In this document: positions 1-64,000 of the stretch, one piece after another
Layout: every line of letters starts with the position of its first letter
How positions within the stretch are numbered: position 1 is the first letter of the stretch
NCBI GenBank assembly: GCA_051362555.1
Contig: CM120643.1
Span: 15,288,644 to 15,352,643, forward strand
Reading direction: 5' to 3'
Length of the DNA: 64,000 nt
Origin: Lingula anatina
Taxonomy: Eukaryota; Animalia; Brachiopoda
Made by a program: the position numbers and the translations under genes
The notes under the pieces: generated by a model
The model's database searches: none
Told to the model about the DNA's origin: nothing
The model's input: the letters and a program-made list of their open reading frames with translations, nothing else

Positions 1-3000
1 AACCCTTGAAGTTTGGGCCGCAATACGCGCTGTGCATATTCTTCAGTGCGTGGGCGAACGCGTACACGGCGTCGTGTACAAAGTGTAAGTCCAACTGCTG
101 CGTGTAGCCTGGGTGAAAAGAACTTAAAAATGAAATTTCAGATAAGAATGAAAATTAATCTGGCGACAGAATGTATAATTAAAGAAGATAGACACTAAAA
201 GACGTGATCTTCATGATCCAGGACTTGGCTAAGGGGGTGGGGGGTGGGGGGTGGATGAGAGGAACATTTTGCGTGGCTACACTTGGAAAATATGAAATAG
301 GACATGTAAACGTCAACAATTTACTGTAATACGTATGTAAGGCAAGAGAAATGGAAAATTACTAAAATTATTAATGTATCATTTGGGGGAGAGGGGAGTG
401 GAGAAGGGGGGGGGGGTTGGGTCGCCATTGCTGCTATACCTGATGATAGGTCTATCTTTTCACTCCCTGTGCATTCTTGTCTCGTTTCATTCAGTACATC
501 ATCGATGGGGTAGCCACCATAATTGCAATTAAAATGATCGGCCCAGAATTCAGAAAACCACGGGTTTCTCTTGTTGTTTCCAGGGTTCAAACTAAATTAA
601 ATTTAAAAAATGCAATCACAATTCACACGACGAAGTTTTTGTGAAAAGGACTTTCATAACATTTACTGAGCGTATATAAGATAAGGGACCTTGGAATCTT
701 CTTTCATCAAAACACGATTTGAATGGAGACACTTCGTTTATTTGGATTTGAAACAAGATACTTTTTGTTATTTAGCGTTAATTTTTTTCTGGGCACTATC
801 AAGACTCCGAGAAAGAGAGAAGCCGTACTTGGTAAAGTAGTCATCAAATCCAGGTAATATAGCCGCCATCGGTTGTGTGGCGATTGCATTCTCCGCCACG
901 TGTTCCAGTCCCTCTACCACACTCTGGCTGGCGCTCCAGGCATCGGTGCCTATCCAGATCAGTTTGGTGAGACTTTCGCGTTTCTTACTCATCATGGCGT
1001 CCACGGCCTCGAAAAGAGGTCTGACCTGTGCAGTGTACAGGTAGAGAACTACCACTGGAACGATGACATGAAGTCGAATGCCATTAGAATTAATGCCATT
1101 AGAATTAATAACAACAGCTAGACTTATTAATTAAGCACGTAACAATGAGCATTTGTTCCAAAGAATGTTCCCTTCAGGTAAAATTTTATCTAGATACATG
1201 GTAAAAGGGTCCACTTTTTCAGAAAAAAGCTCCCCCCTCCCTTTTGAAATTGCTGGCTACGGACCTGCCATTATACCGGGTACTTCTAAGCAAGAAGTTG
1301 TAAAGAGACTTGTTGTTCTTATTCTGCGGTATTCGCCTTCTATTAAACCGTATTATTATACAACATTGGTCAAAAAGGTTGTCCCACCCCTAATTCCATG
1401 TACTTTTATTTACAAACGATCATCTCACAGGTGTAAATTGTCTTAAACAGTGATTTTTATTCCAGATAACATATCTGACATTATTAATGTTTAAGAAAAT
1501 ACAAAATAGTGCTGAAAATATCCATATTTTATACCATTTATTCAAATTTATAACACGTACCCCCTCAAATCCGACGTTTCACTGTGATTTTCACAGAGGG
1601 TAAAGAAATGTCCATTAAATTGAAATGACACAATCATCATGGAAAACATGGAAAAGGTCTAGGACGTTTCAGATCGCTGACGGTGCGCGCGCGCCATCTG
1701 GTGTTAAGTCCGCGAATGACCGTTTGCGGTAACTGATTGTCGAGTTGCTGTAACTGATTGTTGAGTTGCGGTAACCGACTTTTGAATCGTTTATTGATTG
1801 TTAGATTTTGACGAATGATTAAAATGACCAAAACTAATTTAGTAGAATTAAGTTTAGATAGTTAAAGTAGGTTTTGACTGTTAAATAGTGCCGATAGATT
1901 GTTGAATTAACGTCTGCATTTTTTGTGTGAATGGCGTTCCATAGATATCTTAACTGCTAGTTTGTATTTTCTGTACCAATAATCATGTTAGTAATGATAT
2001 GATGTGATCATTTATAAATAAAAGCACGTGAAACTGGGGGTGGGACAACCTTTTAGACCAATGTTGTATATTAAGGATGTAGATAACAGGGGTAGCTATC
2101 TTCTAAACCGACCAAGATATACCAACATGTTACATATCAATAGAAAGCTTATTTCAACTGCTTTTCATTTCATATCCTTATTTTATTATGTAATTGTTAC
2201 GTAATGAGATATAATGCATATATTATATATCTCGGTATTCACAGAAGGGCCCTTGCTTTTAAACTAGCTTCTTGCGTCTGGTGCTCCTGTAGCTGATCCA
2301 TTATACTTTCACCCTGCCATGGTCACAGGCTAATTTTTCACTAGATAATCACAGATAATTATTTGGCTTATCTATAACACACATTTCTACTGGAGCAAAG
2401 TGTACGTAATTATATTCTGCGGCCCCGGTAGGGGTGCACTGTGCCATTCTTGTACCCATTCCTTCACCTGTCACAAATTTATTAATTACTCTTATCCACA
2501 AAGGCCTGTATTAATACTTGCCTCTCGCATCCTGTTTTTCAAGCAACTCCTCGACCAACATTTTGTAATAGTCAATCCCCAAATTTGCGTCCTCCACCAC
2601 ACGACGCAGGGCAAAGCATATCCCGGCATCCTCTGCTCTCTTCTCAAGCTCACTGAATCCCCCCCGTCCGTAGTGGTTGTCTAAGTAGAGCGCTGATATG
2701 AACGTCCATTTATTATGTCTGCAAACGAAAAATAAAATAAAATAAAATAAAATAAAATAAAAGACCACGGAAAAGAGTCGTTTTCAGTATGTTTTAACAC
2801 TCTGTGCTTCATGGAAACGGCAATTGAAATAGTAGATGGTTTCTTTTTATATTTTAAGTACACGTACGTCAGAAGCTCCACAATCGCTCGCGCCTGGTTG
2901 GCGTCAGATGGCACAGTTCGCTGGAAATATGGGAATCTCTTCTTGTCGCTAAGGTCGGGGCTGCTGGAAGCGTAGCTGATCTGTAAAGGATTCAATAATC

Positions 3001-3701
3001 GAATGACCAAAAATGTAAAAGGAATTTCACATTATCTTATAGAAATTCGCCAAGTTTTAAGCCTCTAAAGCTGAATATCAATTTCATATTCACACACGAT
3101 GTGAAAAGAGGAAAACAGGAAGAGCTTTAAGCAGACAAAGAAGAAAGGGAAGGCGAATTCCGTTGCTCAATACCTGTGGCACTTTGAATAACTGCAGCAA
3201 ATTAGCCACATATATAGACACTGTACTTGATGACCCTCCTACCACCCCGACCATCTTGTGGAAGTCCACTGGGCCCGGCACAAGCTCGGGTTTGGTCCCG
3301 TCTTGGCACGTGTACGACAGTCCGTCGTCGTCTGGTCCGCTTATTCGAGACACCAAGCTTTGGACAAAGTCCGCGAGCTGTTCCAGTACGTAAGCGGTAT
3401 TGCCGCACCTGTCCAGGGAGACGGCCCCCAAACGGAACCCAGGGAGGAATGAGTTATTGTTGATTTTGTCTACTGTGTACATCAAGGCTTCCAAAGGCTG
3501 TATTCCGGCACCTTCCCTTATTCGACCGCATTTTTGTTGTGTAGAACCCTGGTTGCTGGCAGCGTGGTGAATGGGGAATATTCCACCAAGCAGAATGGTA
3601 CCATTGATTATTGCGTATTGGTTTGCCTCACCTAACACAGTATGTTTAAACAGCACGTGGTGGGTCAGAATTATAACCGCAAGGATGAAAGGCTTTAGCA
3701 T
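1..3701 (-). CDS. Class C GPCR, metabotropic glutamate receptor-like (Venus flytrap domain exons only; gene continues beyond position 1)
   Basis: Phase-consistent exons 3701-3174, 2980-2868, 2718-2522, 1054-829, 591-440, 108-<1. Signal peptide followed by mGluR motifs [100 protein letters not shown]. Confidence 0.95.
1361..2066 (-). mobile_element. Non-autonomous Tc1/mariner element in the third coding intron of the mGluR-like gene
   Basis: 30-bp TIRs CAACATTGGTC(A/T)AAAAGGTTGTCCCACCCC flanked by TA on both sides (1359-1360, 2067-2068). 1361-1636 is the reverse complement of the 3' end of the transposase-bearing remnant at 45458-45733. Confidence 0.85.
2728..2762. repeat. (AAAAT)n microsatellite forming the polypyrimidine tract of an mGluR-like acceptor
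   Basis: About 7 AAAAT units just upstream (minus strand) of the AG at 2719-2720. Confidence 0.9.
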
Positions 3702-6700
3702 ACTTCCTGAAGTTGGTACGACACGTTTAACTAAATAACTAATAAGTACATTTCATGCCCTATCATAGGAATAACATTTTACGGGCGGTTTTCAATTTTT
3801 GTTGGGAAAACATGCATTACAGTCCAATCTTCCATTGCAATCCCATTCATTTCCGGATGTTTGTTCTGGCTATATCATTTGCTTCCCATCTGTTAACGCA
3901 TCAGGCGTAGGGGCTGCTGGTTGCCACTATATGGCCAATTCTGCAAAGGAGAAAAGTAATAAGCTTGATAAATTATTTACAGCAATAATCGTAAAAAGTA
4001 TTATCGCGTGGAGGGCTTCCAGTGAGTTTTAAATTGGCTTACTCGCACTCGGGATTTTAGATGTATACGTACTTGTACATGTAAGATCCAAGATAGGACG
4101 TACCAGTGCCTGCGATGATCTCTCAGAGAGAAAGTGAAAAAGAGATTAGATGACATTCTGTACAGGAGCCAGTCAATAAACCCAATCCAATCAAATCTGT
4201 CCTTTTTCTAGTTCGCGATAGTCTTTATTTGAAGCGTAGGCACGTTACAGCATTCTGATGTGGTGTTATTTACTGGGAGTTGACCTAAACTTATAGATTA
4301 TGCCGAGAGAAGAGAGCTTTCAAAGGACAATTTTAATAAAAACTCTCAAGGCGCTATCGGCTATTCGTCAGCAATGATAATAATACAATGATAACATTTA
4401 TTTGCAACCAAAAGTTGGATGGTACATTTATGATACTAAAAAAAGTCATTCTAAGAAAAACATTAGAAACTAAAATATTTTGTAAAATAAAACGGTATTA
4501 GAATTAATTTTTTGGATGTATTTGGTAAAATCATAAAATTACATAAAAGTTGACAATGGTCAGGGAATAAAAGTCCTTGAGGATCTCACTGTTCTCAGTT
4601 TTGGCACTCTAAATATCTGGGGACTTCGTAGCTTATGATTTTTTTCTATAATTGCCACACGTGATGATTTGCTCTACCTTTGTTTCTGCCTTTGTTCTTT
4701 TTTTGCAACTCCACCAATTATTATCCCCGCCTCAAAGGAAGCGCACCTCGCACCTGGAGAATGTGCCTTATTAAGCATGTGGTAACACTGGCAACTAGTG
4801 ATGCAAATGACGAGACATCTTTTGACGCTTTATTAGCCCTATACAAAAGTATCCCCAGGCTTTGTTCAGGGACTCTTTTCATCATTTGCCAGTGGTTTTT
4901 TCTCCTCTGATAGTTTATTTTATCAACCTGGCTCTAGAAACAATACGAACCATTATCCAAAGATTCACCCTGATTTATGCCAAACTTATGTAGTTAAACT
5001 AAATGGAACGAAGACTGGAGACCTGGTAGAGGGCTATTCTGGCTATTAAAGAAGCACGGTACATTATGTGGTGCCTCTTTTGAACTGGCTACACATATTC
5101 TTTTTTGAGGCTCTGACCCCCCTCTTAGATGACTGTCTGTTGCAAGACAGTTTGTCCTGTTATACATGTATTACATGTATTACGCAGAGAGATTCCCTAT
5201 TAGCAACAAAAACGCCACACGATTAAATATGTGTGGTCAAAGCCAAGGGAAGAGAATCATAATCGCGATTTCCAGCGTAGAAGACCAGCACCTTATCTCA
5301 GAATTTATCGAAACCATTAACCCTGAAATATATTTCATTGGTAAAATCTGAAAAGAGTAATTCACTTATAAATTAACAAAGGCTGTTGTGCCTCTGGTAA
5401 TTTTTCATGAAAAAAAAATTCTAAAGAAGTCTTTTAGTTAAGGAACTCGACCATACCTGACTGCAATATCTCGGGTGAGAAAGTAGGCTGGAGTTTCAAG
5501 TTAATTTTTTTAAATTTTACCCACGTCACCCAAGCTAGAATATAAAACCAACTGGAGAGGCTCAGTTTTGTGTCCCGTTGGGAAATCCATCCACTTATAT
5601 AATTACTATTAACGGTAATTGGTTTCGAAGTGAAGCGTGCACCATCGTTCCCTGACGGCTTCACCTCTAAAGAATTATTTGATGAATAGCGATTTTTTTA
5701 TTTATGAATCAGTTTTGTATGCCTATTCATACTTAAATGTGGTCCTGTGCCACATTATCTGTATTTTCCAGAACATAGTCTGCCAAGCGACTAGTATTTT
5801 CTAATTTAGACCTTAAAACCGATAAAACCCCTCAATTAAAAACACCTGCTGTTAATATTTCCTTCCGAAAATTTACCGGAAGACACTGGCCATTTATCGA
5901 ACAACTGAATCCAAACATAGGGGTGGGTAAAGCAATGATACGTGCGTAAGAAGGTGACAATATTTTTTCCGAGAAAAATTCGATTTGTCGGGAACATCTT
6001 GGATATGACACCTTTAGCTATGTAAGAATTGCACTTACCTAAGTTCAGCAAGCGTTCTATTCAGAGTAATGTTCGCTTACCTGTCCCGATGCAAGTTGTT
6101 GGCGCTTATGCCAAATTAAAAAATAGTGCTACGCTTGTCTCTATGTCGTATCATATAAAGGAATGTCTTTTTTCAATTTTATCCTTTACCATACAGTTTT
6201 AACTTTTTCCAAATTTTTATGTTATTTCAATAAAATTCTGATTAAGAACATTTTATGCATTCAATGCAGTCATGTCTTAGAATAAATGGAAATAGGTCTT
6301 TTACTTCCTTCCTTTATATATATATTCAATTTAGTGTATATTTTGGAATAATTTACTTGAAGTTCAGAATCTTTTTGAACGGTCCTATGACTTCCTATAT
6401 TGTCTTGAATTTTAAAACACCTTATACACAAAATTCCTATATACTAAAAGCAGAAATAAGTCTTACCATTTTAACAGTAAGACATTCCTCACAACAAATC
6501 CATCATGGTGATCTTTATGATAATGCTACATTTACATAAACACATAATTTTGCCCAATTATCTTTGAAAGGATTATTCAATTTCACAAAGTGCACAGCAA
6601 TCGTTCAATATTCGAGTTCTGCTTATTTGTCCATTTCAAAACTTTAGCCTAAAACACATTTGCAGTATCTCTCAGCGATACCTTAATTTTACAGGAGTAT

Positions 6701-7968
6701 GCTTGTATAAGTCTGCAAGCAGCCATGCACGTGAACAGATTTAAAATGACCATTTATAACTTCTTGTCATCCATGTCACTGCCATTCAAGCAGTCATTCT
6801 GGAAAACCTTTAGTGTCATTTTTTGACAAAACGAATGCTTTTATCCAAATAAAATCTAAATTATTTAATGGGAAGCAGACGATCGTTTTATACAGTAGGT
6901 AATGTAAAACGCCTACCTCGAGCGTCACAAGCCGTATGTATAAGCTAATAGCATCGCAACAAATAACATGTAATGAGCTACGCTAAATGAGAAAGTAATG
7001 ACAGCCAAGATAATTAGAGTGGTTTTGCTTTGTTTCTTTTTCTATTTTTTGATCTTTCAATTAATTATGTAAGATGCAGCCATCTCCAAATTTATATCTC
7101 CAAATTTCTCTGAAAATTACACTACTTCTAGAATGAAAATCTTAACAGTGTGATTGCTTAAATATGTCCACTATATATCCACAATATGCCATCTACTTTT
7201 TGAATTTTCTGTCAATTAAAAAGGAGCAAATTTACAAATTCTACCACGCAAAGTGAGCAAAGTGTTTAAGCTTTTAAAGGTGTTCACAAAATGCTGGAAA
7301 AGTGTGGGTTGTAATAATATTGTATCCTTAAGTGTTCTTGTTAGCAACTCATAACTTTAGACCACTATATTTGTATACTCATTTTATATCCAGAATTTGC
7401 ACGATAAAAACATGAGATATTTCAGAAAAAAAGTATGTCACGTAAAACGTATTTTTAACAATTTTATTTCACATGGGAACACTTGAACACAGGAATGAAT
7501 AACCATGTGTCAGAATGGATCAGTCGACTTCCCTGTCCGTAGCTCACTGTAATATGTTGGGCAGTGTTCTTTAGGCTGGTTCTAATATGACTTTATGTGC
7601 AAAAGCAATGTGCTGCCGAAAAAGTTGCCATGTTTTGAAAACATTTGGCAGAATATTTTGAAACTTTGCATGTAGCGGAATTTATGGCGCGTGAACTGAA
7701 TATGTCACGAAACAGATAGAGATTAAAGAAATGACGTCTCAGTGGATAGATTAATTTTTAAAAAATCGACTCACACATTTAAGAAAAAAAAAGGTTTTGG
7801 AAAAAACCATTCAAATTTCAAGGCCACGAACTATCGTAATACATCTGAAACATGGTTATTGCCTTCTAGGTAATTGTTTTATTTACAACGTTTATCATTC
7901 TTGTTAATATTATGTCAAATGTAGTAACGAGTCAATAAATGTATGATTTCGTACTCAATAACCATCAA

Positions 7969-7969
<1 letters not shown>

Positions 7970-8002
<33 letters not shown>
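7970..8002. repeat. (TTA)n microsatellite
   Basis: Direct reading. Confidence 0.9.
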
Positions 8003-8004
<2 letters not shown>

Positions 8005-10168
8005 CCAACTGCCAGATAATCCAGTCGAGGTTCACGGTGTTCCAATAATAATTTGATTACTTACCGGCAATTTCATGCGATGGCATTTACTTCTGGCCGC
8101 AGTTACCGCTTGACCTGTGAGAAGACAGGGGTCGTTAGTCCAGAGTCCCTTAAGAAGGAAGCACTGTGTGTGGTGGGGTTCAAACACTGGAACACGTTTA
8201 GTGTTTTTCTTGTCCTATGACAAGTTGTGCCCGCGCGGAAAACTCTACGTTATATTTCAGTGACGCCCTATTTATATCAGCAAAACGTCCTACTCCACGT
8301 GTTGGCTTATTACTTCTATCCCTTGACGAATTAGTGTCAAGCAAGCGCCAAAAGCCCCGCCCCTCTCTCGTTTTTCATGAATAATTATAGTCGAGTAGTA
8401 ACTCCCATGCCTCTGATACACAAACATTGACATCATTGAAAGCTTTTATTTCTCGATTTTTTTATTCGGGTTCTAAAGTACATATAGCTTGGATACCTTT
8501 TGGTTCTAATCTTGGGAAATTGTAAATATTTTTTTCAAAATGACCGCCATTACCCAAAGAATAATCCACAGCACAAGTCTAAAAGGTACGATTACAGAAG
8601 TCAAAATGATATTTAATAACATAAGACAATGAAGCACGTAAGATGTCACAAATGTAACCATTTAATCACTCGATTAAACAAACTATCAACTTAGCTATTT
8701 GATTTTATTGATACTATTTGGTAAGCTGAGAAAAAAAAAAAAGTTAATAAGACCCAGTCTGACAGCAAATATTCAAGTCTAAAATTCAACATATTACCAC
8801 TGAAAAAACTCCTAGATCCACCATTATCCTTGTGTCTTTATAACCACAAAGATTTATGATATTTATTTCAGGAATTTTTTCCCCAAAATTCAATGCAACT
8901 TAACAGAGAGACACTTATCGCAAGGAAGAAAAAGACTTTCACGCTTTTGCGGCATTTTGAAAAAAATAAAGGAAGTCGTATATGAAATAATTTTCAACAT
9001 TAAAGCAACAAATGACAACCAAATAAATAACATACGATAAAACGTTCCACATTCTATGATTGTGCATTTTTCGAAACTTAAAGTTTGCTTTTAAAATGGG
9101 CATACTCACCTCACGGATTAAACACTTGATCAATTATTTGGATTCAGATTGCAATTCTAATTTTGCTTTATCAACGATAAAATCTGAACTAAGGCTTTTA
9201 AGAAAAATCGCTGGCAGGGTTTTGGAGAACTAAATAGTGTCATTAGATTGGCATTAGTGAGAGATAAAACAAGAAAATCAAAGCAAACAGATGAATGATA
9301 TGCCATTTATTATAAAAGAAAAGAAAATTGGCAAGAAACAGACGAGGGTCAGATTCGCAAGTTACCGTGTATGTATAAAAGTAAGAAAATAAAGGCAGAG
9401 ACAAATACATTTCAATTCAATAGGTTTATGCTCTAAGCAATAACAAATGTTAAATATAAAAAGAAACTGTAGCAATTAAGGTGGCACATGAAACAGGATC
9501 ATGAAAATGAAAAAGTTTAGCCGACACTCCAACCAACAGAAAAAAAATTCCCGAACACAAAAAACTCTTCTAAAAATGGAAGAAAAACTTGGAAAAAATG
9601 AGAAAGAACAGGTGATTAAATCAAAGCTTAAACTTATCTATTTAGTTGAGAATGGGAATAACTTTTCTTTCTTTCAAAATTTCAACTCTGCATCTAATTT
9701 TCATAATCAAACACATTTTCGATTTTGCACTGGTCTGTTATTTTGGAATGCCAAATCCACACATACATACAATGGCAGTATACACAAAGATATCATTTCA
9801 AAGAATTGCCTTAAGAAAAATAAACCATGTGATAGAATAAAATGCATTTAGTGTAATTCTTTATTTATTTAATTTTTAGAAAAATATAAATATGCATTTT
9901 AGTAACTTGGATAAGAAATGCCAATTTTAGAAAATTATCACAAGTATAAATAGCTAAAGTCAAGTGTCTTTCTTGCATGAAAAGTGATTAACACAAGCAT
10001 TTGTCTACTGCTTGTTTAGACTAGACCATGGCACAGATTATTTAAACTACACTTAACCAAAAACTGAATACAATAATTTATTGATTTCCTTCTCCTGTAT
10101 CAATATGTAATGATTTTATAAAAGGAATAAGGCTTTTATCACAGACCAGTGTACCTTGATACTTGGAG

Positions 10169-10170
<2 letters not shown>

Positions 10171-10202
<32 letters not shown>
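10171..10202. repeat. (GT)n microsatellite
   Basis: Direct reading. Confidence 0.9.
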
Positions 10203-10205
<3 letters not shown>

Positions 10206-10339
10206 TAAATCCCCTCTACATTTGGATTTAAAAACAACATGTTTGGGACTTGGGTCAAGCAACTGCAATATTGTTCTTGGTAAATGTACTGGCATCTTGT
10301 GTATACTAGGTTTCTAATACCAGGGTAGTGTCTATTTTC

Positions 10340-10540
10340 ATCACCATGTCACTTGTATACTGGCCACGGTTTCACCAAAAAAAAAACAAAAAAACTTAAG
10401 TCAGGTTCCCTGGCTAAGGACTTAATTACCAAGGTTACATGGTCACATCTAATTATATCATATAATACATATCAGGAGCAGTGTTACAGCACCCTCATGG
10501 AAATCCTAGTCAACTAAGCTGGGGAACTGACTTAAGTTCT
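10340..10540. mobile_element. Degraded MITE-like inverted repeat (possibly Harbinger-type) downstream of the KDSR stop
   Basis: CTG-GCCACGGTTTCACCAAA...ACTTAAGTCAGGTTCCC paired with GGGAACTGACTTAAGT. The right terminus is not clear. Confidence 0.45.
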
Positions 10541-10906
10541 CAGGGTGGTGTTTGGATTTAACCAAAGATCATAGCACCAAGATCACACCGGGATTTCCTT
10601 CGTGTTTGGCAAATGTGAAAAGCGAGTAGTACTCTTTGAAGACAATACACTACCACAGGTATCAAGGTGTGCATTTTGATTCAGCCAGTTGTTTCGATAT
10701 TATACAAAGAATTGAAATTGAACTTCATGATGGATGCTAACATTCAGTAAGTGGGCATGACAACAGTACCATTGGGCTCAGTTTCACGATGGAATAGTCT
10801 TTGGAATAGAAGCAAAATGTCAGAGCTCATACCACCTACTGTAAATGTCCAGTGTGGGATTTTCAAAAGAATATGTCCATTCTTTCCAGACACCAAGACA
10901 GGTTGA

Positions 10907-13900
10907 CTATTGTTCCTTGGGTTTGACAATGGTCACTTTGTGCACTTTACACCTGTGGACCACACGGTCAAAGCTGTCCAGGTAGAAAAGAGAGATGATC
11001 CTGAACAGCCCCATGGTCACCACCTAAAGAGATACATTAAGTCTTTTCAATTAACTGAGCAGAAAGACATGTAGCACATTAATAAAGATTTCTGGGTGCA
11101 ACACAACAAAATCTACCCAATTTTCGAATATCTGCATTGTTATAGTGATGGCTTGGATTTATCGAATTGATCAAGAGGTCACATTTTACAAAAAAGAAAT
11201 ATTAAATATTGCACTTGAATTTACTAATCAAGAATTTACATTTCACAAGGAATAAATATGACTTATTGTACTGGGCCCAGTTTTATAAACACTGGATAGC
11301 GCTGTCCTCTAGATAACACTACCCATTAGATAAAATTGTTATCCTCTGGTCAGTTATCCTGTGGGTAAAGTAATGTTTCCTAAATGCTACATACTTATTT
11401 TTGTTTCTGATGTTACTTTCTAGTGGTTAAAAATGGCTGCTTTCTTCATGACAACTGTCCATAGGATAACAATTTGATACAGTGGAGAGTGTTATCCATA
11501 GGATAGCACTATCCAGTGATGATGAAACTGAGCCCTGGCTCACTGATAAAGTACTCTTTACACTGGACGGCATCCTCTCTGAGTCCAGTAGTACGGCCCT
11601 ATCTGAGCCTAAAAATAAATTATATTTTACGTGCTGACAACTGGTCGATCATTGAGCATTCATTTTGCAGCCAAAGAGATGTTTGTGCCTCCTTTCTGCG
11701 ACCACAGGGATGCCAGTTTCATGGTCGCACAAAGGACGCAGAAAGGACGCTGTCCAGTGTAATGGGGGTATAAAATACAGTACCTGCTGAGTGGCCTCCA
11801 TGAGGGAGGTGACAGGGGACATGCCACATGTCAGGTTAGTCAGGAGGAACCCATCCACTCCCACAGAACACAAGAACTTCCCCTTCTAAAATAATACAAA
11901 TAGAAGGTGTGATTTTTTTTTCAGAAAATTAAAGCAAATGGGGGTGTTTCTTGACAGTAAACTGTATGGGTTCTAAAGAGGAACAGCTGAACACAGAAAA
12001 AGAAATTTAAAAATTAGTTTTATGTACCAATTACTTAAGACAGGCTATGGTATCATTAAAATACTTCAGGGTCATTTTGCACTTACAACTGAATCTTCTA
12101 AGATACTATTTGCCACTTTCTCTGGACAGAACAACCCTGCAACTTCTGATATCAACCTTGTTTCTTCTGGCTATGAAAAAAGAAGAGAATCTCAGAGATA
12201 CAGGTAAGGTACTGTATATAAATCTTAATGCACAGTACATACATAAATCTATTCTTTCACACATTATTCTGTACTGCAGTTTTTTGTCTCTTTATCAGCC
12301 AATTTCATCCACAAAGACTGGCTGAAAGGCAGGAGGTAAAAACCAAAAGATTTTAGTGTTAAGTAGGTGAACTACTGGTGTCTAAATAAACCAGCATTTA
12401 CAACTTTCATCAAGCAGATGGGAGCAGAAAATCCTGAATAAAGAAAATAATTCTCTCCTCAAATGATTCTTTAATTTTAATTAAAATGATTTTATCTGAA
12501 ATATTCTTCGGGTATTTTGATAAATTCTAATTCTAATTCTAAAACAATTTTAAGTATTTAGTCATAACTGTCAAGGGTGTTTACCTTAGTTTTGTTTTCC
12601 TCAGCATAGCCAGGTGTGTCTGTATCTGGAGGGAAGGCCAGGGTTATGTAAATGTTGTATGGTTTGACCTGGAAAACAAATAATTTCAGATCAATATCCT
12701 TTCAATGGTGACAATGCAAGGAGATAGCTGAATATCATTACAAAAAGCTATCTCTGGGAAGTGGACATCTACATCTGAAAACATGGGAAATTTGTGTATA
12801 ATCAAAAACAGTACGAAAACCATTCAATTCACGTACTTGCATCACTTCTGATGTATTCATACTGGAAAAAAAAATGAAACTAACATTGCACAAATTGAAT
12901 GCCATTTCACATGGATGAGACCAGTCCTCACTGAAAAAGTAGGAAAATTGGCTGGGGGTCAAGGGTACACGGTTAAAAATTCGGAATTCTGACAAAAGTC
13001 GGAAAAGTCTCATCAGTGATTTCATATAATAGAGTAAGTTTATGTGCCTTGGTGTCTGCATGCATTGAATAGAGGGCACACAATTGGCATTAGACCTGTA
13101 CACAGCAGAAGTTTCATTTCCCTGGAAATTTCAACACTTCTTCCTTAATCATCAAGGTTCTCTGTTGTCCAAAACCATTCACAAAATTACAAGCCATAGA
13201 CCCTTTTTTTTTTTTTTTTTTTTTTGAGTTCTAAGTCTAGTCACAGGGTCAGTCTTTAGAGATTGGTGACTTTCACTCTGGATGGTCAAAGTTTTGACAT
13301 TAAGAACCCAGCATTGTTTCATAGGAATATTCATAGATCAAATTTTCTCAACAGTTTTAGATAGGGTACACCAGGTTGGTGATAAAGATAACATTTCTGA
13401 AATTTTCAGGAAGTTTACATTTTTATCTGAGCATAAATATGGAGTAATAGATGGAAGTAAACCCAAAAATGCAATGATGTCGCAGATCTTCAACTGAAAC
13501 CTATAACCTTATATTACGATTATTATGAAAAATCCCTGAAAAAAGATGATCTGTAGGATGATCTGGGTTCATTTTAGTAAGTATGTTTCATAATTTTAAA
13601 AAATAAAAATAAAAAATAAAATTAATGAATTTTAACTTTATTCAAAAACACATACACTCTAAAAATATAGAATAAATTGAGCGTTTAAAATTAGAGAATG
13701 ATTACCTTACCTCCATTTGCAGAGCTTCTGCAAGCCCCCTGAGTGCAAACTTAGAGGCAGAGTAAGATGTATATCCATACAGCCCCAGCTGCCCAGCCAT
13801 GGAAGACACGTAGACTATACGTCCATTTTGCCTCTCTTTCATATTCTTTATCACAGCACGAGTGGCATAGACACTGCCATGGTAATTCAGGTCCATGGTT

Positions 13901-14850
13901 TTCTGCAATGCAAGGAAAAAATGTACTAAGGTGAAGGTAGAGCAAAGGCCTTGTTTTCATTTTCTTATTTATTCATCTATTTACTTTGGCATTTTAGTCT
14001 AATCTATTACTGAATTAGTAACTGAAGCAGTAACTGAATTAGTTCTAGAAATCTACTGACTAGGTTAGGTTAGGTTATTTGATTAAAAGTAGGTTAGCCT
14101 GGACAAGAACCATTTGAATGTTGCAAAATAGTAAACATCTTCCAAACAACTAAATTAATTAATTAATTAATTGAAATAGAATAGAATAAAACTTATAAAT
14201 TTAAAAAAAAATGGTATAACAAAACAAGATAAAACAAAGTAATTTTTCCATCCCTGTACTCTACGTCACACTAAAATTGTTCATATTTCATATCCAAATT
14301 TTAAAATAAATAAATAAATCCAATACCTTATCCCTATGCCCCTTCAAAATATCTTGATTATGATAATATTTGTGTTTTCCTCTGAAACTGAGGGTGTTGG
14401 GATTTAAATTGTTCTATAAAGAGACTGTGAAACAAAGGGTACTCACTCTAAACTCCTCTAATGGAATCTCATCAAACCTGCCACTCATCCCAGCCCCAGC
14501 ACTGTTGATCAGCATGGACACTGGACCTAGGTGAGCCTCTGCCTGGGGAGAAAATAGAACTTTCACTTATACCAGTATGTAACAGGATAGCTTGGCTGGG
14601 AATCTCAGTCTGTTGGTTCCGTTATACATACTGTACCTTTTCAAAGTCTTCGTACAATAACCCATTTCATTTGTTCATATGTTATTTTAATTTGGTCACC
14701 ATCGTAGTTTTTATGACATTCATGTCACATGCATATATTTGATGGCTCATTGATATTTCATCTACTTATATCGGTACTAAGTAACTAAATTCATTTACCA
14801 GGTAACTATTTATATAATATTATACTTTATACTGGTACACTCACCTTAAT

Positions 14851-14934
<84 letters not shown>

Positions 14935-17425
14935 GTGCTCATATTCAATATTAACAATGTATTTTGAATTCAACCATTTATGTAAAAAATCATACATATA
15001 CATTTAGTGGTACATTGATTAAATTGATATAAGCACATGTATAAAAGAATACCTTTCTTATCACTTGTTCTACTTCTCCATAGTTCTGAGATATGTCTGC
15101 TGAAAAGCACTGGATTCTCTAGAATATAAACAAAATCAAAACAACATTATGATGGTCATTTGAAATCATCTACAAACACTTTTCAAAATGGTTTTTAAAA
15201 TTTAACATTGATCAGTTCTGTACATACAAGCTCAGTTAACTGTAACTGGAGAAAGCTATTTTATATAGAACTGGATCTTATAGTGAATCTCAATGATAAA
15301 GCACTGGGAAAAATCCTTTTCTCTAAAGCTAAAAGTCTGAGTAAGAAGTTGATACAGTAATGCAATCTGTGACACTAGCGCTTGCCCCAAGACAAATACC
15401 AGTAAAATTGTAGCTGGGTCATTAAAACTTTGCACATTTGTTCAGTTGTATTTGCGTAAAGCCATTAGATTCTTAGATAATGCGGACTGAAAATTTTTGA
15501 AAAATTTTATTGATCAAAAAGTATGAATTCTACAAAATTAATTTAAATTTCTAAACTTAACACTTAAAGGTTTATCTTAATATAAGAAAATAAAGGTCAC
15601 TGTATGATCACTTTGTGAAATCCTAACATGTCTGTATTTAACATTACAGTAACTATGCACACACATAAAGCTGTGTGTGCACATGTAGCTATGACAGAAA
15701 ACATAAACAGCCCGTCTTATTTATGGATTTTTAAGATTATTATTGTGATATAATTACAATCCCTCATACCCCTCCTCAACAGGCCTGAATCAAGAAAAAA
15801 ATACATTCTGTATACAACAGCAGCAAAGAGAAGTATTTTCAATTGAAAAGTTTCACTGCAACTGATTACAAGAGAAAATGGCTTGACAGGAGTACCTCCG
15901 TAACAACAAAGAGAGAGAGAGGGAGAGATGGAGCAATTCCAGTATTCAACTCTTTTTTCTGAAAGGGACAAAGTGTACACACATTTAGTACATTCATGTA
16001 CTAGTAAACCATCACTTGCTGATCTTGGCTGAGGACAAGTACTAGTAATGCTATTTGATATTTTTTTGAAAGATAAATGCCATGAATGAAAGACCCAAAA
16101 ATATTCTAACCTGTCAACCACCTTGACAAAGTTTTGAATTTCCTGCAACCAAAAAGTCAGTTCTCAAAGTGATAGCAGAATTTGAAAATCCTACTCTTAA
16201 CCATGGGTTAAGGACTATTGAATTCTTCCAGAATGTAATGTCAGTGTCAAGAAAGAAAGATCAAAAGTTGTTTAGTTGGAGAAAAATACCAATTACTTTA
16301 GGAAAATCTATTAAGTATGAGTTTATTGTCACATGAAAATCTTCTACTGTGCACCTTTAAGAGCTGAGAGCAATATGGCAGACATTTTACCTGAGTACTA
16401 CTGCCATTACAGCATTTTTCTACCTCTTCACGAGCTTGTGTAAGTCTTACCTAAAAAAGTAAAGAGTTTATTCATTACAAATCACAAGCAAAGCATTAAA
16501 TCAGAAAATTCTAAACATCTTTATATTTTTCAACATAACTGATACATAATATTCACTTTACAGTGAAAGTGCAAATTTAAGCCAGAATGCTTGATGAGAC
16601 TATGAAGAAAGTGTGTGCACGTGCCCATGTGTGTGAGAATGTGTATGAATCAATGTGTACAAGTATTTGCATATGTGTGTGAGAGTACTACCGGTACATG
16701 TTCTGTATGTGGTACATTGCCAAATTCAATCTATGTAGGTACAATTTTATTCCACAGTAATTTTCCCTTCCATATTGTATTTTACCTCCCATTTTATTCC
16801 CATTTTTTCAGCAACTTCCATTGTTACAAATAATACTCATGAGGGTATGGTGAGATTAAAATACCCTTATAGGAAAAGATGTATACTGGAGATGGGGGGG
16901 GGGGGGGGGAGTATTAATTGATCTATTACTAGTACTTACAAGATTTCTAGCGACTAGTGTTACATTTGCTCCCTTTTTAGCTGCTGCCTTTGCAATACCT
17001 AGACCAATCCCACTCGAACCTCCTGTAACCTATAAATAAAACTGTACGATTATGTGGTGGAATTCTGGAGTTCACCCCTATATTGATGATTGAAGTAGCA
17101 GTTTTAGATTAATATCCGTTTTTGTGCACATGCCTTTAGCAAGCGATCTCCAAAGACATAGCACCAAAACCCAAGTGTAAGCACTGATATATACTTGTTT
17201 TATTTCTACATGAAGTAGATACTTAAGTACGTAAATTAAAGTGGCCAAGTTGAGTAAGACGAGTTCTGAAATTTAGCAGTCAGTACTCTGTAGGGCCATG
17301 CGCAGCAAACTCACCAAAACATGGGCACCTTGTACCTGAAACGCCTTTGGCGCTATAATAGGAGACAGTATATACAAAATTATAATAAATACAACAAAAG
17401 AACAAGCAACTATTGTCCAAAACAT
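10907..17425 (-). CDS. KDSR: 3-ketodihydrosphingosine reductase (SDR family), 333 aa, 10 coding exons
   Basis: Exons 17425-17315, 17029-16940, 16450-16391, 15118-15053, 14542-14447, 13902-13711, 12668-12585, 12170-12087, 11885-11784, 11023-10907; all GT-AG, all phase 0. N-terminal TM segment, [13 protein letters not shown] motif, NSAG, YSASK catalytic motif, KDSR-typical [13 protein letters not shown], and C-terminal KPKEQ (KxKxx ER-retrieval type). Confidence 0.97.
11274..11534. mobile_element. PIF/Harbinger-type MITE in the last KDSR intron
   Basis: ~47-bp imperfect TIRs GGC(C/T)CAGTTT...CACTGGATAG(C/T)GCT...GATAACACT with a CTG target-site duplication (11271-11273, 11535-11537). Confidence 0.8.
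14855..14932. repeat. (CA)n microsatellite
   Basis: About 39 CA units in KDSR intron 4. Confidence 0.95.
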
Positions 17426-19690
17426 TTTGCGGCTCAGAGAAGTTGCAAGAAGCCGCAGCTGCTTTCTACCTCTACATGCTAAAGAGCGACCGAGAGGAAT
17501 CCAAGACACCCCTACCGGGGTAGAAATGAAATATGCAATTATCAAAACGTTTATTCATTGGATATTTAAGACCCAAAGTAGGTGGTTAATACTCACGGGC
17601 AAATTGTACCTGGTGCCAGGAAAAATTATTTTCATAATTACTTTAATAATTTTAATTTATTTATTAAAATAATTAAAATTCAAACCATAGAAGGTAAACC
17701 TCCATGTTCCAACTATTCTAAAATGGTCCATGTAACTTAAATACACTAAGGCGTAATGGGCAGAGAATATGTGCATTCATAAAAAAATGAAAGTAATATT
17801 TTTTTATTTCAAGGAATACACAAAACAATTTCCTCTAGCAACATTTATTGCCGCATTTTGTATGTTATAATACACATTTGATGATATACACAGGTACTAT
17901 GTCAATAAATGATATAATTATGGCAATCTACAGAATAGCCTGAATACTAAATTGTCTGTAGACCTCTTTTTAAAAATGATTTCATCTCATAGTTTATGAT
18001 ATCTAAAAGACTTGTATGACACAATTATACTGGTACTGATAATCATAAACATGATCACAAATAACATGTCTAATAACGGCACCAAGTTTCTAAATGCTGA
18101 AATGGTAGACTAGATATTCAAATGTTAACTGGAAGACTAAATCTCAAACAGCAGTTGTCAAAATTGGACAAACTTCAGCACCTACAGGACAGTATATACT
18201 TACTATACTACTTACTTATCAATATATTCTCTGAGAGACTGATAACTTGTCATTGTTCAAGATTTTCTTGGCGATTCCATAATGATACTTTCATTGTTTT
18301 GATCCAAATTATTACTAGTTTGTTCCTTCAAAGGAAAAATATTATTCCTTACAAAAATACCTTTATCTTTGAACTATAAGATAAGAAATTAGGAGCAATA
18401 AACAAACTGTATAATGGGTTGTTCTTTCTGTTTCATACATCTCATTTACGCCGGCTAGAAGATATCTAATTAAAGCCTCTATATAAAATATTTCCAAGTT
18501 CATGTTTTGTTATTTATATAATTCCTTGAACACTGGCAGATCTTGACCTTGGCAAACAATGTGTTGAAAACAATCATACAATTCCCCTCAGCATCAAGTA
18601 CACATCAAGGATACATCAGGGATCCCACAAATAGTGGGACTGGAGACGTAGTTTCAGTGTTTTCCAACCATTTCGAAAACATTTTGTAATACGTGGCCCC
18701 TACCACTCCAGATCACCCCAAGTTTGAGAGATCACTGGAAATGTCACAGGCATGCTGACAACAAATGAAAATGTCCAGTCATCTCTGAATTTCAGGGTGC
18801 TGAAGGCATGATAATCAGTGTATCACAACTGCATAAGAAAATAAAAATCAAATTCGGAATCTTTGCAATCTCTATGACTTCCACATTTCTAGTAGTCGTT
18901 TCCTTTCAGTCTCCCATTTAAGGTAGGAAAAAGTATGAAAAAAATAAAAACTTATGGGACTAAGACTTCCCTACAAAAAGCTAGCACAAACATTTTATAA
19001 ATATGCATATTTTGCGATTTTAAGTACTTTGTATATTTAAAATTGATATATATGTATACCTATATATTTAAACTTAAATACATCAGATAAAAACTGTTTG
19101 TATGCGATATTAAAAACAAAAGCCCTATAATATTCAAATATATATACCAATGTAATTGTTTACAGGCTTCAAGACTGAAATATTTGGTTTAGACAAATGA
19201 TATGATACAAAATGAAATAATAGCAAAACCTCACTGTATTATGTCAATCAGACGACAGCACTGTGAATCACCTGACTATGACAACAATACTAAATATTTC
19301 CACTGCAGATTGCACAATTAAATATTTTTCCAGTGTGTTAATAGAGACTTCCCCCTCTTCATCTTTGCACTATTCAGCTGATATGTAAAATCGTACCTGC
19401 AATATAACTTAAAGCAATACCATGACAAGAGAGTTAATGCTTTTAACACAAACACACAAATGCTGACTAAGAAATTTACACTTAATCTCAAATGTCTTAC
19501 AAACCACTCAGGTCTAAAAGGCATCTTGCTGATATTTGCACTGACAGATCTCTACAATTTTCTAGCAAGTTCAGACCATTGTAAAACTGCAAGATCGTGG
19601 TATGAGTAAATCTACGTTAATCTCATTCATAAATGCAAGATGAGTGTCACAACATCACATCCTCCACCTAACCATTACCAGACTTTTTTT

Positions 19691-21799
19691 TTACAGCTTC
19701 TCTTTGAAAACTGGTTTGTCATCATTTTTATTGCGGTGCTTCCTGTTGTCTTCCTGCACACCATCCACTAACTCATCATCATCATCGACCTCATTTTTAG
19801 ATTGGCAGTTGAGGCACATTGGCGTGCTTTTCCCGTAGTCCAGACACTCGCTGCTGATGCACTCACAGCACCCTTGCTCGTGGAACCAGCGGAATCGTGC
19901 AGCGCCCATGGATTTGCAGGAGTACTTGCACTTACTGAGGGGCATACACTGCGACATGAAGGCCACTGTGCAGTTACGATTGTCTGACGGGATGTAGCCT
20001 TGCTGATGCCGCATCTTGTGCACATCTTTGTTGTTGGAATCTGAAATAGTTATTTTAATACAATAACTAGGCAGGAAAAGCCATCAAAGGCACAGACCTG
20101 TACCTCCTTCAGTTATTACAAAGATGACAATCTTGATTTATTTCAAAATTAGTAATGCTGATGGATAAACAATGTTCATACCAAGGTCAATGTAAAGAGA
20201 AAATGAAACAAACAAGCAAAATATATTTGCCCTTCATTTGTGAACCTTGCGGTAACTTAAAACCACATGATCTGTACTCAAACTATCCAACAGAGTAATT
20301 CTGTTAATGAATAAAAACTTGTACCAGGTTATAAAAACATTCACCCAAATCATTTATATGGGGGGAAACATTAAGCCAAAAATAAAAAAAATAATTTTGT
20401 CCCAAGGATCAAAATCAATCCTCACCAACATCAATAGTAAATTCCACCCCATCAAAGCCCTCTGGTTTGTACACAAAGCCAGGCAGCTCCTGATATGCTG
20501 GGTATGTGTGGATTGTCCAGCGCATGTGGACGTCTTCCTCGGCGGTCAGGATACGGAACAGTTCAGGGACAGGGTCAGCCAGGTCCTCTATAGAGCTGGT
20601 CTTGGTCATCATGCTGGCCTGGGTCAGCTCTGGACACATACCTGAGAATGTAACACCATGTATTTACTGACTGCAAGACACTGTATTCAGACAAGAACTG
20701 CTCCAGGACATAATTTCTATAAGTTAAAGAGGATTACACACATACTCATTACTTGATAACCTCTGATCTCTTGATTGAAATTATTATAAGAAATTATAAG
20801 GCAAAACTTGTCAACTCCTTCATATAGTTATCAAGATGCACAGTGATAATGCCACACCATTGTCAAAGAGGAAGAAAAGAATTTATTGTATCTTATGCAT
20901 CATTATGGTTAAAATGTACATATGGATATAACTACTGTGTACGTTACTTATATACCAGTATGTATAAATCTGCCATCATCAAAGTGTTCCCCTGATTGTG
21001 TTTTCATATCATTATTACTGCTATAATTTTATTCTTGTATTGTTAAGTGTCCAATAAAGGAGAAATTGCCATCTCTTCAGTGGGAAAAAGGTGAATTCTA
21101 CAGATACTGTATTTTTATTTACTTCATTCTTAAATGAGTGGCGGCAACAAAACTGAAAAGCAGACCACTTCATAGTTCTATTTTATATGTAAAAACACCA
21201 CACACTACATAAAGAGATATATATTTCAATTATTCCAAAATTATGTATCAAAAAGATTTATAATTTTTGCCCATTGAAAAGGAGGCATTTCCATACAAGT
21301 ATTTTTATGGCTGAATGTACACATACACAACACACCATTTACACAGTTAACAAAAAAGTTATAAAATCAAACCCTCATTCCCATTTTGTCATTTTAAATT
21401 TCTTTTTCTAGTTAAACTAAAAAACACTGAAGCTGTGAAACAAAATCATCTTGTACACTGGAGAATTCTCAAATTCAGAAAAAGTGAGAAGAAGGAGTGG
21501 AGGCAAAAATAAGTTATACCCCTCAACAGCATGTATTTTAAATAATCCATATTCATTTTCCCCCCAAAGTATGACTTACCAACACAGGAACAGCACTCTG
21601 TGTACAGGTCCTCCAGACACTGATGGCACCCTTTGCAGCAAGTGCAGTTGGACATGTCCACCATGTTGCACTCACAGGCATCTATCAGCTGACACTTGCT
21701 GACCAACGGGGCGCACACATTCTCATTGCAGGCCTCTGTGGCATAGAATAGCCCTAGCACCAGGACAACCAGTGATATGCAGGGTGCAAAGCCTTGCAT
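19691..21799 (-). CDS. TWSG1: Twisted gastrulation BMP modulator, 261 aa, 3 coding exons
   Basis: Exons 21799-21580, 20641-20426, 20040-19691 (phase 1/1). Signal peptide, CNENVCAPLVSKCQLIDACEC...CCSCVGMCP, PVPELFRILT, NCTVAFMSQCMPLSKCKYSCKSMGAARFRWFHEQGCCECISSECLDYG are the Tsg cysteine-rich domains. Confidence 0.97.
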
Positions 21800-22867
21800 T
21801 GTGACTGACCTGTAGCAGAGAGAAGGAATATAAAATCAACACATTTGGATAAATGCTATTTTTCTTAGTGAATAATTGTCCATTTCAGAAGTAAGTAAAG
21901 AAAATTCCAGCTTCATGAAATATTTAAATATCCTACAGCATGGCTTCAAACTGGACTGACCATTGGCTTTCAGTCTCACAGATGAGGTCTCAAACAAGAA
22001 TTACAAAATCAGAAACATCCAAACAAAACTGGTTTTCAATGTCATACTATAGATATATTTCTTCATTCGTTTAATATGCATTCTATAAAGCAAAGTACTT
22101 CCATTTATTTCAAAGAATAAAACATGCTTCTGAAACAAAAAAGAAAAAAAAAAAGAAGAAAAATGCAGAGTAGTAAACTAAAATATTCCATAAACTGATT
22201 ATTCTTTCTGAAGAGAAATTATGAGCACATCAACTGACTGCCCTTTAAGGAGATATAAGGCATCTCCAGTACAAGTATGTACATACATTTTCACCAGCCA
22301 GAAATGCTCTGTTATGATATCACACTTCTCTCTCTCTCTGTTTACTCCATAATTCAATCTCTTTTAAGACATTATTATAATAATAATAATAATATCATCG
22401 CGTTTAATTTGATGCTTGCATGTATTCTACTATGTTATTGTTAAATACATTGAGCCTTAGATGATAGTGCCTTCAATAAAAAGGTTTCCTATTTCTGTAG
22501 TGCAATCATACTAATCCAAAGCCAGCTAGATGTAAAAACAGCAACAATAAAAATGTTCACACAAAATACCATCCTTTCAAACATTCATTTAAGTTTCACC
22601 ACAAGAAGGCATTCTATCCACACTATTAGATCTAATTTAATCTATTTTCATATTGCATCCGAGTTCAAATTGACAACAGTAACAATACCTTGTATGCGGA
22701 AAACTCACACATGGTTGATCACCGCAAGACCAATTTAGACAAGACATGACAAATTGAGATTGATAAAAGTTTTTTTCTTTGTCCCCAAATGCCAGCTAAT
22801 TCAATAGTTACGTACAGAAATTGTAAACATGTGATGTCTTACTCTGCATTGCTACTGTGTCACTTAC

Positions 22868-22997
22868 CGCCTAAAGAATACAGTTACAGATGAACACAAA
22901 CCGCTAAGCTGTATATTTCACTTTTCCCTTTTATTCTAATCGTTTTGTTTGGTGCAAATGGCTGACCTTGATGACAGCTACCCTATGTCACTTCCGG
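22868..22997 (-). promoter_or_regulatory. Probable non-coding first exon and ETS-type promoter element of TWSG1
   Basis: Strong donor G|GTAAGT at 22868/22867, acceptor at 21810-21811 just before the ATG, and CCGGAAGTG (ETS/GABP consensus) at 22989-22997. Confidence 0.55.
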
Positions 22998-25989
22998 TTG
23001 GACAATTTTCTATCGCTATTTTTCCATGTCAGAATTAAGAACCGAAAAGGCCTGTGTAAATTGAGTTACTTTTAAATAGTTCTATTTTCAATATTTTAGT
23101 CAATCATCTTAAGGTGTAGTAATTTACTGCTGTGTAGTCTTAGCACCAGACAACACGTAATTCAAAACTGTGATGCTGGGTCCATGCTAACCAATTTTTT
23201 CAAGTGAAGATGACTTAAATTTCGACACAGGAATTTGGATAAATTTTTGCAGCAAAAACAATAGGCTACTTCCATGTTCTTTTATTTTTTTCAAAATATA
23301 CTGATAATTTTTTTTATTTCAAGGAACATTATTTCTTCTATATTTTTATGCGTTATTTCCTGCATTGAATATCACTGAAACGCCATGAGAACTAAAGCAT
23401 AATTATTTAATATTTAGAAAAAAGTAGGCCTAAATAATGAAAAATTGAGAAATACACTAGTTGTATGACAGCTCAAAGGTTTTTATCAATAATATTTTTG
23501 AGTAGGTACATTTACATTGATATGTTTTCTACATGTATAAACAGTGAAAATTTCAAGCAAGTATGAAGAAAAATGTAGATGTTACGACCCTTTTAGTAAA
23601 GTGCATCTTTTTCAGTGTCATTCTGCAGAATTAATAGAATTCCCCAGGTGAGCTTTTGTTCAAAAGATCACGAAGATCTCCCTCATGTGTTCACTCTGAG
23701 ATAATCATCCCCAGAAATGCACTGCATGACGTCACGCCTAGCCCACTGCGCGTGCGTGCATTTTTAATGAGTTGCTAGATTGCCATAGAAAAATGGGTAA
23801 TTCGTGAGAATTGACAAACTAACGGCCTGATGCCGATAGACAGCAGCGCTGTGCTATGCTTCAAGCAACTCCTGACCAAATATCGCTAGGGTTTTTAAAA
23901 AAATTCTGTTGTACACACGTACTAAGAAGATTGCCGTATATTGCCTAGACTACCCTCAGCAAAACGCAAATATTTTCAGTAATAGTGATTTTAGACGGTA
24001 AATTCACTCAGAAACAAAGGGAAATTAATTCGTTGCCGATAGCACCAGCTGATAGCAGTAACATACAGAGTCTGATTAAAAAATTTCATGGCAATTGAAT
24101 ATATTCTACCACTGTACAATGGAGTCCAAAAAGAGCACTTGGCACAAATGTAAAACTGCCCAGTGCAAGGCCAAGAATTCAATCAGTATTTTCAAACATA
24201 TTATCAGATTCTACATAAATTGACTGACCATATCACTACTCAGTATTTAACTAATCTCTTAATCCAAAATTCCTATCATCATTTAATAATTATGCAAAAT
24301 TCTTCTTTCAGATTGCTATTTATTTAAATTTTTAATGCTGCTACTGTTCCAAAATAATCTTGTAGTAAAGGAAAAATGCAAATAAGAAGTGGAAGACCAA
24401 TTTTACCCACAGTATTCAATTATTTGAATATATAAAGAATAAGATCACGATTTAACAAATTAAAATAATCTTTCATGAACTCTTTCATGAATAACATATT
24501 AAACAAAAATGAAAGTTATAAATCAGTGGTAATGGCTTATTCTGGAATATATGACCTCTGTAGGCCTACATCATCAGTAGGCCTACCTGACTTGGTACAT
24601 TATAGTTACTACTTGGATACAGAGTTAGATTTAATAATGTAACAATAAGAACAATATATATTATAATAATAAACTTCTCTGCACATATCAGACGCTTGTT
24701 ACCATGAACTAACACTACTTGACAATGGGCTGAGCACTTATCACAGAGTCTGCGTGCGATGCCATTGTTGTGCTGTGATTGGTTAGTTGAGTCACGTGAA
24801 GCCCTACTGTTGCGCCCTCGCGTATCGCGTAAATGCTGCACATTTCTGGCCATGTTAAGCTCCAATTCCCTTTACATGAAATAAAAAAAACTGATATATA
24901 TTTGGATCTCAACGACTATAGGCCCCTAGGCCTAATATCTTATTTGTTATAAAATGTACGGCGGAAAGCAAAATTTTTAATTTATTTCTCATGTATGGGA
25001 AACTAAATATTTACCTGTGCAAATACCTGAAACAAATAAGACCCCAAGCCTCCAAGGTCTCTTGCTTCACACAAAATCTTTATATCACGTTGAAAAAAAT
25101 GTTGCTTTGCTTCATGGTTTATAGGCCCTGCATGTAGCCTACGATAACTTTGTTAAGTAGTGGGCACAGGGGCTGCCAACATTTATTTAAAGGGGAAGGG
25201 GAAGAAACCATTTAGATTTCGATTTTCGAGCTGTGTTTCAAAAGTTTTTCAGTTTCTCGACTATCAATTTTCATTGTATTATTATTAATATTATTATAAA
25301 ATCATTTTTATGCTGTACGCTTAGGCCTATAAGGGAGCGAACGATCGAGTATGACTGCGCGTGCGTCGGTGTGCGTGTATACAGATGAAAGGAATACTTT
25401 ATTTACGTGCATTTGTGCTTTTCGTATTTTCATATTGTATGCATATCAATAGCTTGTTTATTTATTTCTGTAGCCAGAATAGTACAAATAATAAAAAGAA
25501 TTTCCAGGGTGATGACTTGACAAACCTTTATATCCTGAAAAGGGTTAATACCTGCACTGGTACTGTGGGCCCTATATTACTTATTCTGTTCATCAACGCG
25601 AATAGTAAAATGCTTTTCCGAATATAAAAAAGCTTATGTATATTTTAAATGCAAAACATTTTAAAAAACATTGAAAATTGTCTATGAATACTAGTTTAAA
25701 AGAAATGCAGCATTTAGCTGTGATTTCAAACACTGATAGGCTGTCGGTTCAGCCGAGAACGTAGGCCTACAGTGTAACTGGAGTAACAGCTCTTTTCGAA
25801 AAAGCCATTTTTAATTATCAAACACTTATATAGTTTTAATGACGTTTTTTCTTCTTTAATAATAATAATGATAATAATAATAATATATATTAATATTGCT
25901 CAATAGAGCAAGCCACGGACTTGAGAATTATAGGCCTATAAATGCAATAATACCTGTACAACCACGTAACGACACTTCCCAATGGGACC

Positions 25990-26920
25990 CTCAGCTAACC
26001 TTCTTATATTTGAAAATGTATGTTTTTTCACAAATTTGAATTCTTTTGTGACTATCGCAAGCTGTTTTACAAGTAAATGTCTTATTACAGTCTTTGCATT
26101 TAAATGGTTTCTCACCAGTGCGAATTCTTTCATGATATCAACGTAAGTTGTTTTACGAGTAAATGTCTTAACTATACAGTAGGCCTATACAGTTCTGACA
26201 TTTGTATGTTTTTTCACCCGTGTGGGTTTTTTTTGTGACTATCGCAAGCTGTTTTACAAGGAAATGTCTTATTATAGTACTGGCATTTGTAAAATTGGTC
26301 TCTGTCTTAGCGTGAATTCTTTCATGATGTTCAAAATTTCTGTTCGGGGCTAAATTTATTCATTTTACCTTTCGGGTAAAAACTGTCTCACACTGAAATA
26401 GCTAGTAGAGACATTTGTCACATTTGTGGATTTCTACTACCCTGAGTGTCAGAGCAACGTAAAAGCTAGCTTGTAATTAAATATAACTTGTGATGGAGTC
26501 GCTTTTACCGGTATTGCTGATATGGGTTATATATGAAATCAAGATCGAGCTGGCAATACTGGAATCTAGAACCTAGGGTAATTTCTACATGAGTCAGTCC
26601 TAATTTACAGGAATACATCTGGTCACAGAGTTTGCACTTGCGTACCCCAGTGTTTTAAATACATAGTAAATGTATTCAGCACAATATAATTTTATGTTAA
26701 TGCCCTGTCAAAGTAATGCCATGTTTGTGACGTTTCTCTCCTCTGTGGCCGGATTTCTTTCTGTCTAACGCAATTAAATTTTTGAAGGTAAAAGTCTCAC
26801 CACCGACATTCTTATATATTTTCCAATGTCTGTCTCTTTAAAACTTTCATGTTATTAGTTTTTTTTTTTCAATCTTTTGTCAAAGACGCACACACTTTTT
26901 TTGCAAATACTGCATAACTA
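25990..26920 (-). pseudogene. Decayed tandem C2H2 zinc-finger gene
   Basis: Minus-strand fragments HHERIH, YKCQY.NKTF.CKTACDSHK.THTGEKTYKCQNC and HERIRTGEKPFKCKDCNKTFTCKTACDSHKRI with frameshifts and stops. Weaker CSICKK-like remnants extend to about 26920. Confidence 0.8.
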
Positions 26921-27437
26921 ATAAAACAACAAATATACATTTTAAAATTCATTCAATACGTTTTTGCATTTGCACACGTATCATTTAGTATTATATATTA
27001 ATTTACATTGCGCTCCCTGCCCCCCCCCCCCCCCCCCCCCCCCCATTCAAAGAAGTACATGAGGGTATAATATATGGCTTAAATGTGTATATGTAATCAG
27101 GCTTTTTCCAGCTAAGATTATCCCTATTGATTATGAGGTCAGTATATCAAAGGCCAATGTCCTATGGACTTTCAATAAAAAATCTTTTTTGGTCAATAAT
27201 TATATTAAATACAGTGCACTAGCAGATTTATTTCTTATACCCATGGGAGCTTTTAGGTTGCCTTTCCAGATTGCCTTTCGCAGGTAATGAAATTGTTCTC
27301 AATTCTGTCAAAAGGTGACACATTTTCCTTCACTTCCAATGAACAAGATAGGACAATATCAAGAGTTGTTTTAAGAACGCTCCCTTGCTGCCCTATACAC
27401 CGTCTTCCTAATTTCCAATACAAATAAAACTTGTATC

Positions 27438-27711
27438 TGAAGTAAAGAATATGTATTATATGAAGTAAAGAATATGTATGATATAAAGTAAAGAATATGT
27501 ATTATATGAAGTAAAGAATATGTATTATATGAAGTAAAGAATATGTATGATATGAAGTAAAGAATATGTATGATATGAAGTAAAGAATATATGATATGAA
27601 GTAAAGAATATGTATGATATGAAGTAAAGAATATGTATCATATGAAGTAAAGAATATGTATTATATGAAGTAAAGAATATGTATCATATGAAGTAAAGAA
27701 TGTGTATTATA
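27438..27711. repeat. 23-bp minisatellite, about 12 copies
   Basis: Unit TGAAGTAAAGAATATGTAT(T/G/C)ATA in head-to-tail tandem. Confidence 0.95.
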
Positions 27712-28955
27712 CTTTATAAGTGTCTGTGAAGAGAACATTTTGCCACTATCAAGCGCAAAAAAATACCTGTCTGAGGAGGAGGAATCCATTTAAACGCCTT
27801 CTCTTGTTGCACTTAATAGATAAGGGGGGCTCTGTATGCTCAGAGAGAGAAGGAAAATCCGACAAGAGCTAATATTCATATTAATGATGGTGTTTTTTAT
27901 ACACGCATCGGCGATTATGTGTGTAATTGTATACATGTATAACAGTCACATGTTCACAATATTCATAAGATTTAAAATATTTAAAATACATGTAACCACA
28001 TTCATATAAATGTTTTCTTCAAACACATCAGGCAACCCCCTCACCCTAATTTTTTTCATAATTTTACAAAATAAAACGCACTTAAATTCATAGAATATTT
28101 GACGATCAGTTTTGTTTGGCATTTAACTCTCATGGGCCGTGGTAATACATGTACATCCCCAGGGAGGAGAGATCGTCAACACAGTTTGTTATGACCAGGT
28201 GTCTGTTTCTTACATATGTAACGCACATAATTCTACTAATAATAAAGTCTGCCATATATGGAATTTAGACTTAAAATAAATAAATATAGTATTATTATTA
28301 TTACAACTACATATACTGACCGTGACAGAACTACGTACAAGTCTAACTAGTTCATGTCCCGACTGAAAACCGATTGCCTTAAACTAACAAAGTTACAGAG
28401 ACCAGAGTTGATATTAAAATGCTTGGGAAGTCGAAATGCTGTTGATCAGGAACTGCAATACTGCCAATGACCCTGGTTTTCTAGAGCGAGGAATACTACT
28501 GAGGCAATGCTGCACACAAAGAATATGCTTAAAAACATTCACAACATACATGTATAGGTCATTTCTTTGTAAACAAAATATGTAAATATAATTCTTACAA
28601 TGATATCTACTTAAAACAGTACTTTGAAATTAATATCATTAAAATCACGGCATTCAACCGATATACGTTCATTTTGATTGCGTTTTTGGCGTTTTCACCT
28701 CAACGCAAAATGTCACGTTTACCCTCTTTCCAAATTAAAAAAACTTATTCAAAATGCATTAGATAAGTGAATATATTTTTAAAAATTCGTTTGACCGACT
28801 AAGTGCGTGGGGCTAATGAAGCACTCTTATCCCAGTGAAATACGCCCAGGGTATATACAGGTATCCCCGTAGGAAGTTATAATGCCAAGTTGAGCTTTGG
28901 AAAATGAAATGATTTTTTTTTTCGATAAAGAACGACGGGCTTTGACTCAAGAGGA

Positions 28956-31900
28956 CTATACGTCGTCCTCCCTGTCCTCCTCTCTTGTCGTTGAATTAAG
29001 CCGATTGAGCTCCTCAGCCGTCTCATCACCGACGTCGCTGGGGACTCTTTCTCTCTTTACCCCTGTCCCGGGCTCTGAAAACGTGTCCGGGTCATATTTC
29101 CAGTTTGTGAGATATTGCTTGAATTTGTTCTTGCAGGCGTCGGCAGCAAAAACGAAGTCGTACAACAGCCCGGCGGCCATTCCACCTAGTATAGGCCCGA
29201 ACCAGTAGATCTGATATTGGAAATGGAAAGCATGGATTAAAAGCGATCAATGGATGTTCGACTTATACATAGCAAAGAAATTTTCTAGAAAATTTGAGCG
29301 TTTTCTCCTTTATCACCGTCTTTTTTTAAACCGTGGAGAAAGTTAAATTAAGATCTATAAATCAGTCTTCTGGCTATTTTAATTACAATTTCTTAGTTTA
29401 CCAGTGCCAACCACAATAAGGAGAGCGTTTCAAAAACAAAAAATTAAACCTTATTACATTCATATCCCGACTAATTCAAACTCGGTGTGGAGGCCACCTG
29501 AACGATGCTTTTAAACTTTTTTGTCAACGTGACAGTTACAAACGATTTACATATTTATGGTATGTAACAGGGGATGACTCTTGAAATACAATAAAAAAAT
29601 AACGGGCTCTGTTAAAATATGGAATGCACGTTGTACATAACAATAACAGTACTCATAAAAGGACATTATTTTTGATATAGTTAGACAGTATCATTGTATG
29701 ACATAGTTAGACACTATCATTGTATGACAAGTGTGTATATTGTATAACGAGTGTGCACATCTGCGTTTAAGTCCAAAATGACTGATACCAGTCATTTTGA
29801 GAGGGGGAAGGGAGGACTGTAAGGGACTCGGTGGCGCTCTTTAACATGTCCCACGCCCTCTCAGATGTCGCGAGCCTCTCGTGACACTTGTTTCGTAAGA
29901 CTAGATAATATCTTAAGTATATAGGTAATATTTCAATAAGACACGTAATGTACAGCTTGGTATAATAGGACTGGTGGTGGGTAGATTTACATTAGGCACT
30001 GAGGAAAAATAAAAAAAATTCAGGCAGCGGGAATAAAGCTGTTTGGAAATCCACAACTCTTGTTGCATATTTCTTTTCGATCGGTGAATATAAAATCGAA
30101 CTTAATAGGGTAATACACCGTACCTATCAGAGCATCCAGGAGTTTGCTTATGGATGTTCATGGGGTACATACTTCAGAAATAACGTCGAGCGAAGCGATC
30201 AAATATCGAATGGTAGACGAGGATAGATTTACGACATATAGCATATATAGGGCTCAAGGATTGGATTGGTACTTCTAGAATTGGTACTTCTAGAATAAAG
30301 AGGAGGGGATGGTGGTACGCGACCCTCAGCAAAATATCAGGCCATCTGCAAATTGGCCGCAAATTTGGACCCATTACTTACGTTCTACCAGTTGTTAATG
30401 AATACTCGTACATTAGACCTTATGCAATATATGTGTGTGTGTGATTGGTTCTATTTAATTTAGCTGTAATCGTTTTAGATGGGCAGGCGTATAAATTTAC
30501 CCAGTGTTTAGACCACTCTCCTTGTACCAAGGCGGGACCGAAACTACGAGCTGTGTTCATGCTTGACCCCGTGTACTGGATCTGAAATAGAAAGTTTAAA
30601 CATGCACTGATTAATTTTTTCCAATAAATGTGTACCCAAGAAATGTTTACCCAGTTTATGGCCCGTAGCTTACCTTTTACAGAGTCCCCTATCTCACAAC
30701 TGATAAAGATACACCTTGCAAACATGACCTAAGATGTGAATGTAAAACTTATTTTTGAGTGATAACCGATTTTTTAACGTTCTTTATGTCCACTATCTGT
30801 ACTTACTCTCCTATCTTCCACTCTCTAAATGGATAACCCCAATGTCCGCTAGATAAACCAACACAAGACCTAGGCCTTATAAACGTATTAGGCGTCTACT
30901 AACAACACCCGCAGATCTTTTAGCACTAACACCCATATTAACCACATAACCCACAAATTAACCAACACTACCAGGGCGGATGAATGTTAGTGCTAGGTAT
31001 CGCTTTGTTGGTGCTAAATAATTGTACGGTGGATTAATTCGTTGGTTTGGTAATTAATATGGACGTTAGTGCTTAGTAAAGGCCTAATCCTTCTATAAGG
31101 CCTAAAGTTCTTAATGTCCAATACCTTTGTCAATTTTTGTCTTCTACACATTTGCACTGCATCCCGATAATGCCCAATACCTATATATATATAAATTATC
31201 ACTCTTTCTATCTGTCCACTACCCGGTGTAACGACAGAAACATGTACAACATTTAGTTATAATGGTTAGGGTTAGCCTGACCTAAGTGGGTCAAAATCTA
31301 GGGCGAGGCTTACCCGTACAAATGAATGGGAAGCAGACTCTCTATCATGGGTGACTCTCTCTCAAGTTACTTGTGCTATCTCATGGCGTGACAGCTCTTT
31401 TTTTACAACCCATATAGTTCAGCCGGGGTCAGTGTCTACAAAAGCTTTTCCGTATCATAATTTATTGTTTATTTGTTTGTTTTTTACAAGGACTTTTTTA
31501 CACTCGCTCAAAATCGAATTGAAAAAGGACACCATAAAGCAGCTGTCACGAAAAGCAATCAGTCTCAGCATGGGCAGATTTATTACATACCGTCTACGCA
31601 AACATACTCTTATCAGTTATGTTATCATTATATTAAGCGTTAAGTGATGGAGGGTTTGTTCGCTAAACTAACATATTGCATGGTTGTTGGCCTACATGTG
31701 TGAAATCATAAGACGCTACTGTTTAAAAGAAGGGTATGATTTAGGGAATAGCGGGCATGTGTCACGTACCCCCTTAGCTTGGCAGGTCCCCCCTCCTCAT
31801 TTTCTACCTTTTAAAGAAGGATAACTCATTAACGGACGAAATCAAAGATACATCCAAGAAATTCTTCATCCCTGTGCTCTACAGTCAAAGTAAAATTGTA

Positions 31901-32986
31901 CCCCCTCCCCTCCCCAACTTAAAACCTACTTAAATCCACTAGTGTCACTTTAAGCTAGTTAGCATTTGCGTTACTAGGGTTTGAAATGTGCTTTGCACCT
32001 ACCCCGACTATTATCTAAAGACCGAACATTTATCCAAAGACATGTCTGTGAATATCTTGTGAAAAATCGATCGGTGGCCCTGATAGAGGGTATTTTGCAC
32101 CCTAGTAGTTATGGGTAGAATTTACATCACTGATGAGACTACCCATAGAATAAGCTAACAGTGTAAAAGAAGTCCTTATGGGGCTATTGGCTGTTTATTT
32201 CCAATTGCACAACCGAATCCAGGGAAACGTTTATTTTTTTTTCAAACTTGAATCTTTGGTAGTAATGATAGGCCCTACAAAACTGCATCTTTTTTCTCAA
32301 ACATTTTACGAAGAATTGATCGCAATTTTCACTGCGCGCTTTGAACTCGTATCGTTCTACGAAAGTCGAGAGTGCTGTTGACCCGATAATTTGGATAAAA
32401 ATATAAATGCTATAATAATTTGTCATCAGTGTTGTTATCTTACCGCAAATAGATGACACATAGTGACGGACAGCCCTATTGCTAGCGGACCCGACCCGGA
32501 TAAGTCTGTGCGTCTTCCATCACAGGTAGCAAATACTGTGAACACCAGCACAAATGTGATCAGGAACTCTATCCCTAACGCTTGACCAGCGGTCACTTCT
32601 CCATCCACGGTGGTCACCCCTAAACCCCTTGGATTGTTGATTGAACTGTAAGGGACTACGGCTTTCAGGAGTCCGGCCCCGGCGGCCGCGCCGAGTAACT
32701 GCATGATGACGTAGAGAACCGCCCTGGCAACGCTTATCCTGCGCGTGGTTACCATGGCAACCGTGACTGCCGGGTTAACGTGGCCGCCGCTGACGTGAGC
32801 GACGGCCCACACTACGGTGGCGACGCTGAGACCGAAAGTAAAAGCGACTTGAACTATGGAGGGTGCAGTGCGCCCCGTCACAGAGCCGCAGGCGACGAAG
32901 ACTAGGAACAACGTCCCTACAAATTCAGCCAAGGCTGAGCGGTAAAGTCCCAACGAAGTTAACTCTTGGAGGCTTCTTACCGCCAT
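28956..32986 (-). CDS. AQP4: Classical (AQP4-like) aquaporin, 292 aa, 3 coding exons
   Basis: Exons 32986-32444, 30581-30501, 29210-28956 (phase 0). [53 protein letters not shown]. ar/R filter F-H-S-R. The symbol means AQP4-like; strict orthology is not established. Confidence 0.95.
30865..31110. mobile_element. Degenerate palindromic (MITE-like) element in aquaporin intron 1
   Basis: TAGGCCTTATA...TTAGGC at ~30871 pairs with GCCTAA...TATAAGGCCTA at ~31082; AGCACTAAAC-like/CCATATTAA pairs with TTAATATGG...GTTAGTGCT. Confidence 0.45.
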
Positions 32987-34811
32987 ATTTCATTAAAAAA
33001 GCTTTCACTCGGCCTTTTAGATAAAAGAAAGTCGATGTAGGCTATATAGGATACGCTGATGCAGCACTTAGCACAACTTCACCTTTGACTTCGTCCCCCA
33101 AGCGTCGTACACGAGTTAAGGTCGCGTTCTCTTCTTATCAACCACAAACATTGATGTTCCCTATAAGCTGTATACATATTGTCATACTGCCTTGATACCT
33201 CGGTGAAATTATAGAGGCCGCCCCTGCAAACTACAATACAGATACATTATAATTACACGTACGTCTTGATAGTCTTCTTAGAATAATAATAATAACAATA
33301 ATATTTCATGCTAAGCTACTTATATTTTCCTCCATGGACACATATATATATATATATATCTTAACATCAATTTTAAAAGTAAATTTAGATTTGTACCGTG
33401 CTCCCTTGCCAAAATTAACTTGTACTCAAAAGTACCTAATAAGTGAGTGAGTGCAATATGCCTTGAATCCTTACACCACTAAAATTAACCTGACGAAAAG
33501 GTGTAAAATTAATTTAATCAGTGAAAATGATCAGAGTTTGTGGTTTTAAGCTATCATAGGTCATGCAGCTTCAACAATGTTAGTCCAAAAGCTATGAAAT
33601 CCTCTTACCTGCTATCTCCTTCGGTGGGCTGTCATAAGTCAGATTTAAAATACGACTTCAAGTAACCAGGGCATAGCAACAGACTTCTTCTTTATGTATA
33701 AGGCCCACGCCTCAAGCAGTAACTGTCAAACATTCTTGCATAATGTAGGTGTACATTGACTTCTTCACTTCTCTTTTGTAAGGTCAGGAGTTATGCACAT
33801 TTTTGACAAGATAATTGAAAATATTTCCACCGTATGAGTTGTTTACCATTGACAACGTGACGATGTGTGTCGGTGTGTCAGACTGCGAGGATGGGCATGC
33901 ATTATACACAATCTACCTCTAATGAGTAACTAATGAATATTCTTTGGGATTCCAATGGATGAGTCAAAACTGCGCTGTCAACGAATCTTCGATTTCCCAA
34001 GAATCTACCGACCTGAATGTCGAAAATACTGAAAATAGCTGGCTGAAGTGGAGAAAGACGAACTATTTGAAAATAAAAAAAAGAAAAAGAGTTAGCTTTT
34101 GGTGGCCATAAGTCCTGGAAACGACCTGGAAAATATTTTATTTTGTTTATTTTAACGATAGGCTTTGGGGCCGGGGGAGGGGGGAAAGTGTATTAGCAAG
34201 GTCATATCCCTCTCTTTAACAAATGTGGAATAATTTTTTCGAAATTTCATGAAACAAATTAGGTCCTATCACTTCGGGGTTGGGGGCGGGGAAAAGAACG
34301 CCCCCTCCCCTCTTATTACACTCAGATCGCCAGAGGTAATAAGCAACATCTTCCTACTTGTCAGAAGGTCAATGTTTTTCACCAGTTTTCATGTGTCAGT
34401 GTCATTGAGGCAAGCGTGCATTGCAACACGTATAACATAACTGGATTTGAGAATGAACGAATACCAGTTGATCTAACTTAGCATGCACGACAATATTTAA
34501 CTTTTAAATCCTTGGAAAGATGAGAAAAATAAGAAATGCTTGTGATGTAGCTGCACGTATTCTTTTAGTTTTTGCTTCAAATTCAAAGGCGCCTTATTTC
34601 AACAGAATGAAAACAAACAAGTTTCTATAAGAAAAACGAAAATATGTTGAATTCTCTCTTCAACATTACAGGTATACTATGCATTATTGCGGTCAGATGC
34701 CCTTAATAGCCAGTGCTATTTGTTCGGGCACATGAGGCATTCGCATATGTTATGCAAATGAAATGTGGTTCCATCACGCAGGTTCATTTATAATCTAAAC
34801 AGGTATCATTC

Positions 34812-34978
34812 GCATTCAGAACAGCGGACTAACAGATCCGCGGATCAAATATGGCGAATGCTTGTTGCGTAATCCCCGCGGGGAATCTATTCAATGTTTA
34901 ATCGGGAATTAACCGGTAAGCTTTTTAGTGGGTCGCCATATTTGGTCCGCGGATCTGTTAGTCCGCTGTTCTGAGTGC
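34812..34978. mobile_element. Short MITE with 46-bp inverted repeats
   Basis: 34812-34857 GCATTCAGAACAGCGGACTAACAGATCCGCGGATCAAATATGGCGA is the reverse complement of 34933-34978 with 2 mismatches. A related end lies at ~43146-43206. Confidence 0.8.
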
Positions 34979-35039
34979 ACTCATTTTTCATGCGTTGCGG
35001 GAATAAGTTGATTATTTATGTCTTTGCTTGAGACCTCTA

Positions 35040-35304
35040 GTCCAAGGTGTCAGGTGCATATAGCGACAATAATGCCAGGAGCGACAGTAATATCAATCTT
35101 GTGACAAGCACCAACCAGTTGGGGTGTGACTCTGCTAAAATGGATAAATGTTTTTAAAAACAATTTATAAAGCTCATTGCAACCATTATTAACAATGCAC
35201 ACGACGCACATGTTAGATAAATGTGATGAGGTTGATGTTCAACGAAAATATATTTAGAAATATCTGAATAAGATCTGTAGACATAGCTGACTTACTACAT
35301 GAAT

Positions 35305-35343
<39 letters not shown>

Positions 35344-36360
35344 TCTTTTGATATCAATTGCAAGACAATTTAATCATGATTTACGTATCGATATATTTCA
35401 TGTTGTCTCCGACGCTTATTTCAACATGGGCGTGTTAAATGTGGGGAAGTGTCATTTTGTTTTTCAGATGATGTGTGAATGATGTCTGAAATGACGTGTA
35501 TGTGTCTTAAATATTTATAAACACAAAATGTACCGTATGTGTTGTTCGACAAAAACGCGATTTTGAAATAGCTTGCTCGAGCTATTATATGCGAGCGCAC
35601 CTTTCACTACCCCTTAATAAATTCTGTTTCTTTTTGTGTCGAGTTCCTTCCTTTCATTCTTTTGATCCATGTCATTGGCATGCAAATAAGATCAATGTAA
35701 GGGGTCACACAGTCGTGTGGTAAGACCTCTCACCGTTAAAAAAGTAGATTTTAGTTGCACGTTGTAAATGTAACATAACTACTGGTGTTTTGTTGTAAAT
35801 GTAACATAACTAACGATGTTACGATTTTTCTGACCAATGAACCTTCAGACCATCGAGACGCCCCCCCCCCCCCCCCTTATTACTACTGCTTGACTTTGTT
35901 TAGCATTGTCATAGTGATTTTATTTATGCATGCGTTAGGTTAAGTTGGAGGGGGGGTCAGTTTTCATCGAATCCCCCTGAAAGTGGTACATTTGTATATC
36001 GGCTGAAACCAGTTTTAAACCCAGTATTTTCCCCCTTACAAAGTTCACAGTTTGGAGTTACTTTCTACAGATTACTACCGAAGCGTGTAAGGGAAACGGC
36101 ACCAAACGAAGATTAGTATCTCGAATGCTAACAATAACCATTGTGATATGTGTACTGATTGCGATAGCTGCGCTCATCATCTAAGCCTGCGCAATCTAGA
36201 AACCCGCTAGTCCAAACATTATAATACAGTTCAGTGTTTAACGACAAATGTTCATCAAACTCCGCCTGAGAATGTGTATGTAGTGTATTGAGGAGTAGAG
36301 GATATAGATTGTAGGTCGGTCACGTAGTCATGCCGCCGCAGCGAGGGAGAATATGTAAGG
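35040..36360 (+). pseudogene. Pseudogene copy of the membrane-anchored solute-binding-protein gene
   Basis: Exon 1 remnant ~35040-35125 (ATG replaced by GTG; GCGACAGTAATATCAATCTTGTGAC), exon 2 remnant ~36124-36268 (MLTITIVICVLIAIAALII*ACAI*KP, two in-frame stops), exon 4 remnant ~36283-36360 (GATTGTAGGTCGGTCACG...CCGCAGCGAGGG). Confidence 0.85.
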
Positions 36361-37806
36361 TGGATTTTTTTTAATATTTCATAAATGTTAATTTAAATGC
36401 ACATGTAGGGCAATTTTTCTTTTATAGAAATATTTTAAGCGTCATAATAAGGCGATCAAGCATGGCTCTACTTGAATATATCATACTTAAACTAAACATT
36501 CAAATCATGCATGTTGGTTGTTGCTTCACTCAGATGCACCGAAAATAGTTATGGATTTATACCTAGACGATTCGGCAATAGACGATTTTTAAAAATGTAA
36601 GGATACAGTTTTTTGAATGCCTGAATAAGTTAAAGTTATCTAAGACCAATAACAGATATTCATCAAAATCTTTCCCCAGTACGTGAAATTCATCATATGC
36701 TTTTAATTCTATTATTTCAAATTACTTATTCAGAATTATTATACAATATAGATCAATATGCTTGATTTTAGTTAAAATAACCATATGAGTTAAGGTAAAT
36801 ATTTCAACCAAATATTGACGGACAATGCACCCACCATTCGTTACTACAGTTTTTTTGGGAATTACAGAGACATTATGAATGTGGGGTCTAAATTCATTTT
36901 CACGAATCATGAATCATGCCAATGAAGTGATGAAGTTTGAAGTTTAAGCAAGTCTTGCCAATAAACAGTAAAATCTTATTTTTAGGCATACAGTGTAGGC
37001 TATAGTCAAAATAAAATCTTGGATTGATCAGCATCAGTATCGTATCACGGGCGGATTCAGGATTACTTGAAGGGGGAGGGGGAGGTCCATTTTAAAATGA
37101 ATCCAAGCACAATATTGGAAATATGTCAGAAAAAATTTAAAAGTCACTCCTTTTCACAGCAGTACTTTATTCACTTATTCTTTTAATGCTTATTGGATTT
37201 TCTAACTTATTTTGCAATGACTATTTAAATTAGATGTTTTTGACGATTGATCAATGCCTATGTCCTAGCAACGCCTTTTCAAAGCATGGCGCAGTCTCTT
37301 CCCCTCCTCTTTTTACCAAAATTAAGAGTGAATTATTCAAAAATGTCAGACCAGCGGCGTGTCACACTGCCCCGGATGTCACCCTTTACAATATGTGTGT
37401 CAATGAAACAAACGTGTATTGGAACGCGTATAACATGTATAAATATGAGCAGGGAAAGAATACCTGTTCTAACCAAGCAGCATTAACCACATTAACCTAA
37501 TAAAACACTGAAAATTAAGAAGAATGAAAAATGCTTGTAATGGACTTTTTATTCGCCTTCGCTAAGGCGTATATATCCATGAGTTTTGACTTCATCTTGA
37601 AAGGCAACTTATTTCAACACGGGAAGAAATCATTTAATTTAAAAAGAGAAGGCATACATTTTAACGTTTCTTTAAGCATTTTACATTAACTTTGCTTGGC
37701 TTTGACTGTAGCACTTATACATACTTAGCAGAGATAGTATTTTATTTTTTGCTGTTTGAAATTCGAACAGGCACAATCCGTGCCTTGCATAAGCAAGTTG
37801 ATTGTA

Positions 37807-39051
37807 CACTGTTGCTCAATATGGATAGCATATTCAGAGATTGTGTTACTAACGTAAGCATTAGTGCAGCCTAGCTGTATCATTGCAGATCGAAATGCTT
37901 GACATGCAAAAGAAACAACAAACACTTATATTGCACTTCCTGTGGTTTAAATGTTTTTTTTAATGGCCCCTGAAAACTACCACAGATTTTACTCAAACAA
38001 AAACTCTTAAAATTCTTCATGAAAGATTACAAACAACCTCAAAATTTCACACACATATCTTTAATAAGATTTCTTAATACAATTATTTTATCAAATGTGG
38101 TTGTGAACCCCTCCCTACGTGCACGATCGCGACAAAGTTCCGTTACGGGACGGGACATGCTGTTCATCAGTGTCACCAATCTTTGCTGGGAGATTCTGTT
38201 CCACTCTGGGTTTAAAGGTTGTCTGGTGAAAATTTGCTCCAGGTGGGTGTCTCCCTTTTACTGCTCTCCCTGATTCATCCCAAAAGATGTTCAAGTGAGT
38301 TTATACCAGGGCTTGAGGTGGGTGGGACATTAAATAGAATGGTGTTTCCGTTCATAAAATCTCTCACCAAACGGACATCATCAGGGATGGCAATGTCATG
38401 CTGCAAATGAAAATTGACCTGCAATATTGCGCGTGTAAATGTTGGGCGATCCTCCGTTTGATAGTTTGCTTGGGAAAAAGGTAGAAAAGGTGGGTGTGTG
38501 ATATTGTAGCATTGGCAATGGAAGATTTAGTGCGGGTTCTATGGCAATGTTGGTAATGGCACTGACATCACGGGAGTTGATGCATGGGGTCGGCCTCTGG
38601 ATTTTGTCAGAACCGTCATGAGCTACAATGCCGATCACAGCTCTCCTCCTGACTACTCTTTTATAGGAATTGCTGAGACCTTCGTCAGTAAAACCAACTA
38701 CCTGGTTCTCTTAAAAGACTAATATCAGTCGGTCCTGGCATGGCTTCACCTTTAATTTTGTGGAGGTCTGATATATGATCTCATCTACTCTGACAGGCTT
38801 CTTTATATGTGGGCTAAAACACATATTTTACAGCCAACTTAGCAACGTCTATTCTCATAACCTTTACAATCTTAATTTAAATTTGAAGCTGCCATCCGTT
38901 GACATGTGCTCATTCAATGTGCATTTGTTATGCCAAATGGTCATTGATTACTGTGTGGAAGAAAAAAGTCAAAATATCAATATATATTGACCTTTAAAAG
39001 CCTATAACAACCAAATCCTCGATGATGTGACAACCATTTTGAGTAACAGTG
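37807..39051 (-). mobile_element. Decayed Tc1/mariner transposon with both ends
   Basis: TIRs CACTGTT(G/A)CTCAA(T/A)ATGG, with TA at 37805-37806. Minus-strand transposase remnants FTDE (~38680), GIVAHDG, HDIAIP, SPGINSLEHL and EWNRISQQRLVTLMNSM, with stops and frameshifts. Confidence 0.85.
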
Positions 39052-39077
39052 CATTTGCCCGTGTCCTCTAATCCAAC

Positions 39078-40193
39078 ATGTCGGATACAAGAAGCGACAG
39101 TAATGTCAATCTTGTGACGAGAACCAACCAGTTGGAAGGTAATTTTGCCTTTCAAATGATTTGTATGAATGTTTTCTTTAACCAGGAATCATTTTGCGTT
39201 AACATTTTTATATAACGTTTATTGTAACCGGTGTACCATAAAAAACTGATTCTTTTAAAAGGTGACTCCCCAGTCAGATTTTCATAATGAAAAGGTGACT
39301 CCCCAGTCAAACTTTCATGATAAAATTTTGACTCCCCCCACAAAACTTCGTAAATTTGATTTTATTTGAGTATATGACTCTGGGAGTCAAGATTTCATGG
39401 GGGTAGTCAGATTTTTATAATGAAATGTTGACTCCCGAAGTCAGATTTTCATGTTGAACCGGTACTCAGTACGACTTGACGAGCACGTACATTATGCATT
39501 ACGTAACTAATGGAACACAATAAAATGTGGTAACGTTTCTGAGCTGTGAACAGTGATTTTATTTTATATAACAGTTATAGGGACGGATTTAGGCCGTCTT
39601 CTGGGTCTTCCGGAAGACGGTCAGATTTTCAAGTTTACAATGAAAGGTATCTAATTTTTTCTGTTGGAAGACGGTCAAAGAATGAAGGATGGATCAACAA
39701 ATATAATATGGAAGACTGTCAGAAAATATCTCTGGATCCGCCCCTGTTAAACTCATACGTTTTTTTCACTCATAGCGTTGCAATTTCTTTGCGATTTCAA
39801 AGAATGCTTTATGTTGGTTGGTAAAGCTTGTATTTCGTCTTTCTTAGTAAAGAATTTGCAATTTTGAATCACTTTCGTCAAATTAAGTGCGTAAATTTCT
39901 TCTCTCCAAGGATCGCGGTTGCTGACAATTTTAACCTTAGTGATATGTGGCCTGATTGCGATAGTTGCGCTCATCATCTCAGCCGTCGCAATCTCCAAAC
40001 CCGCTGGCTCTGACATTACAGGTCAGGGTTCAACAACAAATATTCAGCAAACTCAGTCTGCAGTTGCAGCCAGTACCTATGACGCCATCAACCGATATCA
40101 GGCCTTCAATGAAAAAAGAATTTACACAATTGCCCTTGGATACGATACTGGGGCTTTTGATTATAAGTAAGTAAAAAAATAGTTGGCATACAG

Positions 40194-40241
<48 letters not shown>

Positions 40242-40793
40242 TGGCGGTTTTAGAAGGGGTATCAAGGGGGTCTTCAGCCCCCTTTGGTTTCCGAAAATAA
40301 TCACTAATATTTCCTTCTTGAAATTAGAATTTTAACAAGCTGATTTATAGTTCTTAACCGTTCCAAATGGCACCGTTTGACCTTCAAAACAGCAAAATAT
40401 TTTAGGGACCTCCAGCGGGCCCCGAACCCCACCACAAAGGGGCCGAGGGTCGGCTTTGAATCCGAGGTCTGTCATTCCTAAAAAACAGTGACCCCCCCCC
40501 CCCCCCACCCTCTTTCAAATCCTGGACCTGCCTTTGTCTTACTATCTGTATATCGCATTCAGCATACAATAATGCAAAAATTTATTTAATATATTATTTA
40601 AGCATAAATCGTTTTTTTGCTATAATTTAACCAATTTTATGAAAGTGTGACAACATAAATTTATGGGCCATGGTAATTTTTTACCTCTGAAGTCACCGAC
40701 CTTTAATGGGTTGTCTCTTACATGTACATATCCCATGTTTATTTTTTTAAAAATTATTTTCATAAAAAATATTAATTATGTGTGTGTGAGTGC

Positions 40794-40838
<45 letters not shown>

Positions 40839-42002
40839 AATGGTAGGCGCAAATTTAGTAAATTAAACTTATATCTTTAATTCCATATACCTTTTCAGTG
40901 ACGACAGCGGATTTAAAGTTGGATTCTTTCCTGAAATAGTAGACGCAGGTAATGTAAAAGTTCTTGTTTGATTCGTGTTTAAGCATACTTTGGTATCAAC
41001 AGAACTGCGGAAAATGTCAACAATGAAATTTTAGATTTAGATAATATAAACTGCTTACCTTATTCATTGCACCATCTAATCAACGTGAGCGGTGGGTATA
41101 CACATTGTTTTACGCCCGATCCGTATCGTCAGTCGGAGCCTGCATGCCGGCGGATACAAGTATCTCCCAATATGAGAATAGTTTCTATAGATGACCAAAA
41201 AAAGAAAAAGTTACTGTTAACTTTCTAGCCCTCAAATTTTCAAAACTAGCAAAGATACACCCATGGTTACTATTGAACTTAAATTGGAAATCATATATTG
41301 GCAACTTTAATGCGACCTTGAATATGATCTTTGACCTAATTTTCGCCATGAACTGTACTTCGCAAATTTTCTGGTCCTTATATCAGCAAAACTATAGTAG
41401 AAGAGATACAGATCACAATTTCTATCAACTAAGATAGAAAATCATATTTTGTTAATTCAAATGCAACCTTAAATTTAACCCTTGACCTGTACACATTTTA
41501 GCCCTTTTATCTCCTAAACCATATTTAGTTACTGTTGAACTTGAATAAAAATGTATATCATATCAGTCCTTTTCCAAATTGAACGATCAAGTTCATTTGA
41601 TCTTTATTCCCAAAAGATTCCTTTCAAGTTAGCTTTGGTATTAATAAATGTGAAGTAATTTAAGGGAAAATATGTTCCTTCTCTGCACAAATATCTATAC
41701 CACCAAGTCCACTAAAACGAAATCTTTCATATATGATGGTTTTCTTGTGTGTGGTGATTGACATTTAATTGTACAGTACATAGCACACAACGTGCCAGTA
41801 CACGGGTTCTTCATATTGCAAAACCCTTTGAATCTATACATTGGAGTTTCAAATGTGGCTCCTGAGTTACTGGTCGAAAAAGTACATTTTTACAAGTGTG
41901 CGAGCCACAGTGGGCCAAAATTTAAAACCCTTCATAGCTCTTTTTAGTCACTGTCTGTGTATAGATACTCAGGTGGTAGTGTTGCCTCTCTGTTCTTGTA
42001 GT

Positions 42003-42041
<39 letters not shown>

Positions 42042-44599
42042 TTTTGAGTGTGCGTGGAGGCGGGTTTAGATTGTAGGACGGTCACGGAGCCATACACAAA
42101 CTGTATGACATCGGAGAGAGGGCAGCCGCAGCGAGGGGGGATAGGTAAGGGTGATTTTTAGTTACATGATTATAAAGCGTTCCTTTAAACGCATAGTTTT
42201 CAATTCTACTTTCTTCTCATAAAGTGAAGTTGAAAAAGGTGTTTTGGTGAATCTAACAACAATACTGCTCAAATTGGCTAGGTTGAGTTACATTTTGTTT
42301 ATCGTTGAACAAGATATTGTAATTTGAGAATTTGAATGTAATTTTACCCTGGATTTTGTCTATATATGGAATAATTTCAGGACTTATGGCAGGTTGGTAC
42401 GACGCCTGCACCGGGTGGCTGGCCACACGTCAACGAAAGCAGTTTTTCTCATTTTCCAAGCCGTTTATGAAACCTTTCGAGGTCTATTTCTTCGCCTTTC
42501 CTGGGTTTAACCCATTCAATATCACAGGGAAGAAAATAGGTTAGTTAACATGTATTTTGATATTAGTAAAGATCATTTAAATTAAAAATTTCTGCGACCA
42601 GTCATTCTCATTTCAACTCTTCCAATCCCGAGTACCCGGCACTTTACTGAGAGATTAAAAAACACTTTACAAAGTTACCTAACTGTTTCAGCCTATTATA
42701 GAGCTAGGTGCAATACCGCCAAATTAGTCAGTTTCCATTTATATTATATTTCTTTATCCTCTTCGAGCCATGATCGTTGTATACTGACTCCTTACAGGAC
42801 TGGCCAGCGGTTGGTTCGCAAACGAAGCCTGCATAGCCGGACTGGACCAAGTGGCTGGAAGAGAAGTCCCGCACTCCAATGTTTTCCACGCCCAGACACT
42901 TGACGAGCTCCTGGCTATGATCCAGAACGGAACTGTAAGTATTTTACTATGTTGCCAGATTTGTAACGTTCCTTCTGAATTAGACAATACACTGTTATTT
43001 TAATAGCAGTCAAGTCTTTAGACTTTTTAAAAACCTTTTTTTTTTCATTTTCCAATTACTTGGTAGCACGTTCAAAACTTGCAATTTAGTGCGGGGCTGT
43101 TGTTGAGAAGACAGCATTAAGAATATTAAGCTTGTTGGTTACTTAGGGGCCATTCAGAAAGAATGATCCGAGTACTTGCTGATCCGCCGACCAAATATGG
43201 CCGACCACAGTTCAAAAGCAATGCCGCCAATTCCTGATGGTCTCCCCGACTCCACACGCGCCTTTAAACGGATTCAATATCTACTCTGTTCAATTGCTAG
43301 GCGCCTACAGCGACAGCGTGTAGCGCTCGTAGAAGATTATGCATTTTTTTTTCTTTTTTTTTGCTATAAGCATTAAACTGGACAAAAAGTTATACCGGTC
43401 TTTTACGGCATTCTCGCATGACCTAAATTTGGTTTTAAATCTCCAAGACTGAGAGTACGAAGTGTTGATGAAAAAGTTTCAATGAAACTGATTTTCATCG
43501 TCCTTTACACATCTCTTCAATTGCCCAATTTCGGCTTTACCATCGTCATTGAAACGGCTATGCGGCAACCAAAAATATTTCCAAGATCATTAGCTCGATT
43601 AGCGTTGAACCACATTTTTAATAAAAGGCATAGAGTCTCTCGTCGAGTCTTCAATTTAAACTTTGCAATTAGGTGATGGTGAATTGTTTTCTACAGCAAT
43701 CATTTCATCCTGTCTAAATTTTACAGGTAGATGCGGGGTTTGGAACAGGATCTGCGTTAAACATCAAAATCTCTGGCACTAATATCCAAAAGTTCCCCTC
43801 GGACCCCATCTTCTGTAAAAATACCGCAGGAGGAGGAATGATGACCCGCAAAGACAATGACTTTAACTCTAAATGGAATCAAGGGTTTGAGAAACTTGTT
43901 TCTTCAGGTCGTTTCAAACGCCTATGTGATGAGGCACGAACCAAGCACGGTAAGTTGGAGTAAATCTGTTGATAAGCAATGTCAGTCTTCGTTACTTAGC
44001 ACCTTCATTAATATCTCTTAATAATATGGTAATTGGTGTGACTAAAATGCAGGCAGTGCAACGCCAGGGTAAGTCAGAAGAGGCGCTGATTTCAAGGCTA
44101 GCAAAGGATTGTTAACAACGACCACACTTAACATGTATTTTCATATGTAGGCGTTTGAGGTCAACAAAACGAGATCCGTTTTGGTTTAGGGTTCCTTCGA
44201 GTACAAACGTCGGTACGAAAATGACACTGCTTATTATTTTCTATTTAAATTTTAACGTAGCCTTATGGGTCTGTTAGTCAAAAGGGTTTACCAAGCGGTA
44301 ATACATATCGCCGTCTTATGCAGTTTCGTAGACAGTTCGGTTGCCTTCGTGAAACGTGCATGAGCATAATCTTTTTGAACGTCTGGTTGGTGCATTACAT
44401 CGTGTATAAATGGACTAATGAAAGTTGCCATTGCCAGTGACAGTTTGGATATATACCATTTTCTTTTAGGTTCTGATATTATGTGCTTCGGACCTGTATA
44501 CCTGTATTCGGGTTTCGTTTGATAAAAACGTGATTTCATTTCATTCTAACTTTTGTCTCTACAGGTCATCGCGGTGAGATTAACTGCGTGGATGCCTAA
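39078..44599 (+). CDS. Copy A: type II membrane protein with extracellular SBP family 3 / PBP2 (periplasmic amino-acid-binding protein-like) domain, 338 aa
   Basis: Exons 39078-39138, 39911-40166, 40899-40948, 42049-42144, 42381-42539, 42798-42934, 43727-43949, 44565-44599 join into an open frame: MSDTRSDSNVNLVTRTNQLEGSR-TM(LLTILTLVICGLIAIVALIISAVAI)-S/T/Q stalk-RIYTIALGYDTGAFDYNDDSGFKVGFFPEIVDAVC..AGLDC...GLMAGWYDACTGWLATRQRKQFFSFSKPF...ITGKKIG...TLDELLAMIQNGTVDAGF...GMMTRKDNDFNSKWNQGFEKLVSSGRFKRLCDEARTKHGHRGEINCVDA. Confidence 0.88.
39226..39462. mobile_element. Small element with internal GACTCCCCAGTCA subrepeats in intron 1 of copy A
   Basis: Bounded by AACCGGT at both ends with imperfect inverted termini. 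The paralogous site in copy B (~46671) has a single AACCGGT. Confidence 0.6.
40239..40535 (-). mobile_element. GGCGGAT-terminus MITE family copy in intron 2 of copy A
   Basis: Termini AGTGGCGGTTT...AAATCCTGGACCTGCC. Reverse-oriented relative of 47316-47559 and 51146-51410; similar fragments at ~37049 and ~39578-39746. Confidence 0.55.
41085..41610. repeat. TGACCTT-rich interspersed repeat in intron 3 of copy A
   Basis: Internal repeats GTTACT(A/G)TTGAACTT, ATCATAT, GACCTTGA. Absent from the short intron 3 of copies B, C and E. Confidence 0.5.
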
Positions 44600-44607
44600 A
44601 CAACACA

Positions 44608-44903
44608 TATCCGTTACCTTCACCTCGATGGCTTGACCATTCGACTAGGTATTCATAAACTTCATCTTGTGACTAAACCTCAGAACTAAGCATCAGTAAT
44701 GATGGCGCAACCAAAGGACAAGACATCCGTGACCTTCACCTTGATGGCTTAACCGCAGGACTAGATATCGGTGACCTTCACCTTGATGGCTTAACCATTC
44801 AACGAGGCATTCATAAACTTCAACATGATAACTTAACCAGAGAACTAGACATCCGTAACCTGCACTTTTGACAAGAGACACCCTTGACCTTCACCTGGAT
44901 GGC
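44608..44903 (+). repeat. Degenerate ~42-bp tandem repeat directly after the stop codon of copy A
   Basis: Unit approximates ATCCGTGACCTTCACCTTGATGGCTTAACC(N)AGGACTAGAC, about 7-8 units. Homologous arrays lie at ~49992-50225, ~57172-57388 and ~60610-60670. Confidence 0.8.
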
Positions 44904-45104
44904 AAATTGTGAAATTTTGCCAAGAAGGAATCTACCCCCTGTATAAATAACTAATGGATAAAACCGAACATCCAACAAAATTTCATACTTATACTAAAAT
45001 GACCATCAAAAGGCTAAAACTGGCAATTCAGCGTACCCTTTATACACATACCAGTTATTTGTCTCACTAAAAAAGGAATTTTTGGATTTTGGCCGTTTCC
45101 ATGG

Positions 45105-45733
45105 TTACGTTACGTTATCAGCTCTCGTCTGGCAAACGATTTGTTGCAGAAACACAGGGGTCTGAGGATGGGCCAACAGTCTTTGGGTCCTGATATTAAT
45201 CCTACCGAACACCTGTGGCATGAATTGGAATGTGCACTGCAGAGGAGAACCAATTCCCAAATAATCTTGACCAATTCTGCCACGCTCTTTAGGATGAATG
45301 GGACAATATCCCACATAACAGAATTGTTACCCGTGTTGAAGGCTTGTCGCGCCGTCTACAGGAGATAATTGCAGTACGCGGTAGACGCACACGCTGTTAG
45401 GCACGTGATCTTTAACGAGCACACCCTAATGCTAATTGTCCGTGAATTTGGGGACATTTGATGGCGTCTTTTCAATTTTATAGACATTTCTTTACATCTG
45501 TAGAAGTCACAGTGAAACAGTGGATTTGAGGGGGTACCTCTTATAAATTTGACTAAATGGTATAAAATATGTATATTTTTACCTCTATTTTGTATTTTTT
45601 AAACCATTAATCATGTAAGACACGGTATCTGTAATAAAAAGCACTATTTCTAACAATTTACAGCTGTGAGGTGATCATTTGTAATTAAAAGTACATGAAA
45701 ATGGGGGTGGGACAACCTTTTTGACCAATGCTG
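45105..45733 (+). mobile_element. Tc1/mariner 3' remnant with transposase C-terminus
   Basis: GPDINPTEHLWHEL (SPDLNPIEHLW motif), then frameshifted EWDNIP...LSRRLQEIIAVRGRRTRC*. Ends in TIR GGGGTGGGACAACCTTTTTGACCAATGCTG followed by TA. Confidence 0.88.
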
Positions 45734-46521
45734 TATATTATATAAGAAAGGCAGATGGAAAGAAAGGCTCCTTATTATTACACAGTAAACAAAATCCACT
45801 AGTGGTATAATGTTACATTTCCCACGTACAGTATGCGGCCTGCAGGGAGACACGCTTACCTTGATGTTTTCCTTAATAATATTTGTGTCCATGGCACTGG
45901 GAAGATTCATATCAAATCACCGTTGAGATCGTAAAGGATTAAAATCCCTGAAGAAGGCCTAGGGGCTGAAAACTTGGATTATATATTTTACATCTTTATA
46001 ATAGATCTTCATAAATGTATCAGTATTATAACTTATTTACATTTGGCACTGAGGCAAACGTGTATTGGAACACGCACACGTGAAGCATATGGCTAATTTG
46101 AAAATGGGAAGATTACCAGTTTTAACCAACCAACCACGACTGCATTTGCCTTTAAAATAAGATTCATACGACATAAGAATAAAAAGCTAGCAATTTCTTT
46201 TTTTTTTTTTCGCTTTTGCTGTAGAAAACATGCCATCAGACTTAGCTTCAACTTGGAAGGCAGCTTATTTCAAAACGGTTGGGGGAGGGGTTTGAGTTAA
46301 TGATTTGAAATTAAACCGTGAGGGCATACAGTATATTTGAACCTTCCTTTCAGCATATCACATTTACTGAATCCTTTGTCGGGAACACTAAGTACTGTAT
46401 TCGCATTTGCATAATTCATTCTTGACTCTCTTTTTAAGCAAAACAGGCAGTGCCTGTATAATTTGTGCCTTGCATGAACAAGTGGATAATATTTGTCCTT
46501 GATAGAGACCCCTATTCCAAG

Positions 46522-47267
46522 ATGTCGGATGCAAGGCAAGGCAGTAATGTCAATCTCGAGACGAGAACCAACCAACTACAAGGTAATATGCCTTAAAAAG
46601 ATTACGACATATGTTTTCTTTTCACCAGACAGCTACAGCTGAGATTTTCTGTACTCGATTTCATTTATTGGAACCGGTACTCAGCATGATGAATATGTAC
46701 GGAGGGGTGACATAAGTACAAGGGCATTGCACCATCGAATTACTGTATTCGCATTTGTTCGTTAACAGTGATTTGGGGTTTGTTGCTCGTCTAAACCTTG
46801 ATGGATGTTCATCCATGTGCAGTACCAGTGTAAAGGGTGTCATCGATGGTGTCACGCCCTTCTGGCTGTCAAGTTTCTACCATGGTAAATGTACGGGAGC
46901 TCACACATGAAGGAAGAAAATAATTTTTTTCAGGTTAGTCCCTTTATTGCTTTTCTTCCAGCCACCTTCGTACTGACAACAACCATTATGATAAGTGTAC
47001 TGATTGCGATAGTTGCGCTCATCATCTCAGCCGTCGCAATCTCCAAACTCGCTGGCTCTGACATTACAGTCCAGGGTGAAACAACAGGTACTCAGCAAAC
47101 TCCCCAGCCTGCAGTAGCCTACTCACCCAGTACCTATGACACCAGCCGGTGTCAGGCCTCCAATAGAAAAAGAATTTACACAGTGGCCGCTGGATACGAT
47201 ATTGGGCCTTATGAATATAAGTAAGCAGAAATATAGCTCCCATAACGGGATAGATGTGTGTGTCTGT

Positions 47268-47298
<31 letters not shown>

Positions 47299-47368
47299 GG
47301 GGAGCAAAGGTGGGGTAGGGGCGGAACCAGGATTATTTGAAGGAAGGGTCTGCAAATGCCAGGTCGGC

Positions 47369-47399
<31 letters not shown>

Positions 47400-49982
47400 A
47401 AAATTTTAGAGGCGATCGGTGCCATTTGGTACGGTTTATATCTATGATTCAGCTAGTCAAAATTCTAATTTCGAGACAGACCATTGTGGCTTTTTTTCAG
47501 AAATCGAAGGGGGAGGGGTCAGGACCCCCCCCCTCCGACACCCCCTCAATCCGGCACTGTTGGGGAGGGAGATGCGTAAAATATGCAAACCTGATAACTT
47601 AAACTGTCCGTATAACCTTTCAGTGACGACAGCGGGTTTCAAGCTGGATTAGGTCACGACCTTATAGACGCAGGTAATCAAAATTTTCTTTTGAACAATT
47701 TGTATGGTTCTTGTTTATATATCATTAAATTATACTCTGAAAAATATCAACTTGGAAGTCAATGGTTTATTTATTTATTTGAGTGTGTCAGGAGGCGGGA
47801 ATTGATTGCAGGATTGTCACGGAGCCATACACCAACTGTATGTTCTCAGAGAAAGGGCAGCCAGAGAGAGGGGGGATAGGTATGGAGAATTCTTTTATTT
47901 ATCTCATGGCAGTTGGTTGTCAAAACGAATATCTTTTATTTCTTCGTTTTATATTTTATTTCTTTCGAAAACGCGCTTAAAATTCTAAAATGTATAGATT
48001 AACTGAGACTGTTAGGCGATATATTAGTCTACATGTAGATCTGAAGCTTTTCCTATATGTTAAATTTTTGTTTGTGGTTTATAGTTGACCATTATATTGA
48101 AATTAGTATTAGTATCGGAGTATAAATTTTATCCGGGATTTTGTCTCTTCATGGGATCATTTCAGGACTTATGGAAGGTTGGTACGACGCCTGCACCGGG
48201 TGGCTGGCCTCACGCCAACGGAAGCAGGTTTTCGCATTTTCCAAGCCGTTTTTGAAACCATTTGAGGTCTATTTCTACGCTTTACCTGGATTTAATCCAT
48301 TCAATATCACTGGGAAGAAAATAGGTGAGTTATGCTGTCGACAGCTAATTAAAATTTATTAACTCCTGATATTTTTGATTTTTTTTTCATTTGGGTTCCT
48401 TCTGGTGTTCAGTTGTAATGTTACATTTCATGAAGAATGCCAACACCAAGTAAGGATGTCTTGTAGCTGCCAAGAACCTTCGAAACCTGCATGGCGCCTT
48501 CTATCTTAGATCCAAATCTAAAAGAATATTGTGTGTGCGATCTTAAATTCAAACTAAGACCAAAGACTTTAAATCAGCCCGTTAGTGTTTTAATATAATT
48601 TCACGGTTTACCCTCAAGTTACAAATTATTTCAGGGATTTTTCTTCGTTTTTGGTACCTTTTTGTGATCAGTTATGAATTTGTTAAATTATCGGCAAATT
48701 ATAGAGAAAGGTTTATGCCATTTTAAGGAAAACAGGGATTAGAGAAGAAAAGCAGTCACCCAAAGGCAGTTTGTACCATTTTAATTTTAATATTAAAAGA
48801 ATTTAATGACATAGTCGTTATTTCGGGTAGCTGTCGCACACCTGGATGACAACCTATATTCATCGAGGCTCTGATATCAACCGTTTCTGCAAACAGTATC
48901 CAAAAAATGAAATTTGTTTCGTGGGCTATCAAAGTTAACCAGACCTATGCCTACAAACATGAGTCTTTTAAAAGCGGCCCATGGGTGTTAACATGCATGC
49001 TGACTCCTTACAGGACTGATAAGCGGGTTCTTCACTAACGAAGCCTGTCTGGCCGGACTGGACCAGGTGGCTGGAAGAGACGTCCCGCACTCCAACGTTT
49101 TCCAAGCCGAGACGCTTGATATGCTCCTGGCTATGATCCTGAATGGAACTGTGAGTGTTTTCCCATGTTACCTGTTTTTGCAAGTATTTTTAATACGCCC
49201 ATATGTTTTAAATCCCACAGCATCCCAGTGTTCAGACTTCGCCCCTTTTCATTATTGTGAAATAAGCTCTATTCTTTACCAATCATTTAATACTTCCTAA
49301 ATTTTACAGGTAGACGTGGGTTTAAGCACGGGGCCTGCTATGGCCACCAAAATCAATGGCACTAATATCCAACGGTTCCCATCGGATCCCATGTTCTGTA
49401 AGAATGCCGGGCAGCCCGGAATGATGACCCGTAAAGACAATGACTTCAGCTCTAAATGGAATGATGGGTTTGAGAAACTTGTCTCTTCAGGTCGTTTTAA
49501 ACGGCTATGTGATGAGGCACGGATCAAGCACGGTACGTCTGGGCGATTCTGTTGATTAACAATATCAATAATATTAGGCAGTTTTGATTACTTAGTAGGC
49601 CTATGTTCTTTTAAGTTTTAAGTTGTTAAAACAACTAAGGATCTATTTTTCTGTACTTAATTTACACTATACGTGTATAAAATATTGAAAATTCAGGCTA
49701 TATAATGTAAGCAATGTCGCTAGGATTTGCCACAATAGACGCTGTTTTCAAGACTAACAGAAGGTTGTGATCAAAGCCAATCTTTTTTTTTCACGGTCGA
49801 AGATACCCTTATATGATAAAAAGACAAATTCATTACATTGAAAACAAAGTTATAAATAAAGATATTATTTCATGTATAAATATTATATTTATGATCGACA
49901 CGTGATTTCATTTAACGTCACATACATTGTAACGTTCGTCTCAACAGGTCATCGCGGTGAGATTGACTGTGTGGATGCCTAA
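46522..49982 (+). CDS. Copy B: membrane-anchored SBP3/PBP2-like protein, 339 aa
   Basis: Exons 46522-46582, 46962-47220, 47624-47673, 47784-47879, 48166-48324, 49014-49150, 49310-49532, 49948-49982; same phases as copy A; open frame ending HGHRGEIDCVDA*. Confidence 0.88.
47316..47559 (+). mobile_element. GGCGGAT-terminus MITE family copy in intron 2 of copy B
   Basis: TAGGGGCGGAACCAGGATTATTTGAAGG...AATCCGGCACTG; close match to 51146-51410. Confidence 0.6.
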
Positions 49983-50403
49983 CAACAGCTGGGATCTTTA
50001 ACCTTCACCTTGATTGCTAAATCACAAAACAATGCATCCGTTACCTTCACCTTGATGGTATCAAGACAGAAATATAGGAATTTGTAACTTTCACCTTGAT
50101 GGTTAAAACAAAGATGTAGGCGGCCGTAACCTGAACTTTGATGTCTTAATCCCAGAAGATATCTATGACCTTCATCTTGATAGCTAAACCACAGGACGAG
50201 GCATCCGTAAACTACACCTTATGGCAACTTGTTGAACTTACAAGAAACCACGACGAAATATATAAATGAATCTAATGAAAAGAATCGATAATAAATCCAC
50301 TGATGATGTGCGAACTTCATGTTGATTATAGGATGACCACCAACGATATCAATTTCAGACCCGCACTGCTTTTTTAAGGAAGCGCAACTGTAATGCCAAC
50401 AGG

Positions 50404-50405
<2 letters not shown>

Positions 50406-50467
<62 letters not shown>
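50406..50467. repeat. (TA)n microsatellite
   Basis: About 30 TA units. Paralogous positions (~57556, ~60830) have only a short TTATTACAT.TATATG. Confidence 0.95.
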
Positions 50468-50468
<1 letters not shown>

Positions 50469-51145
50469 CCTCAGTGCTTCAGTTGATGGTTATCGTAATT
50501 TCATTACCATTACAATCTACTGATTACCCCCTCTTGACAAAATCAATCAAAAGTCTTATGGAAGAAATGTCGTCTTCGGAAAAGTTTAACAAAATTGTTT
50601 AAAATCGATATAAACTGTTTTATTTTTATTTTTTATATGACGCACGAGGCTCCTGGTTTAATTTAAGATAGGGCCTACAAACTCAGCAAAGCAAAAAACG
50701 ACCAGGCGGTGCTGTTTGGAATATCCTCGTAAATGAATAACGGGGGGGATAACCCTGCAAACAAAACATTGCCATACTATCTTTGCACCGTATGTGGAAC
50801 GCCATCACTGCACAAACGTTACAGAATATTTAGACTCCATGCACAGACGGGCCAGGTGCATCCTCCAATCCAGAAGATACTGTACAAAATACCAAAAAGT
50901 GGCTTTGATCGGTTAGCTTATCCATTGGTTGAACAATCAGTAAATTTATGTGGAAGAATCTTTTAGGATTTGAATAAAGAACATTGTTTCATGGCATGGT
51001 TTTCTGTATCACTATTTTCCTGGCTGGTAGCGAAATAGCGTCAGACAAACCGCTTTAGGACGATTAAAAAATGTTATAGACAGCAGACGTCCGGTCAGAC
51101 TCATTGATCAAAATCACTGTTTGTCGGCAAGAGCAAGACAACATG

Positions 51146-51410
51146 CAGGGGCGGATCAAGGATTATTTGAAGGGGGGTCTGCGGATGCAAAGCCGACCCC
51201 CCCCCCCCCCCCCCCCTTGGCGTGCGGTGGGGAACCCAGTGAAGGACTCCAAAAATTTAGGTATTTTATAGGACAAACGGCGTCATTTGATGTGGTTTAG
51301 AAATATTATTTAGCTTTAATCAAAATTCTAATTTCAAAAGGGGAGCATTGGTGTGATTTATTTCAGGAATCGAAAGAGGGGGGGGGGGGGGGTCAGGACC
51401 CCTTCCCCCC
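51146..51410 (+). mobile_element. GGCGGAT-terminus MITE family copy
   Basis: CAGGGGCGGATCAAGGATTATTTGAAGGGGGGTCTGC...GGTCAGGACCCC, homologous to 47316-47559. Confidence 0.6.
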
Positions 51411-52441
51411 AGTGAAAGATACATTGTACGCTGCAAATACGACGTCTCCCATTTAGATTTGCACACATATGCACCACATCTCAATATGATAAAACATGCT
51501 TATATGGGATATGATTGGACGACAGACAGCCTGTAGTGAAAAACCCCATGGTCAGACAGCTCTGGAGTGATTTTAGCCTGGAATGATACAGGCTCCCATC
51601 GCATGAGTTACAGGATCTACTGACAAGTTGCAGCAGGATGCCAGTGACCACATTGTTGAAATATTAAAAAAAATATATTTCTAATGTTTCATACATGGGT
51701 TTTTTCATACATTGTCTGATCATAAAAGAGGTCACGCACAAGTACGGAAAGGACCCGTACAAGAGGCGAACTCGCCAGGACATTAATTTGAACAGTTAGG
51801 TGTGAAATATTATCTGAAGTTATTTATACATCTCAGTTTCCCATGTGTGAATTTTATCAGACAAAGAAAGACTTTTCCGCCGATTGAATTTAATACCACA
51901 CCGTGTATAAAACATTAAAAATATTACAATATTTTCAATACTGTGGTCTCTGACAGGAGGGAATGTGAATTAACCTGAGGTCCAAAGCCAGACAGTTAAC
52001 AACCACTGTTGACGTCCTACGGGTTGGTTTACTGTTATTTTCTGAATCAATATTTCATTGGAATCAATTTAGGAATGATTTTTATGATAAGTAAGCGTTT
52101 TCTTGCTCTGTGAGCAAACTTTTTAGACCACGGTTTTGCCCAGTTTGTTAATGAATTTACGCTTTGTTAATAAGCTTTACATTTCAATCAAGGGACTTGT
52201 TATTTAAAGTAAAAGTGTGAACACACACGTTTGGATATTATTTAACTGTGCTCGGTTTTGGTTGCAGGTTTTATGCACACCTTGTAGCCTTTTGTAGGGT
52301 ATAAAAAGTAGTCACATTTGCATAAGTAAGCTGGTTCTTTTTTTTTTTACTCTTTTTAATGTTAACAGGCACAATCCGTGCCTAGCATGAAGAGATGGAG
52401 ATTATATTACATTCGTCCTTGCTCAAGACCTCCAATCCAAG

Positions 52442-55400
52442 ATGTCGGATGCAAGGAGCGACAGCAATGTCAACCATGCGACGAAAACCACCCAAGGTAA
52501 TTTGCCTTAGAAAAGATTTGGACAAATGTTTTCTTTAACCAGAAAACATTTTATTAAAGTAGCGATTTTCTGTACTCGATTTCATTTATTAAAACCGATA
52601 CTCAGCATGTAGAACATGTACAGAGGGATGACAAAAGTGCAGGGGTAGTGTATTATCTATGTGAATAGTTCGTTGTGTGATATGGAGGGTCCCGTTAGAA
52701 AAAAGTGATTTGTGGTTTATTGCTCGTCTGAGCAGTGATGGATTTTCATCCATGTGCACTATAAAGGGTGCCATCAATGGTTTAATGCTTTCTGGCTGTC
52801 AAGTTTTTACCATGGTGAATGTACGGGAGCTTACACATGCAGAACAAAAATAAAAGATTTTTTTAGGTTAATCCCTTTCTTTCTTCCAGCCACCACGACA
52901 ATAACCATAGCGATATGTGTTCCGATTGCGATAGTTGCGCTCATCATCTCAGCCGTCGCAATCTCCAAACCCATTGGCTCTGACATCACAGTCCAGGGTG
53001 AAACAACAGGTACTCAGCAAACTCCCCAGCCTGAAGTAGCATACTCACCCAGTACCTATGACGCCAGCCGGTGTCAGGTCTCCAATAGAAAGAGAATTTA
53101 CACGCTGGCCATTGGATTCGATATTGGGCCTTATGAATATAGGTAAGTAAAAATAAGCAGAAAAAATGGGGTAGATGTGTGTGTGTGTGGGGGGGGGGGG
53201 TTACATAAAATCTGCAAATCTGATAACTTAAACTGTCCGTCTAACTTTTCAGTGACGACAGCGGGTTTCAAGTTGGATTCGGTCGCGACCTTATAGACGC
53301 AGGTAAGGTTCTTGTTGAAATACCCCTTGATAACAGTAACACTGCGAAAAATATCAACTTGAAAGTCTATGGTTTATTCATTTAATTATTCATTTTTATT
53401 CATTCAATTATTTCTTTATTTGAGTGTGTCAGGAGGCGGGAATTGATTGCAGGATTGTCAGGGAGCCTACCACCAACTGCATGTTCTCAGAGAGAGGACA
53501 GCCACACAGAGGAGGGATAGGTATGGAGCATTCTTTTATTTATCTCATAGAAGATGGTTGTTAAAACGAATTTCTGCTCTTACTTCATTTCATGTTTTTC
53601 TTTCTTTCGAAAACGCGCTTGGAAGCAAAATTTTTCATGGGCGAAGTGAAGTTGACAAAGTTCAATGTCAGAAAATAATCAAAGTGGTTTGGTATTCATT
53701 TTAGTTAGGTCAACTTTTTATATGGCGATCGATGTTGAAGACAGTTTGTTCAGTTTTATCCTAATATGTATTGACTAAGACTGTTTTGTGCTATATTGGA
53801 CTAGGACCGAAGCTTTCCCAATATGTTTTACTTTTGTTTAAAGTTGAACATAATATTGAAATTCAAGTATTTGAATATAAATTTTACTTTGAATAATCCT
53901 ATACATGGCATCATTTCAGGACTTATGGAAGGTTGGTACGACGCCTGCACCGGGTGGCTGACCACACGTCAACGGAAGCAGATTTTCGCATTTTCCAAGC
54001 CGTTTTTGAAACCTATCGAGGTCTATTTCTACGCCTTTCCTGGATTTAATCCATTCAATATCACTGGAAAGAAAATAGGTGAGTGAGTTATCTTGTATTC
54101 ACGTGTTAGAAGAAATAATTTGAGTTAAAATTTCTCCAACCAGTTATTTAATTATTCACTTCAGCTCTTTTTCTCAAGAGTACCCGCTCTTTTTCTGGTA
54201 TTACTATTTAACTGGAGTATAGCATGTAGATAGTTCCGAACTATATATAGATTGTATAAATTGATGGAATATTTTCACAAATTAATGTATTTGCGATTCC
54301 AAAAAGGTCAAACTACAATGTAAGACAAGATTCGCCATTCACCTAGGTTATTAGTATTTTATTTTTATTTCAACTATTAACTCAATTTAAATTCATTAAC
54401 TCCTGATATTTTAAACGTTTTTTTTTTCATTTTGGTTCTTTTTGGTGCTCAGTTGTAATGTTACATTTCATGAAAAATTCCAACACCAAATAAGGATGTC
54501 GTGTAGCTGCCACAAACCTATGGAACCTGCATGACGTCATCTATCTTTGATCCAAATCTTTAAGAATACTGCATGTGAGATTTCACCAGCTCGTTGGTGT
54601 TTTAATATAATTTCAAGGTCAACCCTCAAGTTACAAATTTAAATAATTTTTGGGGATTTTTTCTTCCTTTTGTACCTTTTCGTGATCAATTATGGTTAAA
54701 TAATCGGCAAATTATGGAAAAAGTTAATGTTAAGAAAAACAGGAATTAGATCAGAAAAGCGGTTATCCAAAGGTGATATGTACTATTAAAAATTTAATGA
54801 CATAGTCATTATCTCGGGGAGCTGTCACACACGTCCTCTATTCTTGAGGTTCTAACAGAACCCGTTTCTGCTGTTTGTTGGCTCAGATGAACCCAACACT
54901 TAAGAACGCCTGCCTTAACTCATCTCTAAAATCGGCTGGTCCTCATTCGTGCTTAAAGTACGATGAAGAGCATCTCAATATGTTGCCATCAGCGTATCGT
55001 GTAATGTCGTATTCAGACTAAGTAAGATCTCTTTACATAAATGTTTACGTCAAATTTGACCGCAGTACTGAACACTTCTATTCAGATAATGGATATTTAC
55101 GGGAATAGAGGATCCCCCTGTTTGAGACCCCTAGCGACACTTTGAATGTCTCCAAAAAAACTTAAAAAATTATACATTGCAAAATAAATATATTTCCACT
55201 ATTCGGAATCAAAAGCCTTTTCTCAACCTATTGTAACAGAAGAAAGAATGTTGGTTTGGGTGCTTTGGGACAAAAGGCGACAATTGCAGGGACAAAAAAG
55301 GAAGGAAATGAACTTTTTATCTCTAGCTGTCACCCCGCATTTGCTTCTTAAAGGCATCTGCTATTAGGAATAATAAATCTTTTTAAGTATAAATAACTTC

Positions 55401-57161
55401 AGTTCATATGTCCATGGAATTGTCAAGGAGGACTTTGGCGGTCTAAATCATTTGTGGTTCTTACACACTTGCTTTATTTTTCTGGGAGGGGGGGGATAGC
55501 ATTTGGCGCGAAGATGCCGTATTGGATACCATTAAATACAGTGCATGTACGCATCTATATATCTGAAACAACAGCAACGCCTTGCCTTGAATGGGGCTTT
55601 CATGTAATAAAACTACAATTGCTGTATCTTGGGTAGAAAAACAATAAACAAAAGTCAAGGCCAATTTTCGCTTTAAAGTTCTATTATGAAATAAACCGCA
55701 AGCCGACACCTGTTCCCTTAACGACGTCAAAAAAGTCAGAATCGGCCTCGGAATTAAAATTGGCATAGACAAAGTTGAGTGTTAAAAGTCAACCGTTGAC
55801 CAATAAGCTCTGTGACCAATATCCAAAATTGGACTTTGTTTTGTCGGCTAACAAAATTGACCAGGGCTATGCCTACAAACGAGTCTCTAAAGCGGCCCAT
55901 GGGTGTTAACATGCATGCTAACTCCTTACAGGACTGATAAGCGGGCTCTTCACTAACGAAGCCTGTCTAGCCGGACTGGACCAGGTGGCTGGAAGAGACG
56001 TCCCGCACTCCAACGTTTTCCACGCCCAGACGGTTGACGAGCTCGTGGCTATGATCCAGAACGGAACTGTGAGTGTTTTTCCCATGCTACCTCTTTTTGT
56101 AACTCTTTTTAATACGCCCATGTGTTTTAAATCCCACAGCATCCCAGTGTTCAGACTTCACCCCTTTTCATTATTGTGAAATAAGCTTTATGACTTAACA
56201 TTGGCCAGAAAAGCTACGTTAGGCTACTCGCTACTATGATCTACTGGTTAAGCTGCATATATACGTGAAATATTTCGCATCACTAAGTAACCCTCTCAGT
56301 CTTAACTGTTTAAACAGATGCTGTATGTATATAATATATTCCAGCTTTACCATCGTCATTCATTTGTTATTACAACCAAATACGTTTTCAAGATCATCTA
56401 ATGAATTTCAGCGGTTAAATACATTGAGGCGCATCAGCTCTCGACAATTATGAACCTTTTTCAGTGATGTCGAAATTTGATGTTTTCTTTACCAATCATT
56501 TTATACTTCCTAATATACAGGTAGACGTGGGTTTTAGCGCGAGGACTGCTTTGGCCACCAAAATCAATGGCACTAATATCCAACACTTCCCCTCGGATCC
56601 CATGTTCTGTAAGAATGCTGGACAGCCTGGAATGATGACCCGTAAAGACAATGACTTCAACTCTAAATGGAATGAAGGGTTTGAGAAACTTGTTTCTTCA
56701 GGACGTTTTAAACGCTTATGTGATGAGGCACGGATTAAGCACGGTACGTCTGGGCAGTTTTGATTATTTATAATTACCAGTAGTATGCTCTTAATAACTA
56801 AGGATTTATTACTTAATTTACAATACGTATATTGATAACTGCAAATATACACTGTACAGGTTAGGTAATGTAAGCAGTGTCGAAAGAAACCGCCACAAGA
56901 GGTTCTGTTTTCAAGACTAACAAAGTATTGTTAACAAAGCCAATATTTTTTTTCCTCAGTCGAAGCTTCCCTTATAGAATATCAATACAAAATTATTACA
57001 TTGAAAAAAAGTTATCAGATTAAGATATGGCTTAATTGTGGTAATGTTTAATGTATAAATATTACATTCATGATCGACACGTGATTTCATCCAACGTCAC
57101 ATACATTGTAACGTTTGTCTCAACAGGTCATCGCGGTGAGATAGAGTGTGTGGATGCCTAA
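52442..57161 (+). CDS. Copy C: membrane-anchored SBP3/PBP2-like protein, 335 aa
   Basis: Exons 52442-52496, 52890-53142, 53253-53302, 53425-53520, 53920-54078, 55932-56068, 56521-56743, 57127-57161; open frame ending HGHRGEIECVDA*. Confidence 0.88.
54960..55260 (-). mobile_element. L1/Tx1-type LINE reverse transcriptase remnant in intron 5 of copy C
   Basis: Minus-strand motifs in correct order: EKAFDSE*WKYI (~55205-55222), RGLKQGDPLFP (~55100-55132), ITRYADG (~54985-55005; degenerate YADD). Confidence 0.8.
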
Positions 57162-59095
57162 CAACAGCTGGGATCTGTAACCTTCACCTTGATTGCTGAA
57201 TCACAAAACAATGCATCCGTTACATTGACCTTGATTGTTACAACACAGAAATATAGGAATTTGTAACTTTCACCTTGATGGTTAAAACAAGGATATGGGC
57301 GGCCGTAAACTGAACCTGATGTCTAGATCACTTGGCCTTCAGTTTGAAAGCTAAACCACAGGACTAGGCGTCCGTAACTTTAATGGCAACTTGTGGAACT
57401 TACAAGAAGCCAAGGCGAAATTTATAAATGAAACTTATGGATAGAATCGAAAATTTATTGATGATGTGCGAATTTCATGGTGATGAAAAGATGACTACCA
57501 ACGATATCAGACCCGCAGTGTTTTTTAAGGAAGCACAACTGTAATTCCAACAGGCTTATTACATGTATATGCATAACTTCAGTGCTGCAGTTGACAATTA
57601 CCATTACAATTGACTAATTTTATTAAGTTCTTTTTTTGTTTTTGACAAAATCAACAGTCTCATGAAAGAAATGTTTACAATCGAAACAAGCTGTTTTATT
57701 TTTATTTTTCATAAGACTCCTTTTTTAATTTAATAGACTAATTTAGCAAAGAAAAAACGACCAGGCGGCGCCGTGCTGACTGCGGTAAGGAGAAGTGGGT
57801 TATATAATGCTAAGAACTACGATTTGTTAAAATGTTTAAAATAGGTAATTCTGACACTTCCTGTTTGGGCATAGCCTCGTTTTGGCCTACGACAAAGACC
57901 ATAGGTTAACTTACATGTATTAACAAAATTTGAAAAAGGTGATGCTTTTGTTTAAGTTGTTATACATGTATTTACATACATGAAGGCATATTTTACAAAT
58001 ATGAGAGGAGGATAGTGTATCAGGCAAATACACATTTTGAATTACTACAGCTGGATCCATCAATTAAAAATCGGATTAAGTTGAGTCCGTAGCCAACGGT
58101 ATGCGCCATATCTAACTAGCTGCGACCCTATTCAGCAGAATGAAAATGGTATAGTTCGGCAGGTTCATTTGCGAAATATTTTACTTTTTCAGAAACCATG
58201 TAGAAAATAAAGATTCAAACGAAAAAACCTCAGCTTTTCAACTCATAGCCATTAACGCGGGTTCTTTTGGTTCGTGATAACTTTGCTGACTTGGACTCAA
58301 GCACTGAGACAATTAAACGTGTATTGGAACGCGTATAACGTGGTTGAATTTAGGGATGGAAAGAATACCTGTTTTACCTAAGCAACCGTGACAGCTTTGA
58401 CCTAAAAAATCCCATGAAGATAAAGAGGAGTAAGAATGCTTGTAATTTACTTTTTATTTGCTTTTGCTGATTAATGCATTCCTATGGCGTGAACTTCAGT
58501 CTAAAGGGAACTTATACAGAAACATTTGCTTATCAATTTTCTAAAAAAGTCACATCTTTGTTTAGAGCGAAATCTGCACAGACTTCTTCCACTGATTGAA
58601 TTTAATACCACACCATGTATAGAACATTAAAAATATTCCAATATTTTTAATACTGTGGTCTCTGACTGGAGGAGGATGTCAATTTAGTTGAGGTCCAAGG
58701 CCAGACAGTAAGCAACCACTGTTGACGTCCTCAAGGTTGGTTTACTGCTTTTTTTTTCTGAATCAGTACTTCATTGGAATAAATTCATGGATGTTTTTTA
58801 TGATAAGTACGCTTTTTCTTGCTCTGTGATTAAACTTTTTAGACCGTGATTTTGCAGTTCGTTAGTGATTTTACACGTTGTTAATTGGCAGTATATTTTA
58901 ATCAAGTGATTCAACAGTACTCGGTTTTGGTTGCAGGCTTTATGCACACCTGGTAGGGTATAAAAAGTAGTCACACTTGCATAAGTAAGCTGGTTCTTTT
59001 TTACTCTTTTTAATGTTAACAGGCACAATCCGTGCCTAGCATGAACAGATAGAGATTATATTACATTTGTCCTTACTCAAGACCTCTAATCCAAG

Positions 59096-60599
59096 ATGTC
59101 GGATGCAAGGAGTGACAGCAATGTCAACCATGTGACGAGAACCATCCAAGGTAATTTGTCTTAGAAAAGATTTGCACAAGAACTCCTGATATTTTTGAAC
59201 CTTTTTTTTCATATTGGTTCCCTTTGGTGCTCAGTTGTAAGGTTACATTTTATGAATGCACCAAGTAAGGATGATAAGACTAAATGTAACTTAAAACCAG
59301 GCCGTTAAGGTTTTAATATATATATATGTCAAGGTCTACCCTCAAGTTACAAGGAGTGGGGAGGGGGGGGGAGATTTCATGTAATACATGTAAGACTACA
59401 ATTGATGTACTTTGGGTTCAAAAAGAACAAACAAAAATCAATGTCAATTTGCAGGTTAAAGTCTAGTCTTTAAAGTCAATTGTTGACCAATAAACTCTTT
59501 CATTAATATTAAAAATAAAAAACTTTGTTTCGGCGACTATCAAAGTTAACCAGACCTATGACTACAAACATGAATCTTTTAAAAGCGGACCATGGGTGTT
59601 AACATGCATGCCGACTCCTTACAGGACTGATAAGCGGTTGGTTCACTAACGAAGCCTGCCTGGCCGGACTTGACCAGGTGGCTGGAAGAGACGTCCCGCA
59701 CTCCAACGTTTTCCACGCCCAGACGGTTGACAAACTCCTGGCTATGATCCAAAACGGCACTGTGAGTGTTTTCCCATGTTACCTGTTTTTGTAACTATTT
59801 TTAATACGCCAATATGTTTTAAATCCCACAGCATCCCAGTGTTCAGATCCCTTTTCATTAATGTGAAATAAGCTCTATTCTTTACCAACCATTTAATACT
59901 TCCTAAACATTACAGGTAGACGTGGGTTTTAGCATGGGGACTGTTTTGGCCAACAAAATCAATGGCACTAATATCCAACAGTTCCCCTCAGATCCCATGT
60001 TCTGTAAGAATGCCGGACCACCTGGAATGATGACCCGTAAAGACAATGACTTCAACTCCAAATGGAATGAAGGGTTTGAAAAACTTTTCTCTTCAGGACG
60101 TTTTAAACGGCTATGTGATGAGGCACGGAGTAAGCACGGTACGTCTAAAAATACTATTGATTAACAATGTCAGTAATAATAGGCAGTTTTGATTACTAAG
60201 TATGTTCATAATAATTAAGGATCTATTACTTAATTTACCGTTCGTATATTGATAATTGCAAATTCAGGCTAGGTAATGTAAACGATGTCGCAAGGATCCG
60301 CTACAATAGACGCTGTTTTCAAGACTAACGAAGGGATGTTAACAACGCCCATGTTTTTTTTTTTTTTTATTTTTTTTATTTATTTTTTTTTTTACGGTCA
60401 AAGCTACCCTTATAGGATATCAAAACAAAATCATTACATTGAAAAAACAAAGTTATCAAATTAAGATATTGCTTGAGGTGATGCTTCATGTATAAATATA
60501 ACATTCATGACACGGCACGTGATTTCATATAACGTCACATACATTGTAACGTTTGTCTCAACAGGTCATCGCGGTGAGATTGACTGTGTGGATGCCTAA
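59096..60599 (+). other. Copy D: internally deleted SBP3-like gene (exons 2-5 missing); exon 1 plus exons 6-8 still splice in frame (149 aa)
   Basis: Exons 59096-59150, 59625-59761, 59916-60138, 60565-60599. Intron 1 sequence is fused to intron 5 sequence at ~59180. No stops or frameshifts in the retained exons. Confidence 0.85.
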
Positions 60600-62459
60600 C
60601 AACAGCTGGGATCTGTAACCTTCACCTTGATAGATAAACCACAGGACGAGGCATCCGTAACTTCTATGGCAACTTGTGGAACTTACAAGAGGCCACGGAA
60701 TCTAATGGATAGAACTGAAAATTTATTGATAATGTGTGAATTTCAAGCTGATGAAAGGATTACCACCAGTGATATCAAGTTCAGACCCGCAGTGTTTTTT
60801 AAGGAAGCACAACTGTAATTCCAACAGGCTTATTACATTTATATGCATAACTTCAGCGCTGCAGTTAATAGTAATCATCATTTCATTACCATTACAATTG
60901 ACTAATTTTATTAACTTCTTTTTTTGGCAAAATCAACAGCCTCATGAAAGAAATGTCGTCTTCGGAAAAGAAAAACAGAACTTTTTATAATCGTAATAAG
61001 CTAGCTATTTTATTTTTTATTTTTCATGTGACGCACGAGGCTTCTGGTTTTATTTAAGAGACTAATTTAGCAAAGGAAAAACGACCAAGCGGTGCCGTGC
61101 TGACTGCGGTAATGCATTTATATGGGTTATATAAAGCTAAGAACTAAAATTTGTTAAAATATTTGAAACTGGTAATTCTGAAACTTTTTGTTTGGGCATA
61201 AATGAAAATTATAGCCTCGTTTTGGCCTACGACAAAGACCATAGGTTAACTTACATGTATTAACAAAATTTGAAAAAGGTGATGCTTTTGTTCAAGTTGT
61301 ATTTACATACATGAAGGCATATTTTACGAATACGAGTGGGGGAAATTGTATCAGGCAAATACACATTTTGAATTACTATAGCTGGATCCATCAATTATAA
61401 AACTCGGATTAAGTTGAGTCCGTAGCCAACGGTATGCGCCATATCTAACTAGCTGCGACCCCATTCAGCAGAATGAAAATGGTATAGTTCAGCAGGTTCA
61501 TATTTGCGAAATATTTTACTTTTTCAGAAATCATGTAGAAAATTAAGTTTTACACGCAAAAACCTCAGCTTTTCAACTCACGCGGTTTCTTTTGGTTCGT
61601 GATAACTTTGCTGACTTGGACGCAAGCCCTGAGACGTTTATTGGAACATGTACAGTATAACGTGGTTGAATTTAGGAATGGAAAGAATACCTGTTTTACC
61701 TTAGCAACCGTGATAGCTTTGACCTATAAAATCCCATGAAGATTAAGAGGAGTAAAAATGCTTGTAATTTACTTTTTATTCGCTTTTGCTGATTAATGCA
61801 TTCCTAGGGCTTTAACTTCAGTCTTAAGGGTACTTATACAGTGATGTTCATAAGTGAAGAAACATTTGTTTTTCAATTTTCTTTTTAAAAAATCAAACCT
61901 TTATTCAGAGCGAAATCTGTACAGACGTTTTCCACTGATTGAATATAATACCACACCATGTATAAAACATTTAAAATGTGACAATATTTTCAATACTGTG
62001 GTCTATGACAGGAGTGAATGTGAATTAAGCTGAGGTCCAAAGCCAGACAGTTAACAACCACCGTTGACGTTCCCAAGGCTGGTTTAATTTTTATCTGAAT
62101 CAATATTTCATTGGAATCAATTAAGGGATGGTTTTTTTGATAAGTAGACTTTTTATACTCTTTTTAGACCGTGATTTTGCAGTTCGTTAATGAATTCCCA
62201 CTTTGTTAATTAGCAGTTCATTTTAATCAAGGGACTTGTTATTTCAAGTAAAAGAGTGAACACAAACATTTGAATATTATTTACTTGTGCTCGGTGTCTG
62301 GTTGCAGGCTTTGTGCACACCTGGTAGGGTATAAAAAGTAGTCACGTTTGCATAAGAAAGCTGGTTCTTTTTTTTAATGTTAACAGGAATAATTAGTGCC
62401 TAGCATGAACGAATAGGGATTACATTACATTTGTCCTTGTTCGAGACCTCAAATTCAAG

Positions 62460-63245
62460 ATGTCAGATGCAAGGAGCGACAGTAATGTCAATCATGTGAC
62501 GAGAACCAACCAGTTGGAAGGTAATCCTGCCTTTCCAAATATTTTGATAAATGTTTTCTTTAGCCAGAAAAGATTTATAAAATCAGTTATTTTTATGTAC
62601 GCGAGATTTTTTTCAAAGAATGATTTGGCGAACATGTGAATCATGACATAACTGATGAATACAATATAAAAGTCCAAAGGGAAGGTAACATGGAAAATAT
62701 GTGGTTACCAAATTTGACGCTCCTATGGTGGTTTTAACAAACTTTAAGTTCCAACATATTTACTAATTTGTAAAAGTATGATCAACTCTTATTACATTCT
62801 TGATATAAGCTTTCGTTGAACGCATCGCATTTCACTGAGATAATCTACAGCAATTTACTTCACAGGTGGTTTCTACAGTGTGCATTCTTATCCTTATTAA
62901 GAGTTGTCACTTGCGAATGTCTCTTATTTGATTAAGTGCTTAAATATACTTTCTTCCAGCCAGTCGCATACTGACAGTAACCATAGTGACATGTGTTCTG
63001 GTTGCGATGATTGCGCTCATCATCTCAGCCGTCGCAATCTCCAACCCTGCTGGCTCTGACATTACAATCCAGGGTACAACGGCAAATATTCAGCAAAATC
63101 AGCCACCCAGTAGGGCCTATGACGCCATCAACCGATATCAGGCCTCAAACAATAGAAGAATTTACACGATTGCCGTTGGATACGATACTGGGCCTTATAT
63201 ATATAAGTAAGCAGAAGCATTGGCCACATGCCGTGTGCGCGGGAG

Positions 63246-63284
<39 letters not shown>

Positions 63285-63654
63285 CTGTGTGTCAGAGAGA
63301 GAGAGAGAGAGAGAGGGTAAAATCTGCATATCTGATAAATTTAACTTTCCGTATAACTTTTTAGGGACGTCAGCGGATTCCTAATTGGATTCAATCACGA
63401 CTTAATAGACGCAGGTAATCAAAATTTTCTTTTGAACAATTTGTTTCGTTGTATAACATCCATTGATAGCAATAATACTGCGAAAATATCAACTTGAAAG
63501 TTAATGGTTTATTTATTTAATTAAAAAATTTTATTCATTCCATTATTAATTTTTTAAGTGTGTCAGGAGGCGGGAATTGATTGTAGGGTTGTCAAGGAGC
63601 CTTCCACCAACTGCATGTTCTCAGAGAGAGGACAGCCACACAGAGGAGGGATAG
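62460..63654 (+). CDS. Copy E: membrane-anchored SBP3/PBP2-like protein, exons 1-4 (continues past the window end)
   Basis: Exons 62460-62520, 62960-63206, 63365-63414, 63559-63654 are open and phase-consistent. Intron 4, homologous to that of copy C, runs to 64000. Confidence 0.85.
63249..63315. repeat. (GT)n/(GA)n compound microsatellite in intron 2, shared in position by copies A, B, C and E
   Basis: GT runs at 40196-40239, ~47255-47282, ~53176-53189 and 63248-63280; GA runs at ~40800-40830 and ~63294-63315. Confidence 0.9.
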
Positions 63655-64000
63655 GTATGGAGCATTCTTTTATTTATACCATAGCAGTTGGTTGTTAAAA
63701 CCTATTTCTTATATTGCTTCGTTTTATGTTTTTCTTTCTTTCAAAATCGCACTTGGAAGCAGAGTTTTTAATGACTGGGTGAACTGAAGCTGACAAACTT
63801 TAATGTCAGAAATAATCAAAGTGGTTTGGTATTCATTTTAGTTAGGTCAACTTTTATAATTATATGGCGATCGAGGTTGAATACAACTTGTTCAGTTTTA
63901 TCCTAATATGTATTGACTGAGACTGTTTTGTGCTATATTGGACTGGGGCTGAAGCTTTCCCAATATGTTTTACTTTTGTTTATAGTTGAACATGATAATG

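Follow-up and report, generated by a model that had tools for sequence, protein, structure and literature searches.

Closest described systems

Solute capture aided by binding proteins belongs to the textbook knowledge of bacteria; in animals, the PBP-II fold is known chiefly within glutamate-gated channels. In bacteria, the binding proteins LAO/ArgT, HisJ and ArtJ (PF00497, TIGR01096) share with the gene family described here the fold, the motif order, Arg77, the Cys38-Cys45 pair and two contiguous lobes. In contrast to these proteins, the family in the brachiopod Lingula anatina has six extra cysteines, an insertion of ~11 residues after Cys138, introns, a long N-terminal anchor with a stalk, and sequons, while it lacks the Ser72/Asp161 pair and carries an aromatic residue at the Ser120 position; identity to solved structures is 14–21%.

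According to one structural source, LAO clamps the amino group of its ligand via Ser72 and Asp161; the affinity for Arg of OccJ, which lacks this Asp, is lower by a factor of about 1000, and NocT (Gly97, Ser207) binds opines but not Arg, Lys or Orn (PMC5740067). The OccJ variant N202D is described there as wild-type-like, and an acid at the Asp161 position alone would therefore not be decisive. Both Agrobacterium proteins, OccJ and NocT, resemble the Lingula family in keeping the Arg and having no acid at the Asp161 position; NocT, which is also without Ser72, binds N-substituted rather than free amino acids and ranks high in the fold search. Their signatures (OccJ Ser91/Asn202, NocT Gly97/Ser207) are unmatched by Leu165/Ala257 of the Lingula copies, and both work with ABC importers, so that the likeness is a functional analogy only.

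In animals, PBP-II is likewise described mainly as part of glutamate-gated channels in another source, where stand-alone PBP-II proteins are suggested to act jointly with a separate channel (PMC549065). Those found beside bacterial Cys-loop channels are channel-free and are viewed there as putative ligand concentrators or sensors for a separate membrane protein, as proposed here; they are operon-encoded and their role is putative (PMC549065), whereas no partner gene was recognised in the Lingula window, i.e., the whole stretch of 64,000 nucleotides that was analysed (GCA_051362555.1 CM120643.1:15288644-15352643).

A tandem gene cluster in Lingula anatina

The earlier note on this DNA had counted at least six tandem copies of an eight-exon gene. 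Tandem paralogs on the + strand, and thus tandem amplification, are present at the locus, but only three copies (B, C and D) are complete, while F is partial, E internally deleted and A decayed. The features are as follows (positions counted from the first letter of the window):

35040–36370 (about), + strand: copy A, decayed remnant, detected by tblastn/blastn against the intact copies
39078–44599, + strand: copy B, complete, 338 aa, open frame with GT-AG introns; exons 39078-39138, 39911-40166, 40899-40948, 42049-42144, 42381-42539, 42798-42934, 43727-43949, 44565-44599
44700–44865, no strand: 42-bp tandem repeat, 4 copies, downstream of the copy B stop
46522–49982, + strand: copy C, complete, 339 aa; exons 46522-46582, 46962-47220, 47624-47673, 47784-47879, 48166-48324, 49014-49150, 49310-49532, 49948-49982
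52300–52305, + strand: TATAAA, ~140 bases 5' of the copy D ATG
52442–57161, + strand: copy D, complete, 335 aa; exons 52442-52496, 52890-53142, 53253-53302, 53425-53520, 53920-54078, 55932-56068, 56521-56743, 57127-57161
59096–60599, + strand: copy E, exon 1 and exons 6–8, with exons 2–5 missing
62460–63654, + strand: copy F, open exons 62460-62520, 62960-63206, 63365-63414, 63559-63654, the remainder lying past the window end

The GT-AG introns of the complete copies follow the phases 1,2,1,1,1,0,1. Copy D is identical at 335/335 residues to the RefSeq protein of LOC106158026 from Lingula anatina (P0007), copy C is 94% identical to the RefSeq paralog P0004, and copy B shares 72–82% identity with full-length RefSeq paralogs. 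Because PF00497 scores above its cut-off in 8/9 of the Lingula proteins scanned and copy D matches P0007 throughout, the genes of the locus are not a product of chance. Single exons compared with Pfam gave weak signals (3/10, E 0.02–0.05).

Copy A consists of an exon-1-like sequence without an ATG at the expected place, an exon-2 remnant with stops and a degraded exon-4 trace. In copy E, a hybrid intron matches D intron 1 and then D/C intron 5, and the predicted product is 149 aa in frame, without the anchor and without the Arg; the gap is either a deletion or an assembly collapse. TATAAA elements also occur at 58959 (before E) and 62330 (before F), and donor- and acceptor-like sites lie 3' of these elements, a layout which likely represents a promoter plus a short non-coding first exon. 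Units related to the 42-bp repeat of copy B are also found downstream of C, D and E.

Exon joints 6–7 and 7–8 of copy D are seen in spliced RNA reads which cross the stop. These reads come from raw runs of the same species label, aligned to copy D exons 6–8 only, and are 90–99% alike to copy D with none at ≥99%, and they thus indicate expression of close relatives rather than of D itself; for the exon 5–6 joint there are loose read ends only. Splicing onto downstream channel exons, which had been named as a refuting outcome, is not what the reads of relatives exhibit, as exon 7 is joined to the stop-bearing exon 8.

Protein architecture and fold

The predicted arrangement of a ~20-aa N-terminus, one helix, a stalk and a ~250-aa domain with eight Cys and NIT/NGT sequons holds for B, C and D: a first exon encoding 18–20 aa is followed by one hydrophobic helix, the stalk (low model confidence, pLDDT about 50 or below) and the domain. 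Two exons of copy D carry its main landmarks:

52890–53142, + strand: exon 2, predicted signal-anchor helix (~residues 21–44), stalk and strand 1 of the binding domain, from hydropathy and models
53920–54078, + strand: exon 5, YDAC-GW-T--R motif with Arg170 (LAO Arg77) and Leu165 (LAO Ser72)

A type II topology and glycosylation are predicted, though the helix ends in AVA-IS, which might be a site for signal peptidase. An extracellular domain is supported by cysteine losses and by the N-termini of family members. Cysteines 138/161 and 216/280 are lost pairwise across the family, and the probable disulfides are 121–128, 138–161, 216–280 and 317–332. Among 184 family proteins, 100 carry a hydrophobic segment near the N-terminus, anchor-like in 72 and signal-like in 28, and none has ≥3 segments, the other 84 being fragments or weak signals without such a segment at the threshold used.

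The assignment to SBP family 3 with a PBP2 fold was borne out. Copy D scores 47.7 bits against PF00497 (curated gathering cut-off 26.4), PF00497 matches 67/67 family members, and a Foldseek search with a first model returned bacterial binding proteins throughout the matches listed, with E values of about 4e-15 to 3e-13. The two-lobed fold is modelled with a mean pLDDT of 87. In the VIA structure comparison, a PBP-like kinase sensor, LAO, ArtJ and His/Arg binders reach Z scores of 21–23 at an rmsd of 2.3–3.1, and LAO aligns over 223 residues (Z 22.7, rmsd 3.0). On this profile and model evidence, the ectodomain is assigned to the SBP family 3 (cluster F) fold and lies nearer to LAO/HisJ/ArtJ of bacteria than to the iGluR domains of animals. 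The motif order of the family was confirmed, except that copy B reads AFDY where P(F/Y)EY had been expected; similarly, Arg170 is present in all three complete copies but the TRQR in which it was noted is found in B and D, while C reads SRQR.

Binding pocket and ligand class

In copy D, Arg77, Ser72 and Asp161 of LAO correspond to Arg170, Leu165 and Ala257, a map which rests on sequence alignment and in which loop 94–97 has two possible registers (Asp11 equals Gly94 or Asp96). In B, C and D, Leu and Ala/Thr accordingly stand where LAO has Ser72 and Asp161. Across 183 domains, Arg is found at 170 in 172, Ser/Thr at 165 in 31 and Asp/Glu at 257 in 22, with the full triad in 3, and an aromatic residue replaces LAO Ser120 at position 210 in 148. 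Since none of the three complete copies retains the Ser72/Asp161 pair, the label "amino-acid-binding", which had been the default reading, is doubtful. Carboxylate binding through Arg170 appears probable, and a free alpha-amino acid is a less likely ligand than an N-substituted amino acid, a betaine-like compound or another organic acid; the fallback of "other small acids" in the earlier note thus seems the better fit.

It is nevertheless conceivable, if somewhat unlikely, that the proteins are surface or secreted binders of free amino acids (Arg, Lys, His, Gln) which hold the alpha-amino group by other residues and aid epidermal or gut uptake. The closest solved structures and the NCBIfam model are Lys/Arg/Orn/His/Gln binders, Arg170 is kept, and a protist member (P0146) retains the complete triad. 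Furthermore, acids are common elsewhere (Asp96 in 74, Glu101 in 73, Asp/Asn213 in 142 and Glu214 in 82 of the 183 domains) and could substitute for Asp161. Against this stand the missing Ser72/Asp161 equivalents of B, C and D, which do not occur jointly in 180/183 domains, and a TIGR01096 score of 31 bits, far below the curated cut-off of 256 for that amino-acid-binder model.

The Lingula genome contributes 22 loci among 40 matches, and dN/dS values of 0.31–0.39 among B, C and D indicate purifying selection. Fifteen pocket positions in nine Lingula paralogs show a mean of 2.6 residue states, compared with 1.76 domain-wide (p 0.0007) and 1.71 at control positions of comparable family-wide variability (p 0.0005), in a set of paralogs which are related by descent and of which some RefSeq models may be chimeric. 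The paralogs may thus be tuned toward differing ligands.

Proposed function

The best explanation, held with roughly even confidence, is a surface-tethered, two-lobed binder of a small acid which serves a separate transporter or receptor. Spliced animal genes encode a bacterial-type solute-binding domain on a stalk with one hydrophobic helix; its predicted place is the outer cell surface, where the clamshell would probably close on a small acid which is then held or passed to a separate transporter or receptor. A partner is presumably required because the tail of ~20 residues contains no recognised signalling domain. More tentatively, the family may represent a third, so far unrecognised use of PBP-II in marine bilaterians, predating the protostome-deuterostome split, in which diversified channel-free, tethered or secreted capture proteins feed small acids to an animal transporter or receptor. 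Candidate acids would then be osmolytes, opines, dissolved organic acids or signals, and the system, if real, would give animals uptake or chemosensing that depends on a binding protein. Among opines, octopine, alanopine, strombine and tauropine occur in marine invertebrates. That at least six invertebrate phyla share a free-standing family with eight cysteines, expanded in one brachiopod to 22 loci with a variable pocket, points to an overlooked surface uptake or sensing of small molecules from sea water. The proposal is directly testable: the single soluble domain has ~250 residues, Arg170 offers a clear control, and amphioxus and sea urchins also carry members.

A quite unlikely alternative is a partner-free sink or buffer which would sequester, store or clear a small acid, either in mucus or on the cell surface, analogous to odorant-binding and acetylcholine-binding proteins. 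It would accommodate the coexistence of signal-peptide-like, anchored and multi-repeat forms (two to eight domains), and no permease gene was recognised beside the three bacterial members. Inspection by eye of the ORFs listed for these three loci and for the window revealed no recognisable ABC permease or ATPase. The weakness of the sink reading lies in the anchor helix, whose sequence is conserved among members from brachiopods, annelids, priapulids and amphioxus and suggests packing with a membrane partner or with itself.

It is improbable that the proteins are ectoenzymes which, like cyclohexadienyl dehydratase, use the fold of a binding protein. This enzyme and its ancestors are among the PDB matches (E 7.6e-11; Z 17.7–18.8), the pocket is remodelled and the bacterial members are standalone, but the dehydratase matches rank below plain binding proteins, and besides the Cys pairs the only near-invariant polar pocket residues are Arg170 and Asp159, the latter in the structural D-A strand.

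Relation to glutamate receptors

The earlier note had also offered a channel-less derivative of an iGluR or IR ligand-binding domain, a reading which now appears highly improbable. The iGluR, IR and GLR domains and GluR0 share with the Lingula family the PBP-II fold, an FSKPF-like segment and the carboxylate Arg, and 5/67 family members match PF10613 weakly (best E 3e-4). In contrast to these receptors, the Lingula proteins have no inter-lobe channel, M3 motif or N-terminal domain, and a type II-like anchor precedes the domain. The domain is contiguous and channel-free, as had been claimed: there is a single hydrophobic helix, the S1/S2 split by M1-pore-M3 is absent, and a six-frame search of the window for the M3 motif SYTANLAAF gave at best 5/9, with none inside the gene models. 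The claimed lack of an intron at the S1/S2 junction also stands, the insertion point at ~residue 192 (after FSKPF and the next strand) lying inside exon 5 (residues 152–204 of copy D). Structural scores are lower for animal iGluR domains (Z 17.6–18.8; cyanobacterial GluR0 21.2) than for bacterial binders, no iGluR is found among the best 60 PDB sequence matches, and Cys121–128 align with Cys38–45 of HisJ/LAO, a pair common to both; moreover, bacterial and protist members exist, although the family tree discussed below has bacterial sequences as its only outgroups. The iGluR domains are absent among the sequence and Foldseek matches listed, yet present in the VIA structure comparison. Proteins such as the surface binders proposed here would be filtered out by an iGluR survey which made the M3 motif a requirement (PMC6307864).

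Distribution and origin of the family

Members of the cysteine-rich family occur in six marine invertebrate phyla (brachiopod, annelids, priapulids, amphioxus, hemichordates and echinoderms), as well as in one diplonemid and one prasinophyte; bacterial members are rare. Bacterial contamination, an annotation error or a recent transfer into brachiopods alone, toward which the Atlas look-alike clusters might point (98–100% bacterial among those listed, although informative on neither novelty nor absence), has practically no probability left and is refuted by seven GT-AG introns, the spliced reads of close relatives, window neighbours of animal type (Tsg, a class C receptor domain and aquaporin, from a Pfam scan of 10 window ORFs outside the cluster exons) and orthologs at 30–40% identity in five other phyla.

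The disulfides had been credited to animal domestication; as bacterial members have all eight Cys, they are not animal additions. In the best tree, for which 10 bacterial sequences were the only outgroups, 6 bacterial domains are nested among eukaryote-like ones, while a sister-group position of bacteria is not rejected by the AU test (p 0.106; fast search with 2000 replicates), a result compatible with transfer in either direction. No members were found in IMG/VR contigs or phage records, and 12 plasmid records held weak canonical SBP3s only (E 2e-7 or worse). In GTDB, an initial scan based on a bacterial alignment yielded 0 members, a scan with a single protein 2 MAGs, and further genomes of one host phylum 0/300 at 1e-15.

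A description of the family was not found in the literature searched, most subscription journals being outside its scope, in agreement with the earlier view that it is functionally undescribed. Members in sea urchin, brittle star and acorn worm are labelled "ABC transporter arginine-binding protein-like" or "L-arginine-binding protein-like"; these labels are similarity transfers, and studies of those proteins were not found. The breadth and age of the family are invisible from the window alone and had not been foreseen.

Gene Structure of the Lingula Cluster and Aligned RNA Reads

The exons of the six tandem genes (copies A–F) were located by motif search and tblastn followed by coordinate reading. 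An earlier note had counted at least six copies of an 8-exon gene. Three are complete (B, C, and D), one is cut by the window end (F, with four open exons), one lacks internal exons (E) and one has decayed to a remnant containing stops (A). Copies B, C, and D each comprise eight coding exons separated by GT-AG introns of phases 1, 2, 1, 1, 1, 0, and 1, and hold open frames of 338, 339, and 335 residues, respectively. In copy E, exon 1 is directly joined to exons 6–8 and the first intron resembles intron 1 of copy D for about 30 bases and then intron 5 of D and C; exons 2–5 are therefore missing through deletion or assembly collapse. Exon 7 alone as query retrieved 10 RefSeq proteins of Lingula anatina, and copy D equals one of them (P0007) over 335/335 residues, which independently confirms the gene model. 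An annotated RefSeq isoform, P0003, lacks exon 5 in frame and thereby Arg170 (copy D numbering), and P0001 appears to join a C/D-type front to a B-type back, through gene conversion or as a chimeric model.

Features of the window outside the gene copies
321–3752, minus strand: exons of a class C (metabotropic glutamate receptor-like) gene, PF01094 match on 3090–3752
13702–17554, minus strand: short-chain dehydrogenase (Pfam), 3-ketodihydrosphingosine reductase-like by eye
19691–21835, minus strand: twisted gastrulation gene (Pfam)
28956–32989, minus strand: aquaporin gene (Pfam), adjoining the cluster upstream and divergent from it
37740–37790: segment similar to the sequence upstream of copies D and E, located 1.3 kb ahead of the B start codon
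44700–44865: 42-bp repeat unit, with related units near 50004–50171, 57183–57269, and 60621
45018–45368: ORF fragment without Pfam match, resembling the C-terminal motif of Tc1/mariner transposases

Pfam recognizes the four upstream genes on the opposite strand: the surroundings of the cluster are those of an animal chromosome. The class C receptor gene lies more than 30 kb from the cluster. The displaced piece at 37740–37790 suggests an insertion in the upstream region of copy B, and the 42-bp unit follows the stop codon in every copy having one.

Four RNA runs with the same species label (about 6, 6, 6, and 25% of each read) were aligned to positions 55900–57400 and gave 114, 113, 6, and 151 reads. 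None was at least 99% alike to this stretch; the reads therefore derive from paralogs or from a different population, and copy D is not their proven source. Read depth falls on exons, with plus-strand RNA in both stranded runs of good depth. The exon 6–7 joint is spanned by 10, 14, 0, and 8 reads and the exon 7–8 joint by 22, 31, 3, and 21, while the exon 5 end is the sequence of loose read ends before exon 6. Splicing on to downstream channel exons, which the earlier note had named as a refuting observation, was not seen: besides 7–8, no joint starts from exon 7 in the four runs over this stretch. In one run, five reads go on past exon 7 into what looks like intron. Behind the stop, the repeat region shows three minor non-GT-AG joints (3–4 reads each), which suggest length variation there. 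Across the domain, dN/dS among B, C, and D is 0.31–0.39.

Fold

The proposed membership in solute-binding protein (SBP) family 3 held up, PF00497 scoring above cut-off in 8/9 Lingula proteins. The top PDB sequence match is ArtJ (E 1.4e-8), and with two family profiles as queries the best 60 PDB matches listed belong to bacterial binding proteins or enzymes derived from them. Two AlphaFold2 models (mean pLDDT 78 and 87) begin with a helix at about 17–44, which is followed by a disordered stalk; the domain is modeled confidently from about residue 85 onward. Foldseek placed the first model with bacterial amino-acid and opine binders, in agreement with the predicted PBP2 fold; for the second, the VIA-align ranking is led by a PBP-like kinase sensor (Z 23.0) and LAO (22.7), followed by a His/Glu/Gln/Arg/opine binder (22.2) and ArtJ (21.7).

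Binding Pocket and Proposed Function

To map pocket positions, the contacts tabulated for LAO in PMC5740067 were transferred through an alignment to ArgT of E. coli. LAO Arg77, Ser72, and Asp161 correspond to Arg170, Leu165, and Ala257 of copy D, and Phe52, Tyr14, and Ser120 to positions 135, 97, and 210. Counts were made on 183 domains of at least 190 residues, from 195 proteins after removal of 10 near-duplicates or faulty models. The amino-acid binding that had been proposed is doubtful: the carboxylate Arg is kept in 172/183 domains, but the Arg, Ser/Thr, Asp/Glu triad is complete in only three, with Ser/Thr at 165 in 31 and Asp/Glu at 257 in 22. Aromatic residues occupy position 210 in 148/183 and position 135 in 125/183. 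According to the same paper, LAO grips the amino group through Ser72 and Asp161; OccJ lacks the Asp and has micromolar affinity for arginine; and NocT, without either equivalent, binds opines but not Arg, Lys, or Orn, although OccJ N202D behaves like wild type, counter to a simple Asp rule (PMC5740067). We infer from these residues a kept carboxylate site beside a rebuilt, more hydrophobic amino subsite, and a plain amino acid is an improbable ligand for the family. The acids conserved at 96, 101, 213, and 214 could hold a positive charge and so leave free amino acids as possible ligands, a reading that we regard as rather unlikely. L014 and L015, the nearest canonical plasmid SBP3s, carry Tyr in place of the Asp161 acid; the last gene of their ABC operons is of the arginase family, which hints weakly at guanidino or amine ligands.

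The 15 pocket positions compared among eight RefSeq paralogs and copy B (an LAO position lacking a counterpart was omitted and another given to its neighbor) show 2.6 states per position; the domain averages 1.76 (p 0.0007) and positions matched for variability 1.71 (p 0.0005). This pattern, which is no test of positive selection, would fit a ligand repertoire. Gly163, Leu165, and Arg170 are invariant among the nine. Cys138/161 and Cys216/280 are lost as pairs, in related rather than independent sequences, which supports the predicted disulfides 138–161 and 216–280.

With middling confidence, we propose as the most likely reading that a type II-anchored, glycosylated, disulfide-stapled clamshell would sit at the cell surface and shut on a small acid, holding it for, or signaling through, a separate membrane protein. 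Such a protein would be needed because the cytoplasmic tail has only about 20 residues. Conservation of the anchor helix across phyla fits a packing partner; stand-alone PBP-II partners have been proposed for bacterial channels, as far as the available text goes (PMC549065). A buffer acting without any partner appears improbable, and an ectoenzyme still more so.

Distribution and Origin

A Lingula profile search retrieved 40 proteins, including 23 from Lingula (22 loci), one from Owenia, six from Branchiostoma and one from Priapulus. HMMER against 1.84 billion representatives gave 135 matches at E ≤1e-30, 436 at 1e-10, and 2440 at 1e-3, of which the best 150 were listed and 30 looked up for organism. 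Seven of these 30 are named: Lytechinus, Saccoglossus (2), Owenia (2), the diplonemid Namystynia and the prasinophyte Prasinococcus; another is an MMETSP transcript. Further searching added Glandiceps, Amphiura, and Lamellibrachia. Vertebrates, arthropods, mollusks, and cnidarians were not met among the named matches, a minority that proves no absence. Among 184 proteins, the N-terminal segment is anchor-like in 72, signal-like in 28, and neither in 84 at the threshold used; four have a C-terminal hydrophobic segment and none has three or more hydrophobic segments.

Members that have no introns and carry all eight Cys come from two MAGs, one gammaproteobacterial and the other from Terriglobia, and from one metagenome contig. 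No permease was recognized by eye near these three loci, and 0/300 further genomes from the phylum of one host matched. The tree, built from 62 family domains and 10 canonical SBP3 domains after removal of a mistranslated outgroup, shows the family as one clade (SH-aLRT 98.5) with weakly supported animal monophyly; bacterial members are nested within it, a sister position staying allowed (AU p 0.106). The wide distribution, the tree and the eight-cysteine bacterial members indicate that the family is old, dating at least to the protostome–deuterostome split if inherited once in animals, that its ancestry is bacterial-type and that the predicted extra disulfides are older than the animal boundary or cross it. 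Of the old, domesticated horizontal acquisition first suggested, age and ancestry stand; addition of the disulfides in animals is not supported.

Derivation from a channel-less iGluR, the other origin suggested, is unlikely from sequences and models: PF10613 matches 5/67 diverse members against 67/67 for PF00497 (E ≤0.1), animal or plant channel domains reach only Z ≤18.8, below the bacterial binders, with cyanobacterial GluR0 in between at 21.2, Cys121/Cys128 of copy D align with Cys38/Cys45 of HisJ and LAO, and the M3 motif was not found in the window.

The genes and fold first noticed are thus real, and the family's extent and age exceed what was proposed, with members in other phyla, protists, and bacteria. 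As the earlier note supposed, literature listings and abstract starts yielded no description of the family, which is a real and apparently undescribed variant of a known fold. The main text of the Lingula genome paper does not mention solute-binding, SBP, or periplasmic, and one supplement lacks solute-binding, SBP_bac, and PF00497. In their available parts, a metazoan glutamate-receptor survey left out sequences without the M3 motif (PMC6307864) and a sponge preprint names PF00497 solely within iGluRs. Some members already carry arginine-binding-like database labels transferred by similarity, and subscription journals or supplementary tables of invertebrate genome or proteome papers might already list family genes.

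Those long members that were examined consist of the domain repeated in tandem. Five proteins (P0146, P0143, P0062, P0109, and P0152; two from protists) hold two to eight SBP3 domains and lack the Cys pairs 138–161 and 216–280; thrombospondin repeats occur in one, several have a hydrophobic tail at the end, and one domain of P0146 has the full amino-acid triad. The rare bacterial or bacteria-like eight-cysteine members (P0156, P0068, and L001–L003) are in some cases doubled or tripled, one bears a C-terminal membrane tail similar to a MYXO-CTERM sorting signal, and in L003 a pair of insertion-sequence-like ORFs is found about 0.7 kb away from the copy. P0205 and P0206 are apparently circularly permuted SBP3s in which the end of the second lobe comes first.

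What the first reader, a model, noticed from the sequence alone, without database searches (positions are those of the whole stretch)
40120..63654. Paralog differences concentrate at predicted ligand-pocket positions
The scaffold is nearly invariant (GWYDACTGW, FNPFNITGKKIG, GMMTRKDNDF), but pocket-equivalent segments vary. A/B/C/E: ALGYDTGAFDY / AAGYDIGPYEY / AIGFDIGPYEY / AVGYDTGPYIY; GFFPEI / GLGHDL / GFGRDL / GFNHDL; EPYTN / EPYTN / EPTTN / EPSTN. A/B/C/D: SGWFAN / SGFFTN / SGLFTN / SGWFTN; GFGTGSA / GLSTGPA / GFSARTA / GFSMGTV; NTAGGG / NAGQPG / NAGQPG / NAGPPG. The acidic residue that binds the alpha-amino group in HisJ/GlnH (VDAxxxD) appears replaced by T/T/A/M. Inference: a diversifying receptor-like repertoire, perhaps for ligands other than standard amino acids.
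Basis: partly seen in the sequence, partly recalled or inferred. Interest (0 to 1): 0.7.

Follow-up and report, generated by a model that had tools for sequence, protein, structure and literature searches.

The report
Brachiopod bacterial-type binders with diverging clefts
A lamp shell (Lingula) carries a row of recently duplicated genes for proteins with a bacterial nutrient-binding fold and a predicted membrane anchor; the copies differ about twice as often around the predicted binding cleft as elsewhere, so they likely bind different small molecules, although positive selection and any ligand remain unproven.

Summary
The region is a tandem array of intron-containing Lingula genes (A, B, C whole; D lacking exons 2-5; E cut by the window end). 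They encode a short tail, one hydrophobic helix and a HisJ/LAO-type solute-binding domain (Pfam SBP_bac_3; model Z 23.3 to LAO). All quoted motifs are present. With a published cleft definition, 26 of 56 cleft positions vary against 41 of 193 others (p=0.0003); the excess is absent among older relatives. The scaffold is not nearly invariant (67 of 249 sites vary). Cleft dN/dS is 0.8-1.6 against 0.3-0.4 elsewhere, but never significantly above 1, and site models are not significant, so relaxed constraint is not excluded. The carboxylate-binding Arg is kept. Loss of the amine-binding Asp is family-wide (9% Asp), not special to these copies. The family is old and widespread (annelid, amphioxus, echinoderms, hemichordate, protists) and I found no paper on it in 8 searches. 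Close paralogs are spliced and expressed. There is no signalling domain, so 'binding subunit' fits better than 'receptor'.

The parts
36115..36270 (+). Decayed remnant of a further copy (anchor-helix exon with in-frame stops)
   Evidence: 73-77% identical to exon 2 of A, B, C, E; stops in frame
39078..44599 (+). Gene A, 8 exons (39078-39138, 39911-40166, 40899-40948, 42049-42144, 42381-42539, 42798-42934, 43727-43949, 44565-44599), 338 aa
   Evidence: GT-AG introns, open frame; most divergent copy, best RefSeq match 83%
46522..49982 (+). Gene B, 8 exons (46522-46582, 46962-47220, 47624-47673, 47784-47879, 48166-48324, 49014-49150, 49310-49532, 49948-49982), 339 aa
   Evidence: 94% identical to LOC106158025, with 5 differences in the binding domain, none at my 15-site pocket set
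52442..57161 (+). Gene C, 8 exons (52442-52496, 52890-53142, 53253-53302, 53425-53520, 53920-54078, 55932-56068, 56521-56743, 57127-57161), 335 aa
   Evidence: identical to LOC106158026; junctions 2/3, 3/4, 4/5 seen in RNA reads of close paralogs
59096..60599 (+). Gene D, exons 1, 6, 7, 8 only (59096-59150, 59625-59761, 59916-60138, 60565-60599); exons 2-5 deleted at about 59180; exon 1 to 6 would stay in frame but lacks the anchor and most of one lobe; probable pseudogene
   Evidence: expression not tested
62460..63654 (+). Gene E, exons 1-4 (62460-62520, 62960-63206, 63365-63414, 63559-63654); runs off the window
   Evidence: identical to the first 151 aa of LOC106158024
53973..53975 (+). 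Arg77-equivalent codon of C (A 42434, B 48219): predicted carboxylate clamp, invariant
   Evidence: Arg in 92% of 168 family domain rows
56539..56541 (+). Asp161-equivalent codon of C (Ala; A 43745 Thr, B 49328 Thr, D 59934 Met)
   Evidence: Asp in 9% of 157 family domain rows
53469..53471 (+). Phe52-equivalent codon of C (Thr; A 42093 Tyr, B 47828 Tyr, E 63603 Ser): aromatic in older relatives, variable here
   Evidence: RNA reads show Ser in one run and Phe in another

Best explanation
This is a young tandem array of intron-containing Lingula genes whose proteins carry a bacterial-type two-lobed solute-binding domain behind a predicted membrane anchor; the copies keep the arginine predicted to clamp a carboxylate and differ fastest around the rest of the predicted cleft, so they likely bind different carboxylate-bearing small molecules at the cell surface. 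Shown: gene structure, fold, conserved Arg, loss of the two amine-locking residues, cleft-biased divergence, expression of close paralogs. Inferred: type II orientation (tail inside, disulfide-rich domain outside); closure of the lobes on a ligand; a ligand without a free alpha-amino group or bound by other means; partly selected rather than purely relaxed divergence; unequal crossing-over that re-pairs the two cleft faces. With no signalling domain, the proteins would capture, buffer or hand over ligand to a separate transporter or receptor rather than signal themselves.
For: Fold: Pfam SBP_bac_3 47.7 bits vs cut-off 26.4, 15 of 15 alignment members match; model pLDDT 86.9, best Z 23.3, rmsd 3.0 over 223 residues to an LAO mutant, tied with 3h7m and 3i6v. 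Anchor: one 21-residue hydrophobic stretch in A, B, C, E and no second one; eight domain cysteines at least 90% conserved in 108 sequences. Cleft bias: 26 of 56 vs 41 of 193, p=0.0003; without gene A 16 of 56 vs 27 of 193, p=0.012. It holds against sites matched for secondary structure and for variability in older relatives (p 0.0002-0.035) and is absent among 13 older relatives (p=0.49-0.85). dN/dS 0.29-0.37 outside the cleft shows a scaffold under purifying selection. Near-identical pairs keep their pockets: 1 pocket difference among 14 domain differences in B/P0004, P0005/P0033, P0006/P0034. Spliced reads of close paralogs in 2 of 3 RNA runs. RefSeq LOC106158019 is B-like to codon 191 and A-like from codon 207 (max-chi p=0.0005). 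Precedent: NocT keeps Arg77, loses Ser72 and Asp161, and binds opines, not arginine (PMC4192606).
Against: No test shows dN/dS above 1: site models p=0.08-0.26. Cleft estimates are 1.63 (0.78-2.9), 1.5 (0.92-2.27), 0.92 (0.52-1.5) and 0.78 (0.56-1.0) for four definitions, and the two larger published sets give the lowest values. Narrow definitions are not significant in the window copies alone (p=0.10-0.27; without A p=0.15-0.29). D, the remnant and two truncated RefSeq models (P0011, P0012) show gene decay. The pocket was mapped by alignment to LAO, not from model coordinates. The Ser72 equivalent is Leu, whereas NocT needs Gly there to fit the opine. Gene C itself was not seen expressed (2 of 640 RNA reads at 99% or more). 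The mosaic RefSeq model could be an assembly or annotation join.
Confidence: 0.55

Rival explanations
1. Relaxed constraint after duplication: redundant copies keep the fold, but the cleft is no longer policed and drifts at about the neutral rate; the copies bind the same ligand or none, and several are dying.
For: Cleft dN/dS close to 1 with intervals including 1; M1a fits as well as M2a; D is truncated, a remnant lies upstream, P0011 and P0012 end early.
Against: The Arg and Gly-Trp anchor end of the cleft does not change in window copies; 60% of codons fit dN/dS near 0; transcripts are abundant in two runs; the four side-chain-end residues named in PMC7815116 give 2.27 (1.0-4.37).
Confidence: 0.3
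2. Ligand-binding subunit of a true sensory or immune receptor complex: each copy pairs with a channel or GPCR and the array is a selected chemoreceptor repertoire.
For: At least 11 RefSeq loci in one young clade; different copies dominate different RNA samples and one sample has almost none (369, 4 and 267 reads); the fold is shared with iGluR ligand-binding domains.
Against: No cytoplasmic or channel domain; no positive selection shown; no partner identified; tissues of the RNA runs are unknown.
Confidence: 0.1
3. Ecto-enzymes derived from a solute-binding protein, as cyclohexadienyl dehydratase is; the cleft changes tune substrates.
For: Type II anchoring is typical of ecto-enzymes (recalled); cyclohexadienyl dehydratases are among the profile hits (5jos E 6.6e-15).
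Against: Those enzymes rank below the binding proteins by sequence and fold; apart from Arg77 and cysteines no polar cleft residue is near-invariant across the family.
Confidence: 0.05

Closest known systems
Bacterial polar amino acid solute-binding proteins, family 3 (LAO/ArgT, HisJ, ArtJ, GlnH)
   Same: Two-lobed fold (Z 23.3), Pfam family, Arg77 and the glycine-containing strand beside it
   Different: About 18-21% identity; eight cysteines; an 11-residue insertion; Ser72 to Leu, Asp161 to Thr/Ala/Met, Asp11 to Gly; N-terminal anchor helix; seven introns; no ABC transporter genes beside it
Opine-binding proteins NocT and OccJ of Agrobacterium
   Same: Arg77 kept, Asp161 lost; NocT also loses Ser72 and does not bind free arginine (PMC4192606, PMC5740067, passages read)
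   Different: NocT signature Gly97-Met117-His170-Ser207 is not matched (Leu; Glu or Val; Ala/Thr; Thr/Ala/Met); the acidic residue for the guanidinium is Gly here
iGluR and plant GLR ligand-binding domains
   Same: Same fold in animals (Z 16-19, GluR0 21.5) with the equivalent Arg (equivalence recalled)
   Different: Domain is uninterrupted, no pore segments; no iGluR chain among the best 60 of 87 sequence-profile hits
Automatically annotated invertebrate proteins (RefSeq 'arginine-binding periplasmic protein-like' in Anneissia; UniProt 'solute-binding protein family 3 domain-containing' in Owenia)
   Same: Same family: anchor plus cysteine-rich SBP_bac_3 domain, 36-39% identity for Owenia and amphioxus
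   Different: Names are automatic; residues shared across phyla (His, Trp/Tyr, Tyr, Asp, Trp at cleft positions) have been replaced or vary in the young Lingula clade

Membership tests
Solute-binding protein family 3 (Pfam SBP_bac_3) domain | Score above the curated Pfam cut-off | tested here: met
   47.7 bits vs 26.4 for C = P0007; 15 of 15 members match
Solute-binding protein family 3 (Pfam SBP_bac_3) domain | Two-lobed type II periplasmic-binding fold | tested here: met
   Z 23.3, rmsd 3.0, 223 aligned; model pLDDT 86.9
Polar amino acid binding proteins (LAO/HisJ/GlnH type) | Arg77 for the alpha-carboxylate | tested here: met
   Arg in A, B, C and in 22 of 22 sequences of alignment A2
Polar amino acid binding proteins (LAO/HisJ/GlnH type) | Ser72 and Asp161 locking the alpha-amine | tested here: not met
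   Leu; Thr/Thr/Ala/Met; role of the two residues from PMC4192606
Polar amino acid binding proteins (LAO/HisJ/GlnH type) | Partner ABC permease and ATPase genes beside it | tested here: not met
   Neighbours in the window are ANF_receptor, short-chain dehydrogenase, twisted gastrulation and aquaporin genes; sequence beyond the window end not seen
Polar amino acid binding proteins (LAO/HisJ/GlnH type) | Binds an amino acid | not testable with these tools
   Needs a binding assay
Ionotropic glutamate receptors | Ligand-binding domain split by pore-forming segments | tested here: not met
   No hydrophobic segment after the anchor; only SBP_bac_3 in Pfam
NocT-type opine binders | Gly97-Met117-His170-Ser207 signature | tested here: not met
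   LAO equivalents 72, 92, 122, 161 are Leu; Glu or Val; Ala/Thr; Thr/Ala/Met
Positively selected receptor repertoires | A class of sites with dN/dS significantly above 1 | tested here: inconclusive
   p=0.08-0.26 with only three whole and two half copies
Positively selected receptor repertoires | Variation concentrated at the ligand surface | tested here: met
   marginal for narrow sets in window copies alone
Positively selected receptor repertoires | Own signalling domain | tested here: not met
   About 20 residues before the anchor helix, no domain

The most novel reading that the evidence does not exclude
Marine animals and protists share an unstudied, disulfide-stabilised family of bacterial-type binding proteins, and Lingula has turned one branch into a selected, recombining cell-surface repertoire that reads out different N-substituted or amine-free carboxylates (opine-like, betaine-like or peptide ends): a new kind of invertebrate chemosensory or microbe-sensing front end.
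Probability: 0.2. Interest if true: 0.8.

Novelty: new variant of a known kind. Interest (0 to 1): 0.5.

Why it matters
Stand-alone family 3 solute-binding proteins are treated as prokaryotic; in animals the fold is known mainly inside glutamate receptors. Here is a widespread family (125 clusters at E up to 1e-30) in a brachiopod, an annelid, amphioxus, echinoderms, a hemichordate and protists, for which I found no paper. The Lingula array is a natural series of 76-90% identical proteins whose clefts differ, which makes ligand discovery and the choice between selection and drift directly testable. The pocket-divergence pattern itself is common in duplicated binding proteins and is moderate here.

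Tried and rejected
No whole genome is held for this window, so copies beyond the window have no DNA for codon tests. Pfam on single exons gave only weak hits. Site models were not significant. A split of my pocket set into anchor end (0.01) and side end (2.9, 1.8-4.8) was made after seeing the data and is not used as evidence. Tyr190 was dropped from my 16-site set for uncertain alignment; with it dN/dS is 1.38 instead of 1.5. Seven of the 15 sites of that set were recalled and chosen after I had seen the alignment, so the published sets carry more weight. Two pattern scans of prokaryotic genomes found no relative (10 and 21 pattern matches, none confirmed); such scans miss distant relatives, so origin by gene transfer is neither shown nor excluded, and the tree leaves deep branches open (quick search only). 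No RNA holder was listed for the stretch. Only gene C exons 1-5 were laid with reads; expression of A, B, D, E and the D deletion in other individuals are untested. Atlas searches returned only bacterial SBP_bac_3 clusters. Earlier scan findings: nothing by sequence or place; eight unrelated prokaryotic notes by words. No complex prediction was run, as no partner is claimed. Paper supplements were not read and may list these genes in expression tables.
Full report
What the region is. The window is animal DNA. A search with one exon returned 10 hits among 48 candidates, all Lingula anatina RefSeq proteins. Splice-site modelling gives five copies on the plus strand: A (39078-44599), B (46522-49982) and C (52442-57161) with eight exons, GT-AG introns and open frames; D (59096-60599) with exons 1, 6, 7, 8 only; and E (from 62460), cut by the window end. 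A decayed remnant lies at about 36115-36270. C equals LOC106158026 letter for letter and E equals the start of LOC106158024. Each whole protein has about 20 residues, one hydrophobic helix, a low-confidence stalk and a 249-residue domain. Type II orientation is inferred from eight conserved cysteines and two or three N-glycosylation sequons in the domain; whether the helix is cleaved was not tested.

Fold and family. The domain passes the Pfam SBP_bac_3 cut-off (47.7 vs 26.4 bits). A model from 108 sequences has mean pLDDT 86.9 and matches an LAO mutant at Z 23.3, rmsd 3.0, 223 residues, tied with a sensor domain and an opine-family binder; eukaryotic iGluR domains score 16-19. A first model from 22 sequences was weaker (pLDDT 70.1, best Z 14.4). 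The family is old. A profile search found 125 clusters at E up to 1e-30 and 368 up to 1e-10. Named members include Owenia and Branchiostoma. Of 20 representatives looked up, 7 carry organism names: Lingula, Anneissia, Apostichopus, Saccoglossus, Acanthaster, Prasinococcus and Namystynia. Nineteen Lingula RefSeq loci turned up, some perhaps alleles. The window copies fall in one clade of 13 rows with support 100 and a long stem (quick tree, SH-aLRT only).

Is variation concentrated at the cleft? Sixty-seven of 249 domain positions vary among A-E, so the scaffold is not nearly invariant. I mapped LAO numbering by alignment and used pocket lists from papers. Eight alanine-scanned residues (PMC7815116, passage): 4 of 8 vary vs 63 of 241, p=0.14; three or more states 3 of 8 vs 20 of 241, p=0.03. 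Sixteen binding-site residues (PMC5740067 Table 3, passage): 7 of 16 vs 60 of 233, p=0.10. Cleft-facing lobe residues (PMC13041562, passage; 56 mapped, 1 not): 26 of 56 vs 41 of 193, p=0.0003, and p=0.012 without the divergent gene A. Radical differences among ten young-clade proteins are twice as frequent in that set (0.21 vs 0.10, p=0.0004). Thirteen older relatives show none (p=0.49-0.85). Matching for secondary structure and for variability in older relatives keeps the effect (p=0.0002-0.035 for the 8- and 15-site sets).

Selection. I wrote codon models for the five window copies (three whole, two half). Overall dN/dS is 0.40. On the two best trees M1a/M2a gives p=0.26 and 0.20, M7/M8 0.12 and 0.11, M8a/M8 0.11 and 0.08. 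Fixed partitions give cleft ratios of 1.63 (0.78-2.9; 8 sites), 1.5 (0.92-2.27; my 15 sites), 0.92 (0.52-1.5; 16 sites) and 0.78 (0.56-1.0; 56 sites) against 0.29-0.37 elsewhere. Random site sets reach these values in 37 and 5 of 20000, about 210 of 10000 and 1-3 of 5000 draws. The cleft evolves faster than the scaffold, but no interval lies above 1. Power is low and recombination is likely, so selection and relaxation cannot be separated here.

What the cleft says about ligands. The Arg77 equivalent is invariant in the array and is Arg in 92% of 168 family domain rows; the Asp161 equivalent is Asp in 9% of 157 rows (147 proteins examined). Ser72 is Leu and Asp11 is Gly. The loss of the acidic residue is thus an old family trait. 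NocT keeps Arg77, lacks both amine-locking residues and binds opines but not arginine (PMC4192606, passages); D161I weakens lysine binding of an LAO sensor about twentyfold (PMC4917951, passages). A carboxylate without a free alpha-amine is therefore the likeliest ligand class (inference). The NocT signature is not matched, and Leu in place of its Gly argues against opines specifically. Several positions shared across phyla (His at LAO 12, aromatic at 14 and 52, Asp at 118, Trp at 120) are replaced or variable in the young clade, which suggests a ligand shift on its stem.

Expression and turnover. Reads laid on C exons 1-5 at 90% likeness gave 369, 4 and 267 reads in three RNA runs, spliced at the modelled junctions 2/3, 3/4 and 4/5 in two runs. 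Nearly all are 90-99% alike, so they come from paralogs or other haplotypes; only 2 of 640 reach 99%. Their loose ends read like LOC106165202 and LOC106152969 (my reading). At the Phe52-equivalent codon they give Ser in one run (157 of 158 reads) and Phe in another (33 of 33, if the third base is unchanged), against Thr in C. D has lost about 1.9 kb relative to C, from intron 1 into intron 5. LOC106158019 switches from B-like to A-like between codons 191 and 207, around intron 5 (p=0.0005). That boundary separates most residues of one cleft face (exons 2-5) from those of the other (exons 6-7), so crossovers there would re-pair the two faces; an annotation artefact is not excluded.

Literature. 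Eight searches aimed at this family returned no description of it. I saw listings only, plus one passage of bioRxiv 10.1101/120998 on SBP_bac_3 domains inside sponge iGluRs. The library lacks most subscription papers and I read no supplements. RefSeq and UniProt already label members automatically.

Verdict. A real, moderate cleft bias in a young birth-and-death array of an apparently unstudied eukaryotic solute-binding family. Diverging ligand preference is the best reading (0.55) and relaxed constraint the main rival (0.3); a signalling receptor repertoire is possible but unsupported. Interest 0.5.

Noticed in passing
window 1-3752, minus strand: Exons of a class C GPCR, metabotropic glutamate receptor-like (ANF_receptor, E 2e-12); the mGluR label is my reading of the translation
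   Followed up: partly
window 13702-17554, minus strand: Short-chain dehydrogenase exons (adh_short), resembling 3-ketodihydrosphingosine reductase (label recalled)
   Followed up: partly
window 19691-21835, minus strand: Twisted gastrulation gene (Tsg_N)
   Followed up: partly
window 28956-32989, minus strand: Aquaporin gene (MIP), the nearest identified gene upstream of the array
   Followed up: partly
window 42049, 47784, 53425: Exon 4 of A, B and C uses a rare GAG acceptor (AAG in E); the junction position is confirmed in paralog reads, and 5 reads use an acceptor further downstream
   Followed up: yes
P0003 (LOC106158025 isoform X2): RefSeq isoform that skips exon 5 in frame and so removes the Arg77-equivalent
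   Followed up: no
window 44600-44900, 49980-50200, 57160-57400, 60600-60680: The 3' UTR region of each copy holds several degenerate copies of a short repeat unit seen by eye and in the self-comparison
   Followed up: no
P0067, P0116, P0141, P0145, P0073: Long multi-domain members in protists and unnamed records with three to five tandem binding domains; P0067 also has thrombospondin repeats
   Followed up: partly
P0065: Unnamed three-domain member with a lipoprotein-like N-terminus and the same cysteine pattern; may be bacterial, no genome match found
   Followed up: partly
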